The notes under the pieces: model-generated
What the model saw: the letters and a program-made list of their open reading frames with translations, nothing else
Databases searched by the model: none
What the model was told of the DNA's origin: nothing
Translations under genes and position numbers: made by a program
Part shown: piece by piece, positions 1-64,000 of the stretch
Layout of the letters: each line of letters opens with the position of its first letter
How positions within the stretch are numbered: the stretch's first letter is position 1
DNA from: Escherichia coli
Lineage (GTDB): Bacteria; Pseudomonadota; Gammaproteobacteria; Enterobacterales; Enterobacteriaceae
DNA length: 64,000 nt
Strand: one strand, 5' to 3'
Assembly: GCF_013315695.1 (NCBI RefSeq)
Contig: NZ_CP054353.1

Positions 1-1
1 A

Positions 2-280
2 AAAACGCTCCACTCGCTGGCGCATGGGGCAGGGCGTAAATGGGGGCGCACCGAGTGTAAAGGGCGTCTGGCAGCGAAATACACGGCGACGCAACTCTCG
101 CGTACTGAACTTGGCAGTCGGGTAATTTGTCGCGATAAACAACTCATCTTTGAAGAAGCGCCACAAGCCTATAAATCGGCTGAAAGCGTGGTGCAATGTC
201 TGGTGCAGGCCGGTTTAATTATTCCTGTCGCGCGGCTGCGTCCGGTGCTAACGCTCAAAAACAATGGAGAAAAAGGATGA
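2..280 (+). CDS. RtcB-family RNA ligase, C-terminal part (5' end outside the window)
   Basis: The frame starting at base 2 is open from the window edge to TGA 278..280. It reads [23 protein letters not shown]..., which looks like an RtcB C-terminus. Its stop overlaps the prfH start (ATGA 277..280). Confidence 0.7.
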
Positions 281-891
281 TCTTGCTACAACTCTCCTCA
301 GCTCAGGGGCCGGAAGAATGTTGCCTGGCAGTGAAAAAGGCGCTGGACAGGTTGATTAAAGAAGCTACCCGACAAGACGTCGCGGTAACGGTGCTGGAAA
401 CAGAAACGGGTCGCTACTCTGACACACTGCGTTCGGCGCTGATTTCTCTGGATGGCGATAACGCATGGGCTCTAAGCGAAAGCTGGTGTGGCACTATCCA
501 GTGGATTTGTCCGAGTCCGTATCGGCCTCATCATGGGCGCAAAAACTGGTTTCTGGGCATTGGGCGTTTTACCGCTGATGAGCAGGAACAATCCGACGCG
601 ATCCGTTATGAGACGCTGCGTTCGTCGGGGCCGGGCGGTCAACATGTCAATAATACCGACTCGGCGGTACGCGCCACGCATCTGGCATCCGGTATTAGCG
701 TGAAGGTTCAGTCAGAGCGCAGTCAGCATGCTAACAAACGGCTGGCGCGATTACTGATTGCCTGGAAGCTGGAACAACAGCAACAGGAAAATAGCGCGGC
801 GCTGAAATCGCAGCGGCGAATGTTCCATCACCAGATTGAACGTGGCAACCCGAGACGGACATTTACAGGGATGGCTTTTATCGAAGGATAA
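277..891 (+). CDS. prfH: Peptide chain release factor homolog PrfH, full length
   Basis: ORF track 196..891. I place the start at ATG 277 ([16 protein letters not shown]), which follows GGAGAAAAAGG. The GGQ motif is present ([10 protein letters not shown]). Confidence 0.85.
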
Positions 892-903
892 TGAAGGATG
901 AAA

Positions 904-935
904 CTGCCGGAAGGCGATTAAACGCCATCCGGCAG
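904..935. terminator. Hairpin between convergent prfH and pepD
   Basis: ctgccgg (904..910) pairs with ccggcag (929..935). An inner ggcg/cgcc pair is also present. Confidence 0.4.
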
Positions 936-947
936 CAAATCAAATAA

Positions 948-2405
948 TTACTTCGCCGGAATTTCTTTCAGCAGTTCAGTCAGCAGTGTCCAGTAATGAC
1001 CTACGCTTTCGATATGAACTTGCTCATCCGGAGAGTGTGGACCGGTAATGGTTGGCCCGATAGAAACCATGTCCATTTCCGGATACGGTTTTTTGAACAG
1101 ACCACATTCCAGGCCCGCGTGAATAATCTGGATGTTCGGCGTCTTGTTGAACAGGCGCTGATAGGTTTCACGTACCAGATGCATCACCGGAGAATTAGCG
1201 TCCGGCTGCCAGCCAGGATATGCGCCTTTCGCTTCGGTTTTCGCGCCAGCCAGTTTACCCAGAGAATCCAGCATGCTCACCACGTAGTCTTTACCGCTGT
1301 CGATCAGAGAACGGATCAGGCAGTGAATTTCTACGTTATTGTCAGTCATGGTCACCACACCCACGTTCAGGGAGGTTTCGACCACGCCTTTTGCCACGTC
1401 GGAGTTGCGGATCACACCGTTCGGGGTGGCGTTCAGCAGACGAATAAAGGTATCGCGAGATTTCGCAATCAGGGCAGCTTTATCGTTCGCAACAGAGTCC
1501 AGCAGCAATGCCAGATTTTTCTCTTTCTCTGCCAGCTCGTTTTTCAGGATCTCCTGATAGGTATTCACCAGAGATTTCAGTGCGTCGACTTTATCAGCTG
1601 CGACAGCAATCGTCGCAAAGGCTTCACGCGGGATGGCGTTACGCAGTGTGCCACCGTTGAAATCGATAAGGCGCAGGTCCAGCTCTTCCGCATGACCCGC
1701 CAGGAAGCGCACCAGCAGTTTGTTGGCATTACCCAGGCCAACGTGGATTTCACCGCCGGAGTGACCGCCTTTCAGACCTTTTAAGGTTAACTTGAAGGTT
1801 TCAAAACCAGCTGGAACCGCTTCACGATCTAAATGCAGGTTGGAGGTGAAGTCGATACCCCCCGCACAACCCATGTAGATTTCACCTTCTTCTTCGGAGT
1901 CGGTGTTAATCAGAATATCAGCCTGCAACCAGTTGCTCTGTAAGCCAAAAGCACCGTCCATACCGGCTTCTTCGGTCATGGTCAGCAGCACTTCCAGCGG
2001 GCCGTGAACCACGTTTTCGTCAGCCAGAACCGCCAGTGCAGAGGCCATACCAATGCCGTTATCCGCACCCAGCGTGGTGCCGCGCGCTTTAACCCATTCG
2101 CCATCAATATAAGGCTGGATAGGATCTTTCGTGAAGTCATGCACGGTGTCGTTATTTTTCTGCGGCACCATATCGAGGTGGGCCTGCAAGACGACCGGTT
2201 TACGATTTTCCATACCTGCGGTGGCAGGTTTACGAATCAGGATATTACCCACCTGATCGCGTTCGACATGGAAACCTTTCTCTTTTGCCCAACCAACAAT
2301 GTATTCAGCGAGTTGCTCTTCATGATAGGACGGGTGAGGAATAGAACAGATTTTGGCAAAAATATCCCACAGCGGCTGTGGAGATAATTGAGACAGTTCA
2401 GACAC
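948..2405 (-). CDS. pepD: Aminoacyl-histidine dipeptidase (peptidase D, M20 family)
   Basis: 485-aa ORF starting MSELSQLSPQPLWDIFAKICSIPHPS. Recognised as E. coli PepD, in the expected position next to gpt. Confidence 0.97.
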   Translation of the reverse strand: MSELSQLSPQPLWDIFAKICSIPHPSYHEEQLAEYIVGWAKEKGFHVERDQVGNILIRKPATAGMENRKPVVLQAHLDMVPQKNNDTVHDFTKDPIQPYIDGEWVKARGTTLGADNGIGMASALAVLADENVVHGPLEVLLTMTEEAGMDGAFGLQSNWLQADILINTDSEEEGEIYMGCAGGIDFTSNLHLDREAVPAGFETFKLTLKGLKGGHSGGEIHVGLGNANKLLVRFLAGHAEELDLRLIDFNGGTLRNAIPREAFATIAVAADKVDALKSLVNTYQEILKNELAEKEKNLALLLDSVANDKAALIAKSRDTFIRLLNATPNGVIRNSDVAKGVVETSLNVGVVTMTDNNVEIHCLIRSLIDSGKDYVVSMLDSLGKLAGAKTEAKGAYPGWQPDANSPVMHLVRETYQRLFNKTPNIQIIHAGLECGLFKKPYPEMDMVSIGPTITGPHSPDEQVHIESVGHYWTLLTELLKEIPAK

Positions 2406-2665
2406 GTTAAGTCTCCTTGTCGATCACCCGCAAAACAGTATTGCAGGTCACAGGGTTAGCAGAAAATGTTGTCAACACAAGACAGGCTTGCGAGATATGT
2501 TTGAGAATACCACTTTATCCCGCGTCAGGGAGAGGCAGTGCGTAAAAAGACGCGGACTCATGTGAAATACTGGTTTTTAGTGCGCCAGATCTCTATAATC
2601 TCGCGCAACCTATTTTCCCCTCGAACACTTTTTAAGCCGTAGATAAACAGGCTGGGACACTTCAC

Positions 2666-3124
2666 ATGAGCGAAAAATACATCGTCACCTGGGACATGTT
2701 GCAGATCCATGCACGTAAACTCGCAAGCCGACTGATGCCTTCTGAACAATGGAAAGGCATTATTGCCGTAAGCCGTGGCGGTCTGGTACCGGGTGCGTTA
2801 CTGGCGCGTGAACTGGGTATTCGTCATGTCGATACCGTTTGTATTTCCAGCTACGATCACGACAACCAGCGCGAGCTTAAAGTGCTGAAACGCGCAGAAG
2901 GCGATGGCGAAGGCTTCATCGTTATTGATGACCTGGTGGATACCGGTGGTACTGCGGTTGCGATTCGTGAAATGTATCCAAAAGCGCACTTTGTCACCAT
3001 CTTCGCAAAACCGGCTGGTCGTCCGCTGGTTGATGACTATGTTGTTGATATCCCGCAAGATACCTGGATTGAACAGCCGTGGGATATGGGCGTCGTATTC
3101 GTCCCGCCAATCTCCGGTCGCTAA
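2666..3124 (+). CDS. gpt: Xanthine-guanine phosphoribosyltransferase
   Basis: 152-aa ORF starting [23 protein letters not shown]. The PRPP-binding motif [11 protein letters not shown] is present. Confidence 0.97.
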
Positions 3125-3131
3125 TCTTTTC

Positions 3132-3163
3132 AACGCCTGGCACTGCCGGGCGTTGTTCTTTTT
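3132..3163 (+). terminator. Rho-independent terminator after gpt
   Basis: aacgcc (3132..3137) pairs with ggcgtt (3149..3154). A T-rich run extends to 3163. Confidence 0.5.
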
Positions 3164-3215
3164 AACTTCAGGCGGGTTACAATAGTTTCCAGTAAGTATT
3201 CTGGAGGCTGCATCC

Positions 3216-4460
3216 ATGACACAGGCAAACCTGAGCGAAACCCTGTTCAAACCCCGCTTTAAACATCCTGAAACCTCGACGCTAGTCCGCCGCTTTAATC
3301 ACGGCGCACAACCGCCTGTGCAGTCGGCCCTTGATGGTAAAACCATCCCTCACTGGTATCGCATGATTAACCGTCTGATGTGGATCTGGCGCGGCATTGA
3401 CCCACGTGAAATCCTCGACGTCCAGGCGCGTATTGTGATGAGCGATGCCGAACGTACCGACGATGATTTATACGATACGGTGATTGGCTACCGCGGCGGC
3501 AACTGGATTTATGAGTGGGCTACCCAGGCGATGGTGTGGCAACAAAAAGCCTGTGCGGAAGAAGATCCGCAACTCAGCGGTCGACACTGGCTGCATGCGG
3601 CTACGTTGTACAACATTGCTGCCTATCCTCATCTGAAAGGAGATGACCTGGCCGAGCAAGCGCAGGCTTTGTCAAACCGCGCCTATGAAGAGGCCGCTCA
3701 GCGTCTGCCGGGCACGATGCGGCAGATGGAGTTTACCGTACCCGGCGGTGCGCCCATCACCGGCTTTTTGCATATGCCGAAAGGTGATGGCCCGTTCCCG
3801 ACAGTATTAATGTGTGGTGGTCTGGATGCGATGCAGACGGACTATTACAGCCTGTATGAACGTTATTTTGCGCCGCGCGGCATTGCGATGCTGACTATTG
3901 ATATGCCGTCGGTGGGCTTTTCTTCAAAATGGAAGCTCACCCAGGACTCCAGCCTGTTGCATCAGCACGTCTTAAAGGCGCTGCCTAACGTACCGTGGGT
4001 AGATCACACTCGCGTCGCGGCCTTTGGTTTCCGTTTCGGCGCTAACGTTGCCGTGCGTCTGGCATACCTTGAATCGCCGCGTCTGAAAGCGGTTGCCTGT
4101 CTTGGTCCGGTAGTTCATACCCTGTTGAGTGATTTTAAGTGCCAGCAACAGGTGCCGGAAATGTATCTTGACGTTCTGGCGAGCCGTTTGGGGATGCATG
4201 ATGCTTCCGACGAAGCGTTGCGCGTGGAGCTGAATCGCTATTCATTAAAAGTGCAAGGATTGCTGGGACGTCGCTGCCCAACGCCAATGTTATCAGGCTA
4301 CTGGAAGAACGATCCGTTCAGCCCGGAAGAGGACTCACGCTTAATCACCTCATCATCTGCTGACGGTAAATTGTTAGAGATCCCATTTAACCCGGTGTAT
4401 CGGAATTTTGACAAAGGTCTTCAGGAAATCACCGACTGGATCGAAAAACGATTGTGTTAA
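3216..4460 (+). CDS. frsA: Fermentation/respiration switch protein, alpha/beta hydrolase
   Basis: 414-aa ORF starting [27 protein letters not shown]. Recognised as FrsA, with conserved synteny. Confidence 0.95.
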
Positions 4461-4919
<459 letters not shown>

Positions 4920-4927
4920 GTGAAATG

Positions 4928-4950
4928 TGCCGGATGCATCACATCCGGCA
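4928..4950. terminator. Hairpin shared by convergent crl and phoE
   Basis: tgccggatg (4928..4936) pairs with catccggca (4942..4950). Confidence 0.5.
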
Positions 4951-4957
4951 ATATCCA

Positions 4958-6013
4958 TTAAAACTGATAGGTCATGCCAACCGCGACAATATCATCATTA
5001 TTGATGTTCAGCTTATTATCGCTATCCAGTTGGTTTATTTTATAATCAACAAATGCCGACATATTTTTGTTGAAATAATACGTAGCACCAACATCGATAT
5101 AATTGACCAGATCTTCATCACCGATGCCTTCAATATCTTTCCCTTTCGATAAGACATAACCCAGCGACGGACGCAGACCAAAGTCAAACTGGTATTGGGC
5201 GACCGCTTCAAAGTTCTGTGTCTTATTGGCAAAGCCGCCAGTTATTGGCGTCATTTTGCGTGTTTCAGAATAGAAAGTTGCCAGATAAATATTATTGGCA
5301 TCGTATTTCAGACCTGTTGCCCATGCTTCTGCACGCTTGCCTGTGCCACGGCTTTGCAGGTTCTGCTCGTTGGTGCGATCAGAGTTGGTATAGGCTCCAC
5401 TGATGGCGAAATCGCTGCCACCAAAGTCATATGTCAATGACGTGCCGAAGCCATCGCCGTTTTGCTTTTTAACGTCGCGGTTTTCGTTTTTCCCTTGATA
5501 TTGCAGGGTTAAGTTCAGACCATCGATAACGCCGAAGAAGTCGGTGTTCCTATACGTCGCCAGACCGCTGGCACGTTTGGTCATAAAGTTGTCGGTCTGT
5601 GCGGAGGAGTCGCCACCAAACTCCGGGAACATATCGGTCCAGGCTTCCACGTCATACAGCGCGCCCAGGTTACGACCATAATCGAAAGAACCCAAATCTT
5701 TATATTTCAACCCGGCAAAAGCGAGACGCGTTTTTTGCTGTGCAGTATCACTCTCCGCTTTATTACCGGCAAACTCTGCTTCCCACCGACCATAACCCGT
5801 CAGTTGATCGTTAATTTGTGTTTCGCCTTTAAAACCAAAACGGATATAACTTTGGTCGCCATCTTTACTGTCATTATCGCTCATATAATGCATGGCTTTA
5901 ACTTTGCCATAGACATCCAGTTTATTACCGTCTTTGTTATATATTTCTGCGGCCTGTACGGATGCCGATGCCACAATGCCCATCACCACTAATGCCAGAG
6001 TGCTCTTTTTCAT
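4958..6013 (-). CDS. phoE: Phosphoporin PhoE (outer membrane porin)
   Basis: ORF track 4958..6019. I start at the second Met ([21 protein letters not shown] signal peptide). The C-terminus ends in the porin-type ...MTYQF. Confidence 0.95.
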
Positions 6014-6300
6014 TTTCATTCCTGATTTTAATTAACGCGCGAATATTCAGCGGGAGAGCCCCGTTGAAAACAGGAAAGTTTTTAACCTGAGATTGTTAAA
6101 GATATATTACAGATTAATGATATTCTTAAAATGTGGTAATTTATTAAATCTGTAATAAAAGCGTAAACAACTGCCGCTACGCTTGCTGATCCCGCGCAAC
6201 AAAACGCCATGCTTTGCTTGCAGATGGTTGGCAACCGACGACAGTCCTGCTAAAACGTTCGTTTGATATCATTTTTCCTAAAATTGAATGGCAGAGAATC

Positions 6301-7404
6301 ATGAGTGACAGCCAGACGCTGGTGGTAAAACTCGGCACCAGTGTGCTAACAGGCGGATCGCGCCGCCTGAACCGTGCCCATATCGTTGAACTTGTTCGCC
6401 AGTGCGCGCAGTTACATGCCGCCGGGCATCGGATTGTTATTGTGACGTCGGGCGCGATCGCCGCCGGACGTGAGCACCTGGGTTACCCGGAACTGCCAGC
6501 GACTATCGCCTCGAAACAACTGCTGGCGGCGGTAGGGCAGAGTCGACTGATTCAACTGTGGGAACAGCTGTTTTCGATTTATGGCATTCACGTCGGGCAA
6601 ATGCTGCTGACCCGTGCTGATATGGAAGATCGTGAACGCTTCCTGAACGCCCGCGACACCCTGCGTGCGTTGCTCGATAACAATATCGTTCCGGTAATCA
6701 ATGAGAACGATGCTGTTGCTACGGCAGAGATTAAGGTCGGCGATAACGACAATCTTTCTGCGCTGGCGGCGATTCTGGCGGGTGCCGATAAACTGTTGCT
6801 GCTGACCGATCAAAAAGGTTTGTATACCGCTGACCCGCGCAGCAATCCGCAGGCAGAACTGATTAAAGATGTTTACGGCATTGATGACGCACTGCGCGCG
6901 ATTGCCGGTGACAGCGTTTCAGGCCTCGGAACTGGCGGCATGAGTACCAAATTGCAGGCCGCAGACGTGGCTTGCCGTGCGGGTATCGACACCATTATTG
7001 CCGCGGGCAGCAAGCCGGGCGTTATTGGTGATGTGATGGAAGGCATCTCCGTCGGTACGTTGTTCCATGCCCAGGCGACTCCGCTTGAAAACCGCAAACG
7101 CTGGATTTTCGGTGCGCCGCCGGCGGGGGAAATCACGGTAGATGAAGGGGCAACCGCCGCCATTCTTGAACGCGGCAGCTCCCTGTTGCCGAAAGGCATT
7201 AAAAGCGTGACTGGCAACTTCTCGCGTGGTGAAGTCATCCGCATTTGCAACCTCGAAGGTCGCGATATCGCCCACGGCGTCAGTCGTTACAACAGCGATG
7301 CATTACGCCGTATTGCCGGACACCACTCGCAAGAAATTGATGCAATACTGGGATATGAATACGGCCCGGTTGCCGTTCACCGTGATGACATGATTACCCG
7401 TTAA
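6301..7404 (+). CDS. proB: Glutamate 5-kinase
   Basis: ORF track 6214..7404. The canonical start [16 protein letters not shown] is at ATG 6301. Confidence 0.95.
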
Positions 7405-7415
7405 GGAGCTGGCCG

Positions 7416-8669
7416 ATGCTGGAACAAATGGGCATTGCCGCGAAGCAAGCCTCTTATAAATTAGCGCAACTCTCCAGCCGCGAAAAAAATCGTGTGCTGG
7501 AAAAAATCGCCGATGAACTGGAAGCACAAAGCGAAATCATCCTCAACGCTAACGCCCAGGATGTTGCTGACGCGCGTGCCAATGGCCTTAGCGAAGCGAT
7601 GCTTGACCGTCTGGCACTGACGCCCGCACGGCTGAAAGGCATTGCCGACGATGTGCGCCAGGTGTGCAATCTCGCCGATCCGGTGGGGCGGGTAATCGAT
7701 GGCGGCGTACTGGACAGTGGCCTGCGTCTGGAGCGTCGTCGCGTACCGCTGGGGGTTATTGGCGTGATTTATGAAGCGCGCCCGAACGTGACGGTTGATG
7801 TCGCTTCGCTGTGCCTGAAAACAGGTAACGCAGTGATCCTGCGCGGCGGCAAAGAAACCTGTCGCACTAACGCTGCAACGGTAGCGGTGATTCAGGACGC
7901 CCTGAAATCCTGCGATTTACCGGCAGGCGCAGTACAGGCGATTGATAATCCTGACCGCGCGCTGGTCAGTGAAATGCTGCGTATGGATAAATACATCGAC
8001 ATGCTGATCCCGCGCGGCGGGGCTGGTTTGCATAAACTGTGCCGCGAACAGTCGACAATCCCGGTGATCACTGGTGGTATAGGCGTATGCCATATTTACG
8101 TTGATGAAAGCGCAGAGATCGCTGAAGCATTAAAAGTGATCGTCAACGCGAAAACTCAGCGACCGAGCACATGTAATACGGTAGAAACCTTGCTGGTAAA
8201 TAAAAACATCGCCGATAGCTTCCTGTCCGCATTAAGCAAGCAAATGGCGGAAAGCGGCGTGACGTTACACGCAGATGCTGCTGCGCTGGCGCAGTTGCAG
8301 ACAGGCCCCGCGAAGGTGGTGGCGGTTAAAGCCGAAGAGTATGACGATGAGTTTCTGTCATTAGATTTGAACGTCAAAATCGTCAGCGATCTTGACGATG
8401 CCATCGCCCATATTCGTGAACACGGCACGCAACACTCCGATGCGATCCTGACCCGCGATATGCGCAACGCCCAGCGTTTTGTTAACGAAGTGGATTCGTC
8501 CGCTGTTTACGTTAACGCCTCTACGCGTTTTACCGACGGCGGCCAGTTTGGTCTGGGAGCGGAAGTGGCGGTAAGCACACAAAAACTCCACGCGCGTGGC
8601 CCGATGGGCCTGGAAGCACTGACCACTTACAAGTGGATCGGCATCGGTGATTACACCATTCGTGCGTAA
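7416..8669 (+). CDS. proA: Gamma-glutamyl phosphate reductase
   Basis: 417-aa ORF starting [25 protein letters not shown], immediately downstream of proB. Confidence 0.97.
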
Positions 8670-8783
8670 ATAAAACCGGGTGATGCAAAAGTAGCCATTT
8701 GATTCACAAGGCCATTGACGCATCGCCCGGTTAGTTTTAACCTTGTCCACCGTGATTCACGTTCGTGAACATGTCCTTTCAGG

Positions 8784-8859
8784 GCCGATATAGCTCAGTT
8801 GGTAGAGCAGCGCATTCGTAATGCGAAGGTCGTAGGTTCGACTCCTATTATCGGCACCA
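8784..8859 (+). tRNA. thrW: tRNA-Thr (anticodon CGU)
   Basis: 76 nt, gccgatatagctcagttggtagagcagcgcattCGTaatgcgaaggtcgtaggttcgactcctattatcggcacca. It folds as a cloverleaf with an encoded CCA end, downstream of proA as in E. coli. Confidence 0.95.
8841..8859 (+). other. attL core (thrW 3' end, actcctattatcggcacca)
   Basis: Near-identical copies occur in inverted orientation at 32590..32608 (18 of 19 nt) and, degenerate, at 39506..39523. Confidence 0.75.
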
Positions 8860-8971
8860 TTCAAACATCTCCCCAAGTCTACTAAAGTCTTTCAAAACCC
8901 CTTATAATCCGCGTATTAAAGCCCCGTTCGTCTTTTGACGTCTACTAAAGTCCCTCAAAATCTACGGTCAG

Positions 8972-8993
8972 ATGGGGGTACTTATGGGGGTAT
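8972..8993 (+). repeat. Putative integrase arm-type site (atgggggtacttatgggggtat)
   Basis: The inverse complement recurs with 21 of 22 identity at 39583..39604, about 60 nt from the degenerate att copy. A third half-site, gtaccccca, lies at 9015..9023. Two copies of gtctactaaagtc sit upstream at about 8877 and 8941. Confidence 0.55.
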
Positions 8994-9024
8994 TTGCTGT
9001 TCGGTTTAGTGGAGGTACCCCCAA

Positions 9025-10239
9025 GTGAAACTCAATGCCCGTCAAATAGACACAGCCAAGCCAAAAGAGAAGGCTTACAAGCTGGCCGATGGTGGCGGTT
9101 TGTATCTCTTGGTAAAACCTAATGGAGGTAAATACTGGCGACTTAAATATCGTGTAGCTGGTAAAGAGAAGCTATTGGCACTAGGTGTTTATCCTGAGGT
9201 TACTCTAGCCGATGCTCGGGCAAAACGTGAAGATGCGAAAAGAGGTATCGCTGGTGGTATCGAACCGATGGAAGCGAAACGAGAGGAAAAGATTGCCCGG
9301 GAAACGCAGTTAAACAACACCTTCAAAGATATTGCCCTTGAGTGGCACAGCAGCAAATTAAAAAAATGGTCTGCTGGTTATGCTTCAGACATCCTCGAAG
9401 CCTTCAACAAAGATGTGTTCCCTTACATTGGCAAAAAACCCATCGCCGAAATCAAACCACTTGAACTTCTGAATGTGCTGCGTCGCATCGAGGGGCGCGG
9501 TGCTACAGAAAAAGCCAAAAAAGTGAGGCAACGGTGCGGGGAAGTTTTCCGCTATGCAATAGTCACTGGTCGCGCAGAGTATAACCCTGCACCAGACCTT
9601 ACTAGCGCGATGCAAGGCCATGAATCTAATCATTACCCTTTCCTTACAGCCAAAGAATTACCTGATTTTTTCAAGGCATTGTCCAGTTACTCAGGAAGCG
9701 CATTGGTTGTTATGGCGGCTCGTCTACTGATTATCACCGGCTTGCGGACTGGCGAACTACGTGGCGCATTATGGGATGAAATTGATTTCAACAAGGCTAT
9801 CTGGGAGATACCCGCTTCACGTATGAAAATGCGGCGGCCTCATATTGTGCCATTGTCTGAGCAGGCTCTTTCGCTTATTGGGAAGATTAGAGAAATAACA
9901 GGCAATTACCCTCTTATGTTTCCCGGGCGCAATGATCCAAGGAAAACAATGAGCGAGGCCAGCATAAACCAAGTGTTTAAGCGCATTGGCTACGCTGGAC
10001 GTGTAACTGGTCATGGGTTCCGGCACACTATGAGTACGATTTTGCATGAGCAGGGCTATAACACTGCGTGGATAGAAACGCAGCTCGCTCACGTTGATAA
10101 GAACTCAATTCGTGGCACATACAACCATGCGCAATATCTGGATGGAAGGCGGGAGATGCTTCAATGGTATGCCGACTATATGGATTCTCTCGAGCATGGC
10201 GGAAATGTGGTGCATATGGTGTTTGAAAAACACGCATGA
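9025..10239 (+). CDS. Tyrosine recombinase, P4-family integrase
   Basis: 404-aa ORF with a GTG start. The N-terminus MKLNARQIDTAKPKEKAYKLADGGGLYLLVKPNGGKYWRLKYR is typical of P4-like integrases. The C-terminus has HGFRHT and a conserved Tyr region. It sits directly next to the tRNA. Confidence 0.9.
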   Translation: MKLNARQIDTAKPKEKAYKLADGGGLYLLVKPNGGKYWRLKYRVAGKEKLLALGVYPEVTLADARAKREDAKRGIAGGIEPMEAKREEKIARETQLNNTFKDIALEWHSSKLKKWSAGYASDILEAFNKDVFPYIGKKPIAEIKPLELLNVLRRIEGRGATEKAKKVRQRCGEVFRYAIVTGRAEYNPAPDLTSAMQGHESNHYPFLTAKELPDFFKALSSYSGSALVVMAARLLIITGLRTGELRGALWDEIDFNKAIWEIPASRMKMRRPHIVPLSEQALSLIGKIREITGNYPLMFPGRNDPRKTMSEASINQVFKRIGYAGRVTGHGFRHTMSTILHEQGYNTAWIETQLAHVDKNSIRGTYNHAQYLDGRREMLQWYADYMDSLEHGGNVVHMVFEKHA

Positions 10240-10491
10240 AACAACTGGACAAGTATACAGAGGTTTACTAAAGTATAAGGGAGTAGATTGATAAAAACTC
10301 ACAGAGGATTGCTATTTAACAGTTAGCCATGGAGAAGGGCAATCGCTCTTTTAACAACGAAGATGGAATCTTCTACGCAGCTGAAAAGCTGGATGCTCTT
10401 TAACAGCCTTTGGTGCTTTTCTGATGCAGGAAAGAATAGGGATACATGCACCTTTACAATGCATGTAATGATTCATCCATGAGGCTGCGGA

Positions 10492-10515
10492 GCGCTGACA
10501 AAGCGCAATTGCTCT
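10492..10515 (+). repeat. 24-nt exact direct repeat, copy 1 (gcgctgacaaagcgcaattgctct)
   Basis: Identical to 10605..10628. It lies in the int/alpA intergenic region. Confidence 0.8.
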
Positions 10516-10604
10516 TTAACATTGATGTGGGCGGGATGGTTCGTCCCGCAGTGACCGATAGATTTCTATCGGGAAACATACAATGATTCAAATATGAATC
10601 TACG

Positions 10605-10628
10605 GCGCTGACAAAGCGCAATTGCTCT
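10605..10628 (+). repeat. 24-nt exact direct repeat, copy 2
   Basis: Identical to 10492..10515, with 113 nt spacing. The two copies fall in different reading frames, so they are not coding repeats. Confidence 0.8.
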
Positions 10629-10890
10629 CTTGCCTGCCCACCATGCCCTGAAAAAGGGCGTTCTTTAAAACTACTGGATGTCACGCCTAATAGCGTGATC
10701 CTGCCGAAATGCAGGGTAGCTCTACCCTTGTGGAGCAAACAAACCAAAACAATCTGACTATCTTTTATAAAAGACCGCAATATGTTTTTCATATTGTGGT
10801 CTTTGGCGTATTCGACATTTGACGCAAATAAAACTCTCGCCATTCGTTGCAGGAGGGGGTTATTGCGTCATTAGTACAGGATATTAATAA

Positions 10891-11094
10891 ATGGCTAATT
10901 ACAATTCATTAATTCGTCTCTCTGAAGTTCAAAGGCGAACTGGTTATAGCAAAGCATGGATTTATCGTCTTATTAGTCAGGGGAGGTTCCCTAAACAGGT
11001 AAAAATTGGAAGTCGGGCAATTGCTTTTGTTGAGTCTGAAATAGATGAATGGATTGAGAAGTGTATATTAGAATCTAGAGACGAGGTGGCCTGA
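10891..11094 (+). CDS. AlpA-family (Xis/Vis-like HTH) regulator
   Basis: 67 aa, with ...IRLSEVQRRTGYSKAWIYRLISQGRFPKQVKIGSRAIAFVESEIDEWI, the AlpA/prophage CP4-57 regulatory pattern. Confidence 0.85.
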   Translation: MANYNSLIRLSEVQRRTGYSKAWIYRLISQGRFPKQVKIGSRAIAFVESEIDEWIEKCILESRDEVA

Positions 11095-11525
11095 TGGAAA
11101 AGAAAAACCGCCCATTACAGGCGGCTAATTCAGATATTCGTGTATCTGATGTTACGCCCCTTACAAAATCCCTTCAAGCACCAAAGCGCACACCGAAAAA
11201 GCATCGTGCCAGAGTCTATATGCTGCGTACTGGTATAGAGGGATGGACAGAAAATGACATTCTTCGCTACTGCCGTCTGTCTTCTGGTCGTAACTATGCA
11301 ACAGAGTTAGAACGCCAGCTTGGAATCACTCTGGAGCGTATCGACGAAAAGAATCCTGATGGTATCGGAACACACCTTCGCTACCGTTTCTCCTGCCGTG
11401 GTGATGTTCTGAAAGTGATCACTCATGTTAACCATCTTGCGAACATAAATGATCACAACGGACTTTCTCAGCAGGAAATTGCCGACATTCTGAAACTCTA
11501 CCCGGACGCGTTTAACGCCGCCTAA
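11094..11525 (+). CDS. Hypothetical protein (143 aa)
   Basis: Its start overlaps the alpA-like stop (TGATG). No family recognised. Confidence 0.55.
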   Translation: MEKKNRPLQAANSDIRVSDVTPLTKSLQAPKRTPKKHRARVYMLRTGIEGWTENDILRYCRLSSGRNYATELERQLGITLERIDEKNPDGIGTHLRYRFSCRGDVLKVITHVNHLANINDHNGLSQQEIADILKLYPDAFNAA

Positions 11526-11537
11526 CGGAGACTGAAA

Positions 11538-12371
11538 ATGAACATCGAAAAAAGCAGATTAATTTCTGAGGCCGCCCCTCATCTGAACGCCTCTCTGGGC
11601 ACAATTAACGGTAATGAATTTGCCGCAATTGTCCCGGTTATTCCTGGTCATATCGGTGGGCGTGAAACCAATATTGTTAGCGCAAAAGCGTTACACAAAG
11701 CGTTGGGCGTGGGAAAAGACTTCTCTACATGGATCACTGATCGCATCTCTGAATATGACTTCACCATTGGGCACGATTACTCAGTCCATAAAACAATTTC
11801 CCCAAATTTGGGGAAAAGCCCGAATGGCGCGGCTTACAGCAAGATAAAGCACTCTGGCAGACCCGGTAAAGACTATCTGTTAAGTGTCGGAATGGCGAAA
11901 GAACTGGCAATGATCGAACGCAATGATCAGGGTCGCGCTATCCGCCGTTATTTCATCCAGTGCGAGGAAGAATTACAGCGTAGCGTTCCTGAAATCGCCG
12001 CCCGCTATCGTCGCCAGCTAAAAGCCCGTCTCAGTGCCGCAAACAACTTTAAGCCAATGTGCGATGCGCTGAATATGGCCCGTGCCGAGATGGGTAAAAC
12101 GACGCAGCAACACCACTACACAAACGAGAGCAATATGATTTCTCGTATCGTTCTTGGTGGGCTAACTGCTAAGCAGTGGGCGCGGATAAATGGCTATTCT
12201 GGCGAACCTCGCGACCATATGAACGCAGAACAGCTTGAGCACCTCTCATATCTCGAAAGCACCAATATCACGTTAATTGATATGGGCATGGAATATGAGC
12301 AGCGCAAAGGAGAACTCACCCGCCTGTCGCAACGCTGGCTCGCCAAGCGTCTGGAGGCGGTCCATGTTTAA
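11538..12371 (+). CDS. AntA-type phage antirepressor-like protein
   Basis: 277 aa. The central region SAKALHKALGVGKDFSTWITDRISEYDFTIGHDY...DYLLSVGMAKELAMIERNDQGRAIRRYFIQCE matches the AntA/AntB antirepressor domain as I remember it. Confidence 0.65.
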   Translation: MNIEKSRLISEAAPHLNASLGTINGNEFAAIVPVIPGHIGGRETNIVSAKALHKALGVGKDFSTWITDRISEYDFTIGHDYSVHKTISPNLGKSPNGAAYSKIKHSGRPGKDYLLSVGMAKELAMIERNDQGRAIRRYFIQCEEELQRSVPEIAARYRRQLKARLSAANNFKPMCDALNMARAEMGKTTQQHHYTNESNMISRIVLGGLTAKQWARINGYSGEPRDHMNAEQLEHLSYLESTNITLIDMGMEYEQRKGELTRLSQRWLAKRLEAVHV

Positions 12372-12546
12372 GCCGACAGGAACACCACAACCTCAAAAAC
12401 GCTACAAAGATGCCCACGGAGCACTCGTTACTGTCGAAAGCGTGTCTCACAACCGAGTGACGTTTTATCGCGACGGGTATCAATCGCCATGCGTACAACC
12501 GCTGGCGCGCTTCATGAAGGAGTTCGCGGAGGTTAACAAATGCTAA
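12364..12546 (+). CDS. Small protein, DUF4222-like
   Basis: Internal ATG 12364 of ORF 12277..12546 overlaps the upstream stop. MFKPTGTPQPQKRYKDAHGALVTVESVSHNRVTFYRDGYQSPCVQPLARF resembles the DUF4222 prophage family. Confidence 0.5.
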   Translation: MFKPTGTPQPQKRYKDAHGALVTVESVSHNRVTFYRDGYQSPCVQPLARFMKEFAEVNKC

Positions 12547-13201
12547 CCGTCCAGAAGAAGATATTTTCACTGGCTGGTATGTCACCAAAATCCAGCAATA
12601 TGACAGCAAAGTCTGGCATTAATACAGCAGATACAAGCAAAGTTTATCATTTTCTGGTGGTAGGAGCGGATGCCTTAACTATGTCAGAAATTACGGTCGA
12701 TGGTGTTAGCGTTGAGAAGGTCAGCGGCTGCGCCAGAGAATTTCTGGTCGTAGATGGCTTTCTCTGCTCGCGTAGTGACTCCACAAAAACCTTCGTCCAT
12801 ACGCGCGACGTTAACGAAATGAGCGCGATGTATTGTGCATCTGGTGCTTCCAATACTGAGTTTTCGGAGTCCATAAAAAAGAGCTTGCCGTTATGCGGCA
12901 ACACGGTTTATGGTTATAAGGCACCTCATAAAACGGGTGCCGGGATTGGCGTCCTGAAAATTCTGAAGGCGACATATGACGCGCCGAGCGTCTTTTTTTA
13001 TGTCGTAGGTCTGACTCACCCATTTTTTGGGCGTTGGTGTATAATCCAGCGCCTTTGTCAATCAATGGTGGCTCAGGCGGGGGCTTCTTCGGAAGCGCCG
13101 GTATCCTTCAGAGCCGGTTACGCCAACCCTGTCTGGGCTACCACCAGCGAAATTGGCGTTTCCGGTGGTAGCGTAACCTGCTATCTGAAGGAGGCTGCCA
13201 C
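12540..13201 (+). CDS. 5' two-thirds of a 355-codon open frame, possibly an Ash-family-like protein. The true 3' end is unresolved.
   Basis: ATG 12540 overlaps the upstream stop (ATGCTAA). The frame stays open to 13607. From 13202 onward better-supported genes occupy the DNA, and 13068..13180 looks like structured RNA. Confidence 0.3.
13068..13180 (+). ncRNA. Candidate C4/CI-like antisense immunity RNA
   Basis: Three hairpins lie directly upstream of the icd-like gene. The first is a UUCG-loop stem at 13083..13096. The second is ccgg/ccgg at 13098..13117; its loop tccttcaga (13104..13112) is complementary to tctgaagga (13184..13192) across the icd-like Shine-Dalgarno. The third is a 9-bp stem, 13137..13145 with 13164..13172. 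The ends of the RNA are not defined. Confidence 0.35.
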
Positions 13202-13396
13202 ATGCTGGCTACTACCCCTACCCAAAAACCGCAATTTATCTGGATTATCGCCGCAGTTCGCCGCGATTGCCCGACAATTACCGCCAAAATTCATCATATT
13301 GCTGCCGAGTCTGAACGCGATGCTCGCCGTTCTCTGGTGCGCGATCACGTCTGCTTTTTTGCTGGTCGTATCCGCATGGAGGTGGCACATGATTAA
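13202..13396 (+). CDS. Icd-like (host cell division inhibitor-like) small protein
   Basis: 64 aa starting MLATTPTQKPQFIWIIAAVRRDCPT, recalled as the Icd-like family. A strong SD (gaaggagg) precedes ATG 13202. Confidence 0.6.
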   Translation: MLATTPTQKPQFIWIIAAVRRDCPTITAKIHHIAAESERDARRSLVRDHVCFFAGRIRMEVAHD

Positions 13397-13607
13397 AACC
13401 TACGATGTGCATATGGATCCCCTCGAACGCACAAGCCAGATCATCACACTGACAGAAGTGATTAACGACATTCTGGTGAGCAACTCTCCCTCACGAGACG
13501 AAAGGCTGAAGGCGTTACTCGCGATATTGGATCTCGCCGTTCGTGACGTTCATTTCCTGCTGGAAGGTGGCGAAATGCCAGGAAAAACGGGGGCAACCAA
13601 TGAATAA
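13389..13607 (+). CDS. Hypothetical small protein (72 aa)
   Basis: ATG 13389 overlaps the icd-like stop (ATGATTAA). It starts MIKTYDVHMDPLERTSQIITL. Confidence 0.5.
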   Translation: MIKTYDVHMDPLERTSQIITLTEVINDILVSNSPSRDERLKALLAILDLAVRDVHFLLEGGEMPGKTGATNE

Positions 13608-13794
13608 CTCAATTAATACCCCTCGCCTTACGTCCGCACTTCAATTAATCGAGCAAGCAGCGGCTGTCCTGGTTGCTGTCAGTCTTTCGGCTGAAGAAAT
13701 GGACGCTGCTGATGTCGTGGATGCGATTAAAGCGTGCTCATCTTTGGTTAACGATGCCCGTGCCGAGCTGGTAATTCTTGGGGGTGAAAAATGA
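13600..13794 (+). CDS. Hypothetical small protein (64 aa)
   Basis: Internal ATG 13600 of ORF 13543..13794 overlaps the upstream stop. It starts MNNSINTPRLTSALQLIEQAAA. Confidence 0.5.
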   Translation: MNNSINTPRLTSALQLIEQAAAVLVAVSLSAEEMDAADVVDAIKACSSLVNDARAELVILGGEK

Positions 13795-14054
13795 ATATCA
13801 ACTTAATTTATCGTCATCCGTGTGAGCTGGAAATTGAATCATTGCTGGGGCGTGAAGAGCCATATCCAGACTCATTCACTCCCGCAGATTGCGCGACTGA
13901 ACGGCTTACCAGAGCGCGCACAGGTCTGGTTCATGTGATGAATGAGATTGTTCCCTCGGTGGGAGGGGAACAGGCGACAGTAATCAATAGCTGGCTACAA
14001 AAAGTTACCTCCCTGATAGATATCGGTTTAATCGATGTGGAGAGTGCGAAATGA
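13791..14054 (+). CDS. Hypothetical small protein (87 aa)
   Basis: ATGA start/stop overlap with the upstream gene. It belongs to the coupled operon. Confidence 0.55.
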   Translation: MNINLIYRHPCELEIESLLGREEPYPDSFTPADCATERLTRARTGLVHVMNEIVPSVGGEQATVINSWLQKVTSLIDIGLIDVESAK

Positions 14055-14272
14055 CCAACATCCAGCTCATTGAAGCGCAATGTCGCATCGAACAGGTTCA
14101 GACTGTTTTAGGGTTCTGGCTTGAAGGGGCCAGCCCCAGCAACAGAGACAAGTTAATGATTGGCGCGGTTATGTCACTGCTCAATGGCGTACCAGAAGCT
14201 ATTCAGGAAGCGGACGAATTGTTGGGCAAATATGAGTTACAGAATCATTCAGGCGAGGCGAAACATGAATAA
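14051..14272 (+). CDS. Hypothetical small protein (73 aa)
   Basis: ATGA overlap with the upstream gene. Confidence 0.55.
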   Translation: MTNIQLIEAQCRIEQVQTVLGFWLEGASPSNRDKLMIGAVMSLLNGVPEAIQEADELLGKYELQNHSGEAKHE

Positions 14273-14867
14273 TTTCTTAACTTTCCATGCAGAAGCAACG
14301 CCTGACGGCGTAAACATCATGTACCGCAGCAACGATGGCATGACAGAACGCGTTGAGGCCGTCTCATATATTGATGCCGTAAATCGTCTGGATGCCGGGG
14401 ATTATGACGATAAACCAGATGAAGGTATGTCAATACATCTCGCTATTGCCGATGGCGGCAACCAGGGATATTTCGATTACACATCACAGCATAACGTCAT
14501 TATGTGGAGATGGCTGATCGCAACAGTATTCATGCTGGAAATGAGAGAGGAAAACGGCACTGTCAGCATCATTGATGATACTGGCAATCCTTCCGAAGTG
14601 GCTGTTTATTCCAACGGCATCGTCGCCATGCCGCTGTATCCAGTAGCAGAGCGCCTCGCTATGGCAAACAACATTGAGGGCGCGATGATAGAACGTTTTG
14701 GCATCGAGTCTGGCACAGAACGCGCCATCATTTTCTACAGAGCCATGATGGATGTGGAACAAGGAGCACTGACTCCATTTGGTCGTGAAACGCTTGCTGA
14801 ACTTCACAACAGCTTTATAGCTGAACTGAATGAAAACGGCATGCCAGCGGAACCAGTGACGCACTGA
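14265..14867 (+). CDS. Hypothetical protein (200 aa)
   Basis: ORF track 14160..14867. I use ATG 14265 (MNNFLTFHAEATPDG), which overlaps the upstream stop. Confidence 0.55.
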   Translation: MNNFLTFHAEATPDGVNIMYRSNDGMTERVEAVSYIDAVNRLDAGDYDDKPDEGMSIHLAIADGGNQGYFDYTSQHNVIMWRWLIATVFMLEMREENGTVSIIDDTGNPSEVAVYSNGIVAMPLYPVAERLAMANNIEGAMIERFGIESGTERAIIFYRAMMDVEQGALTPFGRETLAELHNSFIAELNENGMPAEPVTH

Positions 14868-14877
14868 GGATGGAGCC

Positions 14878-15219
14878 ATGATTACTAAAAATTTCCGACT
14901 GAATGCGCTGGCAAATAAGTATGCGTCGGCACTGTATAACCACATTACCTCCACCAGCGGCGGGGACTATTTCATGGTTGATGCGGACGGCGAGGCCGTA
15001 CGTGTGGAAATCGTCAATGGAGTAAAAGGCGTTCGCAGCCTGATCGATAGCTACACACTGGCAGCCATGAAAGTGTTCTACCCGCAGTGGGAAACCGTGG
15101 GGATCGAGCTTCTTGAGCGTTGCGTCACTAAGGACGGATTGACTGACGTCGGGCGTGAGATATGGCAAAGCATGGTTAATGACATGGGCGCAACTGTAGC
15201 GGGAGGTTCTCATGCGTGA
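14878..15219 (+). CDS. Hypothetical protein (113 aa)
   Basis: The SD ggatggag precedes the ATG. Its C-terminal motif DGLTDVGREIWQSMV is shared with both neighbouring genes. Confidence 0.55.
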   Translation: MITKNFRLNALANKYASALYNHITSTSGGDYFMVDADGEAVRVEIVNGVKGVRSLIDSYTLAAMKVFYPQWETVGIELLERCVTKDGLTDVGREIWQSMVNDMGATVAGGSHA

Positions 15220-15583
15220 AAATGCAGAAATGGCGCTTAGCTCCGCAATCGGAGAGCAGGTGGCAAAGATTGCTGGTGCTGTGTGGATTCATAACCTTCA
15301 TTCTACTGGTGAAGAGAAAATGGCAATTCAGACGCCAGAGGGACGCACCATTACTACATCTCTGAAGCCGTCAGATGTTTGTGATCTGATTTGCGCATTC
15401 ATGTACCCAGCAATGAGGACTGTCCACGGCGATAAGTGGAAACTTGCGACAACCGCTGAATTTGATATGTGGCTAAACAATGATGGCATGCTGACTGATT
15501 ACGGAATAACCAAGTGGCAGATGCTGGTTAGCCATATCGCAAACGCTATAGACCACGTGGGGTACGGTGATGCGAAACATTGA
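15212..15583 (+). CDS. Hypothetical protein (123 aa)
   Basis: It overlaps the upstream stop. Its C-terminal motif is DGMLTDYGITKWQMLV. Confidence 0.55.
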   Translation: MRENAEMALSSAIGEQVAKIAGAVWIHNLHSTGEEKMAIQTPEGRTITTSLKPSDVCDLICAFMYPAMRTVHGDKWKLATTAEFDMWLNNDGMLTDYGITKWQMLVSHIANAIDHVGYGDAKH

Positions 15584-18326
15584 TCTTATCCGTCAGGTTA
15601 TCAGTGCGTCTGAAAACAACTGGCCTCATGTGCTGGGCTGCCTGAACATAAATGTCCCTGACTCTCCGCGCCGTCATGCTCCCTGCCCTGCATGTGGGGG
15701 CAAAGATCGATTCCGGTTCGATGACAACGGGCGCGGTAGCTTCATCTGTAATCAGTGCGGCGCTGGTGATGGGCTGGATTTAATTAAACGCGTAAATAAC
15801 TGCGACACAACAGAGGCGGCGCTTCTTGCCGCTGATGTTCTGGGTATTGATTACCGGACAACGGAAACACCAGAAGCCACCAGCCAGAAACGGGAACAAC
15901 TGGAAACCGAGCGCCAGCGACGCGAACAGGAGCGCCTGAAAAGGGCAGAGAAGGACGAACAACAAAGACGGGATACGTTTTCCCGTCAGTTTGATGACAT
16001 GCGCAGAAAGGCTGTAAACGGCAAATCTGATTATCTGGTTGCGAAAGGGGTAGGTGATTTTACATTCCCCGTGTTGCCCGATGGATCTCTGTTGCTGGCG
16101 CTGGTGGATAAATCCGGCGCAGTCACAGCAGCACAGACTATTACATCACATGGTGAAAAAAGACTCCTGACAGGTTCAGCAAAGCGGGGGGCATATCACG
16201 CCATAAACGCGCCAGAAACAACACAGAGCATCTTAATCGCAGAAGGGCTGGCAACGGCATTATCTGCCCATTTAATTCGTCCAGAGGCGCTGACAGTGGC
16301 GGCGATTGATGCCGGGAACCTGTTATATGTCGCCCAGGTACTGCGGGATAAATTTCCTTCAGCACAAATCATCATTGCTGCGGATAACGACCACAGCGAA
16401 GGAAGACAAAACACGGGGAGAATAGCAGCAGAAAAAGCAGCTTTATCTGTTTCTGGATGGGTGGCATTACCCCCGACAGATCACAAAGCAGACTGGAATG
16501 ATTACCACCAAAAACACGGCATTAAATGCGCCACAGAAGCGTTCAATAAGTCAATGTACCAACCACAGGGTAATGGCGTGAAACATGAGCCACAGACCAT
16601 TGAGGGAAGCGATTTTAAGGTTATGGATACCGACCCACTGAAACCAAGAATAGAAAGCCGCGAGGATGGTATTTATTGGGTATCTCCGAGAGCTGACAGC
16701 CAGAGTGGAGAAATCATCAATAACGAAAGCTGGTTATGTTCTCCGTTAAGCGTTATCGGTACTGGCAGAGACGATAAAGACCAGTATCTCATTCTTCGCT
16801 GGCTGTCGTTTGGTTCTGAAACGCCGACAACCGCTGCCATTCCACTGGCTGATATTGGTGAACGTGAAGGATGGCGCACACTTAAAGCTGGTGGGGTAAA
16901 TGTCACGACCAAAAGCAGCCTCAGAGCAATACTGGCAGACTGGCTACAACGCAGTGGCTCTCGTGAATTGTGGCGTGTTGCTCATGCCACTGGCTGGCAA
17001 TGCGGAGCGTACATCATGCCTGATGGGGAAATCATCGGAACACCTGAAAATCCTGTGCTGTTCAGCGGGAGAAGCTCAGCCGCAGCCGGATATACCGTCT
17101 CAGGGAGCGCGAAAAGCTGGCGTGATAACGTGGCGCGTCTGGCCTTTGGTAACTATTCAATGATGACCGGGATCGGCGCAGCACTGGCAGCGCCATTGAT
17201 TGGGCTGGTGGGCGCTGACGGGTTCGGCATTCATTTCTATGAGCAGTCGAGCGCAGGTAAGACCACCACGGCAAACGTGGCGAGCAGCTTATACGGCAAC
17301 CCTGATTTACTGCGGCTGACGTGGTACGGAACCGCGCTGGGGCTGGCAAATGAGGCCGCCGCCCACAATGACGGACTAATGCCGCTTGATGAAGTTGGTC
17401 AGGGCGCTGATCCTGTCAGCGTTTCACAGTCTGCCTATGCGTTATTTAACGGTGTAGGGAAACTGCAAGGCGCTAAAGATGGTGGAAACCGGGATCTAAA
17501 ACGCTGGCGTACAGTGGCAATCAGCACCGGAGAAATGGATTTAGAAACATTTATCGCTACTTCCGGGCGAAAAACCAAAGCCGGGCAACTGGTGCGACTG
17601 CTGAATATTCCGTTGAGTAAAGCAGTACGCTTTCACGATTACCAGAACGGAAAACAGCACGCAGACGCACTGAAAGACGCTTACCAGCATCACCACGGCG
17701 CGTCCGGGCGTGAGTGGATTAAATGGCTGGCAGACCACCAGCAACAGGCTATTAAAACCGTTCGTGACTGCGAAAGCAGATGGAGAAGCCTGATCCCATC
17801 CGATTATGGTGAGCAGGTTCACCGTGTAGCCGCGCGATTTGCCATTCTGGAGGCCGCATTGTTGTTAGGCGAGGTTGTAACAGGCTGGGATGCTCAGACA
17901 TGCCGTGATGCGATACAGCACAGCTATAACGCATGGTTGCGCGAGTTCGGCACAGGTAACAAAGAGCATCAGCAGATTATTGAACAAACGGAGGCATTTC
18001 TTAATGCCTATGGGCTTAGCCGTTTTGCACCATTTCCATACAGCCCGGCAGATTTGCCCATCAAAGATTTAGCCGGATACCGTCAGCGTGGAGAACATGA
18101 CGAAAGCCCAATGATTTTCTACACATTCCCGGCCACATTTGAAAAGGAGATCGCATGTGGTTTCAACGCAAAACAGTTTGCTGAAGTGTTGAAAAAAGCC
18201 GGGATGCTAACCCCACCAAACAGCGGTCGTGGATACCAAAGAAAATCACCACGTATTCAGGGACGACAAATAAACGTTTATGTACTCAATTACCAGCCAG
18301 GAGATTATAACTCATCTGAAGAATGA
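15567..18326 (+). CDS. Primase-helicase (P4 alpha-like: Zn-ribbon, Toprim, DUF927-type NTPase)
   Basis: 919 aa. It has CPACGGKDRFRF...FICNQCG (Zn ribbon), IIAADNDHSEGRQNTG (Toprim acidic motif) and a Walker A-like YEQSSAGKTT. The start could be GTG 15567 or ATG 15570. Confidence 0.9.
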   Translation: MMRNIDLIRQVISASENNWPHVLGCLNINVPDSPRRHAPCPACGGKDRFRFDDNGRGSFICNQCGAGDGLDLIKRVNNCDTTEAALLAADVLGIDYRTTETPEATSQKREQLETERQRREQERLKRAEKDEQQRRDTFSRQFDDMRRKAVNGKSDYLVAKGVGDFTFPVLPDGSLLLALVDKSGAVTAAQTITSHGEKRLLTGSAKRGAYHAINAPETTQSILIAEGLATALSAHLIRPEALTVAAIDAGNLLYVAQVLRDKFPSAQIIIAADNDHSEGRQNTGRIAAEKAALSVSGWVALPPTDHKADWNDYHQKHGIKCATEAFNKSMYQPQGNGVKHEPQTIEGSDFKVMDTDPLKPRIESREDGIYWVSPRADSQSGEIINNESWLCSPLSVIGTGRDDKDQYLILRWLSFGSETPTTAAIPLADIGEREGWRTLKAGGVNVTTKSSLRAILADWLQRSGSRELWRVAHATGWQCGAYIMPDGEIIGTPENPVLFSGRSSAAAGYTVSGSAKSWRDNVARLAFGNYSMMTGIGAALAAPLIGLVGADGFGIHFYEQSSAGKTTTANVASSLYGNPDLLRLTWYGTALGLANEAAAHNDGLMPLDEVGQGADPVSVSQSAYALFNGVGKLQGAKDGGNRDLKRWRTVAISTGEMDLETFIATSGRKTKAGQLVRLLNIPLSKAVRFHDYQNGKQHADALKDAYQHHHGASGREWIKWLADHQQQAIKTVRDCESRWRSLIPSDYGEQVHRVAARFAILEAALLLGEVVTGWDAQTCRDAIQHSYNAWLREFGTGNKEHQQIIEQTEAFLNAYGLSRFAPFPYSPADLPIKDLAGYRQRGEHDESPMIFYTFPATFEKEIACGFNAKQFAEVLKKAGMLTPPNSGRGYQRKSPRIQGRQINVYVLNYQPGDYNSSEE

Positions 18327-18348
18327 GCTTCTTCATGTGCGTAGAAAA

Positions 18349-18455
18349 GGTGTTGGTTCAGTTGGTTCAATTTGTAAAGAGTATTGTTTTATAAGGATTT
18401 TATTCTTTTTATTGAACCAACACTGAACCAACAACACGGTATTTTGAACCAACAC
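18349..18455 (+). repeat. Iteron origin-like structure A
   Basis: Two direct gttggttca units, then atttgtaaaga and an AT-rich spacer, then three inverted units tgaaccaaca. It lies right after the primase-helicase gene. The same architecture occurs at 41538..41682. Confidence 0.6.
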
Positions 18456-18773
18456 AATGTGACTGAATTGATGCGCACAACACCTGGCTGGCATCAGAGA
18501 GTGTTTTACGAGACTTTCGTAAAATCCTGTGTACAAGGGCGTGACGTTTTTGAAAGTGAGCACTACGAAATTTTCGTAGTTCAGAAAACAGCCTCTGAGA
18601 AGTTGTTATGCCTGTTCAGCAAACCATCCGCATAGCTGATCGCGAATCAAATTACCAATGGAGCCAGAAGCAAGGGCAGAACTGAAAAGCGCCTGCCGTG
18701 AAGAGTAATGCGACACCATAAATATAGTTTTTAGAGTCCATAAAAAACCTGTCAAAACCTGACACACAGAACG

Positions 18774-18807
18774 ATGCCACCAGCTACTGAGCGGTGGCAT
18801 TTTTTTG
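18774..18807 (+). terminator. Rho-independent terminator
   Basis: atgccacc (18774..18781) pairs with ggtggcat (18793..18800). It is followed by ttttttt. Confidence 0.65.
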
Positions 18808-18901
18808 TGCTATTTGTTTCATATTTTGCAATTACGATGATGAATATTGCGATTTGTGAAACTATAATAACTGTTGTTTTATACAGTTCTAAGGGGGCGT
18901 T

Positions 18902-19063
18902 ATGGCTATTTCAGTAAAGCCGGTATTGATAAGTGAGAAGCAAATGGAAGCGATAAAGAAAATTCAGGAAGAGCAGCGTAAAAAATCAGGAATTGGAGTA
19001 GCGCCAACTCTGCATGAAATTGCACGAGGGTTAATAGATAAGGCGCTGGCAGGCTGTATGTGA
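18902..19063 (+). CDS. Small protein (53 aa), possibly a ribbon-helix-helix type
   Basis: Not in the ORF track because it is under 60 aa. A strong SD (aaggggg) lies 5 nt before the ATG. The sequence is MAISVKPVLISEKQMEAIKKIQEEQRKKSGIGVAPTLHEIARGLIDKALAGCM. Confidence 0.4.
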   Translation: MAISVKPVLISEKQMEAIKKIQEEQRKKSGIGVAPTLHEIARGLIDKALAGCM

Positions 19064-19079
19064 AAATGGATGGCATCGC

Positions 19080-19541
19080 ATGGAACTAAAATTTATTGAT
19101 AACCCTGTGCGATTACAGGCCTTTCTTAACGAGCCAGGCAATACCGAAAATATTGTTGAGCCGGGGCACACGTACTACATCAAGCCTGATGCGGTATATC
19201 TCGGCATCTACGAAGGATTAGTGCTGGCTGGCGTTCATGAAGTGCGTAACTTCTGGCATAGCGTTGTTGAATGCCATGCGGTGTACGACCCCGGATTCCG
19301 TGGTGAATATGCACTGCAAGGACATCGATTATTCTGCAAATGGCTTCTCGAAAACTCACCATTCCTTAACAGCATTACCATGGTTCCTGACACCACGAAA
19401 TACGGACGGGCAATTATCCGTTTGCTTGGCGCTACCCGTGTTGGTCATCTTGATGATGCTTATATCAGATGTGGTAAACCCGTCGGCGTAACGCTTTATC
19501 AGTTAACTCGGCAACAATATAAGGAATTCAGCGAATGTTAA
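19080..19541 (+). CDS. P22 gp14-like protein (ejection-protein assembly factor family)
   Basis: 153 aa. The assignment rests on its position directly upstream of the gp7/gp20/gp16-like genes, its size, and a recollection that gp14 belongs to a DUF2824-type family. Confidence 0.45.
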   Translation: MELKFIDNPVRLQAFLNEPGNTENIVEPGHTYYIKPDAVYLGIYEGLVLAGVHEVRNFWHSVVECHAVYDPGFRGEYALQGHRLFCKWLLENSPFLNSITMVPDTTKYGRAIIRLLGATRVGHLDDAYIRCGKPVGVTLYQLTRQQYKEFSEC

Positions 19542-20212
19542 TTACCCATATAGCTTATAAACATCTCAATCGTGCCGTATACGAAAAAGGCGGTGATGGT
19601 GGTGCCTCTAAAGCTCAGGCGAAGGCCCAGCAGCAGGCAATTGATTTGCAGCGCGAGCAGTGGAATACGGTGATGAATAATCTCAAGCCGTATGCAGAAG
19701 TCGGATTGCCTGCTTTACAACAACTACAAGGACTGATGACTCTGGAAGGGCAGAATAAAGCCGCGAATGATTTCTTTGGTTCTGGTTTATATAAAACACA
19801 GGCAGATCAGGCCCGTTATCAGAACCTTGTCTCAGCAGAAGCTACCGGGGGGCTTGGCTCAACAGCTACCAGTAACCAGTTATCTTCCATTGCGCCCATG
19901 CTTTATAACAATTGGCTCAGTGGGCAAATGCAAAATTATGGAAACCTGCTAAATGTCGGGATGAATGCGGCATCAGGGCAGGCAACAGCAGGGCAAAACT
20001 ACGCCAATAATACCGGACAACTCTTGCAGGGGCTTGGCGCTATTCGTGCAGGTCAGGCGCAGCAGCCATCCAGTCTTGCGCGTGGTATTGGTGGGGCGGC
20101 ATCAGGCGCTTTAGCGGGTGCGCAACTTGGTTCCGTTGTTCCGGGTATAGGTAATGTCGCCGGGGCTATTGGTGGTGGGCTTATTGGTCTTGTTGGGGGG
20201 CTTGGATTCTAA
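19535..20212 (+). CDS. P22 gp7-like ejection (DNA transfer) protein
   Basis: 225 aa. It has YEKGGDGGASKAQAKAQQQAIDLQREQW...KPYAEVGLPALQQLQ and a Gly-rich C-terminus, as in podovirus gp7-type DNA transfer proteins. Its start overlaps the upstream stop. Confidence 0.65.
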   Translation: MLITHIAYKHLNRAVYEKGGDGGASKAQAKAQQQAIDLQREQWNTVMNNLKPYAEVGLPALQQLQGLMTLEGQNKAANDFFGSGLYKTQADQARYQNLVSAEATGGLGSTATSNQLSSIAPMLYNNWLSGQMQNYGNLLNVGMNAASGQATAGQNYANNTGQLLQGLGAIRAGQAQQPSSLARGIGGAASGALAGAQLGSVVPGIGNVAGAIGGGLIGLVGGLGF

Positions 20213-21630
20213 TGGCGACATGGCAACTTGGCGGGCTGCCTAGCATGGCACCGCAAAATGATAATGCTCCTCGTTCTTCCGTTCCTCAGCCTGTGCAGTA
20301 TCAGCAGCAGCCAAACGTAGGTTTAATGGCGCTACAGGGGCTAAGAGGCGTTGCTGAGATTAATCAGCAGGCACGTCAACAACAGCGTAAAGCAGAGTTT
20401 CAGAAAGCATATGCCGGGGCTTTTGAGTCTGGAGACAGAAACAAAATGCGCAGTCTTATTTCTGAGTATCCAGAAGAATTTGAAAGCGTTCAGAAAGGGA
20501 TGGGCTTTATTGATGACGACCAGAGAAATTCTATTGGTCATCTTGCGACTAGTGCTCAAATCGCATCTTCGCTCGGAACTGGGGCATTTGGAAAATTCAT
20601 AGCAGATAACGAAGATGAAATGCGTCGTTTGGGAATTTCTCCTGAGTCTGTTGCCGAAATGCATGTTAATGATCCACAGGGATTCCAGCGGCTTGCTGGT
20701 AGTATGGCACTGTTTTCTCTCGGTCATGAGAAGTACTTCGATATCAAAGATCGAATGGAAGGTCGGGATATTGAGCGTGGCAAGTTGGCAGAGACGATCC
20801 GCAGCAATCAAGCCGGAGAAGCACTTCAGGCGAGAGGGCAGGATATTAGCCGAGCAAATGCGTTAACGTCAGCATATGCACCAACAGCCGCAATGCAGAA
20901 TTACAATCAATACGCGCAAATGTTAAAGGCGGATCCAGAGGGGGCTGCGGCATTTGCGGCAGCGGCTGGAATTAATACAAACGCCAAAAAATTAATGAGT
21001 GTTAGAGAAAACGATGATGGCACTGTCACAAAATACTACACAGACGGAAGTGAAGAGCAGGGAAAACTAAACCAGCCAATATCTGGAGATGGGTTTCGTC
21101 CAATAGCTTTGCCAACAGCCCAAAAGATCATGGAAAAGTCGCCAGAAGGGGCTAAAAAAGCTGCTGGATTTGCATACAGAGTTAGGGATGCTCTTGATTC
21201 AATAGATACACTGAAAGACCAGCTTAGCCCACAGCGAGTGGCGATCATTAATAATGCTTTGGGTAATGGGACGCTGGCTAACTTAACGCTCAGCCCAACA
21301 GAGCAGCAATACGTTGTTAATGCTAATGACGCAATAATGGCAATACTCCGTCAGGAAACAGGGGCATCTATCCTACCAGCTGAAATGTCCAAATATTATC
21401 AAATGTATTTCCCTCAGCCTGGTGATTCCACAAAAACCATTGATACCAAGCGTAGGAAGATGGAAAACCAGTTCAATTCGCTGAAAGCTGCTTCTGGTCG
21501 AGCTTATGATGCTTTGCGGGTTATTTCAGCAGTTGACAGAGGAACTTCTTCTTCGTCGCAGACATTGCCGCAATCTGAGCAGGTATCACAGCCAGCAGTA
21601 ATTTTTCTTCACTATGGGGTGATTAGGTAA
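20212..21630 (+). CDS. P22 gp20-like ejection protein; last codons replaced by IS1 sequence
   Basis: 472 aa (P22 gp20 is about 471 aa from memory). TAATG overlap with the gp7-like gene. IS1 starts at 21626. The reconstructed ancestral end is ...HYGVING-stop. Confidence 0.6.
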   Translation: MATWQLGGLPSMAPQNDNAPRSSVPQPVQYQQQPNVGLMALQGLRGVAEINQQARQQQRKAEFQKAYAGAFESGDRNKMRSLISEYPEEFESVQKGMGFIDDDQRNSIGHLATSAQIASSLGTGAFGKFIADNEDEMRRLGISPESVAEMHVNDPQGFQRLAGSMALFSLGHEKYFDIKDRMEGRDIERGKLAETIRSNQAGEALQARGQDISRANALTSAYAPTAAMQNYNQYAQMLKADPEGAAAFAAAAGINTNAKKLMSVRENDDGTVTKYYTDGSEEQGKLNQPISGDGFRPIALPTAQKIMEKSPEGAKKAAGFAYRVRDALDSIDTLKDQLSPQRVAIINNALGNGTLANLTLSPTEQQYVVNANDAIMAILRQETGASILPAEMSKYYQMYFPQPGDSTKTIDTKRRKMENQFNSLKAASGRAYDALRVISAVDRGTSSSSQTLPQSEQVSQPAVIFLHYGVIR

Positions 21631-21640
21631 TGACTCCAAC

Positions 21641-22144
21641 TTATTGATAGTGTTTTATGTTCAGATAATGCCCGATGACTTTGTCATGCAGCTCCACCGA
21701 TTTTGAGAACGACAGCGACTTCCGTCCCAGCCGTGCCAGGTGCTGCCTCAGATTCAGGTTATGCCGCTCAATTCGCTGCGTATATCGCTTGCTGATTACG
21801 TGCAGCTTTCCCTTCAGGCGGGATTCATACAGCGGCCAGCCATCCGTCATCCATATCACCACGTCAAAGGGTGACAGCAGGCTCATAAGACGCCCCAGCG
21901 TCGCCATAGTGCGTTCACCGAATACGTGCGCAACAACCGTCTTCCGGAGCCTGTCATACGCGTAAAACAGCCAGCGCTGGCGCGATTTAGCCCCGACATA
22001 GCCCCACTGTTCGTCCATTTCCGCGCAGACGATGACGTCACTGCCCGGCTGTATGCGCGAGGTTACCGACTGCGGCCTGAGTTTTTTAAGTGACGTAAAA
22101 TCGTGTTGAGGCCAACGCCCATAATGCGGGCTGTTGCCCGGCAT
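21641..22144 (-). CDS. insB: IS1 InsB' frame (made as an InsAB' fusion by -1 frameshift)
   Basis: 167-aa ORF identical in all complete IS1 copies in the window. Confidence 0.9.
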
Positions 22145-22338
22145 CCAACGCCATTCATGGCCATATCAATGATTTTCTGGTGCGTACCGGGTTGAGAAGC
22201 GGTGTAAGTGAACTGCAGTTGCCATGTTTTACGGCAGTGAGAGCAGAGATAGCGCTGATGTCCGGCGGTGCTTTTGCCGTTACGCACCACCCCGTCAGTA
22301 GCTGAACAGGAGGGACAGCTGATAGAAACAGAAGCCAC
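22063..22338 (-). CDS. insA: IS1 InsA
   Basis: 91 aa starting [30 protein letters not shown]. Confidence 0.92.
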
Positions 22339-22611
22339 TGGAGCACCTCAAAAACACCATCATACACTAAATCAGTAAGTTGGCAGCATCACCGAATAAA
22401 CGTATCCTCACGATTGCGCCATTCTTCTTACCGATATTCTGACACACATCATTAACTTTCTATTTTACTCTTTTCTCCACCATAAAATCAATAAAAGCAC
22501 TAACAGTAATTATAAATAAAAACAAAGCCAAAAATCTTGGTTCCAAAACTGGTAACAACTAACCAGTTTAAATATACGCATCAAAATCAGATAAACATTT
22601 GAGGTATTGTC

Positions 22612-22854
22612 ATGACAAAAAAACACCTATCACTGTTTTCTCCTTTTATGCTGACAGAAAAAATAAAGCCATGTAATCGTATCGTTATGGCTCCTATGAC
22701 GACCTGGTCAGCTAATCCTGATGGAACCATCTCTGAGCAAAAACTCGAATATTATAAATGTCGCTCACAAAATATTGGTTTAGTAATTACAGGATATACC
22801 TATGTCACGCCAAGGAAATTCAGGCATCGAAAGGAACTGGCTGGTTTCCGTTAA
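22612..22854 (+). pseudogene. N-terminal fragment of an Old Yellow Enzyme-type NADH:flavin oxidoreductase
   Basis: 80-aa ORF, ...LFSPFMLTEKIKPCNRIVMAPMTTWSANPDGTISEQKLEYY..., which is an OYE N-terminal pattern. The frame then collapses and no continuation was found. Confidence 0.5.
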
Positions 22855-23322
22855 TAGATTAAATATCTATTACTCTCCCGAGAGTAAAACTATCAAATCA
22901 ATGAGTAACCGATACAGCCTCACAAATTCTTTCAGATAATTAACCCGTCACTGCGGCACGTTCTCTCGTAAGGCGTGCCTGCAGTGTAATCCAGTATGTG
23001 TCCGGCATAGTTGACGGTTTAATAGAACTCAATTCCTCTCCCAGGTCACCAACAACGATATCTTGTATAACACCCCAGGAGATACAACATTATGATGAGA
23101 TGCGATATGCTCCTCAGCGCCAATCAATGCCAGGGCTGGGCCAGTCTTGAGATCAGACTCATTCCCGAAACTGACTTCAGGCGACATATATCAATGACGT
23201 TGGTGCAATAAAAGATAGCCGATGTAATACATCTATTCAAATTTGTGATACATGTCAAAAAATTGGTTGACCAAACTCGTTATTTATATAAGTGCACTCT
23301 TTTTTAAAGCGAGGAAGTACCA

Positions 23323-23424
23323 ATGAAAGAGAATAAAGTACAGCAAATCAGTCATAAACTGATTAATATCGTTGTTTTTGTCGCAATTGTAGAATACGCC
23401 TATTTATTTCTCCATTTCTATTAA
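23323..23424 (+). CDS. ykgR: Small membrane protein YkgR
   Basis: 33 codons, MKENKVQQISHKLINIVVFVAIVEYAYLFLHFY, with SD gaggaag. Recalled as ykgR, just upstream of ykgM. Confidence 0.6.
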   Translation: MKENKVQQISHKLINIVVFVAIVEYAYLFLHFY

Positions 23425-23759
23425 TAACGGCAATAAACTGTTCACTTCAGTGATATTTAAAATATGCATCCTCTCCCTTTTTTGTAAGTAATTATTATAT
23501 CCGTGGGAGAGGAATATACGCTGTCAGGTAATCAATCAAACTGCGATAAATCATCGGCCAGTAAAGTGGAGATAGCCTCCATTCTCGAAAAATCCATACT
23601 CTCAGCGAAACCATCATCAATCACTCATCCAGGCGTTTATGGGAGCGTAGCCAATGGCTGCTAACAATGCCAGACTTCCCCGTTGCGGAAATTCCACATC
23701 CCACAAATAGTCACAGGGATTGGGTGTTGAAATGATCCGGATGAGCATGTATCTTTATG

Positions 23760-23777
23760 GTTATGTTATAACATAAC
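23760..23777. promoter_or_regulatory. Zur box (perfect 18-bp palindrome GTTATGTTATAACATAAC)
   Basis: It lies 11 bp upstream of the ykgM start. ykgM-ykgO is a known Zur-repressed operon. Confidence 0.65.
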
Positions 23778-23788
23778 AGGTAAAAATG

Positions 23789-24052
23789 ATGAAGCCCAAT
23801 ATCCATCCTGAGTATCGTACTGTGGTGTTCCACGACACCAGTGTTGATGAGTACTTTAAAATCGGCTCGACTATCAAAACAGACCGTGAGATTGAGCTGG
23901 ATGGCGTAACGTATCCGTACGTAACAATTGATGTCTCTTCAAAATCGCACCCGTTCTATACAGGGAAGCTGAGAACAGTGGCATCAGAAGGAAATGTTGC
24001 ACGATTCACCCAACGTTTTGGTCGTTTTGTTAGCACGAAAAAGGGGGCATGA
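23789..24052 (+). CDS. ykgM: Zinc-independent ribosomal protein L31 paralog
   Basis: [32 protein letters not shown]... It lacks the Cys zinc motif. The ORF track starts one Met earlier, at 23786. Confidence 0.93.
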
Positions 24053-24192
24053 TGAAAGTCCTTAACTCTCTGCGTACCGCAAAAGAACGCCATCCAGACT
24101 GTCAGATTGTGAAGCGAAAAGGACGGCTGTATGTGATTTGTAAATCTAATCCACGTTTTAAGGTCGTTCAGGGTCGTAAGAAAAAACGTTGA
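24052..24192 (+). CDS. ykgO: Zinc-independent ribosomal protein L36 paralog
   Basis: 46 codons, [46 protein letters not shown]. The ATG overlaps the ykgM stop. It is too short for the ORF track. Confidence 0.9.
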
Positions 24193-24242
24193 TTTAAAAT
24201 TCGACGAATTAACGATATTTGTCTGATTAATAATCAGACCTG

Positions 24243-24281
24243 ATTAATGTTGGTGTATTTATTACACCAGCATTAATTTTC
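24243..24281 (+). terminator. Terminator after ykgMO
   Basis: attaatgttggtgta pairs with tacaccagcattaat (one G-U pair) and is followed by tttt. A second palindrome, gtctgattaataatcagac, lies at 24221..24239. Confidence 0.5.
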
Positions 24282-25143
24282 CTGGGGATGTATCTTCCTG
24301 TTCATTTAAGGTCAACTGCCTGACGTTTCTCTCCGAATATTCCATTATATTAATGTTGACTTGTTGACCAGCTTCGCCCTGTATGCTGGCATCAACTCTA
24401 TTTTAGACTGAACACGTCACTCAGTTTCCTCCCTTTGCGACGCAGCCTGCATTTACACTCAAACTATTAAGATGATAAATGTGGTAAATCTGTTGGTACT
24501 GGCATAAAAACGTTTACGCCACAGGAACGGCCTGATCCATCGGTAACCCCATCGCCGACGTTCGAGTGCCAGTTAGAGTAACGCGCACAGATGACTGAAT
24601 GCAGTGCCCTGGCAAAGAGGCCATCGTTCCTGTGACAACTGGCAGTCTTCGTTTAACTTCACTTAATTTGGCTCTTAGGGGGCTTACCGGACATGATGAC
24701 GTACTTACACCTGTTTAATTTTTCATCACTTATTGGAGTGAACACCCATAACCATTTTGTGCGGCATGTTAACCCATTAAAACACCTTACTGATTGGCAA
24801 ATCATCTTTAATTATGACTCATGATAGTTTTATATTCTATTTCTTATCATTTAAACTTGTTTTTTTACTAGTCCATTACACAACACATTAAGACTATTCC
24901 TAACACCTCAGGGCAAAGTTCCTGGCTAATATAAAATGCAAGTAAGAATTGAACGTTATATTGCCAATAACCTTATGAAACTGAATGTCTTTTTCTTCTT
25001 ATCAAAAAAGCAATATTTTCATTTTTTGTAAATATTGACTTAACCATGGAATTCATTTTCTGTTCACATATTGACACTCATCAGGAAAAAAACATAAATT
25101 TAAACCTAATCGAAATAATTAAAACTTAGGTAATGACTCCAAC

Positions 25144-25647
25144 TTATTGATAGTGTTTTATGTTCAGATAATGCCCGATGACTTTGTCATGCAGCTCCAC
25201 CGATTTTGAGAACGACAGCGACTTCCGTCCCAGCCGTGCCAGGTGCTGCCTCAGATTCAGGTTATGCCGCTCAATTCGCTGCGTATATCGCTTGCTGATT
25301 ACGTGCAGCTTTCCCTTCAGGCGGGATTCATACAGCGGCCAGCCATCCGTCATCCATATCACCACGTCAAAGGGTGACAGCAGGCTCATAAGACGCCCCA
25401 GCGTCGCCATAGTGCGTTCACCGAATACGTGCGCAACAACCGTCTTCCGGAGCCTGTCATACGCGTAAAACAGCCAGCGCTGGCGCGATTTAGCCCCGAC
25501 ATAGCCCCACTGTTCGTCCATTTCCGCGCAGACGATGACGTCACTGCCCGGCTGTATGCGCGAGGTTACCGACTGCGGCCTGAGTTTTTTAAGTGACGTA
25601 AAATCGTGTTGAGGCCAACGCCCATAATGCGGGCTGTTGCCCGGCAT
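25144..25647 (-). CDS. insB: IS1 InsB' frame
   Basis: Identical 167-aa ORF. Confidence 0.9.
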
Positions 25648-25841
25648 CCAACGCCATTCATGGCCATATCAATGATTTTCTGGTGCGTACCGGGTTGAGA
25701 AGCGGTGTAAGTGAACTGCAGTTGCCATGTTTTACGGCAGTGAGAGCAGAGATAGCGCTGATGTCCGGCGGTGCTTTTGCCGTTACGCACCACCCCGTCA
25801 GTAGCTGAACAGGAGGGACAGCTGATAGAAACAGAAGCCAC
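25566..25841 (-). CDS. insA: IS1 InsA
   Basis: Identical 91-aa ORF. Confidence 0.92.
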
Positions 25842-25896
25842 TGGAGCACCTCAAAAACACCATCATACACTAAATCAGTAAGTTGGCAGCATCACC

Positions 25897-28180
25897 GGAT
25901 GATGGACAGCTACGCATCCGGAAAATACAGCTGGAAGAGAGTGAAGATAACGCCAGTGTCAGCGAACAAACTCGACAGCAACTGATGACTCTGGCCAACG
26001 CCCCGTTCAATGAGGCCCTTACCATCCCCCTGACTGACAACGCGCAGCTGGATCTCAGCTTGCGCCAACTGCTGCTGCAGCTGGTGGTCAAGCGCGAAGC
26101 GCTGGGCACCGTACTACGCTCACGTAGCGAAGACATCGGGCAGTCCAGTGTTAACACCCTCAGCAGTAATCTGAGCTATAACTTCGGCGTCTATAACAAC
26201 CAGTTGCGTAACGGCGGGAGCAACACATCCAGCTATCTGTCGCTGAATAACGTTACTGCACTGCGCGAACATCATGTGGTGCTCGACGGCTCGCTGTACG
26301 GGATCGGTAGCGGTCAACAGGACAGTGAATTATATAAAGCGATGTATGAACGCGATTTTGCCGGTCACCGATTTGCCGGTGGAATGCTCGACACCTGGAA
26401 CTTGCAGTCCTTAGGGCCGATGACCGCCATTTCAGCAGGGAAGATTTACGGCCTTTCCTGGGGAAACCAGGCCAGCTCCACCATCTTCGACAGCAGCCAG
26501 TCAGCCACGCCAGTGATCGCCTTTTTACCGGCGGCGGGCGAAGTACATCTCACCCGTGATGGGCGGTTACTAAGCGTTCAGAACTTCACCATGGGCAATC
26601 ATGAAGTGGATACCCGGGGTCTACCGTACGGTATTTACGATGTGGAAGTTGAGGTCATCGTTAACGGTCGCGTGATTAGCAAACGCACTCAACGGGTCAA
26701 TAAGCTGTTTAGCCGGGGGCGCGGCGTCGGTGCACCACTGGCGTGGCAGATATGGGGCGGTAGCTTTCATATGGATCGCTGGTCGGAAAACGGGAAAAAG
26801 ACGCGACCAGCTAAAGATAGTTGGCTGGCAGGTGCCTCGACCTCCGGCTCACTGAGTACGCTTAGCTGGGCGGCAACGGGATATGGATACGATAATCAGG
26901 CGGTGGGTGAAACCCGTCTGACGCTGCCGCTTGGGGGAGCGATCAACGTTAACCTGCAAAATATGCTGGCCAGTGACAGCTCATGGAGCAACATCGCCAG
27001 CATCAGCGCCACTCTACCGGGAGGCTTTAGTTCGCTGTGGGTTAACCAGGAAAAAACCCGCATTGGCAATCAATTGCGACGTAGCGATGCCGACAACCGT
27101 GCAATCGGCGGCACACTCAACCTGAACTCACTGTGGTCGAAGCTGGGCACATTCAGCATCAGCTACAATGATGACCGCCGTTACAACAGCCATTATTACA
27201 CGGCAGATTACTATCAAAGTGTCTACAGCGGTACCTTTGGTACGCTTGGCCTGCGGGCCGGTATTCAGCGCTATAACAACGGCGACAGCAGCGCCAATAC
27301 AGGAAAATATATCGCTCTCGATCTCTCGCTACCACTGGGCAACTGGTTTAGCGCAGGGATGACCCATCAAAACGGCTACACCATGGCAAACCTGTCAGCA
27401 CGCAAACAGTTTGATGAAGGGACCATTCGCACTGTTGGTGCCAATCTGTCACGAGCCATCTCCGGCGATACCGGTGATGACAAAACTCTCAGTGGTGGGG
27501 CGTATGCACAGTTCGACGCTCGTTACGCCAGCGGAACGCTGAACGTCAATAGCGCGGCGGACGGCTACATCAATACTAATTTGACCGCCAACGGCAGCGT
27601 CGGCTGGCAGGGTAAAAACATCGCTGCCAGCGGGCGGACCGATGGCAACGCTGGGGTGATATTCGACACTGGCCTGGAGAACGATGGTCAGATCAGCGCC
27701 AAAATCAACGGGCGGATTTTCCCGCTTAACGGCAAGCGTAACTATCTCCCGCTCTCTCCCTATGGAAGATATGAGGTGGAGTTACAGAACAGCAAAAACT
27801 CACTCGACAGTTACGATATCGTCAGCGGTCGCAAAAGTCATCTGACTCTCTATCCAGGCAATGTCGCTGTCATTGAGCCAGAGGTGAAGCAGATGGTTAC
27901 CGTCTCCGGTCGTATCCGTGCGGAAGACGGCACACTGCTGGCTAACGCACGGATTAACAACCATATCGGCCGAACCCGAACCGATGAAAACGGCGAGTTT
28001 GTCATGGACGTGGATAAGAAATACCCCACTATCGATTTTCGCTACAGTGGCAATAAAACCTGCGAAGTGGCACTGGAACTCAACCAGGCGCGCGGTGCCG
28101 TCTGGGTCGGTGATGTGGTCTGCAGCGGCCTCTCATCGTGGGCGGCGGTGACGCAGACAGGAGAAGAGAATGAGAGTTAA
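25897..28180 (+). pseudogene. ecpC: E. coli common pilus usher EcpC, 5'-truncated by IS1
   Basis: The first codons of ORF 25883..28180 are IS1 sequence. The remainder (...[20 protein letters not shown]... to the C-terminus) is followed by ecpD and ecpE. No ecpR, ecpA or ecpB is present. Confidence 0.85.
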
Positions 28181-29813
28181 CTTACTGATAGCGATGATAA
28201 TCTTTGCGCTAATCTGGCCTGCAACCGCGCTCAGAGCGGCAGTGAGCAAAACAACCTGGGCGGATGCTCCGGCACGCGAGTTTGTGTTTGTCGAAAACAA
28301 CTCAGACGACAACTTTTTCGTCACGCCTGGCGGGGCGCTGGATCCGCGCCTGACCGGTGCCAACCGCTGGACCGGTTTAAAATACAATGGTTCAGGAACC
28401 ATCTATCAGCAAAGCCTCGGCTACATTGATAACGGTTACAACACCGGCCTTTATACCAACTGGAAGTTTGATATGTGGCTGGAAAATTCACCAGTTTCAT
28501 CTCCTTTAACTGGCTTGCGCTGCATCAACTGGTACGCTGGGTGTAATATGACCACCAGTCTTATCCTGCCGCAAACCACCGACGCCAGTGGATTTTATGG
28601 CGCGACGGTGACCAGCGGCGGCGCGAAGTGGATGCACGGCATGTTGTCAGACGCGTTTTACCAGTATCTGCAACAAATGCCCGTCGGCAGCAGCTTTACA
28701 ATGACCATCAATGCCTGCCAGACCTCTGTGAACTATGATGCCAGCAGCGGCGCACGCTGTAAGGATCAGGCCTCCGGCAACTGGTATGTTCGCAACGTCA
28801 CCCATACGAAAGCAGCAAATCTGCGGTTGATAAATACCCACTCGCTGGCGGAAGTATTTATCAACAGCGACGGAGTACCGACTCTGGGCGAAGGGAACGC
28901 CGACTGCCGGACGCAAACCATCGGCAGCCGTTCAGGATTAAGTTGTAAGATGGTTAACTATACCCTGCAAACAAACGGGCTCAGCAACACCTCAATCCAT
29001 ATCTTCCCGGCGATCGCCAACTCGTCGTTAGCCTCGGCCGTCGGGGCGTACGATATGCAGTTCAGTCTGAATGGCAGTTCATGGAAACCGGTGAGCAATA
29101 CCGCCTATTACTACACCTTCAACGAGATGAAGAGCGCAGACTCGATCTATGTTTTCTTCTCGAGCAACTTCTTTAAGCAGATGGTGAACCTGGGGATCAG
29201 CGATATCAACACCAAAGATCTGTTCAACTTTCGCTTTCAGAACACCACATCACCGGAGTCTGGCTGGTATGAATTTTCTACCTCCAACACGCTGATTATC
29301 AAACCCCGTGATTTCAGCATCAGTATTATCTCCGATGAATATACTCAGACACCGTCGCGGGAGGGATATGTTGGCAGCGGCGAGTCGGCACTCGATTTCG
29401 GCTATATCGTAACCACCAGCGGTAAAACAGCTGCCGACGAAGTGCTGATCAAGGTGACCGGACCCGCGCAGGTGATTGGCGGGCGCTCCTATTGTGTCTT
29501 CAGCTCCGATGACGGTAAGGCGAAAGTACCGTTCCCGGCGACACTTTCCTTTATTACCCGCAACGGAGCTACAAAAACCTACGATGCCGGGTGCGATGAT
29601 AGCTGGCGGGATATGACCGATGCGCTGTGGTTGACCACACCGTGGACTGATATCTCTGGCGAAGTGGGGCAGATGGATAAGACCACAGTCAAATTTTCGA
29701 TTCCAATGTATAACGCCATTTCTCTGCGTACGGTAGATGATAACGGCTGGTTTGGCGAAGTCAGCGCTTCAGGAGAGATTCATGTTCAGGCGACGTGGCG
29801 TAACATTAACTAA
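28170..29813 (+). CDS. ecpD: E. coli common pilus tip adhesin EcpD
   Basis: 547 aa with a signal peptide, [23 protein letters not shown]. Its position matches the yagW/ecpD locus. Confidence 0.9.
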
Positions 29814-30492
29814 GGCCCTGCTGACAGTGGTCTGTATGCTGGCGGCACCTTTGACACAGGCGATTTCGGTCGGTAATCTGACATTTTCGCTGCCGTCCGA
29901 GACTGACTTTGTCAGCAAACGTGTAGTGAATAACAACAAAAGCGCGCGGATATACCGTATTGCCATCAGTGCTATCGATAGCCCGGGCAGCAGTGAATTG
30001 CGCACTCGACCGGTGGATGGTGAACTGCTTTTCGCCCCCCGCCAGCTGGCGTTGCAGGCTGGTGAGAGCGAGTATTTTAAATTTTACTATCATGGTCCAC
30101 AGGATAACCGCGAGCGCTACTACCGGGTCTCATTTCGCGAGGTCCCCACTCGCAACCAGACAAGACGTAGCCCAACCGGCGGCGAGGTCAGCACAGAGCC
30201 GGTGGTGGTGATGGATACCATTCTGGTAGTACGACCACGTCAGGTTCAGTTTAAATGGTCCTTCGATCAGGTGACCGGAGCGGTAAGTAACACCGGCAAC
30301 ACGTGGTTTAAGCTACTGATTAAACCAGGATGTGATTCGACCGAAGAGGAAGGCGATGCCTGGTATCTACGTCCGGGAGACGTGGTTCATCAGCCTGAGT
30401 TACGTCAGCCGGGGAATCACTATCTGGTCTATAACGACAAATTCATTAAGATTAGCGATTCCTGTCCGGCTAAGCCCCCTTCGGCGGACTAA
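29782..30492 (+). CDS. ecpE: E. coli common pilus chaperone EcpE
   Basis: ORF track 29737..30492. The canonical start [15 protein letters not shown] is at ATG 29782, after the SD aggagag. Confidence 0.9.
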
Positions 30493-30804
30493 GACTTATC
30501 CATCAGACGAGGGAAGAATTCTACCTCAGAGACTCAAAAATCGTTTAAATGATGTGGAAGCGATCGTCAATGTCACCTGTAACGATGAGCTTTCTCATAT
30601 GCACACCACAGTGTTCAGGAGACACGGAAAGGTACCAGGCGGCCTGCTAACGAGTGGTTTCTTCACGAATTAGGACGTAAAATCGGTAACGGCTGGAAAT
30701 CATTCAATACTCACACTATCGAAAGTACACCAGCCAACCGCGATACGTCCCTGCATACGACGTACCGCAGTTCTCTTTACGATTTATAGCTGTACTGGTG
30801 AATT

Positions 30805-31134
30805 ATGAGCAATCTGAATCCATGCATGACGTGTGGTGCCTGTTGTGCATTTTTCCGCGTCTCTTTTTACTGGGCCGAAGCCGACGATGCTGGCGGTACC
30901 ATTCCCGCCAGGCTTACTGAACAAATATCCCCTTTTCACCGATGCATGAGCGGTACCAATCAGAAAAACCCCCGATGTATTGCCCTTGCAGGAACACCGG
31001 GCAAAAATGCCTGTTGCACGATATATAAAAATCGATCGTCCACGTGCAGAGAATTCGCCATGTCTGGTGAGAACGGAGTCGTCAATGAGGCTTGCAATCG
31101 TGCAAGAGCTAAATACGGGCTGACACCGTTATAA
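30805..31134 (+). CDS. ykgJ: YkgJ-family cysteine-cluster (Zn/Fe-binding) protein
   Basis: 109 aa starting [25 protein letters not shown]. Confidence 0.9.
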
Positions 31135-31155
31135 ATATGCAATAATTAATTGCAC

Positions 31156-31189
31156 TGCCCCGCCAGCTATAATCGCGGGGCCTCGTTTT
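31156..31189 (+). terminator. Possible terminator after ykgJ
   Basis: gccccgc (31156..31162) pairs with gcggggc (31174..31180). The sequence ctcgttttt follows. Confidence 0.45.
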
Positions 31190-31340
31190 TCAGGGATAAC
31201 AAACCCCGAAACTTCTTCCATCTGCCAGCAACAATGCCTCTTCCTCTATAGTGTTCTCCGGATCTACAGCATCCTGAAGTAGCGCGATGTACTCACTGGC
31301 TATCTGCATCAGAAAGTTAAAAACAATGTTTTTAACCTAT

Positions 31341-31369
31341 AAAAATGGCGCTGTATTTGCGCCATTTTT
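31341..31369. terminator. Bidirectional hairpin downstream of yagU
   Basis: aaaaatggcg (31341..31350) pairs with cgccattttt (31360..31369). A/T runs flank it on both sides. Confidence 0.6.
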
Positions 31370-31382
31370 ATCATTCAATGCA

Positions 31383-31997
31383 TTATCTGTTTGAGCCTAA
31401 AGGGATCTCAGGGTCTGGCTCATGAGTAATTCTGTTTCGTAAATCTCTGCGAATAATTTCAATGGACCAGAACCAGACTAAATGTCCAAAAATTTCAGAA
31501 ACATTCTCATACCACGGGAGATCAAACAGAGGTGGCGTCAGTCCCATGAGAGGGAATGAAATCATATGAACAAAAAGTTGGGCTAAAGCACCTGCCAGTA
31601 AGCCCTGCCAGAGTTTAATTTTTGGAAATACTTCAGCGACCACACAATAACCGACAGCAAACACTATCGAAAAGATAATGTGCGTAACACCAACCCAGTT
31701 AAAGACATGCCCGGCAAAGGTATAAACAGCCGCATTGGGATCTGTCAGCCCCAGCCAGTCTCGAAGAAAAATATACGGAGGATTGAGAAAATTACGGGAG
31801 CAATCAATTTGCCCAGCAGCCCTGATTAATGATTCCGGACCACACGCTGCATTAAACATATCCACCGGGCTACGTGGCGGCAATGGAACTTCAGCCCCCC
31901 ACTTCACAAATGCGGAAACAACGCCAGCAATCAGCCCAATGAATGCAGCAAGACCATAACGTCTGCGGTTCGGTGGAGTTTGTTCAAATATATTCAT
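31383..31997 (-). CDS. yagU: Inner membrane protein YagU (DUF1440)
   Basis: 204 aa starting [34 protein letters not shown]. Confidence 0.93.
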
Positions 31998-32385
31998 ATT
32001 TACCCTGTTTGTTTAATTATGTTGTACACCTCTTCAGGAGTATTCATAAAACAAGGCAAATGTAAAGAACTGTATTGTTTTGTATAACCACATGGTTACC
32101 TAATCGCCAATTAATATAAGCTCCATTATTTCTCCATATTTTTATGTTAGAAGTGACAAGGAGAAATGTAATGTTTCTCTCAGAGAATATAAATCATTCC
32201 TTTTGCACACCTTAATGGTGGGCTTTTTTATGCAAAACCTGAACGTCCTGTGGTATTACTCTGGCATAATGATTTTCGCGATTAACCAACAACCAGACCA
32301 GCAAAGACGCCACCACAAGCACAGCAACATCCATCAGGCTTGCCACACCCCATATGTGCGGCTCAAAGCCGCCATGGCATATTAA

Positions 32386-32583
32386 TCCGCTTGCCATTTT
32401 CGAACAGCTGATTGGTTTAGTCCGGTGTTTCCCTGCTTGCACTTAAAAATGAGCGGATGGGAAACTCTCGAAATGGTTCGTCGATATGCTCACCTTTCAG
32501 TCAGGCATTTCACCGCGCACGCGAGCAAAATCAAAGGCACAAGAGGAGAACGTAGTTTACTTAAATGTGAGATAACTTATTGA
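32386..32583 (+). pseudogene. 3' fragment of a lambdoid/P22-type tyrosine integrase
   Basis: It reads ...CHFRTADWF...MSGWETLEMVRRYAHLSVRHFTAHASKI, carrying the HxxR and catalytic Tyr box. The frame is closed by a stop at 32383..32385. The fragment ends 7 nt before the att repeat, which is the attL-int geometry of a lambdoid prophage when viewed in the ancestral orientation. Confidence 0.55.
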
Positions 32584-32589
32584 TTTAAA

Positions 32590-32608
32590 TGGTGCCGATA
32601 AGAGGAGT
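32590..32608 (-). other. thrW 3'-end repeat (att copy), inverted in the present arrangement
   Basis: tggtgccgataagaggagt is the reverse complement of actcctCttatcggcacca. This matches thrW 8841..8859 at 18 of 19 positions. Confidence 0.75.
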
Positions 32609-32751
32609 AAAACACTCGATTAATCTCGTGTTAATGCCATCACCTACGACCATTACTAATTGATTGAATCTTATAGAAAAAATTATCATTTTCTATGCGT
32701 TACAATCAATTTTCACATTACAAACGCTCCGACACTTTAGCCGGGGAGTTT

Positions 32752-34029
32752 ATGAGATACAAGCCCAATCAATACATAATCTGTGATTCTTACGGTAACT
32801 ACTATTTGAGGATCACGTTGCCTGTGTATATGCAGCCCTTTTTTGAAGGAAAAAGGACGTTTGTCAGAAGTCTGCACACAAGTAGTCTTCGTGTTGCACG
32901 TAGAAAGCGTGATCAGATTGCAGATGAATACCATTGTCTACGGGAGAGTGTCGCCCCTGTAAACAGCACAATAGAGAACACGCTGGAACTGTTACGCAGT
33001 AAGGCTAAATACGCCAAAACAGCTACCAGAATGCAAGATACAGCGTCTTCGTGTCCGTCATTGCTTAAAATTCTTGAAATCTACCTGACAATTAACAGCA
33101 CGAAGAAGAAGCCAGCCACTTTAGCTAAGGCAAGAAAAGCGGTAGAGATGTTTCTCTCCTACCGTAAAAAGCCTGATATTGCATTGCAAGATGTAAGCCG
33201 CACCACTGTTACAGGCTGGATAGAACACATGCAAAAAACCCTTTCACAACAATCAATTGCAAATTATATCAGCCCAATGGCCCAGCTATGGGAGTTAGCT
33301 TCATCACGTTACCACGATGCGCCAGAAAGGGCGCTCTCCCCCTGGCGAGGGCATAGGCTTGATGTGGCACAAAGTAGAGAGAGCTACGAGGCATTTTCTA
33401 ACAAAGAGCTATTGCAGGTGTTGCAAGTATTTTCCGGTGATTCAGCAGAAAACAAAGAAATGATGGCTTTGTGTCTTATCGGTGCTTATACAGGTATGCG
33501 GATCAATGAGATAGCAAGTCTCACAATAGACGATGTGAAAGAGATCGAAGGTGTGCTGTGTTTTGAAATCACACAGGGAAAAACGAAAGCTGCGGCACGT
33601 CTTGTGCCTGTGCATAGCCTTATCACTCCGTTGGTGTTGTCGCTGCGTGAAAAGCCTCATAATGGCTTTTTGTTCTATCACGCCAGCATTACAGAGCGTG
33701 CTGATGGTAAACGTTCCACGTGGCACACGCAGAGATTTACAAGAGCTAAACGAAAGGCTTTAGGGGAAAAGGGAACAGAAAGGAAGGTGTTTCATTCTCT
33801 GAGACACGGAGTAGCACAGCTTCTTGATCGAAATCAAATTCCAGAAGACAGGATCGCCCTTCTCCTGGGCCATACACGCGGCAATACAGAGACATTCCGC
33901 ACATATAGCAAGAATGCAGCTTCTCCAGTAGAGCTTAAAAACTATATTGAGCTTCTACGCTACCCTGAAATAGAGAAAGGCTTATCAATCAATAAAAAAT
34001 CAAATTTAATGCGCAAAACAACGCCATAG
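32752..34029 (+). CDS. Tyrosine recombinase/integrase
   Basis: ORF track 32695..34029. I prefer ATG 32752 (MRYKPNQYIICDSYGNYYLRITLP), which follows the SD ggggag. The C-terminus has HSLRHG...LLGH...Y motifs. Confidence 0.85.
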   Translation: MRYKPNQYIICDSYGNYYLRITLPVYMQPFFEGKRTFVRSLHTSSLRVARRKRDQIADEYHCLRESVAPVNSTIENTLELLRSKAKYAKTATRMQDTASSCPSLLKILEIYLTINSTKKKPATLAKARKAVEMFLSYRKKPDIALQDVSRTTVTGWIEHMQKTLSQQSIANYISPMAQLWELASSRYHDAPERALSPWRGHRLDVAQSRESYEAFSNKELLQVLQVFSGDSAENKEMMALCLIGAYTGMRINEIASLTIDDVKEIEGVLCFEITQGKTKAAARLVPVHSLITPLVLSLREKPHNGFLFYHASITERADGKRSTWHTQRFTRAKRKALGEKGTERKVFHSLRHGVAQLLDRNQIPEDRIALLLGHTRGNTETFRTYSKNAASPVELKNYIELLRYPEIEKGLSINKKSNLMRKTTP

Positions 34030-34110
34030 ACGCAATAAAGAGGCTTCAACATAGATTGGTAGCCTCTTTTATAATTACATCGTTACAGAGCGTTTTAGAG
34101 GCATTTACGG

Positions 34111-34824
34111 CTATTCCTGTTTAAAGGCAGGAGTAATAGTGTCTTCACCTTCACTACTTGATTTTTCAGTGTTAACACGTTTTTTCATATTCGCCCCGAT
34201 GTTCTTAGATGGCTGTGTTTTGATAGCTACAGTGTTTACAGTACCATAAGAAACTAATCTTATTTGTTCAAAGCTAAGATCAAATACCAGGGATTCGCTT
34301 GCCTCTTCTGTGTATTCGATGCCTGTTAAAACAACGTTCTCAAAAGTTTTATTTTCTGTAACAAGAAGAAAAGGCTGTCTACTGTCCATAATCTGATTCA
34401 AGTAGTCTATAGCTAATGATCTTCTGTTCCCGTTCACCCCTGCACTCTTTAACAAGCCAGGATCGCTTTTAATCGGTGTTTCAGTGATACGCCCTTTAAG
34501 AGAGAACTTATTGTTTTTAATTTGAACGTGATCAGACACAGTAGCACCATTTTCTACGGGGTAGCTTGTGACATCTGCCGAACGTCTCACGTTCACATCG
34601 TCAACACTATCAAAGGCCAGTGCCATATAATTTTCATAAACGTCATTACCAGAAGATGCCAAGCCACTGGTAACAATAGCAAATCCGTTCTCTCCTTTTG
34701 TTTTATTAGCTTTGCTATTTTCGTTTTTTGTAGAATTTATATCTTGTTCTGCTTTGTAAACAGCCTGAACGTGTTGTTCTGGAGTATTTGCTGCACGTAT
34801 GGTTAAAATCCCGGCGGTCGCCAT
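34111..34824 (-). CDS. Phage tail protein, Dit-like (distal tail / baseplate N-terminal domain)
   Basis: 237 aa. ...RSADVTSYPVENGATVSDHVQIKNNKFSLKGRITETP...FLLVTENKTFENVVLTGIEYTE...LVFDLSFEQIR resembles Dit-like tail proteins. It follows a tape-measure-like ORF. Confidence 0.45.
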   Translation of the reverse strand: MATAGILTIRAANTPEQHVQAVYKAEQDINSTKNENSKANKTKGENGFAIVTSGLASSGNDVYENYMALAFDSVDDVNVRRSADVTSYPVENGATVSDHVQIKNNKFSLKGRITETPIKSDPGLLKSAGVNGNRRSLAIDYLNQIMDSRQPFLLVTENKTFENVVLTGIEYTEEASESLVFDLSFEQIRLVSYGTVNTVAIKTQPSKNIGANMKKRVNTEKSSSEGEDTITPAFKQE

Positions 34825-34846
34825 AATAATAATTTTCCTTGTAATG

Positions 34847-35799
34847 TTATGGCGGGAATTCCCCGCCGTTGGATTGTCCTGATAAGCTGGTTAATGTTAA
34901 TGATTTCAAGAAGCTATCCCGACTTGCTCTCGCTGTAAAATCCACATAATCGCTCAATCGTCCGGTGTCTGATTCGATAGTTAGCGGCACTTCTGTTACC
35001 ACTTCAAATGTAGGATTCAGATTAAACACAGGAGATAAATTATAAGCTGGAGTTGTCATTGCAAGATTATTTAAAGCACCCTGTTTGAGATTGGTTATCG
35101 GTGCTTCATTGACTGACATTTTTACATCTGACACAGAAGAATTATCATCGAAAAGCAATCCCTTAATTGTGTTAAAGAGAGAATGACTATTATCAGGTGT
35201 AGTTGTTGCAGTGCCAGCGCCTTTATATTGATTAGGAACGAGATTAGAAAGATTCTGTTTCATCCCTTCATTGCTTAATGGCGGTGCATCACCCATATTT
35301 TTCTGAATAGCATCTGTCTTATCATCATTACGATTAAACCAGTTTACAATCTTCATAATAGCTTCAAAGAGACTTCCTGTAGCTTCTCCCAGCTTCGTAA
35401 AATACGGAGTGAGATTAGAAAGGTTTTTCATAAACTCTTCCGTTACTTTTGGATCGAGAGATTTCATAAAGCCGTCTACGAATGCTACTTGTCTTGCATC
35501 AGAAAGCTGTGAAAGCTGTCTGTTTAGTTCTCTGAATTTAACAATAGAGTCTTGCTGTGTTTCTGTTAGCCATTTTCCAGAGGCTTTTTGCTGATTAATA
35601 CTTTCTTGTACATCTTTAACGGAACGTTGCCAATATTTTGACGTAAGCATCAAATCATCGCCCAGGTCTTCTAAACGTTGTCCAATTTGGGAGTCTGAAA
35701 ACCCTTTTTTCATCATTCCATTAACAGCCTTAGAAATTAATCCAGCCGGATTATCAGCAAATTTTTTAAGGTCGCTTTTGTTAATAACACCGATGTTTA
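34847..35799 (-). pseudogene. C-terminal part of a tape-measure-like tail protein, cut by IS2
   Basis: The first residues (MSGDSGGQS) of ORF 34847..35827 are encoded by the IS2 end. The rest is Gln/Asn/Ser-rich and helical. No upstream half is found beyond IS2. Confidence 0.4.
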
Positions 35800-35890
35800 T
35801 AGACTGGCCCCCTGAATCTCCAGACAACCAGTATCACTTATTTAAGTGATAGTCTTAATACTAGTTTTTAGACTAGTCATTGGAGAGCAG

Positions 35891-36256
35891 ATGATTGATG
35901 TCTTAGGACCGGAGAAACGCAGACGGCGTACCACACAGGAAAAGATCGCAATTGTTCAGCAGAGCTTTGAACCGGGGATGACGGTCTCCCTCGTTGCCCG
36001 GCAACATGGTGTAGCAGCCAGCCAGTTATTTCTCTGGCGTAAGCAATACCAGGAAGGAAGTCTTACTGCTGTCGCCGCCGGAGAACAGGTTGTTCCTGCC
36101 TCTGAACTTGCTGCCGCCATGAAGCAGATTAAAGAACTCCAGCGCCTGCTCGGCAAGAAAACGATGGAAAATGAACTCCTCAAAGAAGCCGTTGAATATG
36201 GACGGGCAAAAAAGTGGATAGCGCACGCGCCCTTATTGCCCGGGGATGGGGAGTAA
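35891..36256 (+). CDS. insC: IS2 OrfA (InsC)
   Basis: Starts [33 protein letters not shown] at ATG 35891. The ORF track begins upstream at 35846. Confidence 0.92.
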
Positions 36257-37119
36257 GCTTAGTCAGCCGTTGTCTCCGGGTGTCGCGTGCGCAGTTGCAC
36301 GTCATTCTCAGACGAACCGATGACTGGATGGATGGCCGCCGCAGTCGTCACACTGATGATACGGATGTGCTTCTCCGTATACACCATGTTATCGGAGAGC
36401 TGCCCACGTATGGTTATCGTCGGGTATGGGCGCTGCTTCGCAGACAGGCAGAACTTGATGGTATGCCTGCGATCAATGCCAAACGTGTTTACCGGATCAT
36501 GCGCCAGAATGCGCTGTTGCTTGAGCGAAAACCTGCTGTACCGCCATCGAAACGGGCACATACAGGCAGAGTGGCCGTGAAAGAAAGCAATCAGCGATGG
36601 TGCTCTGACGGGTTCGAGTTCTGCTGTGATAACGGAGAGAGACTGCGTGTCACGTTCGCGCTGGACTGCAGTGATCGTGAGGCACTGCACTGGGCGGTCA
36701 CTACCGGCGGCTTCAACAGTGAAACAGTACAGGACGTCATGCTGGGAGCGGTGGAACGCCGCTTCGGCAACGATCTTCCGTCGTCTCCAGTGGAGTGGCT
36801 GACGGATAATGGTTCATGCTACCGGGCTAATGAAACACGCCAGTTCGCCCGGATGTTGGGACTTGAACCGAAGAACACGGCGGTGCGGAGTCCGGAGAGT
36901 AACGGAATAGCAGAGAGCTTCGTGAAAACGATAAAGCGTGACTACATCAGTATCATGCCCAAACCAGACGGGTTAACGGCAGCAAAGAACCTTGCAGAGG
37001 CGTTCGAGCATTATAACGAATGGCATCCGCATAGTGCGCTGGGTTATCGCTCGCCACGGGAATATCTGCGGCAGCGGGCTTGTAATGGGTTAAGTGATAA
37101 CAGATGTCTGGAAATATAG
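36214..37119 (+). CDS. insD: IS2 OrfB transposase (InsD)
   Basis: 301 aa starting [30 protein letters not shown], with a DDE integrase core. Confidence 0.92.
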
Positions 37120-37432
37120 GGGCAAATCCATTAACACATAAGCAATCAGTATGATTGGTTAGGTGATTACTCTTACTGCGCACAGCGCAATAGATTTCTT
37201 CGTGGGCGTTACCGCCAACGAAGTTACACGAAGAAAGTAACGCTTTGCTTTCGGTGTGAGCGGAACGGGCCAGCCACGAAGCCCGAAAGGTAGCGGAGTA
37301 AGGCTGCTTGCCAGAGAGTGAAGCTAACGCCGGAAGGCAAAAGATCATATATATAGATATAAAGAATATTATTATTATGATCTAATTAATAATCTAATAT
37401 AGTTTTATTAATAGTCTTATTGTAGTTCACAG

Positions 37433-38274
37433 TGACCTACCCCCTAGCTCACTATGACCTACCGTTACTACCAATCATCACATAGCACTCACTCTGTGTA
37501 ATGCCTTTCTATGTGTGTGCCATAATCCCCTATATTCCCTGTGTAAATCATAGAATATCCCTAACTTATTCCTGTGTAATTCCATACTAAAAATTCAATG
37601 AAAAGTAGCTTAAAAGTGCAATTCTTACTTTCTTCACTTTTACATCACTTTCGCAAATCCTTGTGTAGTGCGGCCTACAGAGCACCATCAGAAATTGTTG
37701 GCTAAAAATTGTTCTGCTTGTTTCTTAACGAGTTTTCTCGTTTGTGCAAATTTTAAAATTTATTTTGTTTTTACAGCCTTATTTCGTGTAATGCGTGGCA
37801 TAGCAAGCCCTTTTCTTGTGTTGTCAAGACATTTGGCAACGTTCAAACATCTGTTTAGAAATGCCAAATTGTTGATCTAACAAATAAACCTGTATAAACA
37901 GAACACCATTTAATCTATTCCCCTGTGTAATCCACTACATCACACAATAAAAACAAAAAAACCTTTAATTATGTTTCATAGCATACAAAAGTCAACAGAA
38001 GCCCTCTCGTGCTCCTACGTAAAAAATCCATCACTTTTCCCCTGATACATCAACTCAAGGCGTTCTATGTGTTCCTTAGTGCATATTACGTTTATTATGT
38101 TAAATTGATTTTGGCCTATATTTTGACCTGCACCCGCATAAACACTGGTTTCATCGCTTACACTCCTTGTGAGACGTGGTGCTGTTTCTAGCATCTGATC
38201 CGACATAAAACCGATCATTCTCGTGTTTAGTGAAAGTTTAGTGAGAGACATTACAGAAAGGCTTTCTGTGTAAT
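37433..38274 (+). repeat. Field of dispersed short direct repeats (consensus YCCTGTGTAAT, plus TGACCTACC x2)
   Basis: ctgtgtaat-type copies occur at 37494, 37539, 37572, 37923 and 38266. Degenerate copies are at 37661 and 37784, and one inverted copy at 38944..38952. tgacctacc occurs at 37433 and 37455. The DNA is AT-rich with no credible ORF across 37350..38014. Confidence 0.6.
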
Positions 38275-38398
38275 GATTTAATAGGTAAAAACGATGTTGA
38301 TTACGCAAGAAAATTCCTTGCTGATATTTGGGGATTCTGGATTTTCCAGATCGGGGGGCGCTGAAAATCGCGTTAAGCACCTCTCGCAATCTAGCCAT
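38015..38398 (-). CDS. Hypothetical protein (127 aa)
   Basis: This is the only sizeable ORF in the AT-rich field. No family was recognised, and it contains one ctgtgtaat copy. Confidence 0.3.
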   Translation of the reverse strand: MARLREVLNAIFSAPRSGKSRIPKYQQGIFLRNQHRFYLLNHYTESLSVMSLTKLSLNTRMIGFMSDQMLETAPRLTRSVSDETSVYAGAGQNIGQNQFNIINVICTKEHIERLELMYQGKSDGFFT

Positions 38399-38414
38399 AA
38401 GGGAAGGGATATAG

Positions 38415-38580
38415 GTATTTAGATGTATTTATAGCTATTTATGGCTATTTATTTTTTATTTGCCTTTATTTAAAAATAACCTTATAAATCAATAAGATAC
38501 ACAACTATCTGTTTATATTTTAATCAATTAAATCAAGTTTAATACCCTTAAATCACCTGAAAATACCCTTAAATACCCCA
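38415..38580 (+). repeat. AT-rich tract with tatttat/gctatttat units and aatacccttaaat x2
   Basis: gtatttatagctatttatggctatttatttttt lies at 38425..38457. aatacccttaaat occurs at 38541..38553 and 38562..38574. The layout resembles a DNA-unwinding element next to iterons. Confidence 0.45.
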
Positions 38581-38742
38581 ATAATTAATTTTAAGGTTTT
38601 CCGTGTTCTCTTCTGCATTATGAAAATGCAAAATAAGGCACAAAACAAGCGCACAGACGCATTAAACACACATCACCTATACATCCCTATACCAAGCAAT
38701 GAAAATAGCGTTAGAATGCGTCCTGTTGCGTTCTGGAGATTT

Positions 38743-38901
38743 TCAGAAATCCTCTCTAAGCCATTTCAACTCATTAAGGAGTTTTCTTTCTTCGTTCTCT
38801 CTCTGTTTACGCTCTAGCCAGGCTTTTCCTTCTGGCGTAGACAGGAACTTACGAGCGTGAATCTTGCGGTTATTACGTTTGATAGCTGCAATGTTTTTCA
38901 T
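38743..38901 (-). CDS. Possible small basic protein (52 aa)
   Basis: MKNIAAIKRNNRKIHARKFLSTPEGKAWLERKQRENEERKLLNELKWLREDF. It is below the ORF-track cut-off and no homology was recognised. Confidence 0.25.
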   Translation of the reverse strand: MKNIAAIKRNNRKIHARKFLSTPEGKAWLERKQRENEERKLLNELKWLREDF

Positions 38902-39505
38902 CGTGTGCCTCTGTATTCATATGAAAATTAACAAGTTACATACTACACAGGGAGACTACGCATAAAACACAATACAAGTAAAGATACATTTTCAAGACAA
39001 TAGGAGCCATAAAGCGCCTTTGATGGGCTACCCCAAAAAATAAGCGCCGTAGGCGTATCCACTAAAAGGGCTTTTTCACAAAAGCTATGAAGTCTTAGCA
39101 GTTCTTCTCTTATCAGGCACCCGTTGTACTCCGGTGGACGAAACCGTGCTAGAGCTTGATTCTTTCCCGATCAAGTTAGGTTTTGAAGAGGTGGGCTTTG
39201 ATCCACTATTGCACTTAAAACTCTTCCCATCATTTAGCCTGTTTATCCTCTGCAACGTCTCACGACGTGTAGCATCATTGGACACCGCGCCAGGTGTGGA
39301 ACATCTTGCTAAGAGTTTTGGTAGAAGGTTTAGAGACGGTGGCACGTCTTCCAGCTTCAAAGGAACTTGTTACGAGGTTGAGCCTGGGAACTACTCGCCC
39401 ATACGTGTTACACTACCAAAGCCCATAACAACGTATAGGCGTTTGTAAGTGATAACAGAAGATACAATTTCTTAGAGAAGTTAAGCTAAGTTATTGATTT
39501 TCTTG

Positions 39506-39523
39506 ATTGTGCGATAATAGGAA
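39506..39523 (-). other. Degenerate thrW 3'-end repeat (att copy between E1 and E2)
   Basis: ttgtgcgataataggaac compared with tggtgccgataataggagt, the reverse complement of the thrW end. The 11-nt core cgataatagga matches exactly. An arm-type repeat lies 60 nt away. Confidence 0.5.
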
Positions 39524-39582
39524 CAATACACATAGGCGATAAGCTTTGTTTTTGTTGCCTTTTTTATTGTTCATTTTTTATA

Positions 39583-39604
39583 GATACCCCCAAAAGTACC
39601 CCCA
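39583..39604 (-). repeat. Putative integrase arm-type site, second copy
   Basis: atacccccaaaagtacccccat is the reverse complement of atgggggtacttttgggggtat. It matches 8972..8993 at 21 of 22 positions. Confidence 0.55.
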
Positions 39605-39723
39605 TATCTTTTTCCGCCCCTGAAATTTGGTTGTTATTCATACAGCATATCAGGCGGTAACGCTCTCCCTTTAACCCACTTATTGTATGATAGTGCTATC
39701 CCACAATAAGGAATCAGCCAGCC

Positions 39724-40083
39724 ATGAGAATGACCAGCCGCAAAAAAGAGATACTTAGCTACTTTGAACCGGATAACCTCGAATGGGTGACTGGTGAGAT
39801 TGGTGCGCCGCCGTTCGATGTGTCGGGTGTGGCCTACCTGCTTCATGGCATGGTGTCGTTCGATAAGCGTCACCAGCTCGAATCAACCCGGCGCACACTG
39901 GAAAGCATGGTTGCTGGTGGACTGCTTGAGCGGGTGACAGTGTATGAATCGCGCCAGATACGGCGCGGCGGTGATACTAACGCAACGGTCGTGCGCTACG
40001 GTTTACCCGGTCAGTGCGCTGTTATGCGCGATACTGGCGGCGCTGACAACGCAATATCAGGTGAATACATGCGGGTCAGTTAA
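39724..40083 (+). CDS. Hypothetical protein (119 aa)
   Basis: This ORF converges on the PRiA4_ORF3-like gene and overlaps it by 8 nt. No family recognised. Confidence 0.45.
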   Translation: MRMTSRKKEILSYFEPDNLEWVTGEIGAPPFDVSGVAYLLHGMVSFDKRHQLESTRRTLESMVAGGLLERVTVYESRQIRRGGDTNATVVRYGLPGQCAVMRDTGGADNAISGEYMRVS

Positions 40084-40618
40084 TAGCCTGCAATCTGTCG
40101 TTGATGCGGCTCAGGTCGTAAACCCGGCGTTCAATATCCAGCATCAGGAAATTGTGGATCTCGGCCTGCTCAGGATTATCAGACTCTCTGGCCTGTAATA
40201 GCAATTCATTGTAACCATGCAAGCCGCCTGAGTTTTCCGCCGGGGTGGTGCCTTTCCCACGCAGGCAGCTAATGGGCTGATTACTCGTATCGTGTGTTTG
40301 CTTCTCCAGCACAATGACGCAATCCCACCAGTCGCCAAAGTCATACGTGTAAACCAGCTTGTCACCCTCATTCTGGAGCGCCGCCCATAGTGGCGTGATT
40401 GCCGCGTTACCCATGCTTTCATCCTCACCCCATACGCGATACTCGCTACCTGGATCACCTTTACGCCCTTTCTCGAACATATACAGGTGTTCGTCATTCC
40501 AGCCAAAAGCTAACTGGATCACGGCATGAAGTTTACTAAAGGGGATTTGCTCTGGAACCAGCACACGCCGCCATATAGGTGGTTTGCTGTCTCGGATGGT
40601 TATCTTTAGCTGGTACAT
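40076..40618 (-). CDS. PRiA4b ORF-3-like (MM3350-like) domain protein
   Basis: 180 aa. YQLKITIRDSKPPIWRRVLVPEQIPFSKLHAVIQLAFGWNDEHLYMF...YTYDFGDWWDCVIVLEK...GGLHGYNELL is the family signature as I recall it. Confidence 0.75.
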   Translation of the reverse strand: MYQLKITIRDSKPPIWRRVLVPEQIPFSKLHAVIQLAFGWNDEHLYMFEKGRKGDPGSEYRVWGEDESMGNAAITPLWAALQNEGDKLVYTYDFGDWWDCVIVLEKQTHDTSNQPISCLRGKGTTPAENSGGLHGYNELLLQARESDNPEQAEIHNFLMLDIERRVYDLSRINDRLQAIN

Positions 40619-40738
40619 GCAAATCCTGAATAAATGCGAATCGGAAGGATAACGATACTGACGTACTCACAATTCTGTAAAGGTGAATAAAGGAAATTTG
40701 CTTAATACGCATAAGTTACATGTGGAATAATCCCATAT

Positions 40739-40924
40739 CTACCTGCGCGGCGCTGGCTTCTTCCACTGATAGGCAGGTGCTCGCATCATTTCGCGGAACC
40801 TGTCGCGCCGGGCTATATCGGCATTAACTGATCGTTCTATCTCCCGTTGATCTGCCTGTGTAAGCTGGTGGCCTCCGTGCTCAAGTTTGGCGATGGTCAA
40901 TAAGGCTATTTCGCGTGGTGTCAT
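40739..40924 (-). CDS. Hypothetical small protein (61 aa)
   Basis: ORF only. No family recognised. Confidence 0.35.
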   Translation of the reverse strand: MTPREIALLTIAKLEHGGHQLTQADQREIERSVNADIARRDRFREMMRAPAYQWKKPAPRR

Positions 40925-41150
40925 ACGTCATACCCTCTGGAAGAATGAAACACGCCCGGATTAAATTTCATTTTTCGCGGGTATAAAAAAACGATGGGGC
41001 GGGCAGTCCCGGATAGTCAGGGCTGTAGAGATTTGACTACCCCCTCCCCACTGGATTCAGGTTACTGCTATTCCGTTAAGCGCTGCTTACGGGGATAGCT
41101 GCGTTGTGATTTTGACCATTCAGGTCGCCGCTATTTCCTCACCGATTGGG

Positions 41151-41185
41151 TGCTACGCGCGCGCGTACTTGTCCCGAAATACCAG
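41151..41185 (+). repeat. (CG)n-palindrome repeat, copy A (tgctacgcgcgcgcgtacttgtcccgaaataccag)
   Basis: It contains the 14-bp palindrome tacgcgcgcgcgta. It is closely similar to 42561..42593. Confidence 0.7.
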
Positions 41186-41221
41186 AAACCGCCAGCCAGA
41201 GGATGATTTCCCTCTGGTGGT

Positions 41222-41503
41222 CTACCTTTGCCTCTTGCCGCCATTTAACCGGAAGGCGTTACCGTTCGGTTGCGCTATCCCCATGCGGTGTTGCGTTTCG
41301 GTAACAGCTTTATGCAGGTCGCCAAATTCCTCAACCTTCACGGGCGGGCGCTTCACGTTCTCCAGACACGTTTCACGGCGGCGCTTTATCCATTCCCGAT
41401 CATCGTCCTCGGTGCATAACAGCATGACTTCCATCCATCGTGCGGCAGCTCTCCGGTATAGCCCTTTTGACTCCAGCTCTTCAGCTTTCCTGTCCCTTAT
41501 CAT
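41222..41503 (-). CDS. PerC-family transcriptional activator
   Basis: 93 aa. MIRDRKAEELESKGLYRRAAARWMEVMLL matches the PerC/Pch N-terminal signature. Confidence 0.75.
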   Translation of the reverse strand: MIRDRKAEELESKGLYRRAAARWMEVMLLCTEDDDREWIKRRRETCLENVKRPPVKVEEFGDLHKAVTETQHRMGIAQPNGNAFRLNGGKRQR

Positions 41504-41537
41504 TTCTGCCTCTCAGATTATATAGATAAGCAAAAAG

Positions 41538-41682
41538 GTGTTGGTTCAGTTGGTTCAGTTGGTTCAGTTGGTTCAGTTGGTTCAATTTGTAAAGATTGTT
41601 GTTTTTATTGTGTTTTTTCTGAAATATTGAACCAACATCAACTCATTTTGAACCAACACAGCCCAGCTCTGAACCAACAACA
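41538..41682 (+). repeat. Iteron origin-like structure B
   Basis: Five tandem gttggttca units (41540..41584), then atttgtaaaga and an AT-rich spacer, then three inverted tgaaccaaca units. This is the same architecture as 18349..18455. Confidence 0.6.
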
Positions 41683-41780
41683 CAGCGATAGATTTGTGAT
41701 TGGTCCGTTATTTTCTGGCTGATATTTGAGCGTATAACAGTGTTATACAGTGGTATACTGTATGGATATTACTCACTGAT

Positions 41781-42236
41781 ATGGTCTTTGCAATGAGCAA
41801 ATCTAATCTGGTCGCGTTCCGCATCCCATCTGAATTGCAGGATGAGTTTAATCGGTCTGTTCTCGCTTCTGGAGGAGATAAAACCTCCTGGCTTGTTGAT
41901 GCGATTCGCATGAAGCTGGGGCAGCCGGAAAAGTCTATTGATTCACGAATGCTTGGGCTGGTGGAGCGCATGGAAAAAGCCGCTGCGTCGCTTATTGCCG
42001 GAAAGCCGAACATCCCACCAAAACCATATAACGAAACGGCAGTTATAAAGATCATTGCCGATACCATCCAACAGGGATTTGATAATGGGCGTGTGATAGC
42101 TGAACGGATCAATGAAGCAGGCTATCAAACAAAAGCTGGTAAAGCGTGGGATAAAGATATTTACAGCGCGTGGAAGCGTCAGGGAAGCAATGCTGAAAAG
42201 CTAAAAGCAGTGATTGATTGTAAGGTCAGCGTATAA
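41781..42236 (+). CDS. Putative DNA-binding protein (N-terminal ribbon-helix-helix, C-terminal HTH-like)
   Basis: 151 aa. SNLVAFRIPSELQDEFNRSVLASGGDKTSWLVDAIRMKL is CopG/Arc-like. An inverted repeat, atacagt-ggtat-actgtat, lies just upstream (about 41738..41756). Confidence 0.5.
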   Translation: MVFAMSKSNLVAFRIPSELQDEFNRSVLASGGDKTSWLVDAIRMKLGQPEKSIDSRMLGLVERMEKAAASLIAGKPNIPPKPYNETAVIKIIADTIQQGFDNGRVIAERINEAGYQTKAGKAWDKDIYSAWKRQGSNAEKLKAVIDCKVSV

Positions 42237-42315
42237 ACATGAGTGCCCATTGGAAAGTTGCTTGGGCCAATACCTTTATACACCAGCAGGTAGTGACGAT
42301 AGGTGAGGATCAGAT

Positions 42316-42537
42316 ATGAAAGGCAGAACGCCACACATTGAACATCAAGCCAACCACTTCCCTGATGTTCGCAATGAGATGATTGCCATTCGCGGTGATA
42401 TGCACGGATTGGAGCGTCGAATTATTGATAAGATTGATGAAAATAGAGATAAGGCCAGTGAAAATCAAAAGTGGATCATCGGCCTGTTGATTTTATCAAT
42501 TCTTATCCCGCTACTTATCGCATTGGTCACAAAATGA
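42316..42537 (+). CDS. XhlA-like small membrane protein
   Basis: 73 aa. It has a coiled-coil N-terminus and a single C-terminal TM helix (WIIGLLILSILIPLLIALV), as in the XhlA family. Confidence 0.5.
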   Translation: MKGRTPHIEHQANHFPDVRNEMIAIRGDMHGLERRIIDKIDENRDKASENQKWIIGLLILSILIPLLIALVTK

Positions 42538-42560
42538 ATATCCAATGTGTATGCTGTCGA

Positions 42561-42593
42561 TGCTACGCGCGCGTACTTGTCGCAAAATATCAG
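42561..42593 (+). repeat. (CG)n-palindrome repeat, copy B (tgctacgcgcgcgtacttgtcgcaaaatatcag)
   Basis: It contains the 12-bp palindrome tacgcgcgcgta, 24 nt after the XhlA-like stop. Confidence 0.7.
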
Positions 42594-42800
42594 GCAAAGG
42601 CCAGATTCAGAAAGTCGTGATAACCACCAGCACAACATGAGAGGTCATGTAACGCGATTTATCACACCAGATACATGTGATTGGTGTACCCGCATAAAAC
42701 ATCGTCATAGCGCGTCCTGTGCGCATATACGCCGATAATCAACACATCACCACCACTCTGTCTCATGTAGAGAACAGTTTTATGGTATCCCCCGCCATCG

Positions 42801-42948
42801 TGTGCGTACTGGTCGGACGCAGTTGCAAAAAATTTTGCAACTGATACCCCTCGCGCGCGTACTGGTCACGAAATTGGTGTTTTGCTGTGGCAGTGATATC
42901 AGAAAAATCTTCCTGTTTCACATAAAGCGGATATGCGCGTACTGTAAC
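42801..42948 (+). repeat. Three further GYGCGTACTKGT copies plus a 10-bp inverted repeat
   Basis: The copies are gtgcgtactggtc (42802), gcgcgtactggtc (42854) and gcgcgtactgtaa (42935). The inverted repeat agttgcaaaa-aa-ttttgcaact lies at 42821..42842. Confidence 0.6.
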
Positions 42949-43058
42949 GGCCCCATCAACTGGGAGCGGACTTGAAATCCCGACCCAAGCTATGTACCAA
43001 ATGCCATGTCTTGGATATATGATGATTGCCATTCTAAACAACGCTAAAGGGGGTTGGT

Positions 43059-43673
43059 GTGAGCAGAAAAGATACTAAAGAATTGCTAACTATCTGCATG
43101 GTGTACTTTTCAATTTATTTTTGTGCATACATGATAGTCCCAGATGAGTTTGAACATGGCAGTATTATTTATTCCATAACATTCTATTTTTTAGAGCTAA
43201 CACCAATTTTGGCTATCCTTTTGGGAATACATATTTATTTTTCCTTAAAAAAAGAATCGACTAATTGGGAGAAGGTATGGAGAGACAGAGGATTTCTAAC
43301 ATCACCTAAAGATGATGCATATGAGAGTGATTTTTCTGACTTTATAACAAACTACTACTCCAGCGAACAATTCAAAAATAGACTGTCTGATGTTTGGGAA
43401 ACAGCAATGTATTCCATAGGGATTATATTATTGATACTTACTGGTATTGCTCAATATGTTTTTAACATTGACTTATCATTAAATCCTGAAAATTTAATAT
43501 CGCCATTGATTTTTGGTGAGATATTGATCTTCTCATTCGGAATTTTCTTGAGTGTTGTTCTCTGCTCATTATGCAAGCTACTGACTAACAGGTATCCGGG
43601 TGAAGCAAGGAGAGCAAGAAAGGCAAATCCATATTATCTTTTATTTCCTAATGGAGACAGCAGAGATATCTAA
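43059..43673 (+). CDS. Four-TM membrane protein, moron-like (sits where P22 carries sieA)
   Basis: 204 aa with a GTG start after a strong SD (aaaggggg). It has four hydrophobic segments and is visibly AT-rich. It is divergent from the gp16-like gene in the ancestral orientation. Confidence 0.6.
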   Translation: MSRKDTKELLTICMVYFSIYFCAYMIVPDEFEHGSIIYSITFYFLELTPILAILLGIHIYFSLKKESTNWEKVWRDRGFLTSPKDDAYESDFSDFITNYYSSEQFKNRLSDVWETAMYSIGIILLILTGIAQYVFNIDLSLNPENLISPLIFGEILIFSFGIFLSVVLCSLCKLLTNRYPGEARRARKANPYYLLFPNGDSRDI

Positions 43674-43692
43674 GCCATCCATGGCTAACCAG

Positions 43693-45798
43693 TTATTGAG
43701 CTTCTTTTTGTGATGCCTGTGCGACTCTGGTGAGCGATTGTGTGACCGTACTGATCGCTCTGTCATATGCTGTGCTACCTTTTGGCGTATTTGCCAGACG
43801 TAACAAGGCATTTCGTATAACAGGGCTTTCGTATGCCTTCGCTGCTCCGCCTACGGCACCAGCAGCAGGAACAACAAACGCAGCCGTTTTTAGCATCCCC
43901 GCTAATACTGCTGCGTTTATGATGCCACCACCAACTAACAATCCATAAAGCTGCTGACCATTTAAGTTTTGAACGTTCGCTTTTGCCGCGTGTCTTGTAT
44001 CGTTGAGGTATTTAATAACGCCGTCCAGTTCCTTTCCATGTACGCCTTTAAAGAAAGTTGCTGATTGCTTCCTGTTCCGGTGTAACGCATTAATAAACTT
44101 CTCAACACTGATATTTCCAGACGGATCAGTCGCCTTATCTACAGCATTCTGAACTATGGCTGCTCGTGCGTTTTGCCTACCATTGTCATCCAGAAGCCTG
44201 TAAAGCTGAGAACGTTCTGATGGGCTTTGGCTAAAAACGAGTTTTGTTACATCCTCAGGCGTGGCCTTACCGCTGGCTATTGCCTTTTGAACGCGCGTTC
44301 TTCCCATCATGTCATTGAATTTAGACCATGACCGATCAACCCTTGCCATATTAATGGCTTCGTCTGCTCCAAGATTTTTGGCTACGGCTTTTTTCATATC
44401 CGCCGTATATGCCTTGTAGATAATATCGCTGGCTTTCTGGAGCGTATCTTTATCAACAGTGTCAGATGACGCCATAAATCGCTTTCGAAGATCGGTTCTG
44501 TTTTCCCTCGCCAGACGCAGGTCATTTGGTCCGCTGGTGATATCGTCTTTAAATTGCTGCAAGACTTTTACCGCGGCTCTATCCTGAGATTTGCCCGGGC
44601 GGCTTAACACGGCAATCTGATTGTCGATAGCTTTTACCGTGTTTGAGAGATCGACAGGGGTATCCCCCATAGCGTCAATTATGCGGTTATATCGCTTTCC
44701 TGCTGCCTCAATGAATTTTTGTTGCCCTTTAGTCGCAGATTCATAAAGCTGTTTATCAGAAATGCCACCCAGACCATCGCTAAATGTTCTGACTAAATTT
44801 TCTCGTGCTTGTTGTTGATTCAGCCGATTCTTACCGGTTCCAAAAAAAGGAACTCTTTCGCCTAATGTCTGAGCCTGACTCTGCATAAAGGTTTTATCTT
44901 TCAGCATGTCACTGGTCATTAACGGCAGATTTCTTTCCGATGCAAAGTTGACAGCAGCCTTTGCTTCAGGCGACATATCACCACGAACAGCCCTCGAAAC
45001 CGCACTCGCTGTATTTTCCAGCCCCTTACCAATACCACCAATGCCAGCAGAAATTACCGTTTGTAACGGATCAATATCTTCTCCACCAGCAAGGCTGGTG
45101 GCTCCCTGTAGTGCTAAATCTGTAGCTGCTGATTTTCCTATGGCACCAAGCACCGTTCCAGCCCTGCCCGCTGGTGTAAACGCCAGCGCATTAGCCAGAA
45201 ACGATGCCACGTCTTGCGGCGATAAACCCGGCTTGTTCAGAGCATAATCACCGGATGGCAGGGAAACGATAGTGTTACCCTTCTCATCCTGCCTTAATTT
45301 CGCTCCCATGCTCTGAAGAATCTTTTCCTGAGATGCGTCAGAGCCGAAAAGTTGAGACCATCGAGCTTTTAGAGCACCCATGCTGAGTGAGGTTAACTCT
45401 GGGGCAAGGTCGACATTTTGCAGTCTCTCCATCTCTGGAGTCATTCGGCTTTCGCCTGTTATAGCATCGCGCATCGCAGCCCCAAGACTGGCTCCCTGTT
45501 CTGCTGAACGCTCAAGCCCCTCTCTTTGCTGAGTAGCTAACTTTGCATACCCTGACGCAAGAGAATTATCAGATGATGTATGTTGAATATTTTGAGTTGC
45601 TGATTGGGATCGGTCTATTTCATTCGTTGATGGTAGTGGATAGGCAGCATAAAAAGCCTGCTTAGCCTGCGCTACACTTTCTCCGGCTTGCGGGGCCACG
45701 ACTTCATTGAAGTATTGCTCCTGAGCCTGCGCTTTTTGTTCTGGTGCTAACGCCTGATACTGTGGAGAGGCGATAACATCTTTCCATGCTTTAGCCAT
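43693..45798 (-). CDS. P22 gp16-like ejection protein
   Basis: 701 aa starting MAKAWKDVIASPQYQALAPEQKAQAQEQYFNEVV. It is Ala/Gln/Gly-rich. In the reconstructed ancestral sequence its ATG overlaps the gp20-like stop (ATGGCTAA). Confidence 0.55.
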   Translation of the reverse strand: MAKAWKDVIASPQYQALAPEQKAQAQEQYFNEVVAPQAGESVAQAKQAFYAAYPLPSTNEIDRSQSATQNIQHTSSDNSLASGYAKLATQQREGLERSAEQGASLGAAMRDAITGESRMTPEMERLQNVDLAPELTSLSMGALKARWSQLFGSDASQEKILQSMGAKLRQDEKGNTIVSLPSGDYALNKPGLSPQDVASFLANALAFTPAGRAGTVLGAIGKSAATDLALQGATSLAGGEDIDPLQTVISAGIGGIGKGLENTASAVSRAVRGDMSPEAKAAVNFASERNLPLMTSDMLKDKTFMQSQAQTLGERVPFFGTGKNRLNQQQARENLVRTFSDGLGGISDKQLYESATKGQQKFIEAAGKRYNRIIDAMGDTPVDLSNTVKAIDNQIAVLSRPGKSQDRAAVKVLQQFKDDITSGPNDLRLARENRTDLRKRFMASSDTVDKDTLQKASDIIYKAYTADMKKAVAKNLGADEAINMARVDRSWSKFNDMMGRTRVQKAIASGKATPEDVTKLVFSQSPSERSQLYRLLDDNGRQNARAAIVQNAVDKATDPSGNISVEKFINALHRNRKQSATFFKGVHGKELDGVIKYLNDTRHAAKANVQNLNGQQLYGLLVGGGIINAAVLAGMLKTAAFVVPAAGAVGGAAKAYESPVIRNALLRLANTPKGSTAYDRAISTVTQSLTRVAQASQKEAQ

Positions 45799-45862
45799 TA
45801 ATCACCCGGTGATGCTGCCAACTTACTGATTTAGTGTATGATGGTGTTTTTGAGGTGCTCCA

Positions 45863-46138
45863 GTGGCTTCTGTTTCTATCAGCTGTCCCTCCTGTTCAGC
45901 TACTGACGGGGTGGTGCGTAACGGCAAAAGCACCGCCGGACATCAGCGCTATCTCTGCTCTCACTGCCGTAAAACATGGCAACTGCAGTTCACTTACACC
46001 GCTTCTCAACCCGGTACGCACCAGAAAATCATTGATATGGCCATGAATGGCGTTGGATGCCGGGCAACAGCCCGCATTATGGGCGTTGGCCTCAACACGA
46101 TTTTACGTCACTTAAAAAACTCAGGCCGCAGTCGGTAA
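45863..46138 (+). CDS. insA: IS1 InsA
   Basis: Identical 91-aa ORF. Confidence 0.92.
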
Positions 46139-46560
46139 CCTCGCGCATACAGCCGGGCAGTGACGTCATCGTCTGCGCGGAAATGGACGAACAGTGGGGC
46201 TATGTCGGGGCTAAATCGCGCCAGCGCTGGCTGTTTTACGCGTATGACAGGCTCCGGAAGACGGTTGTTGCGCACGTATTCGGTGAACGCACTATGGCGA
46301 CGCTGGGGCGTCTTATGAGCCTGCTGTCACCCTTTGACGTGGTGATATGGATGACGGATGGCTGGCCGCTGTATGAATCCCGCCTGAAGGGAAAGCTGCA
46401 CGTAATCAGCAAGCGATATACGCAGCGAATTGAGCGGCATAACCTGAATCTGAGGCAGCACCTGGCACGGCTGGGACGGAAGTCGCTGTCGTTCTCAAAA
46501 TCGGTGGAGCTGCATGACAAAGTCATCGGGCATTATCTGAATATAAAACACTATCAATAA
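46057..46560 (+). CDS. insB: IS1 InsB' frame
   Basis: Identical 167-aa ORF. The frameshift A-run ttaaaaaac lies within the insA/insB overlap. Confidence 0.9.
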
Positions 46561-46608
46561 GTTGGAGTCATTACCCGTTTATTCATAATAAATCTCCTGA
46601 AAGTTTAG

Positions 46609-49532
<2,924 letters not shown>

Positions 49533-49993
49533 TTATCGTTCATGAGAAGCATAACGTAAAGGGAAAAGCTCGATTAGACGGCAGGATTTGTCAGGGGTTA
49601 TGAACGAAATTCATAAATCTGTTTGAGTGTTGCGATGAGTCGTGCAAGTTCGATATCCCTGCAATTCACAGTCTGATGAAGGAAAATGAATATCCATAAA
49701 AAATATATCGGTTTATCCTGGCGTATATACCTACTTCGACGTATTTCCAATAGTTGCTAATTAAAGGCAGGTCATTATTATTCACTCTGAATAATGAATT
49801 ATTCACTGTCCGCAGAGTAAGAAATATAACTTAGGTATCTATTTAATGACTTGCACAAAAAGCTAAATTTTCACCCATAAATAAAAATATAATCCCGCGC
49901 CCAACCACCTGATGAGTGGCTACAGGCACTGGATATATTAGGTGGCGGTGTACTTTCTTACATAAAGGTATTTCCTTTTCTGCGGAAAAGGAA

Positions 49994-50015
49994 ACCGGGA
50001 AATCCCCGGTTTTTC
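49994..50015 (+). terminator. Intrinsic-terminator-like hairpin in the eaeH leader
   Basis: accggg (49994..49999) pairs with cccggt (50005..50010) and is followed by ttttt. A second hairpin, ccttttc/gaaaagg, lies at 49974..49991. The structure is 68 nt upstream of the eaeH ATG. Confidence 0.4.
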
Positions 50016-50082
50016 TGACAAGCAGACGCCATTATTTGTGTCTGCCTATGTTCGTTAATTCGTTCATCAGGAAATTATCTCA

Positions 50083-53000
50083 ATGTCACGTTATAAAATA
50101 GGTCATAAACAACCACAATTTCGTTATTCAGTTCTGGCCCGCTGCGTGGCGTGGGCAAATATCTCTGTTCAGGTTCTTTTTCCACTCGCTGTCACCTTTA
50201 CCCCAGTAATGGCGGCACGTGCGCAGCATGCGGTTCAGCCACGGTTGAGCATGGGAAATACTACGGTAACTGCTGATAATAACGTGGAGAAAAATGTCGC
50301 GTCGTTTGCCGCAAATGCCGGGACATTTTTAAGCAGTCAGCCAGATAGCGATGCGACACGTAATTTTATTACCGGAATGGCCACCGCTAAAGCTAACCAG
50401 GAAATACAGGAGTGGCTCGGGAAATATGGTACAGCGCGCGTCAAACTGAATGTCGATAAAGATTTCTCGCTGAAGGATTCTTCGCTGGAAATGCTTTATC
50501 CGATTTATGATACGCCGACAAATATGTTGTTCACTCAGGGGGCAATACATCGTACAGACGATCGTACTCAGTCAAATATTGGTTTTGGCTGGCGTCATTT
50601 TTCAGGAAATGACTGGATGGCGGGGGTGAATACTTTTATCGATCATGATTTATCCCGTAGTCATACCCGCATTGGTGTTGGTGCGGAATACTGGCGCGAT
50701 TATTTGAAACTGAGCGCCAATGGTTATATTCGGGCTTCTGGCTGGAAAAAATCGCCGGATATTGAGGATTATCAGGAACGCCCGGCGAATGGTTGGGATA
50801 TCCGCGCAGAGGGCTATTTACCTGCCTGGCCGCAGCTTGGCGCAAGCCTGATGTATGAACAGTATTATGGCGATGAAGTCGGGCTGTTTGGTAAAGATAA
50901 ACGCCAGAAAGACCCGCATGCTATTTCTGCCGAGGTAACCTATACACCAGTGCCTCTTCTGACACTGAGCGCCGGGCATAAGCAGGGCAAGAGCGGTGAG
51001 AATGACACTCGCTTTGGCCTGGAAGTTAACTACCGAATTGGCGAACCTTTGGCGAAACAACTCGATACGGATAGCATTCGCGAGCGTCGAATGCTGGCAG
51101 GCAGCCGCTATGACCTGGTTGAGCGTAATAACAACATCGTTCTTGAGTATCGCAAATCTGAAGTGATCCGTATTGCTCTGCCTGACCGTATTGCAGGTAA
51201 GGGCGGGCAGACGGTTTCCCTGGGACTTGTGGTGAGTAAAGCAACTCACGGTCTGAAAAATGTTCAATGGGAAGCGCCGTCTTTGCTGGCCGCAGGCGGA
51301 AAAATTACGGGGCAGGGTAATCAGTGGCAAGTGACGCTCCCGGCTTACCAGGCAGGCAAAGACAATTATTATGCGATTTCTGCGGTTGCCTACGATAACA
51401 AAGGCAATGCCTCAAAACGCGTGCAGACAGAGGTGGTCATTACCGGAGCAGGTATGAGTGCCGAGCGCACGGCGTTAACGCTTGACGGTCAGAGCCGTAT
51501 TCAAATGCTTGCTAACGGTAGTGAGCAAAAGCCACTGGTGCTTTCTCTGCGCGACGCCGAGGGGCAGCCAGTCACGGGCATGAAAGATCAGATCAAGACT
51601 GAGCTGACGTTCAAGCCAGCTGGAAATATTGTGACTCGTACCCTGAAGGCCACTAAATCACAGGCACAGCCAACACTGGGTGAGTTCACCGAAACTGAAG
51701 CAGGGGTGTATCAGTCTGTCTTTACTACCGGAACGCAGTCAGGTGAGGCAACGATTACTGTTAGCGTTGATGACATGAGCAAAACTGTCACTGCAGAACT
51801 GCGGGCCACGATGATGGATGTGGCAAACTCCACCCTGAGCGCTAACGAGCCGTCAGGTGATGTGGTTGCTGATGGTCAGCAAGTCTACACGCTGACACTG
51901 ACAGCGGTGGACTCCGAGGGTAATCCGGTGACGGGAGAAGCCAGCCGCCTGCGACTTGTTCCGCAAGACACTAATGGTGTAACCATTGGTGCCATTTCGG
52001 AAATAAAACCAGGGGTTTACAGCGCCACGGTTTCTTCGACCCGTGCCGGAAACGTTGTTGTGCGTGCCTTTAGCGAGCAGTATCAGTTGGGCTCATTACA
52101 ACAAACGCTGAAGTTTGTCGCCGGGCCGCTTGATGCAGCACATTCGACCATCGCCCTGAATCCGGATAAACCGGTGGTTGGTGGTACGCTTACGGCAATC
52201 TGGACGGCAAAAGATGCCAATGGCAACCCTGTAATTGGCCTCAATCCAGATGCACCGTCATTATCTGGCGCAGCCGCTGCGGGGTCTATGGCATCAGGCT
52301 GGACGGATAATGGCGACGGGACCTGGACTGCGCAGATTACTCTCGGCACTACGGCGGGGGAATTAGAGGTTATGCCGAAGCTCAATGGGCAGGACGCGGC
52401 AGCGAATGCGGCTAAAGTGACCGTGGTGGCTGATGCGTTATCTTCAGGCCAGTCGACAGTCTCTGTAGCCGCAGACCGCGTAAAAGCAGGCGAAAGCACA
52501 ACCGTGACGCTTATTGCAAAAGATGCGCATGGCAACGCTATCAGTGGCCTTTCCCTGTCGGCAAGCCTGACGGGTGCTGCGTCTGAAGGGGCGACGGTAT
52601 CCAACTGGACCGAGCAGGGCGATGGTTCCTATGTCGCTACGCTGACCACAGGGGGAAAGACGGGTGAGCTTCTCGTTATGCCGCTATTCAACGGTCAGCC
52701 AGCAGCCACCGATGCTGCGCGGTTGACTGTCGTTGCGGGGGAGATGTCATCAGCGAACTCTACGCTTGTTGCTGACAATGAGTCTCCGACCGTCAAAACG
52801 ACGACGAAACTCACCTTCACCGTGAAGGATGCGTACGGGAACCTTGTCACCGGGCTGAAGCCAGATGCACCGCAGTTTAGTGGTGCCGCCAGCACGGGGA
52901 CAGAGCGACCTTCAGCAGGAGACTGGACAGAAACAAGTAATGGGGTCTACGTGGCGACCTTAACGCTGGGATCTGCCGCGGGTCAGCTGTCTGTGATGCC

Positions 53001-54336
53001 GCGCGTGAACGGCCAAAATGCCGTTGCTCAACCACTGGTGCTGAATGTTGCAGGTGACGCTTCCCGGGCAGTGATCAGTGATATGGCGGTGAAGGTGAAT
53101 AACCAACTGGCAAATGGACAGTCTGCTAACCAGGTAACCCTGACCGTCGTGGACAGCTATGGTAACCCGTTGCAGGGGCAAGAAGTTACGCTGACTTTAC
53201 CGCAGGGTGTGACCAGCAAGACGGGGAATACAGTAACAACCAATGCGGCAGGTAAAGCGGATATTGAGTTGATATCAACCGTTGCAGGGGAACTTGAAAT
53301 CGCGGCCGCGGTGAAAAACTCTCAGAAGACGGTCACGGTGAAATTCAACGCGGATGCCAGCACCGGTCAGGCAAACCTGCAGGTAGACACCGCCGTTCAA
53401 AAAGTGGCAAACGGCAAAGATGCCTTTACGCTGACGGCGACCGTTGAGGATAAAAATGGTAACCCTGTTCCAGGGAGCCTGGTGACCTTTAATCTGCCCC
53501 GGGGTGTCAAGCCGCTTACAGGCGATAATGTCTGGGTGAAAGCCAACGATGAGGGGAAAGCAGAGTTGCAGGTGGTTTCAGTGACTGCCGGAACGTATGA
53601 GATCACGGCATCGGCAGGGAATAGCCAGCCTTCGAATACGCAGACTATAAGGTTTGTAGCCGATAAGACTACCGCAACCGTCTCCGGTATTGAGGTGATT
53701 GGCAACTATGCGCTGGCGGACGGCAAAGCCAAACAGACGTATAAAGTTACGGTGACTGATGCCAATAACAACCTGTTGAAAGATAGCGAGGTGACGCTGA
53801 CTGCCAGCCCGGCAAATTTAGCTCTGGATCCCGATGGGACGGCGAAAACTAATGAGCAAGGGCAGGCTATTTTCACCGCCACGACCACTGTCGCAGCGAA
53901 ATATACACTCACGGCGAAAGTGGAACAGGCCAACGGTCAGGAATCGACGAAAACTGCTGAATCTAAATTCGTCGCGGATGATAAAAACGCGGTGCTCGCC
54001 GCATCATCTGATGTGACTTCTCTGGTGGCGGATGGGGTACAGACCGCAACAATGACGGTTACCCTGTTCTCGGCAAATAACCCTGTTGGGGGGAATGTGT
54101 GGGTCGACATTGAGGCTCCGGAAGGAGTGACGGAGAAGGATTATCAATTCCTGCCGTCGAAAAATGACCATTTCGTGAGCGGAAAAATCACGCGTACATT
54201 TAGTACCAGCAAGCCTGGTGTCTATACGTTCACATTTAACGCCCTGACCTATGGCGGGTACGAAATGAAGCCAGTGACGGTGACCATAACCGCGGTGGAT
54301 GCCGATACGGCAAAGGGCGAGGAGGCGATGAAATAA
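50083..54336 (+). CDS. eaeH: Intimin/invasin-family adhesin EaeH (FdeC), full length
   Basis: 1417 aa. It has an N-terminal beta-barrel region followed by many Big-type repeats (...VTLTAVDSEGNPVTG..., ...VTLIAKDAHGNAISG...). Confidence 0.9.
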   Translation: MSRYKIGHKQPQFRYSVLARCVAWANISVQVLFPLAVTFTPVMAARAQHAVQPRLSMGNTTVTADNNVEKNVASFAANAGTFLSSQPDSDATRNFITGMATAKANQEIQEWLGKYGTARVKLNVDKDFSLKDSSLEMLYPIYDTPTNMLFTQGAIHRTDDRTQSNIGFGWRHFSGNDWMAGVNTFIDHDLSRSHTRIGVGAEYWRDYLKLSANGYIRASGWKKSPDIEDYQERPANGWDIRAEGYLPAWPQLGASLMYEQYYGDEVGLFGKDKRQKDPHAISAEVTYTPVPLLTLSAGHKQGKSGENDTRFGLEVNYRIGEPLAKQLDTDSIRERRMLAGSRYDLVERNNNIVLEYRKSEVIRIALPDRIAGKGGQTVSLGLVVSKATHGLKNVQWEAPSLLAAGGKITGQGNQWQVTLPAYQAGKDNYYAISAVAYDNKGNASKRVQTEVVITGAGMSAERTALTLDGQSRIQMLANGSEQKPLVLSLRDAEGQPVTGMKDQIKTELTFKPAGNIVTRTLKATKSQAQPTLGEFTETEAGVYQSVFTTGTQSGEATITVSVDDMSKTVTAELRATMMDVANSTLSANEPSGDVVADGQQVYTLTLTAVDSEGNPVTGEASRLRLVPQDTNGVTIGAISEIKPGVYSATVSSTRAGNVVVRAFSEQYQLGSLQQTLKFVAGPLDAAHSTIALNPDKPVVGGTLTAIWTAKDANGNPVIGLNPDAPSLSGAAAAGSMASGWTDNGDGTWTAQITLGTTAGELEVMPKLNGQDAAANAAKVTVVADALSSGQSTVSVAADRVKAGESTTVTLIAKDAHGNAISGLSLSASLTGAASEGATVSNWTEQGDGSYVATLTTGGKTGELLVMPLFNGQPAATDAARLTVVAGEMSSANSTLVADNESPTVKTTTKLTFTVKDAYGNLVTGLKPDAPQFSGAASTGTERPSAGDWTETSNGVYVATLTLGSAAGQLSVMPRVNGQNAVAQPLVLNVAGDASRAVISDMAVKVNNQLANGQSANQVTLTVVDSYGNPLQGQEVTLTLPQGVTSKTGNTVTTNAAGKADIELISTVAGELEIAAAVKNSQKTVTVKFNADASTGQANLQVDTAVQKVANGKDAFTLTATVEDKNGNPVPGSLVTFNLPRGVKPLTGDNVWVKANDEGKAELQVVSVTAGTYEITASAGNSQPSNTQTIRFVADKTTATVSGIEVIGNYALADGKAKQTYKVTVTDANNNLLKDSEVTLTASPANLALDPDGTAKTNEQGQAIFTATTTVAAKYTLTAKVEQANGQESTKTAESKFVADDKNAVLAASSDVTSLVADGVQTATMTVTLFSANNPVGGNVWVDIEAPEGVTEKDYQFLPSKNDHFVSGKITRTFSTSKPGVYTFTFNALTYGGYEMKPVTVTITAVDADTAKGEEAMK

Positions 54337-54370
54337 TATTAAGAGTATGAAAGTAACATTCTAATAAACA

Positions 54371-54405
54371 ATAATGGCGTTGACATCTTCAACGCCATTA
54401 TTTAT
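54371..54405. terminator. Bidirectional terminator between eaeH and ykgA
   Basis: ataatggcgttga (54371..54383) pairs with tcaacgccattat (54389..54401). T/A runs flank it. Confidence 0.6.
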
Positions 54406-54456
54406 TGAATTGCCTGACAGTAGTCTCGTTATAAATTCATTTAGATATAGCGATAA

Positions 54457-55347
54457 CTAAACCGGACGAACAGGGATAAATATTTCGCAAACAACATCAT
54501 TGCTATCCTTTTCTACGAAATCTTCATTGTAATAAAATCGCTCAATATCACTGCCGTTCACTCTGGCTAACCCCCTGGCAGGTAATTCCATCAGATAGAG
54601 GTTTCGCGCCCATTCAGGGTAGTGCTCCCACTCACCTTCATAGCGGAAAGAGGCATACAGTCCTCGGTTAATTATCCACTCTTTTGGCATCTCTGAATCG
54701 GTTTGTTTACATACCGTACCGGCAAAAGTTTCAACTGTGAGCAAATCGACTGATTTTGTTGAGGGTTCGAACGTGGAGACGAAATAGATATCCGTCTTAA
54801 AATTCTTCATACATCTGGCTAAATGATGACGTCGCAGTTTGACTTCTTCATCCGGTGATTTATTCGACACTTCAATATCATATTTAAATGAATTGCCAAA
54901 AATAGGTGTCTCAGGAAAGTTGACTAATCTACACTCCGTCTTTTGCTGTTGACGTATTAAAAAAGAAGGGAAGATATTTGCGAGATCCCAATAATCACGG
55001 TGGCGGTATTCACGGGGAGAGCAGCCGAATAACTTTTTAAATTCGCGGCTGAATGATTGCTGTGAATCAAAATGCAAAGAGAGTGCAATATCAAGCATAG
55101 ATTTCGCGGAGAGCCGGACAAGAATGGCGGCACGACAAAGCCTTCGTTTGCGAATGTATTCTCCCAAAGGCACATGCATGAAATTTCGGAACAGAAGCTG
55201 GATGTTGCGTCTGCTGTAGCCAGATTTCTGTGCGATATCTTCGATTGAAATAGGGTGCTCAAGATTACACTCAATCCACTCCAGGAGCTGCTGTAGAATC
55301 TTCTGCCTGATCATCACATACTCCGTTAATTCTTTGTCATATCGCAC
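54457..55347 (-). CDS. ykgA: AraC-family regulator with GyrI-like effector domain
   Basis: 296-aa ORF with the HTH region ISIEDIAQKSGYSRRNIQLLFRNFMHVPLGEYIRKRRL. The start may be the internal Met at 55314. Confidence 0.8.
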   Translation of the reverse strand: MRYDKELTEYVMIRQKILQQLLEWIECNLEHPISIEDIAQKSGYSRRNIQLLFRNFMHVPLGEYIRKRRLCRAAILVRLSAKSMLDIALSLHFDSQQSFSREFKKLFGCSPREYRHRDYWDLANIFPSFLIRQQQKTECRLVNFPETPIFGNSFKYDIEVSNKSPDEEVKLRRHHLARCMKNFKTDIYFVSTFEPSTKSVDLLTVETFAGTVCKQTDSEMPKEWIINRGLYASFRYEGEWEHYPEWARNLYLMELPARGLARVNGSDIERFYYNEDFVEKDSNDVVCEIFIPVRPV

Positions 55348-55546
55348 ATTTTCGTTATGTCCTGGGCCCTAAGTGTATCAAAAACAGCAAGTCCCAAGGC
55401 AAAAGCACTGATAGCGTCTGCTTCATTGCCCCAAAAATAGAGAGGTTTCAGTCCTACATTATTAATGAATTTTTTGCATAAGTGATATCAAAATCCACAT
55501 ACTAATTTGAGGTTACGTTTTAACGTAGACTCATTGTTCATACCTA

Positions 55547-56431
55547 ATGGAGGGACTGACAGTGGAATTTTCCGTATTAAGTAACAATCTGAAAATGCCG
55601 ATGATGGGATTTGGTGTTTTTCAGGTTACCGATAAAGACGTGTGCAAACAGTCAGTGTTGAATGCTATCCGCACGGGTTATCGACTCATCGACACTGCAG
55701 CGGTATACGGTAATGAAGATGCCGTCGGTGAAGCCGTTCGTGAAGCTATATCTGAAGGTTTATGTACCCGAGATGAGTTATTTATAACGTCTAAATTGTG
55801 GGTGCAGGATATGTTGAATCAGGATACGGCAAAAGCAGGTATTGAAGCGTCATTAAAAAAATCGGGACTAGAATACTTCGACCTCTATTTATTGCACCAG
55901 GCCATGCGCGATTATTTTAGTGCGTGGCGTGCACTCGAAGATGCCTATGAAGAGGGCAAATTAAAAGCGATTGGGGTTTCCAATTTCTACCCTCATGTTC
56001 TGGCGAACTTTTGTGAAACGGTAAGAGTTAAACCGATGGTCAACCAGGTCGAGTTGCATCCCTATTTTGCCCAACCAGAGGCGCTGGCAACCATGAAGTA
56101 TTATAACGTGCAGCCTGAAGCATGGGCTCCGTTAGGTGGTGGACGACATAAACCCTTTGAAAATAATCTGCTTCAGAGTATTGCAGATGCCCATCAAAAA
56201 TCGATTTCTCAAGTCATTCTGCGTTGGAATATTCAACGGGGAGTGGTCGTTATTCCGAAATCGACACATCAACAGCGTATCGAAGAAAATTTTGCTATCT
56301 GGGATTTCTCACTGACAGAGAAAGAAATGGCGCAAATTAGTTCGCTAGATTTGGGTTATGTTGGCGAATCGGTAAAACATTTTAATCCTGAGTTTGTTCG
56401 TGGTTGTCTTGCTGTAAAAACACATGGTTGA
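55547..56431 (+). CDS. Aldo-keto reductase
   Basis: It has ...NNLKMPMMGFGVFQVTDKDVC...[14 protein letters not shown]. The likely true start is GTG 55562, because the ATG at 55547 lies inside the SD-like ggaggg. Confidence 0.85.
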   Translation: MEGLTVEFSVLSNNLKMPMMGFGVFQVTDKDVCKQSVLNAIRTGYRLIDTAAVYGNEDAVGEAVREAISEGLCTRDELFITSKLWVQDMLNQDTAKAGIEASLKKSGLEYFDLYLLHQAMRDYFSAWRALEDAYEEGKLKAIGVSNFYPHVLANFCETVRVKPMVNQVELHPYFAQPEALATMKYYNVQPEAWAPLGGGRHKPFENNLLQSIADAHQKSISQVILRWNIQRGVVVIPKSTHQQRIEENFAIWDFSLTEKEMAQISSLDLGYVGESVKHFNPEFVRGCLAVKTHG

Positions 56432-56592
56432 TATTAATCACTTATTTTACCTGAGATGACATAAATGTTTTAATAAGGGAGTTATATTGAACCTTACATT
56501 GTCCTGTTTCAGGTAATATGGCGTCAGGCTTCACCCATTAGCAAGGAAAGCCTGACGCCTGAAAAAGTGAACAACAGACAGTGTTCGGATTA

Positions 56593-57186
56593 TCAATATT
56601 CAGTTTTTAACGTTGAACTGGATTCATTACTGCGTTGTTTAAGAATGTCCCGCGCCGAATCTGCCATTATCATGACAGCTCCTGCCAGCATCAGAGTATC
56701 TTTCAATACCAGACGACCAGCACCGGATAAATAAGGGAAACCATGATGAGCATCACCCAATGCGGGTACCCATGCTTCCGGAGTGGTGATTAAAAATGAG
56801 AGTGTTACCAGCGGCGTGGTAAATGCCATCAGCCCACCCAATAAACCTAACCAGCGATTGACAGGATTAGCCAAAACCAGCAGAGCAATAATCACCTCCA
56901 CGACGCCAAGACCGTTGGAAAAACCATAGGTATTATTAGCCGTTTGCCATGCTCTTGCTTCTGGTTTGTATTCGCCTTCGTGAGTCAGATACTGTTTATA
57001 GTCTTCCGGGTGTTCATAAAAGAACGACATTAGTGGACTGTTTGCGACGAATGGTGTAATGCTGTCTGCCTCGTAAGGGACAAACTTTAATAACCCAATC
57101 CACATAAAAACAATCGCAATACTCAGACGAATCAATGTCAGGCCAATTTTATCTCCCCGACTTAACAGGTGCAGGTATTTCTCCAT
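56593..57186 (-). CDS. rclC: Reactive chlorine resistance inner membrane protein RclC
   Basis: Starts MEKYLHLLSRGDKIGLTLIRLSIAIVFMWIG. The ORF track begins 3 codons earlier. Confidence 0.9.
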   Translation of the reverse strand: MEKYLHLLSRGDKIGLTLIRLSIAIVFMWIGLLKFVPYEADSITPFVANSPLMSFFYEHPEDYKQYLTHEGEYKPEARAWQTANNTYGFSNGLGVVEVIIALLVLANPVNRWLGLLGGLMAFTTPLVTLSFLITTPEAWVPALGDAHHGFPYLSGAGRLVLKDTLMLAGAVMIMADSARDILKQRSNESSSTLKTEY

Positions 57187-57197
57187 TGTAAACATCC

Positions 57198-57434
57198 TTA
57201 TTTATACAATACTGCTGTTGCGGTTGAATTATTATCAATTCGCATCGATGTGACTTTCCAGGATGAAGCATTATATTTTCTGGCCATATCAGCAATGGCA
57301 TCCTCCAGAACTGTCGGTGATGCTGATACTGACGAGACGCTGATATGTTTCAGAATTATTTTATCATCTGCATTGGTGGAAAATGCCATAACGCCAGATA
57401 ATAGTGTTGCAAATAAAACAGGTTTTTTAAACAT
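57198..57434 (-). CDS. rclB: Reactive chlorine resistance periplasmic protein RclB
   Basis: Starts with the signal peptide MFKKPVLFATLLSGVMAFSTNA. The ORF track begins 5 codons earlier. Confidence 0.88.
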   Translation of the reverse strand: MFKKPVLFATLLSGVMAFSTNADDKIILKHISVSSVSASPTVLEDAIADMARKYNASSWKVTSMRIDNNSTATAVLYK

Positions 57435-57542
57435 ATAAAATACCATCAATGAAGTGATTAAGAAGTTATATAATAACAGGGAATTAATAAGATTATTTTC
57501 TCTGAGACGCCAGAATATTTGTTCTGGCGTCTGATTTTGAGT

Positions 57543-58868
57543 TTATTTGACTAATGAAAATAGATCATTGAGTGATTCGCTCATCGACGGATGAGTAAAT
57601 ATCTGATCGCGTAATATGCTATAAGGCAGCCCGGCATCCATCACCATTTTCACTATATTGATCATCTCGTGGGAGTCAACACACAGCAGTGATGCCCCTA
57701 ATATACGTTGGGTTTTATTATCAACAATCGCTTTTAATACCCCACGGGTATCGTTCATCACTCTGGCGCGCGGAATTGCAGCTACAGGCAATGTCACCAC
57801 CTGAATATCAGCACCACTCTCTCTGGCTTGTTCTTCTGTCATACCAACCCTGGACAGTGGCGGTGTCATAAATACGGAATAAGGCACATTTTTCCGATCA
57901 TCAGTACTACGTTTGCCTTCACCCAGTAACTCATCACGTACAATGCGGTAATCATCTAGTGATATGTAAGTAAATTGCAGCCCGCCGGTAACATCTCCCA
58001 TCGCCCAAATATTGTCTGCGGTGGTATGTAATCGCTTGTCAACGACAATTGCCCCGCGCTCGTTTACTGCGATACCGGCATTTTCTGGATGTAAAGAAGC
58101 GGTAGCCGGTTGACGACCGGAAGCTATTAACAGTGCATCCACCGCCAGTTGGGCGTGCTCGCTATGCACTTGCACTTGATTTTCATGGTGACTGATTCGC
58201 TCCACATGGGCATTGAGGATAATATCGACGCCCTGATCGCGTAAAATCGTCGCGATGTTATCAGCAATATCCCGATCTTCCCGAGGCAAAAACAGCGAAG
58301 CTGCTTCTAAAATGGTTACCTTGCTGCCAAAATTAGCGAACATAGAGGCGAACTCAACGCCAATATATCCGCCGCCCAAAATACCTAAATGCCCAGGCAA
58401 TTCTTTTAGATGAAGTAATCCGGTGCTGTCATATACACCAGGCGTGGTGGTAATTCCAGGAATTGGCGGAACCACGGTTTGTGCACCGGTATTAATAAAA
58501 ATTTTCTCGCCATGAATTTCCAGATTTCCCTCAGGCCGATGAACACGCAGGCTATGATTATTGATAAACTCCGCCTGGCCGTCGATCACGTCGATATTGG
58601 GCATATCCGCAAGATTATGAAAATTCTTATTACGTAAAAAATTAACCACTTCATTTTTACGCTGTATGGCACGGACAAAATCTGTGTGCTGCTGTGCGTC
58701 ATGAACCAATGTTTTGGTTGGGATACAGCCGATATTAATACAGGTCCCGCCATACATTGCATTTGATTGTTCGATGAGAGCCACACGCCAACCTGCTTTT
58801 GCCAGCGTGACGGCTAATGTTTTTCCAGCCTTGCCAAAACCAATAATAACTGCCTGATATTTATTCAT
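57543..58868 (-). CDS. rclA: Reactive chlorine resistance flavoprotein disulfide reductase RclA
   Basis: It has MNKYQAVIIGFGKAGKTLA...GGTCINIGCIPTK (redox-active CxxxxC). The ORF track begins 9 codons earlier. Confidence 0.92.
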   Translation of the reverse strand: MNKYQAVIIGFGKAGKTLAVTLAKAGWRVALIEQSNAMYGGTCINIGCIPTKTLVHDAQQHTDFVRAIQRKNEVVNFLRNKNFHNLADMPNIDVIDGQAEFINNHSLRVHRPEGNLEIHGEKIFINTGAQTVVPPIPGITTTPGVYDSTGLLHLKELPGHLGILGGGYIGVEFASMFANFGSKVTILEAASLFLPREDRDIADNIATILRDQGVDIILNAHVERISHHENQVQVHSEHAQLAVDALLIASGRQPATASLHPENAGIAVNERGAIVVDKRLHTTADNIWAMGDVTGGLQFTYISLDDYRIVRDELLGEGKRSTDDRKNVPYSVFMTPPLSRVGMTEEQARESGADIQVVTLPVAAIPRARVMNDTRGVLKAIVDNKTQRILGASLLCVDSHEMINIVKMVMDAGLPYSILRDQIFTHPSMSESLNDLFSLVK

Positions 58869-59094
58869 GATGATTTCCTGTCGAAACGCGTTCATTTGAC
58901 ATCATGACTATAGACGCAAAAGAGCAAATAACATTTCTTCACAACGCTTGATATTTTGTCTTATCGTCTGGTATTTTCTTTTTCTTAATCAGAATCACAA
59001 AACAAAAATCATGATTAACTATTTGATGGTATTAGATTAATTATTGACTAAGATTGTTGGTGTTTGTAATCAAAAAACCACTCAGGAGTCTGAT

Positions 59095-59949
59095 ATGGAT
59101 GCTCTTAGCCGTTTGTTGATGCTTAACGCTCCACAAGGAACGATCGATAAGAATTGCGTGTTAGGAAGTGACTGGCAACTTCCACATGGTGCCGGGGAAT
59201 TGTCGGTTATTCGTTGGCATGCGTTAACGCAAGGAGCGGCGAAGCTGGAAATGCCGACGGGAGAGATTTTTACATTACGCCCGGGAAATGTGGTCCTGCT
59301 ACCACAAAATTCAGCTCATCGCCTGAGTCATGTCGATAATGAATCGACCTGTATTGTCTGTGGCACTCTTCGGCTGCAACATTCGGCGCGTTATTTTTTA
59401 ACGTCTTTGCCGGAAACGCTGTTTGTAGCGCCAGTGAACCATAGCGTGGAATATAACTGGCTGAGGGAGGCGATCCCGTTTTTACAACAGGAATCCAGAT
59501 CGGCAATGCCGGGAGTGGATGCTCTGTGTAGCCAGATCTGCGCTACATTCTTTACCCTCGCGGTGCGTGAGTGGATTGCACAGGTTAATACAGAGAAAAA
59601 CATTCTCAGTTTGCTTCTGCATCCACGTCTTGGTGCGGTAATACAGCAAATGCTGGAAATGCCAGGACACGCCTGGACCGTCGAATCGCTGGCCAGCATC
59701 GCCCACATGTCCCGGGCAAGTTTTGCCCAGCTTTTCCGTGATGTTTCCGGAACCACGCCGCTGGCTGTATTAACAAAGTTGCGTCTACAAATAGCGGCCC
59801 AGATGTTTTCCCGGGAAATGCTCCCTGTTGTGGTGATCGCTGAGTCAGTAGGCTATGCCAGTGAATCATCTTTTCACAAGGCGTTTGTCCGCGAGTTTGG
59901 TTGTACTCCGGGAGAATATCGGGAAAGGGTGAGACAGCTTTCACCCTGA
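59095..59949 (+). CDS. rclR: Reactive chlorine-responsive AraC-family activator RclR
   Basis: Starts MDALSRLLMLNAPQGTIDKNCVLGSDWQLPHG at ATG 59095. It is divergent from rclABC. Confidence 0.9.
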   Translation: MDALSRLLMLNAPQGTIDKNCVLGSDWQLPHGAGELSVIRWHALTQGAAKLEMPTGEIFTLRPGNVVLLPQNSAHRLSHVDNESTCIVCGTLRLQHSARYFLTSLPETLFVAPVNHSVEYNWLREAIPFLQQESRSAMPGVDALCSQICATFFTLAVREWIAQVNTEKNILSLLLHPRLGAVIQQMLEMPGHAWTVESLASIAHMSRASFAQLFRDVSGTTPLAVLTKLRLQIAAQMFSREMLPVVVIAESVGYASESSFHKAFVREFGCTPGEYRERVRQLSP

Positions 59950-60476
59950 ATAAAACCGCCAGAAATCAGGACAAAGATAATCCGCATTCCGGGAGTTGTG
60001 AGCCTTTCAACTATTTCTATTTCCAACGGTGGTTTTGGGTTTTATATATTTTTTTTGATGGACTCTAGCTCAGTTTTTAAATAAAAATGCAAACTAAATT
60101 TCTTCAATTAAATAAAATCCCGACTATTACTTGATACGTGATTATTGTCGGTGATTTTTTTTGTGCACCATCAGTGTATATCTCAATAACCCCTGAATAA
60201 GTAGCTCTGAATAGGTATAAGGGGTGTAGCCTTTTTAAATGGATTTCTTATGCCAAAAATGATCGTCGATTTCCCTATAAAATGTGAGCGATGCCGAAAG
60301 AAATAAAATTAGTTATTGCATTTGAAGTTTAGATGAAAGATTATCATTTGTCATACAAATGAGGGGTGGTATGTTGCTAGCCAATTAAAAAAGAACGCCA
60401 TATTTATTGATGATTGATCCCCCGGAAGGGGGGAACCATCGGGCATAAATGGGCATGAAGTAATGGAGTATTAGTT

Positions 60477-61196
60477 GTGAATGTCAATTTCTTTGTCACC
60501 TGTATTGGTGACGCCCTGAAATCAAGAATGGCACGAGACTCCGTGCTGCTACTGGAAAAACTCGGCTGTCGCGTAAATTTCCCGGAGAAACAGGGATGCT
60601 GCGGTCAGCCTGCGATCAATAGTGGTTATATCAAAGAAGCGATTCCAGGGATGAAAAATCTGATCGCCGCACTGGAGGATAACGACGATCCCATTATTTC
60701 ACCGGCTGGCTCTTGCACCTATGCCGTAAAAAGTTACCCGACGTATCTGGCGGATGAACCTGAATGGGCATCACGTGCCGAAAAGGTTGCCGCGCGTATG
60801 CAGGATCTCACCTCTTTTATTGTTAATACATTAGGGGTAGTCGATGTAGGTGCCAGTTTGCAAGGGAGAGCGGTGTATCACCCATCTTGTAGCCTGGCCC
60901 GTAAGCTGGGGGTGAAGGACGAACCACTTACGCTGCTGAAAAATGTGCGTGGACTAGAGTTGTTGACCTTTGCTGAACAGGATACCTGCTGCGGATTTGG
61001 CGGCACGTTCTCGGTCAAAATGGCCGAAATATCCGGCGAGATGGTGAAAGAAAAGGTTGCGCACCTGATGGAAGTCCGCCCTGAGTATTTAATAGGTGCT
61101 GACGTGAGTTGCCTGCTGAACATCAGTGGGCGATTACAACGGGAAGGGCAGAAAGTCAAAGTGATGCATATTGCTGAAGTGTTGATGAGCCGCTGA
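60477..61196 (+). CDS. ykgE: LutA-like Fe-S oxidoreductase subunit
   Basis: 239 aa with a GTG start, MNVNFFVTCIGDAL...CCGQP...CCGFGG. Confidence 0.92.
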   Translation: MNVNFFVTCIGDALKSRMARDSVLLLEKLGCRVNFPEKQGCCGQPAINSGYIKEAIPGMKNLIAALEDNDDPIISPAGSCTYAVKSYPTYLADEPEWASRAEKVAARMQDLTSFIVNTLGVVDVGASLQGRAVYHPSCSLARKLGVKDEPLTLLKNVRGLELLTFAEQDTCCGFGGTFSVKMAEISGEMVKEKVAHLMEVRPEYLIGADVSCLLNISGRLQREGQKVKVMHIAEVLMSR

Positions 61197-61206
61197 GGAT
61201 ATAAAG

Positions 61207-62634
61207 ATGTCGATCAAAACCAGTAATACAGATTTTAAGACACGCATCCGTCAGCAAATTGAAGATCCGATCATGCGCAAAGCGGTGGCAAACGCGCAGC
61301 AGCGTATCGGGGCAAATCGGCAAAAAATGGTCGATGAATTGGGGCACTGGGAGGAGTGGCGCGATCGGGCCGCCCAGATACGTGATCATGTTCTGAGTAA
61401 TCTCGACGCTTATCTGTACCAGCTCTCAGAAAAAGTGACGCAAAACGGCGGTCACGTCTATTTTGCAAAAACCAAAGAAGACGCTACCCGCTACATTTTA
61501 CAGGTTGCCCAACGCAAAAATGCCCGGAAGGTGGTGAAATCTAAATCGATGGTGACCGAAGAGATTGGTGTCAATCATGTGTTGCAGGATGCTGGCATTC
61601 AGGTGATTGAAACCGATCTGGGTGAATACATTCTCCAGCTGGATCAAGATCCGCCCTCTCATGTTGTGGTCCCGGCAATTCATAAAGATCGCCATCAGAT
61701 CCGTCGGGTGCTACACGAACGTCTGGGCTATGGGGGGTCGGAAACGCCTGAAGCAATGACCTTATTCATCCGGCAAAAAATCCGCGAAGATTTCCTCAGT
61801 GCTGAAATAGGTATTACCGGCTGTAATTTCGCGGTGGCAGAGACCGGTTCGGTATGCCTGGTGACCAATGAAGGTAATGCGCGAATGTGTACCACGCTGC
61901 CTAAAACGCATATTGCAGTGATGGGAATGGAGCGTATTGCCCCCACGTTTGCCGAGGTAGATGTATTGATCACCATGCTGGCGCGCAGTGCCGTTGGTGC
62001 ACGTTTGACGGGATACAACACCTGGCTGACAGGACCGCGCGAAGCGGGGCACGTTGATGGTCCTGAAGAGTTTCATCTGGTTATTGTCGATAACGGGCGT
62101 TCTGAGGTGCTGGCCTCTGAATTTCGGGATGTGCTGCGCTGTATTCGCTGCGGGGCTTGTATGAATACTTGTCCGGCATATCGCCATATTGGCGGTCATG
62201 GATATGGCTCTATTTATCCAGGGCCAATTGGTGCGGTGATTTCCCCGTTACTTGGCGGCTATAAAGATTTTAAAGATTTACCCTACGCCTGCTCTTTATG
62301 CACTGCTTGTGACAGCGTGTGTCCGGTGCGTATTCCGCTGTCAAAACTGATTTTGCGTCATCGTCGGGTGATGGCTGAAAAAGGGATCACCGCAAAAGCA
62401 GAGCAACGGGCGATAAAAATGTTTGCTTATGCCAATAGTCATCCAGGATTGTGGAAAGTTGGGATGATGGCCGGCGCTCATGCGGCAAGCTGGTTTATCA
62501 ATGGCGGCAAAACACCACTCAAATTTGGCGCGATTAGCGACTGGATGGAAGCACGCGATCTTCCTGAAGCTGACGGAGAGAGTTTCCGTAGTTGGTTTAA
62601 GAAACATCAGGCGCAGGAGAAAAAGAATGGATAA
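61207..62634 (+). CDS. ykgF: LutB-like 4Fe-4S subunit
   Basis: 475 aa with the ferredoxin motifs CIRCGACMNTCP and CSLCTACDSVCP. Confidence 0.92.
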   Translation: MSIKTSNTDFKTRIRQQIEDPIMRKAVANAQQRIGANRQKMVDELGHWEEWRDRAAQIRDHVLSNLDAYLYQLSEKVTQNGGHVYFAKTKEDATRYILQVAQRKNARKVVKSKSMVTEEIGVNHVLQDAGIQVIETDLGEYILQLDQDPPSHVVVPAIHKDRHQIRRVLHERLGYGGSETPEAMTLFIRQKIREDFLSAEIGITGCNFAVAETGSVCLVTNEGNARMCTTLPKTHIAVMGMERIAPTFAEVDVLITMLARSAVGARLTGYNTWLTGPREAGHVDGPEEFHLVIVDNGRSEVLASEFRDVLRCIRCGACMNTCPAYRHIGGHGYGSIYPGPIGAVISPLLGGYKDFKDLPYACSLCTACDSVCPVRIPLSKLILRHRRVMAEKGITAKAEQRAIKMFAYANSHPGLWKVGMMAGAHAASWFINGGKTPLKFGAISDWMEARDLPEADGESFRSWFKKHQAQEKKNG

Positions 62635-63322
62635 TCGGAGCGAATTTTTGAATAACGTTGCTCAGGCACTGGGTCGCCCGTTGCGACTTGAACCGCAAGC
62701 AGAAGATGCGCCGCTTAACAACTATGCTAACGAGCGGCTTACCGCACTTAACCAACAGCAGCGCTGTGACGCGTTTATTCAGTTTGCCAGCGATGTTATG
62801 TTGACGCGCTGTGAACTGACCAGCGAGGCGAAGGCGGCAGAAGCTGCAATACGTCTGTGTAAAGAGCTGGGAGATCAGTCGGTCGTGATTAGTGGTGACA
62901 CGAGGCTGGAGGAATTGGGGATTAGCGAACGTTTGCAGCAGGAATGCAATGCCGTTGTTTGGGAGCCGGCGAAAGGTATTGAGAACATATCACAAGCAGA
63001 GCAGGCTAAAGTGGGCGTCGTATATGCTGAATATGGTTTAACCGAATCGGGAGGCGTGGTTCTTTTTTCCGCCGCCGGGCGCGGGCGTTCATTGAGCCTG
63101 CTCCCGGAATCTTCTCTTTTTATCCTGCGTAAAAGCACAATCCTGCCGCGTGTAGCGCAACTCGCAGAAAAATTGCATCAGAAAGCGCAGGCCGGTGAAC
63201 GAATGCCGTCATGTATTAACATCATCAGTGGTCCCAGTTCAACGGCGGACATTGAGCTTATCAAAGTCGTCGGGGTTCATGGTCCGGTGAAAGCGGTGTA
63301 TCTGATTATTGAGGATTGCTGA
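62627..63322 (+). CDS. ykgG: LutC-like subunit
   Basis: ATG 62627 (MDNRSEFLNNVAQALGRPLRLEP) overlaps the ykgF stop. The ORF track starts upstream at 62480. Confidence 0.9.
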   Translation: MDNRSEFLNNVAQALGRPLRLEPQAEDAPLNNYANERLTALNQQQRCDAFIQFASDVMLTRCELTSEAKAAEAAIRLCKELGDQSVVISGDTRLEELGISERLQQECNAVVWEPAKGIENISQAEQAKVGVVYAEYGLTESGGVVLFSAAGRGRSLSLLPESSLFILRKSTILPRVAQLAEKLHQKAQAGERMPSCINIISGPSSTADIELIKVVGVHGPVKAVYLIIEDC

Positions 63323-63549
63323 GAGAGATATGAAGTCTGGACATAAACCTGAAGTCGGCATACGAGGTTGTGAATAGCGTTAAGGACAACCTGACTTAAC
63401 CCTGTTCCGTCATGGTTATGCTGCTCTTCTGTAAATATCCTGACATTAATAATGCCAGGATATTTACAGTGAAAAAGACAGGAATCCATTCCTGGGTGAT
63501 GCTGCCAACTTACTGATTTAGTGTATGATGGTGTTTTTGAGGTGCTCCA

Positions 63550-63825
63550 GTGGCTTCTGTTTCTATCAGCTGTCCCTCCTGTTCAGCTACTGACGGGGTG
63601 GTGCGTAACGGCAAAAGCACCGCCGGACATCAGCGCTATCTCTGCTCTCACTGCCGTAAAACATGGCAACTGCAGTTCACTTACACCGCTTCTCAACCCG
63701 GTACGCACCAGAAAATCATTGATATGGCCATGAATGGCGTTGGATGCCGGGCAACAGCCCGCATTATGGGCGTTGGCCTCAACACGATTTTACGTCACTT
63801 AAAAAACTCAGGCCGCAGTCGGTAA
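63550..63825 (+). CDS. insA: IS1 InsA
   Basis: Identical 91-aa ORF. Confidence 0.92.
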
Positions 63826-64000
63826 CCTCGCGCATACAGCCGGGCAGTGACGTCATCGTCTGCGCGGAAATGGACGAACAGTGGGGCTATGTCGGGGCTA
63901 AATCGCGCCAGCGCTGGCTGTTTTACGCGTATGACAGGCTCCGGAAGACGGTTGTTGCGCACGTATTCGGTGAACGCACTATGGCGACGCTGGGGCGTCT
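63744..64000 (+). CDS. insB: IS1 InsB' frame (3' end outside the window)
   Basis: It has the same offset from the IS end (249 nt) as in copy 3. Confidence 0.85.

Follow-up and report, generated by a model that had tools for sequence, protein, structure and literature searches.

A P22-type DNA-delivery block in an IS1-disrupted EcCIMP1-type chromosomal island of Escherichia coli

Results

A primase-based replicon at thrW

The 64,000-nucleotide stretch of E. coli DNA analysed here (the window) carries an integrated element whose features are collected in Table 1. ARAGORN and Pfam confirmed the backbone that had been proposed from the sequence alone, namely an integrase, an AlpA-family gene, a primase and a tRNA-Thr(CGT) gene. 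The genes between the AlpA-family regulator and the primase match PHROGs of unknown function.

Table 1. Coordinates of the element and its rearrangement within the window
Feature	Position	Strand	Evidence and remarks
tRNA-Thr(CGT), thrW	8784..8859	+	ARAGORN; integration site
attL core TCCTATTATCG	start 8843, in thrW		11-bp repeat; core identical to published EcCIMP1 att core
Tyrosine integrase, P4-type arm-binding domain	9025..10239	+	Pfam Arm-DNA-bind_3, Phage_int_M, Phage_integrase; 42% to P4 Int
AlpA-family regulator	10891..11094	+	Pfam Phage_AlpA 7.4e-20
Backbone genes region	11094..15583	+	One hypothetical, AntA/AntB, DUF4222, Ash-family gene, six small ORFs
AntA/AntB antirepressor	11538-12371	+	Pfam AntA, PGAP name
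DUF4222 gene	12364-12546	+	PGAP name
Ash-family gene with Icd-like part	12540-13607	+	Pfam Phage_ASH; 42% similarity to P4 cI/icd region
Primase-replicase (Zn-ribbon primase, Toprim, DUF927)	15567..18326	+	Pfam Zn_Ribbon_Prim, Toprim_3, DUF927; phrog_1139 2.2e-178
Iteron cluster 1, presumed origin	18352..18453	.	2 direct and 3 inverted copies of GTTGGTTCA
Terminator-like hairpin and T-run	18783..18808	+	Just upstream of cassette transcription unit
53-aa ORF	18902..19063	+	Homologues in 31 related loci, 43-85% identity (alignment)
gp14-like (DUF2824), ejection-protein/head assembly factor	19080..19541	+	153 aa; Pfam 1.5e-61; phrog_651 1e-66
gp7-like ejection protein	19535..20212	+	225 aa; Pfam P22_gp7 1.9e-72
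gp20-like ejection protein	20212..21630	+	472 aa; Pfam Inj_translocase 3.3e-58; phrog_917 4.6e-110
IS1 copy a	21626..22393	-	Inserted immediately 5' of gp16 start codon; target duplication GGGTGATTA
Inverted segment, 23.4 kb	22394..45807	.	Chromosomal genes, IS1b, right arm of element
attR core TCCTATTATC	39513..39523	-	Inverted relative to attL in window copy
Right-arm accessory genes	39724..41503	.	PGAP
Right-arm hypothetical	39724-40083	+	PGAP
pRiA4b ORF-3 family gene	40076-40618	-	PGAP
61-aa ORF	40739-40924	-	PGAP
PerC-family regulator	41222-41503	-	PGAP
Iteron cluster 2, presumed second cis site, comparable to P4 crr	41540..41678	.	5 direct and 3 inverted copies of GTTGGTTCA
SieA-like inner-membrane protein	43059..43673	+	Strand opposite to gp16, as sieA in P22
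gp16-like ejection protein	43693..45798	-	701 aa; phrog_770 'DNA transfer protein' 3.6e-159, 532 bits
IS1 copy c	45808..46575	+	Inversion partner of IS1a; 1 mismatch to IS1a

How close is this backbone to P4? The sequence-only reading had called it P4-type, and this label fits in part. The integrase (42%), the primase N-domain (32%), an AlpA/Vis-type regulator, the Ash-family and Icd-like genes, and a pair of iteron clusters that lie apart, much as ori and crr do in the P4 annotation, all recall P4. However, sid, delta, psu and epsilon are absent, the helicase part is another one (DUF927), and the helper is a P22-like podovirus rather than P2. When all P4 proteins were compared with the reconstructed element by tblastn, only int, the N-domain of alpha and the cI/icd region gave matches; for alpha, residues 5-339 aligned at 32% and the helicase part did not align. 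PHROG and Pfam likewise gave no match to Psu or Sid in the element.

The 13 copies of GTTGGTTCA found in the window, against 0.54 expected, all fall in the two iteron clusters. In an intact relative (locus L001), 55-nt arms with 93% complementarity surround an 8.5-kb segment. The cassette described below was said to lie between the two clusters, which is true once an inversion is undone, and L001 shows the same arrangement. The accessory genes of the right arm yielded zero PADLOC matches.

Four ejection-protein genes and a SieA-like gene

Downstream of the primase, four ORFs of 153, 225, 472 and 701 aa were found where the earlier reading had placed them (it had put the third at about 474 aa). 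By profile comparison, the four genes are clear homologues of P22 gp14, gp7, gp20 and gp16, with the order kept. As that reading had anticipated, all four match these families in Pfam and PHROG searches, and the Pfam scores for the gp14, gp7 and gp20 families (207, 244 and 197 bits) stand against curated cut-offs of 25-30. At the amino acid level, the gp14-like protein is 84% identical to Kapi1_055 and 23% to P22 gp14, the gp7-like protein 57% to Kapi1_056 and 56% to P22 gp7, and the gp16-like protein 30% to P22 gp16. A P22-like prophage of E. coli SF-468 has a gp16 gene that is 93% identical in nucleotides to the one in the window.

The block resembles P22 in its 14-7-20-16 order, in its start/stop coupling and in a sieA gene that comes next after gene 16 in the other orientation; protein sizes are 151/229/471/609 aa in P22 and 153/225/473/701 aa here (native gp20). 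It differs from P22 in that (i) amino acid identity is only 23-56%; (ii) genes 26, 10, 4, 5, 8, 1, 2 and 3 are not found upstream, nor immI, gene 9 and gtr downstream; and (iii) the block is set in a primase-based replicon.

The cassette had been described as comprising four genes. All four were confirmed, but there is a fifth member, a SieA-like gene adjoining gp16. In BLASTP, its product aligned with P22 SieA (29% over 108 aa, E=2.5e-6) and with the functionally tested SieA of HS1 (34% over 118 aa, E=2e-9), with which it has the NRYPGEAR motif in common (NRYPGEARRARK aligned with NRYPGEARKFNK of HS1 SieA). The cytoplasmic motif of SieA is FxRYPxEAxxFNK (PMC10883804). The protein also matched phrog_7745 (4.4e-4) and contains four or more hydrophobic segments. 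Position after gene 16, opposite strand, motif and hydrophobic segments, the features that mark the SieA family, are all present.

In relatives, homologues of the 53-aa ORF always lie 5' of the DNA-delivery module. This ORF matched nothing in Pfam or PHROG, and its sequence pattern suggests a ribbon-helix-helix fold. Behind this conserved 53-aa gene, the complete block of gp14/7/20/16 and the SieA-like gene is copied from the last part of a late operon of P22 type.

Are other virion genes present? In agreement with the earlier reading, a near-identical record annotated by PGAP is free of coat, portal, scaffold, terminase, needle and tailspike genes across the 64-kb window. The annotation of L001 likewise lacks terminase, portal, scaffold, coat, gp4/10/26 and tailspike genes. 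Genuine prophages (loci L087 and L088) show which genes the element is missing. A P22-like prophage (Lederbergvirus) was ruled out, the structural genes that adjoin genes 14-16 being absent. Only one other virion-type annotation occurs in the window, a 'baseplate protein' remnant (34111-34824) that is unrelated.

IS1 insertion and inversion split the cassette

The 9-bp duplication GGGTGATTA lies to the left of IS1a and, reverse-complemented, to the left of IS1c; a second target duplication, GAATAAACG, is split between the IS1 copies likewise. Each of the two target duplications has its halves exchanged, which shows that IS1a recombined with IS1c and so inverted the 23.4-kb segment, and gene order relative to L001 and to strain MP1 also supports the inversion. 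The restored junction reads ...GGGTGATTA|ATGGCTAA, and therefore the 8-nt gp20/gp16 overlap is real. IS1 had been placed inside this overlap; it sits immediately 5' of it. The insertion replaces the last two gp20 codons, shortening the protein from 473 aa, the native form that is intact in L001, to 472 aa, and PGAP calls gp20 a pseudogene.

The inversion moved gp16, sieA and attR by 24 kb and turned them around. The cassette had been described as intact. This is correct for the gp16 ORF, but not functionally, since IS1 and the inversion detached gp16 from gp14-7-20 and split it from the operon. As attL and attR are now inverted relative to each other, the window copy should not be excisable by the integrase unless the inversion reverts. 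The window copy is thus crippled, by IS1 in front of gp16 and then by an IS1 x IS1 inversion that includes attR.

The locus is an EcCIMP1-type island

What kind of element is this? It is near certain that the locus is an EcCIMP1-type phage-inducible chromosomal island (PICI) of 19,078 bp, not counting IS1, in thrW, and the identity of its genes is equally near certain. EcCIMP1 is a PICI of E. coli MP1 (Pick, Stadel and Raivio, ISME J 2025; PMC11773190). Nucleotide identity to EcCIMP1 is 98% over 9.7 kb, from int into gp20, and 99.7% over 2.1 kb of the right arm, and several proteins, including the AlpA-family regulator, share identical WP accessions with EcCIMP1. Both elements occupy thrW between proA and yagU, with the same att core and the same gene order from int to gp20; their gp14 and gp7 are 98-99% identical, and capsid and terminase genes are absent from both.

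The elements differ in the C-terminal part of gp20, the whole of gp16 and the next gene, which belong to another allele. In EcCIMP1, gp16 has 906 aa and includes an SLT domain, and the next gene encodes a putative lipoprotein of 232 aa; in the window element, gp16 has 701 aa and the SieA-like gene follows on the opposite strand. Divergence is confined to this gp20C/gp16 module (98-99.7% identity elsewhere). In addition, only the window copy is split by IS1 and inversion.

As expected of an island, the element is 10-20 kb long, with att repeats at both ends and int at the attachment-site end (9025); as in PICIs, AlpA lies downstream of int and the primase-replicase has an adjacent origin. A classical PICI lacks phage structural and lysis genes, but homologues of gp14, gp7, gp20 and gp16 are present here. 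These virion-protein genes are a departure from the classical PICI definition and not from the family, as EcCIMP1 has them too. Its authors class their element as a type C PICI and treat the cassette genes merely as 'DNA transfer/DUF2824' packaging candidates, proposed from position (PMC11773190); they did not recognise them as a full gp14-7-20-16 ejection set.

EcCIMP1 is excised, circularised and transduced only with the P22-like phage Kapi1, which induces it experimentally via AlpA, the master regulator (PMC11773190). Its attL and attR are direct repeats, and the sequenced att junctions enclose the cassette (PMC11773190). The second of the two explanations in the sequence-only reading, a satellite of P22-type helpers, was therefore right about the nature of the element, the type member being Kapi1-dependent; that reading was not aware of a described satellite family of this sort, but one has been published in 2025 (PMC11773190).

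The cassette recurs and its alleles are mosaic

Does the architecture recur? The uninterrupted cassette was found in 179 of 5,426 complete E. coli genomes, and an intact, start/stop-coupled cassette lies behind a related primase in Leclercia, there with a different integrase. A first explanation offered for the locus, a one-off deletion fusion of a P4-like island with a P22-like prophage, is favoured by two facts: P22-like prophages of E. coli, such as HS1 of strain HS, do integrate at thrW, and P22 gene order is kept, sieA included. We rejected it: the cassette lies inside the att-bounded element, enclosed by the sequenced att junctions of the mobile type element, and is contiguous in 179 genomes and also found in Leclercia; iteron cluster 2 and the PerC arm lie beyond it, inside attR; and immI, tailspike and gtr genes are not seen after gp16/sieA. 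A fusion is barely credible and survives only as an account of the ancient origin of the block.

Alternatively, the block may be inert cargo, captured once from a P22-like phage and kept by linkage to the sieA-like, AbiD and PerC genes, with ejection proteins that have no role. Pseudogenised or deleted copies, the window copy among them, would fit, as would the very inefficient transduction of EcCIMP1 and the lack of P22-type genes in most species-level relatives of the primase. Among the decayed copies, that of ETEC H10407 has an internal stop in gp20, and another is without primase and gp14-gp20. Inert cargo is nonetheless quite improbable, given that the ORFs are intact and translationally coupled in the 179 E. 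coli genomes and Leclercia. The proposed selection check gave dN/dS of 0.09-0.30 in gp14/7/20/16, well under 1 and comparable with about 0.1 in the primase, values that rest on few substitutions and include divergence that may in part date from time spent in phages.

Whole alleles have also been replaced repeatedly with reading frames kept, again arguing against inert cargo. Between gp20 and the primase, dS differs 8-20-fold, gp20 having the higher value, and the SF-468 prophage with the 93%-identical gp16 has differing gp14/7/20. Such mosaic alleles point to continuing exchange with P22-like phages.

In 28 of 33 related elements from other genera, the cassette slot holds a tape measure protein (TMP), an internal virion transglycosylase or a baseplate hub, which chance capture of inert cargo does not predict. 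The tape measure proteins are full-length and the transglycosylases epsilon15-type, and no P22- or Kapi1-type coat, portal or terminase was found in the flanks of the 25 further relatives with such a gene in the slot. In Lonsdalea, the TMP gene lies between the att repeats. A gp20-gp16-like fusion is present in a Pectobacterium relative. One relative carries AbiD in the neighbouring slot.

Discussion

What is the cassette for? We propose that the satellite puts its own DNA-delivery device into helper virions, a functional reading to which we give about even odds; the combined statement, an EcCIMP1-type island that re-equips stolen virions in this way, we hold to be slightly more probable than its negation. 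When the helper enters lytic growth, the satellite would express its own ejection proteins, gp14 would aid their loading into procapsids built by the helper, and particles with satellite DNA would pass it across the envelope through a conduit that the satellite specifies. The key part may be gp20 with gp16, to which the module is reduced in some relatives; a variant element has gp20, gp16 and the sieA-like gene only. In P22, these two proteins have to match each other, SieA exclusion is aimed at them and they carry the SieA-escape mutations (PMC10883804), and amino acid identity between EcCIMP1 and its helper Kapi1 is 26% for gp20 and 24% for gp16 vs 83% for gp14 and 57% for gp7. The likely benefit would be entry into recipients that exclude the helper's conduit (SieA-type lysogens), or efficient transfer generally, while the SieA-like gene would separately guard the resident cell against P22-like phages. 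Bypass of SieA by a satellite conduit is inferred from P22 genetics, and P22 SieA excludes P22 itself.

Satellites of Vibrio cholerae provide a parallel. PLEs encode a TMP, a tail assembly chaperone and a baseplate hub of their own; in satellite particles these take the place of the helper's proteins, and efficient transfer depends on them (bioRxiv 10.1101/2025.01.29.635557). There too, a satellite without capsid or tail genes encodes a virion DNA-delivery core with a chaperone, a parallel in gene content only. The backbone, host and helper (the myovirus ICP1) are unrelated, PLEs encode tail components rather than podovirus ejection proteins, and incorporation is shown for PLEs whereas it is inferred for EcCIMP1-type elements. 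The cf-PICIs and the mycobacterial EPIPs are likewise satellites with some virion proteins of their own, in EPIPs including a tape measure protein, but they have genes for capsid, portal or adaptor and rely on stolen tails, whereas the EcCIMP1-type family has only DNA-delivery proteins.

Several observations speak against the proposed delivery role. Helper and satellite capsids would both take up the proteins in the absence of a sorting mechanism, and none is known. EcCIMP1 transduction is low, about 5e3 particles per ml; Kapi1-like prophages occur in only 2 of 21 carrier strains (PMC11773190); and copies have decayed (H10407, the primase-less copy and the window).

Could the ejection proteins and the SieA-like protein instead act against phages, and not for satellite transfer? 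Such interference could work by co-assembly into P22-like virions, lowering their infectivity, or by a block of superinfecting DNA entry in the resident cell. Mismatched gp16/gp20 yield non-infectious P22 particles (PMC10883804), and EcCIMP1 raises the superinfection immunity of Kapi1 lysogens (PMC11773190). Satellites often hamper their helpers, the SieA-like gene belongs to the block in this subtype, a relative has AbiD in the neighbouring slot, and PADLOC and DefenseFinder gave no match. However, EcCIMP1 neither lowers Kapi1 titres after induction nor affects infection of non-lysogens (PMC11773190), a co-adapted full set with the assembly factor gp14 exceeds the needs of a poison, and in PLEs such proteins serve satellite transfer. 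We consider interference unlikely, although worth weighing.

It is also conceivable that the cassette works as DNA, a homology handle or pac-like site for co-packaging or recombination with helper concatemers. Patches are 81-96% identical in nucleotides to P22-like phages, and the EcCIMP1 authors proposed a packaging role from gene position (PMC11773190). Yet P22 has its pac site in gene 3 rather than in genes 14-16, nucleotide identity to any phage in the collection, helper included, stays under 70% over most of the cassette, and gp20 and gp16 are 24-26% identical to the helper's in amino acids. Nor would such a role preserve four reading frames, and we regard it as very improbable.

The satellite family has already been published, and the window element is one of its members, broken by IS1. 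Beyond the EcCIMP1 publication, our analysis adds that the cassette is a complete 14-7-20-16-sieA block, and that DNA-delivery genes occupy the same slot in relatives from other genera.

The cassette lies inside a satellite replicon and includes a sieA-like gene

Profile searches confirmed that the four ORFs 3' of the primase, proposed in the sequence-only reading to be a P22-type ejection set, encode these proteins. Three products matched Pfam families (DUF2824, the P22 gp14 family, 1.5e-61; P22_gp7, 1.9e-72; and Inj_translocase/gp20, 3.3e-58) and the gp16-like product matched PHROG 770, "DNA transfer protein" (3.6e-159). P22 has the identical gene order (151, 229, 471 and 609 aa), and BLASTP identities to its gp14, gp7, gp20 and gp16 were 23%, 56%, 38% and 30%, respectively. 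The block has a fifth member, a 204-aa ORF located directly 3' of gp16 on the opposite strand, which is the position of sieA in P22. Its product aligned with P22 SieA (29% over 108 aa, E = 2.5e-6) and with the type-B SieA from prophage HS1, a protein of tested function (34% over 118 aa, E = 2e-9), the latter alignment taking in NRYPGEAR, the conserved cytoplasmic motif of SieA (motif defined in PMC10883804). It also contains several hydrophobic segments and gave a weak PHROG SieA match. On these sequence features, we take the 204-aa protein to be a divergent SieA homologue and a multi-pass membrane protein. This allele is present in 102 complete E. coli genomes at at least 99% identity, and PGAP names its product hypothetical. 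A Pfam scan assigned no family to the 204-aa ORF, to the 53-aa ORF at the head of the block or to a 108-aa partner of tape measure proteins (TMPs) found in related elements. PADLOC found nothing among the accessory genes of the window, the SieA-like protein and a lipoprotein of strain MP1; its sole match was AbiD in an intact relative, NZ_OX442407.1 (L001).

Coordinates of the features discussed (positions in the window unless marked L001, the intact relative NZ_OX442407.1, or L003, EcCIMP1 in E. coli MP1)
Feature	Coordinates	Strand	Remarks
proA	7416-8669		5' of tRNA-Thr(CGT)
tRNA-Thr(CGT)	8784-8859		
Left att core	8843		
Tyrosine integrase	9025-10239	+	P4-type arm-binding domain
AlpA regulator	10891-11094	+	
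AntA/B antirepressor, DUF4222, Ash-family gene with Icd-like part, six small ORFs	between AlpA and primase	+	
Primase-replicase	15567-18326	+	919 aa; Zn-ribbon primase, Toprim, DUF927
First iteron cluster	18352-18453		
Composite motif	18520-18560, 18725-18750		
Terminator-like hairpin	18783-18808	+	GC-rich, with T-run
53-aa ORF	18902-19063	+	
IS1a	21626-22393		
IS1b	25129-25896		
Second island remnant	32695-37119		444-aa integrase, gene annotated "phage baseplate protein", truncated ORF, IS2
Right att core	39513		inverted relative to the left core
PerC gene	41222-41503		
Second iteron cluster	41540-41678		
SieA-like gene	43059-43673	+	204 aa
gp16	43693		
IS1c	45808-46575		
IS1, cut by window end	63495-64000		
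Composite motif, L001	8486-8581, 14231-14300, 14436-14457		
AbiD gene, L001	20951-21928	+	between SieA-like gene and second iteron cluster
Putative lipoprotein gene, L003	13632-14330	-	232 aa

The iteron GTTGGTTCA occurs 13 times against 0.54 expected, in two clusters. In an uninverted relative, these clusters form 55-nt arms, 93% complementary, that bracket 8.5 kb containing the cassette and the accessory genes; P4 likewise depends on a pair of iteron sites set apart from each other, ori and crr. This geometry bears out the view that the cassette is inside the replicon, and the att repeats show the same independently. The only matches to P4 were the integrase (42%), the N-domain of the primase (32%) and the cI/icd region, and in this comparison sid, delta, psu and epsilon were absent from the element. 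Since the terminator-like hairpin lies ~95 nt 5' of the 53-aa ORF, the cassette seems to be a transcription unit apart from the primase. A promoter scan of the 800-nt spacer 5' of the cassette found no sigma-70 consensus. A composite motif, ..GCGTGACGTT.. with AGTTTTnnGAGTCCATAAAAAA ~40 nt further on, is repeated both in the origin-cassette interval and in the ash/icd region, and may be a shared regulatory site.

Two IS1 insertions and an inversion split the window copy

The window carries three complete copies of IS1 and a fourth truncated by the end of the window. IS1a and IS1b have the same sequence, from which IS1c departs by one base. The 9-bp flank on the left of IS1a (GGGTGATTA) is present reverse-complemented on the left of IS1c, and the 9-bp flank on the right side of IS1a (GAATAAACG) is found again to the right of IS1c. 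The target duplications are thus swapped, which implies that IS1 inserted twice, with a separate duplication each time, and that recombination between the two copies inverted the intervening 23,414 bp. With the inversion undone, the junction joins ...CACTATGGGGTGATTA to ATGGCTAAAGC..., gp20 ends in HYGVING and a stop codon, and the gp16 ATG falls in an 8-nt overlap, ATGGCTAA. The overlap proposed in the sequence-only reading is therefore real; the IS1 that had been placed within it sits just 5' of it in the reconstructed junction. The insertion cost gp20 its last two residues and severed gp16 from its operon. Because the two att cores are now inverted relative to each other, the window copy should not excise without reversion of the inversion. 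Elsewhere, IS1b adjoins a truncated ecpC, so the ecp fimbrial operon of this strain is left without ecpR, ecpA, ecpB and the start of ecpC; ykgR/ykgM/ykgO are relocated beside IS1b. A second, unrelated island remnant lies beside yagU, and strain MP1 has a vat/MarR island at the same yagU-adjacent position.

Over the 3.3 kb used as query, the window was 100% identical to E. coli MSB1_4I (NZ_LR898874.1). Beyond ~25 kb, PGAP coordinates from that record drift against the window ORFs by 1, 2 and then 11 nt, showing that the two are not base-for-base identical. The last step, 9 nt, falls between the PerC gene and gp16, a stretch that includes the array of 9-nt iterons, and the two sequences may therefore differ by one iteron copy.

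The element belongs to the EcCIMP1 family

Is the cassette peculiar to this locus? An uninterrupted stretch running from the 53-aa gene through gp16 was found at at least 80% coverage in 179 of 5,426 complete E. coli genomes. In L001 the order is thrW, int, ..., primase, 53-aa ORF, gp14, gp7, gp20, gp16 and sieA-like, followed by AbiD (an abortive-infection gene), a hypothetical gene and PerC, with the core gene paoD next. Where L001 has AbiD, the window copy carries different small ORFs, so that this stretch behaves as a variable cargo slot. Other copies are reduced or rearranged: E. coli MS1737 retains gp20, gp16 and the SieA-like gene only, without gp14 or gp7; in ETEC H10407 a DUF5906 replicase replaces the Toprim/DUF927 primase, gp20 has an internal stop and a 131-aa membrane protein is encoded 3' of gp16; and another copy has lost the primase and gp14-gp20. 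A Leclercia adecarboxylata element carries an intact, coupled gp14-7-20-16 set at 82-88% amino acid identity, with an integrase only 27% identical. A one-off deletion fusion between a P4-like element and a P22-like prophage, one of two explanations considered earlier, is refuted for this locus by this spread across E. coli and Leclercia.

The other explanation, a satellite, is supported by the relationship to EcCIMP1, a 19,963-bp phage-inducible chromosomal island of E. coli MP1 that occupies thrW and has the att core TCCTATTATC (PMC11773190). EcCIMP1 excises and circularises only with the P22-like podophage Kapi1, depends on its own integrase and AlpA, and raises the superinfection immunity of lysogens; transduction by Kapi1 yields about 5e3 particles per ml (PMC11773190). 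The reconstructed window element (19,078 bp) is 98% identical to it between int and a point within the N-terminal part of gp20, and 99.7% over the PerC arm to attR; megablast gave no alignment for the remainder of gp20, most of gp16 and the next gene. Thus, the window locus is a damaged member of an already published satellite family; the sequence-only reading had known of none with this strategy. The authors of that work pointed out similarities to "DNA transfer" and DUF2824 proteins and suggested a role in packaging; the complete ejection-protein set went unrecognised (PMC11773190). What this analysis adds is (i) the full identification of the 14-7-20-16-sieA block, (ii) evidence that the block is kept and traded with phages and (iii) the observation that related satellites of other genera have other DNA-delivery proteins in the same slot. 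At the sieA position, EcCIMP1 encodes a putative lipoprotein (signal LLAGC), a candidate for the cause of the immunity phenotype, whose gene the authors could not identify.

The cassette is probably under selection and exchanges segments with phages

Pairwise dN/dS between satellite copies was 0.07-0.17 for gp14 (two comparisons with at least 5 substitutions), 0.18-0.33 for gp20, 0.09-0.22 for gp16 and about 0.1 for the primase, all from small counts. dS was 0.07-0.40 in gp20 versus 0.01-0.02 in the primase, indicating that gp20 alleles were imported. No phage among 50,697 records covered the whole cassette, and only mosaic patches were found: gp14 is 81% identical at the nucleotide level to Kapi1 and phage Louie, and gp16 is 96% identical to Sf6-type phages over its first 170 nt and 68% to phage N7 over the remainder. 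A genuine P22-like prophage at argW of E. coli SF-468 matches most of gp16 at 93% nucleotide identity and differs in gp14/7/20. These matches indicate that the cassette swaps segments with the P22-like phage gene pool. A second candidate prophage sharing the gp16 allele (H155) was rejected as a deletion derivative of the satellite, the copy noted above that lacks the primase and gp14-gp20. A role at the DNA level, through homology or pac, agrees poorly with the limited nucleotide similarity between cassette and helper, and also with the P22 pac site being in gene 3.

Related satellites fill one slot with different DNA-delivery proteins

We surveyed relatives of the primase, one genome per species, and obtained 77 loci across Enterobacterales, none with P22- or Kapi1-type coat, portal or terminase genes in its flanks. 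Homologues of the 53-aa ORF (43-85% identity) were present at 31 of the loci. This ORF, which has no Pfam or PHROG family, is conserved across genera above everything downstream, and its sequence has the strand-helix-helix pattern typical of ribbon-helix-helix repressors, which suggests such a fold. Within ~20 nt 3' of its homologue lies a virion DNA-delivery protein gene of varying type, and such a protein fills the slot in 28 of 33 loci classified. TMPs were found at 13 loci, most with the 108-aa ORF directly 5'; full-length TMPs with this partner occur in Pantoea, Erwinia, Klebsiella, Chimaeribacter, Lonsdalea, Pluralibacter and others, the Chimaeribacter TMP being 59% identical over its full length to that of Erwinia phage Midgardsormr38. 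Five loci encode SLT-domain proteins of ~840-890 aa akin to internal virion proteins of epsilon15-group podophages; three of the five have a 565-aa partner and one is shortened by a contig end. Internal virion transglycosylases of the epsilon15 type occur in Klebsiella, Leclercia and Pectobacterium. P22-type ejection proteins, which occur in Escherichia, Leclercia and Pectobacterium, occupy three loci (including a 1,425-aa gp20-gp16-like fusion in Pectobacterium), "lytic tail protein"/SLT proteins of ~600 aa another three, TMP-like proteins with a match to the "tail injection transglycosylase" family three more, and a baseplate hub one, in Rosenbergiella. In three loci checked, no other recognised tail genes lay beside the TMP genes. 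The related elements adjoin tRNA-Thr or tRNA-Arg genes; that of Lonsdalea, the only one delimited within the 10-kb flanks, has a 19-bp att repeat that encloses the TMP-like gene.

TMPs, internal virion transglycosylases and hubs have an equivalent penetration role in other morphotypes. We raise as a tentative proposal, somewhat short of even likelihood, that an Enterobacterales satellite clade defined by a shared primase, the 53-aa gene and tRNA-Thr/tRNA-Arg sites systematically carries a helper-matched DNA-delivery device, with no other virion gene detected. In the searchable literature, mostly without subscription journals, satellites with TMP or ejection proteins were limited to EcCIMP1, a PLE preprint and an EPIP preprint, and the family-wide pattern was undescribed. 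The cross-genus slot pattern, together with the intact ORFs, the dN/dS values and the repeated replacement of alleles, argues against the cassette being inert cargo.

Proposed function

What does the cassette do? P22 gp7, gp20 and gp16 exit the virion ahead of the DNA and form a trans-envelope conduit; gp20 and gp16 are required as a matched pair, and SieA escape maps to their C-terminal regions (PMC10883804). Most likely, cassettes of the EcCIMP1 type furnish particles built by the helper with a DNA conduit specified by the satellite, in which gp14 would act as loading factor and gp20/gp16 as the critical pair. This is suggested by the divergence of EcCIMP1 gp20 and gp16 from those of Kapi1 (only 26% and 24% identity, versus 83% for gp14 and 57% for gp7) and by the natural variant that retains only gp20 and gp16. 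Alternatively, the cassette could be an interference or defence module, a possibility weakened by Kapi1 titres that are unchanged when EcCIMP1 is present. If particles are re-equipped, a plausible benefit is escape from SieA-type exclusion in lysogenic recipients. The SieA-like gene, for its part, probably guards the cell in which the element resides. Functionally, the nearest precedent comes from the Vibrio cholerae PLEs, which have their own TMP, chaperone and baseplate hub; a swapped DNA-injection apparatus has so far been shown only for the PLE TMP, and a later preprint states that TMPs are otherwise absent from satellites.

Satellites are commonly viewed as taking whole virions, or whole tails, from their helpers. 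If a family of them brings along nothing but the proteins through which DNA gains access to the next cell, then satellite spread would be contested at DNA entry, where SieA and other prophage exclusion systems operate. The locus also offers candidates for the unexplained superinfection immunity of EcCIMP1, and its annotation accounts for the recurrent "partial P22 prophage" at thrW in ~3% of complete E. coli genomes. If the slot proteins do enter stolen particles, exchange of the injection apparatus would be a general satellite strategy, spanning podo-, sipho- and myovirus helpers, and could evade entry-level exclusion such as SieA.

What the first reader, a model, noticed from the sequence alone, without database searches (positions are those of the whole stretch)
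21617..46584. Swapped 9-bp target duplications prove an IS1 x IS1 inversion of about 23.4 kb
IS1 copy 1 (21626..22393, minus) has the flanks gggtgatta (21617..21625) and gaataaacg (22394..22402). IS1 copy 3 (45808..46575, plus) has the flanks taatcaccc (45799..45807) and cgtttattc (46576..46584). Each flank of copy 1 is the exact reverse complement of the same-side flank of copy 3.

This is the signature of two ordinary IS1 insertions, each with a 9-bp duplication, followed by homologous recombination between the inverted copies. Re-inverting 22394..45807 has two effects. It restores the K-12-like backbone order yagU, ykgJ, ecpEDC, ykgO, ykgM, ykgR. It also joins the gp20-like stop to the gp16-like start as gtgattaATGGCTAAagc, a typical coupled overlap.

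The inversion mixes island DNA with backbone DNA and changes the strand of about 20 genes relative to replication direction.
Basis: seen in the sequence. Interest (0 to 1): 0.6.

Follow-up and report, generated by a model that had tools for sequence, protein, structure and literature searches.

The report
IS1-bounded 23.4-kb chromosomal inversion
Two oppositely oriented copies of the insertion sequence IS1 have flipped a 23.4-kb stretch of this E. coli chromosome; the flip is real and relatives confirm it, but it is an ordinary, well-known kind of bacterial genome rearrangement.

Summary
IS1 copy 1 (21626-22393, minus) is flanked by GGGTGATTA and GAATAAACG. IS1 copy 3 (45808-46575, plus) is flanked by their exact reverse complements.

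Genomes without these insertions carry each 9-mer once at the matching empty site, so both are true 9-bp IS1 target duplications whose halves have been exchanged.

IS-free relatives (AF14, PRO_A-1534) show the order thrW-island(int..gp20-gp16..PerC)-yagU-ykgJ-ecpEDCBAR-ykgO-ykgM-ykgR-LysR-fdeC. That is exactly what re-inverting 22394-45807 restores.

A near-identical genome, AF3, has IS1 at the same gp16 and LysR junctions with the segment uninverted. MSB1_4I shares the window's inverted state. GC skew changes sign inside the segment.

The inversion is therefore real. The exchanged duplications do not by themselves prove homologous recombination, because one-step intramolecular replicative IS1 transposition gives the identical pattern. 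The two histories need equal numbers of events. I favour two insertions followed by recombination (about 0.65) over the one-step route (about 0.25). Either way, one IS1 x IS1 recombinational flip is needed to connect the window and AF3.

This is a known phenomenon of low interest. The lineage also carries several deletions next to IS1 and IS2 copies.

The parts
8784..8859 (+). tRNA-Thr (thrW, anticodon CGT). The left boundary of the integrated island whose right half now lies inside the inverted segment.
   Evidence: ARAGORN. Annotated next to the island integrase in AF3 and AF14.
20212..21630 (+). P22 gp20-like ejection protein gene. Its last two codons and stop (AAT GGC TAA) are replaced by AGG TAA, read from the IS1 end.
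   Evidence: ORF list; Pfam PF16928 at E=3e-58; comparison with the intact junction in ECONIH1.
21617..21625 (+). GGGTGATTA: one half of the 9-bp target duplication of insertion site A (the gp20/gp16 junction).
   Evidence: Present once in the empty site.
21626..22393 (-). IS1 copy 1, 768 bp. The IRR end faces gp20. This is the left boundary of the inversion.
   Evidence: RefSeq annotates an IS1A-family transposase with programmed frameshift.
22394..22402 (+). GAATAAACG: one half of the 9-bp duplication of insertion site B (the LysR / oxidoreductase-pseudogene intergenic region), now beside copy 1.
   Evidence: Present once in AF14.
22403..45798 (.). The inverted segment. It holds backbone DNA (oxidoreductase pseudogene, ykgR, ykgM, ykgO, IS1 copy 2, truncated ecpC, ecpD, ecpE, ykgJ, yagU) and island DNA (integrase remnant, second integrase, baseplate gene, IS2, PerC-family gene and others, gp16-like gene). 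MSB1_4I annotates 26 features here, 19 of them intact CDS.
   Evidence: Annotation of MSB1_4I. Opposite orientation relative to the flanks in AF3, AF14 and PRO_A-1534. GC skew is -0.023 inside against +0.050 and +0.065 in the flanks.
25129..25896 (-). IS1 copy 2, inside the segment. Its flanks are TAAAACTTA and GGATGATGG, so it has no target duplication. It marks a 2,346-bp deletion of ecpR, ecpA, ecpB and the 5' end of ecpC.
   Evidence: The flanks map to AF14 locus L003 at 6793 and 9140. Also present in AF3.
43693..45798 (-). P22 gp16-like ejection protein gene (701 aa). Its ATG lies directly next to the site-A 9-mer.
   Evidence: ORF list. RefSeq names the matching CDS (WP_001570980.1) in AF3 'P22-gp16 family phage DNA ejection protein'. 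No Pfam match.
45799..45807 (+). TAATCACCC: the other half of the site-A duplication, in reverse complement.
45808..46575 (+). IS1 copy 3, 768 bp. The IRL end faces gp16 and the IRR end faces LysR. This is the right boundary of the inversion.
   Evidence: InsA and InsB Pfam domains.
46576..46584 (+). CGTTTATTC: the other half of the site-B duplication.
46715..47608 (+). LysR-family regulator gene. Its upstream intergenic region is insertion site B. The inversion separates it from its former divergent neighbour.
   Evidence: Annotation of MSB1_4I, locus L001 37116-38009 plus an offset of 9599.

Best explanation
The window carries a genuine 23.4-kb chromosomal inversion bounded by two inverted IS1 copies.

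The most likely history has three steps.
1. One IS1 inserted at the overlap between the gp20-like and gp16-like ejection-protein genes of an island integrated at thrW, duplicating GGGTGATTA.
2. Another IS1 inserted, in the opposite orientation, in the intergenic region upstream of a LysR-family regulator about 23 kb away, duplicating CGTTTATTC.
3. Host homologous recombination between the two 768-bp inverted copies then flipped everything between them. Each IS1 kept its outer flank and swapped its inner flank.

What is shown: the exchanged 9-mers, the single-copy empty sites, the uninverted order in IS-free relatives, and a sister genome with both IS1 copies in the uninverted orientation. What is inferred: that the second copy arrived by simple insertion, and that the flip was RecA-type recombination on the window's branch.

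The consequences are modest. The island is split, gp20-gp16 translational coupling is broken, about 19 intact genes change strand relative to replication, and the local GC skew is reversed.
For: - The flanks are exact reverse complements at independently defined IS1 ends.
- Each 9-mer is present once at the empty sites in ECONIH1 and AF14. The reconstructed 2-kb junctions are matched over at least 80% of their length in 301 and 90 complete genomes.
- AF14 and PRO_A-1534 lack these IS1 copies and show the re-inverted order at the same thrW-fdeC locus.
- AF3 is 99.76-99.97% identical to the window across the aligned blocks. It has the identical gp16|IRL and IRR|LysR junctions, but the segment lies in the opposite orientation relative to the flanks.
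- MSB1_4I is a distinct assembly that differs from the window by real substitutions, and it shares the inverted state.
- GC skew is +0.050 / -0.023 / +0.065 for left flank / interior / right flank.
- For the mechanism: in an IS1 evolution experiment, simple insertions outnumbered recA-independent inversions by about 9 to 1 (106 against 12 in recA- lines), and inversions were about three times more frequent per line with recA (PMC12065110).
- In the uninverted frame, copies 2, 3 and 4 are direct repeats. Intramolecular replicative events cannot produce direct copies, so this 42-kb region has evidently accepted several independent IS1 insertions (inference).
Against: - The exchanged-duplication pattern is also exactly what one-step intramolecular replicative transposition in trans produces (PMC4471558).
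- Counting events on the three-genome tree gives five for either history.
- AF3 has lost precisely the two junctions that would have shown direct duplications. It lacks 10,683 bp next to the IRR of the phage-side IS1 and 31 bp next to the IRL of the LysR-side IS1. No genome therefore shows an intact uninverted intermediate.
- No genome with only one of the two IS1 copies was found among 5,426 complete genomes.
- SNPs give a star tree with no rooting power.
- SNPs inside the IS1 copies do not map a crossover.
Confidence: 0.65

Rival explanations
1. One-step duplicative inversion. A single resident IS1, at site B or site A, carried out intramolecular replicative transposition in trans into the other site. 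In one event this created the second, inverted copy, the 9-bp duplication of the new target and the inversion. AF3 would then be a later reversal by IS1 x IS1 homologous recombination plus two deletions.
For: - It predicts exactly the observed flank pattern. [quoted passage not shown]
- IS1-associated inversions still occur in recA- lines (12 events), and most new IS1 insertion sites (536 of 902) were 'complex' (PMC12065110).
- Four IS1 copies lie within 42 kb. Copies 2 and 4 have no target duplication, so transposase-driven local rearrangement is active in this lineage.
- It needs the same number of events as the favoured history.
Against: - It requires the uninverted AF3 state to be a secondary reversal, whereas AF3 has the same orientation as every IS-free relative.
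- RecA-independent inversions were about nine times rarer than simple insertions in the IS1 experiment.
- The direct-repeat copies in the same region show that independent local insertions are common here.
Confidence: 0.25
2. The orientation is not fixed. Either it is an assembly artefact, or the culture holds both orientations. All four IS1-flank junction sequences are the same in both orientations, so only reads that span a whole 768-bp IS1 can decide.
For: - The four junction sequences are by construction the same in the inverted and uninverted states (inference).
- Two sister genomes show opposite orientations, so flipping does occur in this lineage.
Against: - The window and MSB1_4I differ by true substitutions (ten SNPs in 31 kb of shared non-IS sequence between the two). 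They are therefore separate genomes or assemblies, yet both have the inverted state.
- They also share a 6,413-bp deletion next to IS2 that AF3 lacks, which fits a fixed sub-lineage.
- The GC skew agrees only with inversion relative to the ancestral orientation. It says nothing about recency.
Confidence: 0.05
3. The match between the flanks is coincidental, and the present order is ancestral.
For: None found.
Against: - The chance probability is about 1.5e-11.
- Each empty site holds a single 9-mer.
- IS-free relatives all show the other order.
Confidence: 0

Closest known systems
IS-bounded chromosomal inversions by homologous recombination between inverted IS copies in E. coli (IS1 evolution experiment, PMC12065110; the long-term evolution experiment figures as quoted in that paper's Table 1)
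   Same: Two identical IS copies in inverted orientation lie at the breakpoints. The target-duplication halves are exchanged. The size, 23 kb, falls within the reported range of 2.2 kb to 1.7 Mb. The inversion lies within one replichore.
   Different: Nothing essential differs. This is a natural clinical-lineage instance, and one breakpoint lies inside an integrated island, so island and backbone DNA are interleaved.
Intramolecular replicative transposition in trans ('duplicative inversion'), as described for IS26 and Tn4401 (PMC4471558)
   Same: Inverted IS copies bracket an inverted segment, with matched flank sequences in inverted configuration.
   Different: Here a sister genome carries both copies with the segment uninverted, which the one-step route does not produce directly. 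In my understanding, IS1 transposes mainly by simple insertion. In the engineered, transposase-overexpressing IS1 experiment, 366 of 902 new insertion sites were simple.
IS1-adjacent deletions (classical IS1 behaviour; own knowledge, consistent with PMC4471558 and PMC12065110)
   Same: Copies 2 and 4 in the window and both AF3 copies have one or two flanks without a target duplication and abut missing DNA.
   Different: These events accompany the inversion in the same lineage. They are not the inversion itself.

Membership tests
IS1 family insertion sequence (IS1A type) | A 768-bp element with imperfect terminal inverted repeats of about 23 bp | tested here: met
   Copies 1, 2 and 3 are each 768 bp. 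The ends read GGTGATGCTGCCAACTTACTGAT and the complement of GGTAATGACTCCAACTTATTGAT.
IS1 family insertion sequence (IS1A type) | InsA (zinc ribbon plus HTH) and InsB (DDE) reading frames joined by a programmed frameshift | tested here: met
   Pfam PF03811 and PF12759 on 45863-46138, and PF03400 on 46057-46560. RefSeq annotates an 'IS1-like element IS1A family transposase, programmed frameshift' on MSB1_4I's IS1 copies at the same positions. The A6C motif TTAAAAAACTC is visible.
IS1 family insertion sequence (IS1A type) | 9-bp target-site duplication on insertion | tested here: met
   Each 9-mer is single at the empty sites and present twice in the window, once beside each of the two IS1 copies.
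Inversion by homologous recombination between inverted IS copies | Two homologous copies in inverted orientation exactly at the breakpoints, with exchanged duplication halves | tested here: met
Inversion by homologous recombination between inverted IS copies | Relatives without the IS copies have the opposite orientation of the segment | tested here: met
   AF14 and PRO_A-1534.
Inversion by homologous recombination between inverted IS copies | A precursor state exists with both IS copies in place, each with a direct duplication, and the segment uninverted | tested here: inconclusive
   AF3 has both copies at the same gp16 and LysR junctions with the segment uninverted. Its other two junctions were removed by deletions of 10,683 bp and 31 bp.
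Inversion by homologous recombination between inverted IS copies | Dependence on RecA or host recombination | not testable with these tools
   This needs flip-frequency measurements in recA+ and recA- derivatives.
One-step intramolecular replicative transposition (trans) inversion | The immediate ancestor has only one IS copy and an empty target site | tested here: inconclusive
   Junction searches found these insertions only in MSB1_4I and AF3 among 5,426 complete genomes. No single-copy relative was found.
P22-type ejection protein gene cluster (gp7-gp20-gp16) | Adjacent genes matching the gp7, gp20 and gp16 families, with gp20 and gp16 overlapping | tested here: met
   PF25688 (gp7) and PF16928 (gp20). 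RefSeq's 'P22-gp16 family' name for the matching CDS, WP_001570980.1. The genes are contiguous in ECONIH1 and PRO_A-1534.

The most novel reading that the evidence does not exclude
The 23.4-kb segment may be a recurrently flipping, IS1-bounded invertible region. It is seen in both orientations in sister genomes. Its orientation could change expression of the genes at its edges (the LysR regulator, ykgR, ykgM and ykgO, gp16). Alternatively it could behave as a 25-kb IS1 composite transposon able to move ecp, ykgMO and island DNA.
Probability: 0.07. Interest if true: 0.35.

Novelty: already known. Interest (0 to 1): 0.13.

Why it matters
Its main use is for annotation and bookkeeping. It explains why an island integrated at thrW appears split and interleaved with core genes, why gp20 is called a pseudogene, and why local synteny and GC skew break in this strain.

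It also gives a tidy natural example of IS1 reshaping one 55-kb neighbourhood. That neighbourhood holds one inversion and at least five IS-adjacent deletions across three sister genomes. One of those deletions inactivated the E. coli common pilus operon. No new biology is implied.

Tried and rejected
- **Extended repeat arms.** The repeat finder extended arms I1 and I3 by 15-16 nt beyond the IS1 ends. This hinted that copy 2 shares a flank with copy 3, and copy 1 with copy 4. Reading the bases showed only 11/16 and about 8/15 matches, which is loose extension and not shared flanks.
- **Mapping the crossover with SNPs inside IS1.** Position 735 is T only in copy 3 of the window and MSB1_4I. Position 262 differs between the window and MSB1_4I in copies 1, 2 and 4 together. 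AF3 has A262 and C735 in both copies. The pattern looks like gene conversion or polishing noise and places no crossover.
- **Deciding which genomes are sisters from SNPs.** All 12 substitutions in 31,278 shared non-IS positions are private to one genome. All are derived wherever an outgroup base is available, giving a star tree. Only structural characters group the window with MSB1_4I: the inversion and the 6.4-kb deletion next to IS2.
- **Searching for single-IS1 intermediates and for intact uninverted two-copy genomes.** Four 80-nt junction probes found none. Hit H124 (strain Esc4) is an unrelated IS1 in a different gene context.
- **Public short-read or metagenome contigs.** I did not search these, because all four junctions are the same in both orientations and contigs break at IS1.
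- **Technical note.** Locus L002 was not exported to the scripting machine, so I fetched the AF3 region again as L007.
Full report
**Observation**

The window holds four IS1 copies: c1 at 21626-22393 (minus), c2 at 25129-25896 (minus), c3 at 45808-46575 (plus), and c4 from 63495, cut by the window end (plus).
- c1 is flanked by GGGTGATTA and GAATAAACG.
- c3 is flanked by TAATCACCC and CGTTTATTC, the exact reverse complements of the same-side flanks of c1.
- The IS ends are fixed by the point where the four copies stop being alike, and by the empty sites described below.
- Two exact 9-mer matches at fixed positions have a chance probability of about 1.5e-11.
- c1 and c3 differ at one base, IS1 position 735.
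- The elements are bona fide IS1. Each is 768 bp, with InsA and InsB Pfam domains. RefSeq calls the transposase on MSB1_4I's IS1 copies at the same positions IS1A-family with a programmed frameshift.

**Empty sites**

I rebuilt the two hypothetical pre-insertion sites from the window.

- Site A joins the gp20 side to the reverse complement of the gp16 side. It is matched over at least 80% of the 2-kb query in 301 complete E. coli genomes.
- In ECONIH1 the junction reads CACTATGGGGTGATTAATGGCTAAAGC, with a single GGGTGATTA.
- Site B joins the reverse complement of the ykgR side to the LysR side. It is matched over at least 80% in 90 genomes.
- AF14 contains the exact 49-mer with a single GAATAAACG.

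Both 9-mers are therefore true IS1 target duplications whose halves now lie beside different IS1 copies.

**Comparative gene order**

| Genome | These two IS1 copies | Orientation of the segment |
|---|---|---|
| AF14 (NZ_OZ546925.1) | absent | uninverted |
| PRO_A-1534-6M-A_ESBL (NZ_CM136150.1) | absent | uninverted |
| AF3 (NZ_OZ547117.1) | both present | uninverted |
| MSB1_4I (NZ_LR898874.1) | both present | inverted |
| Window | both present | inverted |

- The two IS-free genomes both read proA-thrW-int-...-primase-...-gp7-gp20-gp16-...-PerC-...-integrase remnant-yagU-ykgJ-ecpE-D-C-B-A-R-ykgO-ykgM-ykgR-...-LysR-aldo/keto reductases-fdeC.
- PRO_A-1534 even carries the same nested second element (integrase, baseplate, capsid) as the window.
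- The window reads thrW-int...gp20 | IS1 | ykgR ykgM ykgO ... ecpC' D E ykgJ yagU ... gp16 | IS1 | LysR ... fdeC.
- Re-inverting 22394-45807 restores the ancestral order on both sides.
- GC skew agrees: +0.050 on the left, -0.023 in the interior and +0.065 on the right.

**Sister genomes**

- Only MSB1_4I is collinear with the whole 25 kb. It is not the window's source. The two differ by 14 mismatches and 3 indels over 49 kb, and most of these are clean substitutions.
- AF3 is 99.76-99.97% identical to the window across the aligned blocks. It has IS1 at exactly the same gp16|IRL and IRR|LysR junctions, but the interior segment aligns in the opposite orientation relative to the flanks. Both orientations therefore exist in this clone with both IS1 copies in place.
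- AF3 lacks the other two junctions. Window bases 10943-21625 (10,683 bp, from inside the HTH regulator gene through gp20) are missing next to the IRR of its phage-side IS1. In addition, 31 bp, including the site-B 9-mer, are missing next to the IRL of its LysR-side IS1.
- The gp20|IRR and IRL|ykgR-side junctions occur only in MSB1_4I among 5,426 complete genomes.

**Mechanism**

The inversion itself is secure. How it arose is less so, because two histories give the same flank pattern.
- History 1 is two simple insertions followed by homologous recombination between the inverted copies.
- History 2 is one insertion followed by one intramolecular replicative transposition in trans, which creates the second copy and the inversion together. 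PMC4471558 uses the same pattern to argue for this route in IS26 and Tn4401.

*Event counts.*
- History 1 needs two insertions, one recombinational flip on the window/MSB1_4I branch and two deletions in AF3.
- History 2 needs one insertion, one duplicative inversion, one recombinational reversal in AF3 and two deletions.
- That is five events each. Either way, one IS1 x IS1 recombinational flip is required.

*What did not help.*
- SNPs do not root the tree. All 12 substitutions in 31 kb are private and derived.
- Structurally, the window and MSB1_4I share a derived 6,413-bp deletion next to IS2, so they are sisters relative to AF3.

*Why I favour history 1.*
- AF3 and every IS-free relative share the uninverted orientation.
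- In an IS1 evolution experiment, simple insertions outnumbered recA-independent inversions about 9 to 1, and inversions were about three times more frequent per line with recA (PMC12065110).
- In the uninverted frame, c2, c3 and c4 are direct repeats. Intramolecular replicative events cannot produce direct copies, so this region has demonstrably taken several independent insertions.

I put history 1 at about 0.65, history 2 at about 0.25, and an assembly or mixed-population artefact at about 0.05. The artefact is unlikely because two different assemblies agree and share another structural marker.

**Consequences**

The inversion splits the thrW island. It separates gp20 from gp16, and gp20 now ends ...GVIR* using an IS1 stop. 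It detaches the LysR gene from its divergent neighbour, which is already a pseudogene. It reverses 26 annotated features, 19 of them intact CDS. It lies within one replichore and does not include the origin or terminus.

**Comparison and novelty**

This is a textbook IS-mediated inversion. The same arrangement is already in a public RefSeq genome. Nothing departs from known IS1 behaviour, so interest is low.

Noticed in passing
window 25129-25896 and flanks: IS1 copy 2 has no target duplication (flanks TAAAACTTA and GGATGATGG). Compared with AF14, it replaces 2,346 bp holding ecpR, ecpA, ecpB and the first 243 bp of ecpC. The E. coli common pilus operon is therefore dead in the window, MSB1_4I and AF3.
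   Followed up: yes
window 63495-64000 (continues in MSB1_4I, locus L005 7586-8353): IS1 copy 4 sits between ykgG and a truncated lacA. Its flanks CCATTCCTG and GGTGTCCCG do not match. In K-12 (own knowledge), ykgH, the bet genes, the yah genes and the cyn genes lie between these two points, so this looks like a large IS1-associated deletion that brings lacYZI next to ykgEFG.
   Followed up: partly
window 35800-37131: IS2 interrupts an 1,836-bp island gene. AF3 keeps 6,413 bp beyond the IS2 end, including a major capsid protein and an HTH regulator. The window and MSB1_4I lack this stretch, which makes it an IS2-adjacent deletion shared by the two inverted genomes.
   Followed up: yes
AF3 (locus L002 9501/9502 and 40057/40058; equivalent to window 22394-22424 and 10943-21625): The uninverted sister genome has two IS1-adjacent deletions, of 31 bp and 10,683 bp. 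They removed exactly the two junctions that would have shown direct target duplications. AF3 also has a 1-bp frameshift in ecpE.
   Followed up: yes
window about 9000-21625 and 32200-45798: The thrW island carries an integrase, HTH, AntA/B and Ash-family genes, a TOPRIM/DUF927 primase, DUF2824, P22-type gp7-gp20-gp16 ejection proteins and a PerC-family regulator. It has no capsid or tail genes of its own, and so resembles a phage satellite. Its gp20/gp16 junction is matched in 301 complete genomes, and a full related island sits at another locus in ECONIH1 (yicC-dinD). A second element, with its own integrase plus baseplate and capsid genes, is nested at its far end.
   Followed up: partly
window 41540-41584: A perfect 9-bp tandem repeat, GTTGGTTCA, lies in the intergenic region beside the PerC-family gene. 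It has 5 copies in the window, 4 in MSB1_4I and 3 in AF3.
   Followed up: partly
IS1 positions 262 and 735 in all copies: Copy 3 alone has T at position 735, in both the window and MSB1_4I. In MSB1_4I, copies 1, 2 and 4 all have T at position 262, where every copy in the window and AF3 has A. A concerted change across copies suggests gene conversion between IS1 copies or repeat-polishing artefacts.
   Followed up: partly
window 21626-64000: Four IS1 copies lie within 42 kb. Junction-probe hits suggest the genome holds roughly 14-24 IS1 ends, so about 0.2 copies would be expected in a stretch this size. This thrW-lac neighbourhood is a local hotspot, or a tolerated zone, for IS1.
   Followed up: no
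window 22403-22848, compared with L008 7059-10449: In this lineage and in AF14, only a 237-bp remnant of the NADH:flavin oxidoreductase gene is left beside the LysR gene. PRO_A-1534 and Esc4 have a second LysR gene, an alpha/beta hydrolase and an intact oxidoreductase there. This is an older deletion unrelated to IS1.
   Followed up: no

Follow-up and report, generated by a model that had tools for sequence, protein, structure and literature searches.

The window, a stretch of 64 kb from Escherichia coli, contains an island designated E2 (about 32590-39523), which was identified as a broken member of a family of elements of about 12 kb. E2 carries an AT-rich field of short oriented repeats (37433-38600), considered in the initial annotation as the kind of DNA found at plasmid or phage origins or at partition sites. 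The features of the island are the following, in order of position.

32590-32608: left att repeat of E2, TGGTGCCGATAAGAGGAGT, an imperfect copy of the 3' end of tRNA-Thr
32695-34029, + strand: tyrosine integrase of E2 (RefSeq annotation of the homologue; PF00589)
34111-34824, - strand: Dit-like/tail-tube-initiator protein (PF21821, E 3e-29; 58-60% identity to the homologue of Justusliebigvirus, phi92-like)
34847-35799, - strand: C-terminal remnant of a tape-measure-like gene (609 aa), truncated by IS2 (phrog_16051)
35800-37130, + strand: IS2, which replaces 6.4 kb (positions 2609-9000 of the intact relative L001)
37150-37340, + strand: GC-rich island with a strongly predicted multi-hairpin fold, a possible non-coding RNA, in some variants only
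37341-37420: AT tract (83-88% AT) directly abutting the iterons, candidate DNA-unwinding element
37423-37463, + strand: two putative iterons with 22-bp spacing, TAG(T/C)TCACnnTGACCTACC, with internal dyad symmetry in each
37494-37792, + strand: proximal cluster of CTGTGTAAT-type boxes (37494, 37539, 37572, 37661, 37784)
37831-37876: palindromic island, ATTTGGCA-N23-TGCCAAAT, 85% conserved in a Phytobacter relative
37923-37931, + strand: CTGTGTAAT box, copy 6
38266-38274, + strand: CTGTGTAAT box, copy 7, about 100 nt upstream of the position equivalent to the helper cut
38322-38399, + strand: homologue (78 nt) of the right boundary of the phi92-like direct terminal repeat
38410-38452: TATTTAT/GCTATTTAT array with a 10-bp period, within an 82% AT stretch, just downstream of the cut-equivalent position
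38541-38582, + strand: two copies of AATACCCTTAAAT, at 38541 and 38562, with a 21-nt period
38743-38901, - strand: basic 52-aa ORF, no family match
38942-38950, - strand: inverted box with one mismatch (CTGTGTAGT on the - strand), 41-49 nt upstream of the 52-aa ORF start
39507-39523: degenerate right att repeat, TGTGCGATAATAGGAAC; homology to the intact element stops at 39522

By comparison with the intact APEC O1 element (L001; NC_008563, 295123-306762), the segment lost to IS2 includes the capsid and initiator-like genes, which bears out the earlier suggestion that the gene cognate to the repeats had been deleted at the IS2. The insertion is flanked by GTTTA and TTAAC, and therefore has no target duplication, as previously noted. 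The window copy of the element is defective: its initiator and capsid genes were removed by IS2 and two iterons are left.

The field was correctly described as having almost no coding capacity. In homologous regions the 52-aa ORF is the sole one that RefSeq annotates, and the DNA around this ORF is 98-99% conserved across the family variants located at thrW. The 127-aa ORF of the field has no family match and was rejected as a coding sequence, since variable sites are spread evenly over its codon positions (6/7/7) and relatives carry frameshifts and a stop in it. At the protein level it is unlike the ORF that is annotated across this site in the Klebsiella phage, and phi92 has only a 30-aa ORF over the terminal-repeat-boundary site.

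The repeats first noticed in the field (five good and two degenerate copies of ctgtgtaat on one strand) were recovered by a pattern count as four exact copies of CTGTGTAAT on the + strand (37494, 37572, 37923 and 38266), one box with a single mismatch (CTGTGTAAA at 37539) and two degenerate boxes (TTGTGTAGT at 37661 and TCGTGTAAT at 37784), all seven direct boxes being on the same strand; no further exact copy occurs elsewhere in the window. The inverted copy reported near 38944 corresponds to the one-mismatch box listed above. These repeats are real and non-random: any 9-mer present at least four times was obtained in only 9 of 1000 dinucleotide-preserving shuffles of 37433-38600, and the intact relative L001 has 7 boxes on the + strand with at most one mismatch in about 4.1 kb, for about 0.4 expected (our own estimate, assuming equal base frequencies). 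The segment at about 37440-37700, which holds proximal boxes, is alignable in every family variant, and copy 6 is conserved no better than its own flanks.

The CTGTGTAAT boxes are probably not the iterons, because they are spaced irregularly (at 45, 33, 351 and 343 nt), they are found with every N-terminal type of initiator (1-7 copies each) and the motif is lost, with its flanks retained, in the homologous copy of Phytobacter. Several other identities of the motif were considered and rejected. It is not a sigma-70 -10 hexamer, having no A at position 2, and the field contains only 3 weak sigma-70-like promoter matches, against a mean of 7.9 in shuffles. It is not a promoter or motif of the helper phage (3 copies in a 146-kb phi92-like genome for about 1.8 expected), and no k-mers common to the helper and the non-coding region of the element were found. 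By eye, a CsrA sponge was dismissed, as A-N-GGA would be on the - strand yet GGA is present in only about half of the boxes, and none of the Tus/Ter, Pho-box, TyrR-box or LexA-box consensus sequences fits.

The two copies of tgacctacc reported 22 nt apart were found (TGACCTACC), within 19-nt units starting at 37423 and 37445. Arrays of these 22-bp repeats were compared with the type of initiator encoded by intact elements. Type A elements L001, L002 and L021 carry 4, 6+1 and 5+1 copies respectively, against at most one in nine others, so that tandem arrays of the A repeat occur in 3 of 3 type A elements and in 0 of 9 others. The C repeat is present in most type C elements, but in type A elements as well, as are the type E repeat cassettes; types B and D are inconsistent, and several distinct cassettes can occur within one element. 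From this distribution, the true iterons appear to be the 22-bp "tgacctacc" repeats, whose TAGCTCACnnTGACCTACCCCC units are helically phased and track initiator type, cleanly for type A only. Four palindromic ACATCAWTTTGATGT repeats stand at the equivalent place in the Phytobacter relative, and AT-rich tracts lie on both sides of the 22-bp array in L001, where the AT tract, the 22-bp repeats and boxes fall within 9200-9720. No host factor sites matching the DnaA and IHF consensus (TTWTNCACA, TTNTNCACA or WATCAANNNNTTR) were detected in the window or in the L001 non-coding region.

Two other repeats that had been singled out were also recovered, as the AATACCCTTAAAT pair, which L022 has too, and as the phased TATTTAT array. 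The latter reads TATAAATA on the gene strand and was examined as a T4 late promoter; this was abandoned, since the helper shows no excess of this octamer, which with 14 copies ranks 38th of 56 octamers of identical composition.

The protein encoded by the initiator-like gene of L001 (229 aa, winged-helix) matches phage replication-initiator families. Six N-terminal types of this protein were distinguished, all matching PHROG replication-initiation, O-like or DnaD-like families (E 7e-11 to 9e-6); the score against Pfam HTH_36 was 24.3 bits for a threshold of 25, and no match to solved structures was found. N- and C-terminal modules are shuffled among variants, and the modules of lambdoid O proteins are shuffled likewise. 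Nothing supports a partition site: ParA and ParB are not annotated, and partition families are not matched, in intact relatives L001, L002, L007 and L008, and the sopA/parB genes found near L005 are those of the F-type plasmid that hosts it. The earlier comparison with an origin or partition site thus stands for a non-coding, cis-acting region with an origin-like module, and fails for the CTGTGTAAT boxes as iterons and for partition.

About 900 bp beyond the iterons lies the homologue of the phage terminal-repeat boundary. Its invariant core of 26 nt, AAAATCGCGTTAAGCACCTCTCGCAA (38364-38389), is 26/26 identical to the phage sequence, and the equivalent of the phage genome end falls between 38375 and 38376 (GCGTTA|AGCACC); the terminal repeat annotated in phi92 ends at position 343, which is spanned by a match of 46 nt. 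The core does not vary between phi92, Citrobacter phage Tr1 and Klebsiella phage phi1_175008, in which nearby non-coding DNA has diverged. The placement of the ends is supported independently: the PQ360875 record begins at the homologous left boundary, and in phage WPEC4 the homologous position is where an exact terminal repeat of 328 bp stops. A terminal repeat of 342 bp was determined by PhageTerm for phage BME3 (PMC12210895).

Variants of the element carry versions of the site that belong to different helper genera, site variant C matching Phapecoctavirus (81% over 83 nt) and site variant B partially matching phi92-like phages. The helper boundaries read TGTTG|AGCNNNTTNTCTTAAAAG (left) and GCGTTA|AGCACCTCTC (right). 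Elements carry the right boundary only of the two that make up a direct-terminal-repeat substrate, as no match to the left-boundary motif better than chance expectation was found in them. Both helper boundaries share GTTR|AGCAC, and a single site might therefore serve both cuts. A resemblance between AATACCCTTAAATACCCC and phi92 TTACCCCTAAATATCC, upstream of the left cut, was dropped because it is absent from Tr1 and from the Klebsiella phages.

Intact relatives of about 12 kb were found in about 750 of 5426 complete E. coli genomes, and about 14% of complete E. coli genomes contain DNA of the family. They encode integrase, major capsid, tape-measure-like, Dit-like and winged-helix initiator-like proteins; terminase, portal and other tail genes were not found in them by Pfam, PHROG or RefSeq annotation. 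Both the Dit-like and the tape-measure-like proteins are closest to proteins of Stephanstirmvirinae (phi92-like), the latter being 31-53% identical to the adjacent phage gene, and the capsid protein has 22% identity to its phi92-like counterpart (E 7e-7). The same gene order of about 12 kb is present at at least three attachment sites and in another genus. Among distant relatives, for which a scan of genome contigs gave 5 loci, only Phytobacter clearly has the non-coding region of the element. IS elements are frequent among relatives.

Contigs of about 12 kb in public assemblies were considered as possible packaged genomes; this was rejected, since they end in att repeats and are therefore integrated copies. 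Matches to the 26-mer in IMG/VR were mostly contigs of 14-97 kb with identifiers like those of isolate genomes, together with two phage-sized contigs of about 149 kb. No publication was found that connects satellites with phi92-like phages, Justusliebigvirus, Phapecoctavirus or thrW, or that describes this family of elements, subscription journals being outside the coverage of the search.

E2 is neither a plasmid nor an ordinary prophage but belongs to a satellite-like family: the elements are integrative, with integrase and att repeats, and are too small and incomplete to form virions alone. A specific molecular link to the helper phage is provided by terminal-repeat homology in helper-matching versions and by the Dit-like and tape-measure-like proteins. 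The field is probably (with a probability of about 0.6) the replication and packaging control region of a degraded satellite of about 12 kb that would exploit virulent phi92-like (Stephanstirmvirinae) myophages, because the element's own origin repeats adjoin a copy of the sequence at which the helper genome end is cut. On infection by the helper, the element would excise; its initiator would bind the 22-bp iterons, melt the AT tract and recruit a replisome, and the helper terminase would recognise and cut the copied terminal-repeat boundary and package the element. Auxiliary sites for protein binding or DNA bending may be provided by the CTGTGTAAT boxes, by the A/T arrays phased at 10 bp and by the conserved palindromic island. 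More broadly, and with slightly less than even odds, E2 may be a decayed member of an undescribed and widespread family of satellites in E. coli and Enterobacteriaceae, parasitising virulent phi92-like and phAPEC8-like (Stephanstirmvirinae) myophages, in which particles would be built or remodelled with capsid, tape-measure and tail-tube-initiator proteins encoded by the element itself, replication would start from a modular iteron origin and packaging would use a copy of the terminal-repeat boundary specific to the helper genus.

Four other explanations were weighed against the satellite reading. It is unlikely that the CTGTGTAAT 9-11-mers are themselves iterons or centromere repeats, bound by a Rep or ParB that was lost. 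The boxes are enriched, oriented and partly conserved, and an initiator-like gene was deleted by IS2, but apart from their irregular spacing they accompany all initiator types, whereas the initiator's own sites are expected to vary with its DNA-binding domain; the 22-bp repeats, and not the boxes, track type A, ParA/ParB are neither annotated nor detected in the intact relatives examined, and Phytobacter has other palindromic repeats with no CTGTGTAAT motif. The CI RNA immunity of P4 is the model for an explanation at the RNA level, in which AUUACACAG(G) boxes on a leader or non-coding transcript of the gene strand would base-pair with the box of complementary sequence that precedes the 52-aa ORF, with a contribution of the structured RNA at 37150-37340. 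The - strand carries every gene of the element, and these genes lie downstream of the field; the inverted copy has 10-12 nt of complementarity to two direct boxes, and sigma-70-like promoters are fewer than in shuffles; the fold of 37150-37345 is also marked (z = -3.25, 0 of 200 shuffles), with z = -2.5 for the Phytobacter analogue. Such a regulator is nevertheless rather improbable, as the box complementarity is of seed length only, the structured island is missing from several variants and no family of Rfam 15 was matched (by the field at the gathering threshold, by an intact relative at E up to 1); copies of 37150-37340 are 96-99% identical, leaving covariation no room, and a regulator of this kind leaves both the 22-bp arrays and the terminal-repeat homology unexplained.

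The degraded state of the window copy, the frequency of IS elements in relatives and the phage origin of the structural genes would also suit inert remnants of a temperate relative of phi92, with the repeats and the terminal-repeat fragment as fossils. There is little chance that this holds for E2 and its relatives, given that the gene order recurs at several attachment sites and in another genus, and that the segment with the terminal-repeat site is 97-99.7% conserved against 70-85% identity for the Dit and tape-measure genes that accompany it; the existence of helper-genus-specific versions of the site argues for continuing selection. Finally, the shared segment of 78 nt could be a res- or hix-like site of a serine invertase/resolvase, encoded beside it in many variants, instead of a packaging signal. 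The stop codon of a serine invertase gene lies within about 10 nt of the start of the site in variants B and C, a role in recombination being conceivable, and phi92 encodes gp053, of the resolvase family. This is very improbable, however: window-type variants have the site without any invertase, the phage site is the physical end of the genome and far from gp053, the invertase of the element shares only 28% identity with gp053, and no likeness to gix/hix sequences was seen by eye.

If the satellite reading is true, this would be the first satellite shown to exploit the terminal-repeat packaging of a large virulent coliphage. Phages of the phi92-like and phAPEC8-like groups are virulent, have a broad host range and are often isolated for phage therapy or biocontrol; the element could interfere with them, could be transduced by them, and could account for part of the differences in phage susceptibility between strains. 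The candidate phage cut site, GTTR|AGCAC at both repeat boundaries with the 26-nt invariant core at the right one, is not described in the literature searched, and through it the packaging mechanism of the phage becomes directly testable. The satellite reading would also account for a conserved stretch of about 2.8 kb without genes that adjoins thrW in hundreds of E. coli genomes.

Several known systems share part of this organisation. Like the lambda origin, with its O protein, and iteron plasmids, the elements have tandem repeats of about 20 bp with dyad symmetry, spaced by two helical turns and with an AT-rich tract beside them, and the initiator combines a variable N-terminal DNA-binding module with an exchangeable C-terminal one; unlike in lambda, the origin would be 1.5-2 kb from the initiator gene and not within it, DnaA and IHF consensus sites are absent, and several repeat cassettes can be present in a single element. 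PICIs, including SaPIs and cf-PICIs, are likewise integrative islands of about 10-15 kb with an integrase, and cf-PICIs have their own capsid gene. The latter also carry portal, protease, head-tail connector and small-terminase genes, whereas only the capsid protein is recognised here, portal, protease, connectors and small terminase being undetected by Pfam and PHROG. In contrast to PICIs, no primase-helicase or AlpA was detected, the helper would be a virulent phage of about 148 kb, and tail genes (tape-measure-like, tube initiator) are carried. Some PICIs copy the cos or pac site of their helper (10.1101/2024.04.22.590561). A copied end-forming site of the helper (cos) is used for packaging in the P4/P2 pair as well, although the elements have no match to families corresponding to P4 alpha, sid, psu and delta, and differ in helper family and packaging chemistry.

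The closest parallel may be the PLE of Vibrio cholerae, with ICP1 as helper, which is also a small integrative element parasitising a large virulent myophage. The PLE is reported to carry a mimic of the helper pac site (14 bp identical in 89 bp) that is needed for transduction and adjoins a validated origin in one intergenic region (10.1101/2024.04.22.590561). By analogy, E2 and its relatives would have an origin beside a helper-derived packaging site, with a short copy of that site and the origin in one intergenic region, and intact copies would encode the initiator and take the rest of the replisome from elsewhere. They differ from the PLE in that the helper packages from direct terminal repeats, the copied sequence being the repeat boundary itself, in that they have their own capsid, tape-measure-like and tail-tube-initiator proteins, and in the use of a tyrosine integrase at tRNA or riboswitch sites.

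Comparison of the repeat field of E2 (about 37433-38600) with phage genomes gave a single class of match: window positions 38350-38395 are 95.7% identical to positions 318-363 of phi92, and in a Klebsiella relative the match lengthens to 78 nt. This copy of a terminal repeat of the proposed helper, a virulent phi92-like (Stephanstirmvirinae) phage, was missed in the initial annotation. The phi92 record places its left direct terminal repeat at 1-343, so the match straddles the right boundary of the repeat. Across the concatemer junctions, an alignment of phi92 with Citrobacter phage Tr1 and Klebsiella phage phi1_175008 shows non-coding DNA that is mostly diverged, with a few islands kept. A left-boundary motif (TGTTG|AGC...TCTTAAAAG) is kept in all three, as is a right-boundary core (AAAATCGCGTTA|AGCACCTCTCGCAA) of 26 invariant nt, found exactly in the window at 38364-38389. 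That these boundaries are physical ends is supported by an independent Klebsiella phage record beginning exactly at the homologous left boundary, by the 328-bp exact terminal repeat of phage WPEC4, ending at the homologous GCGTT(A)|AGCAC, and by the 342-bp terminal repeat of phage BME3 obtained with PhageTerm (PMC12210895).

Related elements carry other versions of the site. The version in L008, L005 and others (TGATATTTGAGAATTGTCGCTGCGTGGACCTGACG...CGCGTTA|AAC) matches Phapecoctavirus (phAPEC8-like) phages (81% over 83 nt), also at the repeat boundary, and the left half of a third version, in L009, matches phi92-like phages. No left-boundary copy was found in the elements; GTTR|AGCAC is common to both helper boundaries. 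Within the phi92 terminal repeat (L003/L010, about 75-92) lies a near-perfect Fur-box-like sequence, AAATGATAATCATTATC, with more AATGATAAT copies immediately upstream of the right boundary and similar GATAAT-rich repeats in Klebsiella and WPEC4 phages (L019, L020, L048). Three hairpin-forming islands (e.g. GCCTAYGCSGGAMACRTAGGC, TATGTAGCTTGCAAnnATTGCAAGCG), located some 420 to 255 nt ahead of the left end of the terminal repeat in the phages (L006+L003, L019, L020), are conserved amid diverged non-coding DNA in three Stephanstirmvirinae genera.

A gene in the segment shared by phages and elements was considered and rejected: its eight codons lack synonymous changes when diverged phages are compared, and the phi92 ORF at this place has 30 aa only. 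The 127-aa ORF of the element has 6/7/7 variable sites by codon position, relatives show frameshifts and a stop, and at the protein level it has no similarity to the annotated Klebsiella phage ORF. Across elements 38015-38398 is 97-99.7% identical, whereas the Dit and tape-measure genes of the same elements share only 70-85%, which argues that selection acts on the DNA itself.

The Dit-like protein of the window is 58-60% identical to the annotated tail tube initiator of Justusliebigvirus, 56% to its Phapecoctavirus counterpart and about 28% to those of rV5-like phages; for the L008-type protein, identity is slightly higher with Phapecoctavirus (53%) than with Justusliebigvirus (50%). The tape-measure-like protein matches the adjacent phage gene. 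These structural genes point the same way as the terminal-repeat site.

Among 5426 complete E. coli genomes, 754 have a match to the 2-kb region, nearly always on the chromosome. The intact APEC O1 element (L001, about 11.7 kb) lies beside proA, bounded by an integrase and tRNA-Thr (thrW).

Gene order of the APEC O1 element after the integrase
1, Dit-like protein (PF21821)
2, tape-measure-like protein, 609 aa
3, major capsid protein (PF03864)
4, small ORFs
5, helix-turn-helix protein, 229 aa
6, two small ORFs
7, gene-free stretch of 2.84 kb
8, 52-aa ORF, then the att site

The same architecture is found at a tRNA-Gly site near yecR and in the thiM riboswitch leader; an F-type plasmid and a Phytobacter genome also carry it. 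No terminase, portal or further tail genes are recognisable in the element. In many variants a 183-aa serine DNA invertase (PF00239, phrog_125; L008 10646-11197, L005 8400-8951, L009 10977-11515, L021-L026) lies directly upstream of the terminal-repeat-like site, replacing the segment that bears box copies 6-7 in the window type. This position looks like an accessory-gene hotspot, because other variants hold unrelated cargo there. Genes for a GmrSD-type restriction endonuclease, an HNH endonuclease and DUF4365 (together L009 12993-14564, L026 6972-7697, L021 6788-7828) occur near elements at other attachment sites. The ends of one Logan contig (L028, SRR31598853, 12120 bp) overlap by 13 nt with a junction, TTATCCGACGATTAAAG, unlike the att core at thrW; either a circular form or a fourth attachment site may be represented.

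As a defective remnant, the window copy is itself of less importance. IS2 (35800-37130) has unlike flanks (GTTTA and TTAAC) and hence no target duplication, as initially annotated. It replaces L001 2609-9000 in the L001-to-window alignment, so that the genes for the capsid and the helix-turn-helix protein are lost, along with 960 bp at the start of the non-coding stretch. E2 spans 32590-39523, flanked by 19-bp sequences that imperfectly copy the tRNA 3' end, and is inverted relative to thrW (8784-8859). The DNA adjoining the tRNA in APEC O1 stops at 39522 in the window and the tRNA and proA lie at 8864 and below; roughly 8860-39522 would thus have been inverted, with islands stacked between. 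Rfam matches to isrK and C4 antisense RNA (12921-13148), typical of P1/P7- or P4-like immunity regions, and to IS009 RNA (31177-31377) indicate other mobile elements between thrW and E2.

In L001 the "tgacctacc" pair belongs to four tandem, nearly palindromic 22-bp units, TAGCTCACnnTGACCTACCCCC, with AT-rich DNA on either side; the window keeps two units and a neighbouring tract (37341-37420) of 83-88% AT. In every variant the helix-turn-helix protein matches PHROG families annotated as replication initiation protein, as O-like or as DnaD-like helicase loader (E 7e-11 to 9e-6); its N-termini fall into six unrelated types and its C-terminal modules are shuffled. Tandem arrays of the 22-bp repeat (4, 6+1 and 5+1 copies) occur in 3/3 elements with N-terminal type A and 0/9 others; other variants carry 18-23-bp arrays of their own in this position, and four palindromic ACATCAWTTTGATGT repeats occur in the Phytobacter element. 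The module is likely an iteron origin served by the deleted initiator, likely rather than shown because repeat and initiator do not co-vary cleanly beyond type A and a consensus search found no DnaA or IHF site. The initial annotation had proposed an origin-like field whose cognate gene was deleted, and both points stand with the 22-bp units, instead of the boxes, as iterons; its partition-site idea was wrong. Between IS2 and the AT tract, a GC-rich island (37150-37345, + strand) has a closed multi-hairpin fold (-69.3 kcal/mol, z = -3.25, 0/200 shuffles equally stable). Five relatives conserve it at 96-98%, others lack it, and Rfam gave no match; a GC-rich Phytobacter analogue (z = -2.5) has in common GTGAGCGG..AGCCAC..AAAGG..CTTGCCAG. 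Possibly the island is a non-coding RNA adjoining the origin.

Repeats and palindrome of the field
37494, 37572, 37923 and 38266, + strand, exact CTGTGTAAT boxes
37539, variant box CTGTGTAAA
37661, variant box TTGTGTAGT
37784, variant box TCGTGTAAT
37831-37876, 46-nt palindromic island, 85% conserved in Phytobacter
38942-38950, inverted box with one mismatch

The repeats first reported from the sequence were all found again: the CTGTGTAAT boxes, the TGACCTACC pair (spacing 22 nt), AATACCCTTAAAT (twice) and the TATTTAT run (period 10 bp). No further exact box exists across the 64-kb window, and any 9-mer occurred at least four times in only 9/1000 dinucleotide-preserving shuffles of 37433-38600. 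The TATTTAT array and the AATACCCTTAAAT pair sit in 82% AT DNA immediately downstream of the cut-equivalent position (between 38375 and 38376), and these phased A/T tracts next to the candidate terminase site suggest what could be a bend or a small-terminase platform.

Boxes are present in all E. coli variants (1-7 copies, at most one mismatch, + strand), independently of initiator type. Copies 1-3 diverge by 0.00-0.04 against 0.06-0.10 in their flanks, and copy 6 is conserved no better than its flanks. The box-bearing segment (about 37440-37700) aligns in all variants; in Phytobacter the flanks of the 37661 box are kept and the box itself is TGCGCCAT. A helper-phage motif, a sigma-70 -10 element and, by our reading, a DnaA, IHF, Tus, PhoB, TyrR or LexA site were rejected as identities of the box. 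A conserved gene beside the non-coding region (L001 7663-7830), deleted from the window, encodes a 55-aa protein with a ribbon-helix-helix-like pattern (PRTYLHVDPEIFKVLFAEAKKRQIMVSDLMLEIITEA) and no Pfam or PHROG match. Its sequence pattern alone makes it a candidate box partner; however, type C elements, from which it is absent, still carry the boxes. With low confidence, we take the boxes to be putative auxiliary sites for protein binding in the origin and packaging region.

From the homology, the architecture and the partial co-variation observed, we infer a cycle in which helper infection would lead to excision of the element, the initiator would bind the 22-bp iterons and open the AT tract, and the helper terminase would cut concatemers or circles at the copied boundary for packaging, possibly into capsids built from the element's own capsid protein. 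As both helper boundaries have GTTR|AGCAC, it may be speculated that one copied site serves both cuts in a cos-like manner, which would explain the missing left-boundary copy. Lacking initiator and capsid gene, the window copy is incapable of these steps alone.

The remnant brings to light a satellite-like family that is widespread, and with it a candidate site for the terminase of a group of phages that are often considered for therapy. In the literature searched, with most subscription journals outside its scope, no satellite of phi92-like or phAPEC8-like phages and none at thrW is described, and the family is provisionally regarded as undescribed. On testable features the element falls outside the P4, PICI, cf-PICI and PLE families; its origin module is similar to lambda-type origins and to iteron origins of plasmids. 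Among working systems the Vibrio PLE with phage ICP1 comes closest: a copy of the pac site (14 bp within 89 bp), needed for transduction, adjoins a validated origin in one intergenic region, and PLE supplies its own initiator (10.1101/2024.04.22.590561).

Follow-up and report, generated by a model that had tools for sequence, protein, structure and literature searches.

Repeat arrays of an EcCIMP1-type island in Escherichia coli as copies of a helper small-terminase gene segment and candidate pac-site mimics

Short repeats built around a (CG)n palindrome are found within 1.8 kb of an Escherichia coli chromosome, and they raise the question of where such sequences come from and what they could do for the element that carries them. 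The window analysed here is a stretch of 64,000 nucleotides from contig NZ_CP054353.1. The five same-strand copies (A–E; Table 1) described in the first-pass annotation proved to be real. Four exact matches to GYGCGTACTKGTC were found in the window, all on the plus strand (41161, 42569, 42802 and 42855), compared to 0.14 expected, and none of 100 dinucleotide shuffles reached four. The fifth copy (42935) is partial, having only GCGCGTACT in common with the others and diverging after it. Elsewhere in the 64-kb window, no further good match to the motif was found. Copies A and B, which were said to share about 33 nt, do share sequence, although over a longer stretch of about 50 nt with indels. 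Likewise, the inverted repeat between copies C and D is present, but it consists of 11 + 11 nt with a 2-nt spacer rather than of the 10 bp reported for 42821..42842. Among islands, 2 of the 24 columns of this palindrome were variable.

Table 1. Positions of the repeat copies, related boxes and neighbouring features in the 64-kb window
Feature	Position	Strand	Description
gp3-type terS relic	12690..12803	-	Other half of the island, site 1, after the AntA gene; 114 nt
Third box TTTTCGGAGTCCATAAAAAAGAGC (FSESIKK)	12861..12884	+	Third TerS type
Copy A	41151..41185	-	Sf6-type terS-derived core, 19-mer 41160-41178, reads FRDKYARA*
perC-family gene	41222..41503	-	Between copies B and A; transcribed in the sense of the copies
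Conserved non-coding block	42557..43062	-	Holds E, box2, D, palindrome, C and B
Copy B	42561..42593	-	Core 42568-42586, reads FCDKYARVAS; left edge of the conserved block
Copy C	42802..42820	-	Degenerate core GACCAGTACGCACAC, reads SDQYAH
Palindrome CAGTTGCAAAA-AA-TTTTGCAACTG	42821..42844		Between copies C and D; 11+11 nt, 2-nt spacer
Copy D	42848..42879	-	Core 42854-42872, reads FRDQYARE
Box2 GGAAGATTTTTCTGATATCAC (EDFSDIT)	42893..42913	-	gp3-type (P22-type) terS fragment
Copy E	42935..42948	-	Most degenerate core CAGTACGCGC, reads LQYAH
P22 gp16-like injection protein gene	43693..45798	-	Last helper-derived gene before the block

None of the copies lies within a RefSeq-annotated gene, as seen in a 99.7% identical genome. 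Copy A is located 37 nt downstream of the perC stop codon. Copies B–E lie between two plus-strand genes, a 73-aa ORF (end 42537) and a sieA-like gene (start 43059), and the gp16-like gene sets the sense direction for its half of the island. The ORFs in the gap had been judged unconvincing, and we agree. Specifically, a 92-aa ORF over copies C–E (42763–43041, minus strand) was rejected as a gene, as its variable sites were spread 5:6:7 over the codon positions and indels occurred in relatives; its PHROG and Pfam matches were negligible. Helical phasing of the box spacing was not seen by eye. The true iterons of the island are a different sequence, GTTGGTTCA, present five times at 41540–41593.

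On sequence grounds, the repeats derive from one segment of the small-terminase gene of P22-like phages, of which they are short, non-coding copies. Read on the minus strand, the copies give F[RC]D[KQ]YA(R), which is the most conserved motif of Sf6-type TerS (PF20901), and the 19-mer was found inside 31 intact Sf6-type terS genes, confirmed with our own HMM (E 1e-25 to 1e-49). The core corresponds to codons about 54–62 of the helper terS (EDFRDKYAKA) and has a single occurrence in the HK620 genome. The terS genes of HK620 and Kapi1 contain TTTCGCGACAAGTACGCG, and an E. coli prophage allele contains TTTCGTGACCAGTACGCG, which is identical to copy D. Copy D was thus 18/18 identical to this prophage allele, which is present in two loci (L035 and L037), and copy A was 17/18 identical to nt 165–182 of the HK620/Kapi1 gene. 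The K in the motif as first written reflects a codon, Lys or Gln, in which the terS alleles of E. coli prophages differ. The (CG)n run consists of GCG-CGC, the Ala-Arg codons of this terS segment, and the same runs are present in intact terS genes; the palindrome or Z-DNA formation as the point of the motif is thus not supported. The first-pass annotation had named as a refutation that the copies prove to be parts of a conserved protein-coding gene; this applies to their origin, whereas the copies seen here are non-coding fragments.

The relationship to terS is restricted to one segment of the gene. The match between the core and the helper terS spans only 18–24 nt, after which the islands read CGCGCG and the E. 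coli helper alleles AAGGCA. When three terS alleles were compared with 41 islands, 93 of the 112 short HSPs started in nt 160–179, the core segment, and in a word-11 search 69 of the 72 HSPs were located at about nt 160–190. No other part of the 423-nt terS gene recurs in the islands. The possibility that copies A–E are remnants of a whole Sf6-type terS was rejected, since their match covers only about 18–50 nt and not much of the gene's length. The Sf6-type HMM aligned to the copies at positions 53–65 only, without significance, and tblastn returned nothing past the 8–12 aa motif.

Of 5,426 E. coli genomes, about 566 have the copies, without exception in the context of this island and in a median of two places. 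Dispersed repeats of the REP/ERIC/BIME type were thus rejected, as the copies are confined to the island both in the window and across E. coli genomes, in line with the earlier statement that they match neither REP nor ERIC. No repeats were detected in the phage nucleotide database, and nucleotide queries of 2–3 kb and of 56–66 nt against the phage collection gave no enterobacterial phage match because the identity to terS extends over only about 18 nt. A scan of species-representative genomes with a 21-nt pattern was set aside, as its 21 matches were mostly chance occurrences in GC-rich genomes and the FRDQYAR peptides in them were forced by the search pattern. In 41 related islands, all 82 cores were in the operon sense, in many independent non-coding contexts (37 distinct ones). 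A single island had them at as many as three separate intergenic sites, and two relatives had no site-1 cores. Across 38 non-coding copy clusters, the roughly 21-nt core was kept and the flanks carried no information, although the loci were collected by a pattern search and part of the core's conservation in these contexts therefore reflects ascertainment.

The locus is a phage-inducible chromosomal island (PICI) of the EcCIMP1 type. Annotation and marker maps place it at the tRNA-Thr/proA–yagU site with int, AlpA, an antirepressor and a primase-helicase; it also has P22-like DNA-transfer genes and PerC and is devoid of capsid and terminase genes. No Rpp or TerS gene was identified in the island. 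EcCIMP1 itself (Pick, Stadel & Raivio, ISME J 2025) is located between proA and yagU, and its genes include int, AlpA, an antirepressor, a primase, DNA-transfer genes and PerC (PMC11773190). Both the site (tRNA-Thr/proA to yagU) and the gene set, including the DUF2824/DNA-transfer genes, are the same, and some variants have a second alpA. The copy in the window differs in carrying RHH/73-aa/SieA-like cassettes and in being split by an IS1-mediated inversion, as a result of which it is probably immobile. In the published work, EcCIMP1::kan was transduced by Kapi1 and a chromosomal marker was not, with a very low efficiency of about 4.8e3 particles/ml (PMC11773190). EcCIMP1 was described as lacking terminase genes, and its packaging mechanism was declared unknown, with no mention of a pac site (PMC11773190). 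Kapi1 is a P22-like phage with an Sf6-type TerS that carries the F[RC]D[KQ]YA motif and is 100% identical to the Sf6/HK620 query over all 140 residues; the annotated Kapi1 terS CDS has two additional N-terminal residues. Specific transduction by a helper with a matching TerS is thus documented in the literature for the EcCIMP1 family, not for this broken copy.

Fragments of other TerS families lie next to the copies or elsewhere in the islands. Box2, in the conserved block and also adjacent to the cores in the related islands, is homologous in position to the mapped P22 pac site, with EDFSDIT aligned to P22 EDLSEVV, and represents the homologous segment of another gp3-type allele. The box2 segment showed 20/20 identity to intact gp3-family terS genes, and a near-identical box, GAAGATTTTTCTGACATCAC, lies inside the intact gp3-family terS of two loci (L120 and L124), its residues again aligned with P22 EDLSEVV. 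Compared directly with P22 pac, which is annotated at NC_002371.2 positions 4–25, box2 matched at 16/22, the chance level over the whole window; consequently, the argument is built on positional homology in the intact gp3-type genes. The E. coli gp3-type alleles and the box2 copies of the islands showed the same variation pattern. In the other half of the island, the gp3-type relic begins at the pac-homologous codons, is antisense to the island operon, and was 87% identical over 38 aa to the gp3-type TerS of an ST131 prophage (E 7e-21). An antisense relic of this kind is also present in a related locus (L100). The third box matches codons 49–56 of a third TerS type, from E. coli P22-like prophages (L034), at 22/24 nt. 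It ends the site-1 arrays in 19 loci, on the sense strand every time and with 22–23/24 nt identity. In two loci (L108 and L121), five units within 160 nt form dense mixed arrays.

We lean towards reading the repeat arrays as pac-site mimics for the helper phage, a function predicted from their sequence, origin and arrangement. Leavitt in 2013 reportedly placed the Sf6 pac in the part of the gene encoding the DNA-binding domain. Many pac phages, Sf6 included, have their pac site inside terS (bioRxiv 10.1101/851345), and in P22 it is a 22-bp sequence of gene 3 (PMC9611059). Satellites without terminase or TerS can be packaged via a cis site recognised by the helper terminase (PMC9026076). The island boxes resemble P22 pac in being a short asymmetric sequence of the terS coding region, with a repeat unit of about 20–25 nt, and differ in lying outside any terS, in satellite non-coding DNA, in several copies and with TerS families mixed. 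The island, a PICI without terminase, depends on P22-like helper phages, and its non-coding DNA contains arrays of 20–35-nt pieces copied from helper terS genes. After induction, excision and replication, the helper TerS would bind the boxes on island concatemers and recruit TerL, which would cut nearby and fill a headful of roughly 43 kb. Carrying Lys and Gln alleles as well as several TerS families may widen the range of usable helpers. Several observations count against the pac reading, namely the shortness of the core match (18–24 nt) and the divergence after it, the low transduction of EcCIMP1, the chance-level match of box2 to P22 pac, the partial ascertainment effect in the conservation of the core, the antisense gp3-type relics, the absence of site-1 cores in two relatives, the lack of extra conservation of the cores in E. 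coli, and the placement of the core at the C-terminal edge of the TerS DNA-binding domain. A bolder version, which we hold more tentatively, is that EcCIMP1-type islands are multi-specific pac libraries, with minimal TerS-recognition boxes taken from the terS genes of three or more unrelated TerS families, in several alleles, so that a satellite without terminase could be packaged by any P22-like helper that enters the cell. Its corollary is that the core would mark the Sf6/HK620-type pac at codons about 54–62.

The main rival is that the repeats are inert debris, decayed terS remnants and recombination scars left by repeated exchange between islands and P22-like phages and functionless now. 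The conserved block has sharp homology edges on both sides, with variable gene cassettes flanking each side, and is present in about 545 E. coli genomes at 95–99% identity. Homology in relatives restarts at exactly 42557, 4 nt before copy B, which places this copy at a cassette junction, whereas the left breaks are at 41420, 41658, 41679 or 42203 and none is at copy A. The proposal of an exchanged module with A and B at its ends is borne out only for B. This junction favours the debris explanation, as do relatives in which copy B is fused to a real frameshifted Terminase_2-type terS pseudogene, which has been swapped for the RHH/73-aa cassette in this window; the gp3-type relic is a further remnant. 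The recombination that had been suspected at the repeats is seen in strain 2014C-3338, which has a B/D hybrid copy with the intervening 287 nt deleted. In addition, copies C and E are degenerate, and phylogenetic footprinting within E. coli, which gave little information at only 7.5% variable columns, showed the cores to be no better conserved than the rest of the block. Random decay, however, should leave assorted parts of terS, whereas the 93 HSPs noted above fall on one segment of roughly 25 nt. Uniform orientation of all cores in that many contexts, at up to three intergenic sites per island, also argues against debris, as does the fact that fragments of two more unrelated TerS families are equally short and that one of them corresponds to the mapped P22 pac position. 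Variation between copies tracks polymorphisms of the helper alleles, not random drift. We therefore regard inert debris as unlikely, and even if it were correct, the boxes would still record repeated, very local exchange of terS between satellite and helper.

The repeats might instead be recombination anchors, their identity to terS serving as homology for phage recombinases, so that the island would be fused into helper concatemers beside pac and would enter the first headful as part of a cointegrate. The boxes are indeed recombinogenic, as the B/D hybrid indicates, they mirror several helper alleles, and productive cointegrates would require a uniform orientation. Helper-embedded satellites exist (PMC10111431). 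For homologous recombination to be efficient, however, an identity of 18–24 nt is very short, the islands and HK620 have little other DNA in common (about 130 nt at 84–88% identity), and terS::island junctions were not found in any examined locus. We consider such anchoring improbable.

Slightly less credible still is interference, in which plus-strand transcripts that extend from the cassette genes to the sieA-like gene, and so contain B–E, would be antisense to the helper terS mRNA, or the arrays would act as decoys that titrate TerS, and helper packaging would be damped. The position of B–E between same-strand genes fits this, as transcripts from there would be antisense to terS codons 54–62, and EcCIMP1 adds to immunity against Kapi1 (PMC11773190). 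The title of the same publication, on the other hand, states that the island aids helper replication (PMC11773190). Copy A and the site-1 arrays lie amid sense-oriented genes only and could not pair with the terS mRNA. Scans of the block for promoter-like and terminator-like signals were negative, with no sigma-70 promoter or intrinsic terminator near the copies, and an Rfam scan of 39–44 kb at a permissive threshold returned nothing relevant.

The least probable explanation, and a very doubtful one, is that suggested in the first-pass annotation, that the copies are operators for a DNA-binding protein of the island (RHH, PerC or AlpA) or Z-DNA-forming elements: the repeats do lie between genes, all in one orientation, and an alternating purine-pyrimidine tract of 11–15 nt is present in each of them, yet copies C, D and E have lost the (CG)n palindrome, Ala-Arg codons account for the CG run, most islands with the copies lack the RHH gene, which is a swappable cassette, and none of the copies is upstream of alpA, although AlpA is reported to be autoregulating (PMC11773190). 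As the core sequence is also in the helper terS gene, the helper TerS is indicated as the candidate binding protein.

Pac mimicry would have both precedents and peculiarities. Helper packaging signals are carried by other satellites, such as P4 (P2 cos), the E. coli PICI EcCICFT073 (helper-like cosN and Rpp) and SaPIbov5 (helper pac and cos). These have a single cos or pac region, often with a redirecting protein, whereas the island has arrays of very short gene-derived boxes from two to three unrelated TerS families and of several alleles. In SPP1, pac (pacL-pacC-pacR) comprises repeated TerS boxes that extend across a few hundred bp, covering the terS promoter and the 5' end of the gene. The relatives with a fusion between copy B and the 5' part of a Terminase_2 (SPP1 G1P family) terS relic are similar in this respect; unlike in SPP1, the island boxes have no detected phasing and come from TerS families other than that of the adjacent relic. 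The SPP1 TerS has multiple contact points (PMC9611059).

Roughly one in ten complete E. coli genomes, of pathogens and commensals alike, has an EcCIMP1-type island, and these islands have no terminase, capsid-remodelling or Rpp-like genes. Recognition of pac by TerS is notorious for being difficult to define in vitro. If the boxes are pac mimics, they would explain specific transduction by P22-like phages, provide a natural footprint of minimal recognition sites for three TerS families, and offer a compact tool for making plasmids or other cargo packageable by chosen phages. Helper range would also be predictable from sequence, through the TerS families and alleles represented. In strain 03_3013, the D copy of the island has the Gln form, as does the resident Sf6-type terS, an anecdotal concordance in which the resident form was judged from a gene (H184) whose 86.6% identity to HK620 equals that of the Gln-type allele L035. 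EcCIMP1-like alpA_1 islands have the Lys form, as in Kapi1.

Four exact matches to the motif GYGCGTACTKGTC were found, all on the plus strand of the window (41161, 42569, 42802, and 42855), against a shuffled expectation of 0.14. This strand is taken as sense for the island operon. A fifth copy at 42935 was weaker and had GCGCGTACT in common with the others; the first two copies, A and B, had ~50 nt in common with small indels. Every copy lay outside the annotated genes of a 99.7% identical RefSeq genome (NZ_LR898874). Given the exact matches and this intergenic placement, the repeat family described in the first-pass annotation is real and non-random.

Translated on the minus strand, every copy corresponded to F[RC]D[KQ]YA, the most conserved motif of the Sf6-type small terminase (TerS; PF20901), and the (CG)n tract to GCG-CGC codons (Ala-Arg). 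When viral contigs were scanned for TTYGNGACMAGTACGCGCG, there were 90 matches, 31 in intact Sf6-type terS genes (...VFRWL..EFRDQYARAREAQAD...) and 59 in non-coding DNA. One TerS is common to the E. coli P22-like phages HK620, Kapi1, and HF4s (each 100% to the same 140-aa query), with codons 54–60 reading GAT TTT CGC GAC AAG TAC GCG; this segment was identical to copy A at 17/18 positions and to copy B at 14/14 plus ATTTT. A second E. coli prophage allele, GAG TTT CGT GAC CAG TAC GCG, was identical to copy D (18/18). Identity to the E. coli helper alleles ended after GTACGCG. The degenerate positions of the motif as first reported are therefore codon polymorphisms, K being the first base of Lys AAG vs. 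Gln CAG and Y separating Ala GCG from GCA. The core, the ~19–21-nt terS-derived part of each copy, was unique in the HK620 genome, as expected of a pac site (the TerS recognition site).

Features of the window with coordinates, strand, and reading or content
Feature	Coordinates	Strand	Reading or content
Copy A	41151 (start)	minus (translation)	FRDKYARA*
Copy B	42561 (start)	minus (translation)	FCDKYARVAS
Copy C	42802 (start)	minus (translation)	SDQYAH
Copy D	42848 (start)	minus (translation)	FRDQYARE
Copy E	42935 (start)	minus (translation)	LQYAH
box2	42893-42913		GGAAGATTTTTCTGATATCAC (EDFSDIT); recurrent box beside cores
gp3-type terS relic	12690-12803		114 nt, other half of same island; starts at pac-aligned codons
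Iterons and inverted copies	41540-41593 and 41627-41682		
Island left half	9025-21597	+	
Island right half	45798-40076	minus	
IS1 copies (n=4)	21626-22394, 25129-25903, 45807-46575, 63495-64000	-, -, +, +	
87-aa PICI protein	about 13791-14054		NZ_LR898874.1 4085783-4086046

Other TerS types were also represented. The P22 record annotates pac at positions 4–25 of gene 3, GAAGATTTATCTGAAGTCGTTA, encoding EDLSEVV. Compared directly with this site, box2 matched at 16/22 positions, a score without significance over the full window; it was identical (20/20) to a stretch inside two intact gp3-family terS genes (64–66% identical to P22 gp3, E 1e-64), and in both this stretch aligns exactly with EDLSEVV. 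The gp3-type alleles of E. coli prophages (EGFSDVT, EGFCGVT; PF16677) vary in the same way as the islands' box2 copies. The gp3-type relic had 87% identity to the TerS of an ST131 prophage (E 7e-21) and was antisense to the operon. A third box, GAGTTTTCGGAGTCCATAAAAAAGGGC, closed the arrays at site 1, the intergenic site that follows the antirepressor gene, in 19 loci; at 22–23 of 24 nt it was identical to codons 48–56 of a third type of TerS found in P22-like prophages of E. coli. Some islands carried five units from two TerS families within 160 nt. Short pieces of three unrelated terS families are therefore kept in non-coding island DNA, and one of these pieces falls on a pac site, the only one mapped by experiment in the three families. 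The spacing from box2 to the DQ of copy D equalled that from EDLSEVV to YDQKF in gp3 (15 residues; 42862–42948, minus), which points to a join between copy D and a gp3-type fragment at a common GACCAG. P22-like prophages of E. coli and Klebsiella (L034, L125, L126, L033, L029) contained at least three TerS N-terminal types, and the islands sample fragments of several of them. A C-terminal tail, GKDGGAIQIETSPMSTLFGK, was common to the Sf6-type, Terminase_2-type, and unclassified TerS types; the tail of the E. coli gp3-type alleles (L125, L126) is different and P22-like. Pasteurellaceae-like loci (L013 1386–1607, Rodentibacter; L055 477–1313) contained 30–35-nt Sf6-type terS fragments (EFCDQYARARE), each preceded by a hairpin and T-run, an indication that the phenomenon extends beyond Enterobacteriaceae, possibly to other satellite families.

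The site that TerS recognises in pac-type phages is commonly part of terS itself (PMC9611059; bioRxiv 10.1101/851345). With moderate confidence, we infer from sequence that the repeats are pac mimics, helper-like packaging signals that would be recognised by helper TerS. Caveats to this reading are the end of identity to E. coli helper alleles after GTACGCG, the antisense orientation of the gp3-type relic, and the very inefficient published transduction of EcCIMP1. A terminase-less satellite would have copied just the pac-bearing terS segment; helper TerS would recognise the boxes on replicated island concatemers, TerL would then cut, and the island would be packaged by headful (43.4 kb in P22). 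Lys- and Gln-type cores with boxes of several TerS families would broaden the helper range. The Sf6 pac site presumably lies within the terS part encoding the DNA-binding domain, with the core at the edge of that domain. Concordance with helpers was anecdotal: EcCIMP1-like alpA_1 islands had Lys-type cores, as in helper Kapi1, and strain 03_3013 had a Gln-type copy D, its resident Sf6-type terS probably being a Gln allele because it (match H184) was 86.6% identical to HK620, the same as L035.

The alternative that the repeats are mere terS debris is argued against by the recurrence of a single segment: 93 of 112 short HSPs (three alleles vs. 41 islands) started at nt 160–179 of the 423-nt gene, and 69/72 HSPs of a word-11 search fell within about nt 160–190. 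Cores occupied up to three intergenic sites per island (site 1, a second in a conserved non-coding block at 42557–43062, and a third after perC), often as tandem units 26–90 nt apart, and all 82 cores of the 41 islands, in 37 distinct contexts, were in operon sense. The boxes of the second and third TerS families and the mixed arrays likewise argue against debris. Across 38 clusters of non-coding copies the flanks shared no information and a ~21-nt core was kept, a conservation owed in part to ascertainment by the pattern search; orientation is free of that bias, and within-species conservation of cores is uninformative.

The suggestion that the repeats are recombination scars had some support. 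In three relatives with different cassettes, homology started again precisely at 42557, which is 4 nt ahead of copy B, and ended at 43062; in the same comparison, copy A was not a module boundary. Strain 2014C-3338 carried a B/D hybrid, with the 287 nt between B and D deleted. In most relatives, copy B was fused to a frameshifted Terminase_2-type terS pseudogene immediately downstream (L002 10865–11395, L003 10664–11114) that is absent from the window. Its fused translation matched phage TerS (E 1e-7) and 80 PF03592 proteins, and a custom HMM scored it at 7.5e-20; its closest intact relatives lie in Klebsiella and Enterobacter, within P22-like prophages. The ancestral island may once have had a TerS of its own; alternatively, the pseudogene may represent a pac-bearing fragment of a third kind. 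Strain-variable cargo slots flank the block at 41680–42557 and 43062–43675 (relatives L002–L004, L026–L028, L113), with RHH plus a 73-aa holin-like protein, a second AlpA, ImmA/IrrE, Abi, a small HTH protein, and SieA-like or 145-aa proteins; a third slot near pRiA4b held a Panacea-domain pair or Doc toxin. These slots look like defence or exclusion hotspots.

Satellites with helper packaging signals include P4 (cos), PICIs (cosN with Rpp), and SaPIbov5; in contrast, the putative signal here is formed by arrays whose minimal, gene-derived boxes come from several TerS families and alleles. The region of the repeats belongs to a genomic island, the intact relatives of which run tRNA-Thr/proA, int, AlpA, AntA/Bro antirepressor, 'ash' gene, primase (TOPRIM-DUF927 or DUF5906), DUF2824, P22 gp7-, gp20-, and gp16-like ejection genes, a variable opposite-strand gene (SieA-like or other), the 500-nt conserved non-coding block, a variable cassette, perC, a 61-aa ORF, a pRiA4b-ORF3 protein, and lastly yagU. 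This gene order matches EcCIMP1, a PICI described in 2025, which lacks terminase and capsid genes and is induced and specifically, though very inefficiently, transduced by the P22-like phage Kapi1, by a packaging mechanism declared unknown there (PMC11773190). The island family is thus already published, and the apparent novelty lies in the form of the putative signal. In the window, inverted IS1 copies at 21626–22394 and 45807–46575 border the gp20-like gene at its end (21597) and the gp16-like gene at its start (45798); the PICI is therefore split, through insertion of IS1 at the gp20/gp16 junction and a subsequent ~24-kb inversion, which probably leaves it immobile in this strain.

The interval from perC to the RHH gene contained five 9-nt iterons in tandem (GTTGGTTCA) and, after them, three copies in inverted orientation (TGAACCAAC). 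They differ from the reported motif and are candidate sites for a replication origin or a regulator; in relatives, a sequence with 77–78% similarity is located upstream of the primase gene (L002 17640–17753). Between yagU and the PICI right half, 32695–37350 contained an additional integrase (444 aa), a gene annotated 'phage baseplate protein', a truncated ORF, and IS2, which appear to be remains of another integrated element. PGAP called a 355-aa 'ash family protein' at 12540–13607 (+), with the Pfam Ash domain only at residues 124–232; its first 120 codons overlapped the antisense gp3-type relic and third-type box, and the start codon was probably called too far upstream; site 1 is probably non-coding. 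The RefSeq name 'nicotinic acetylcholine receptor subunit beta' for the 87-aa PICI protein (L127 6784–7047) is almost certainly an annotation error.
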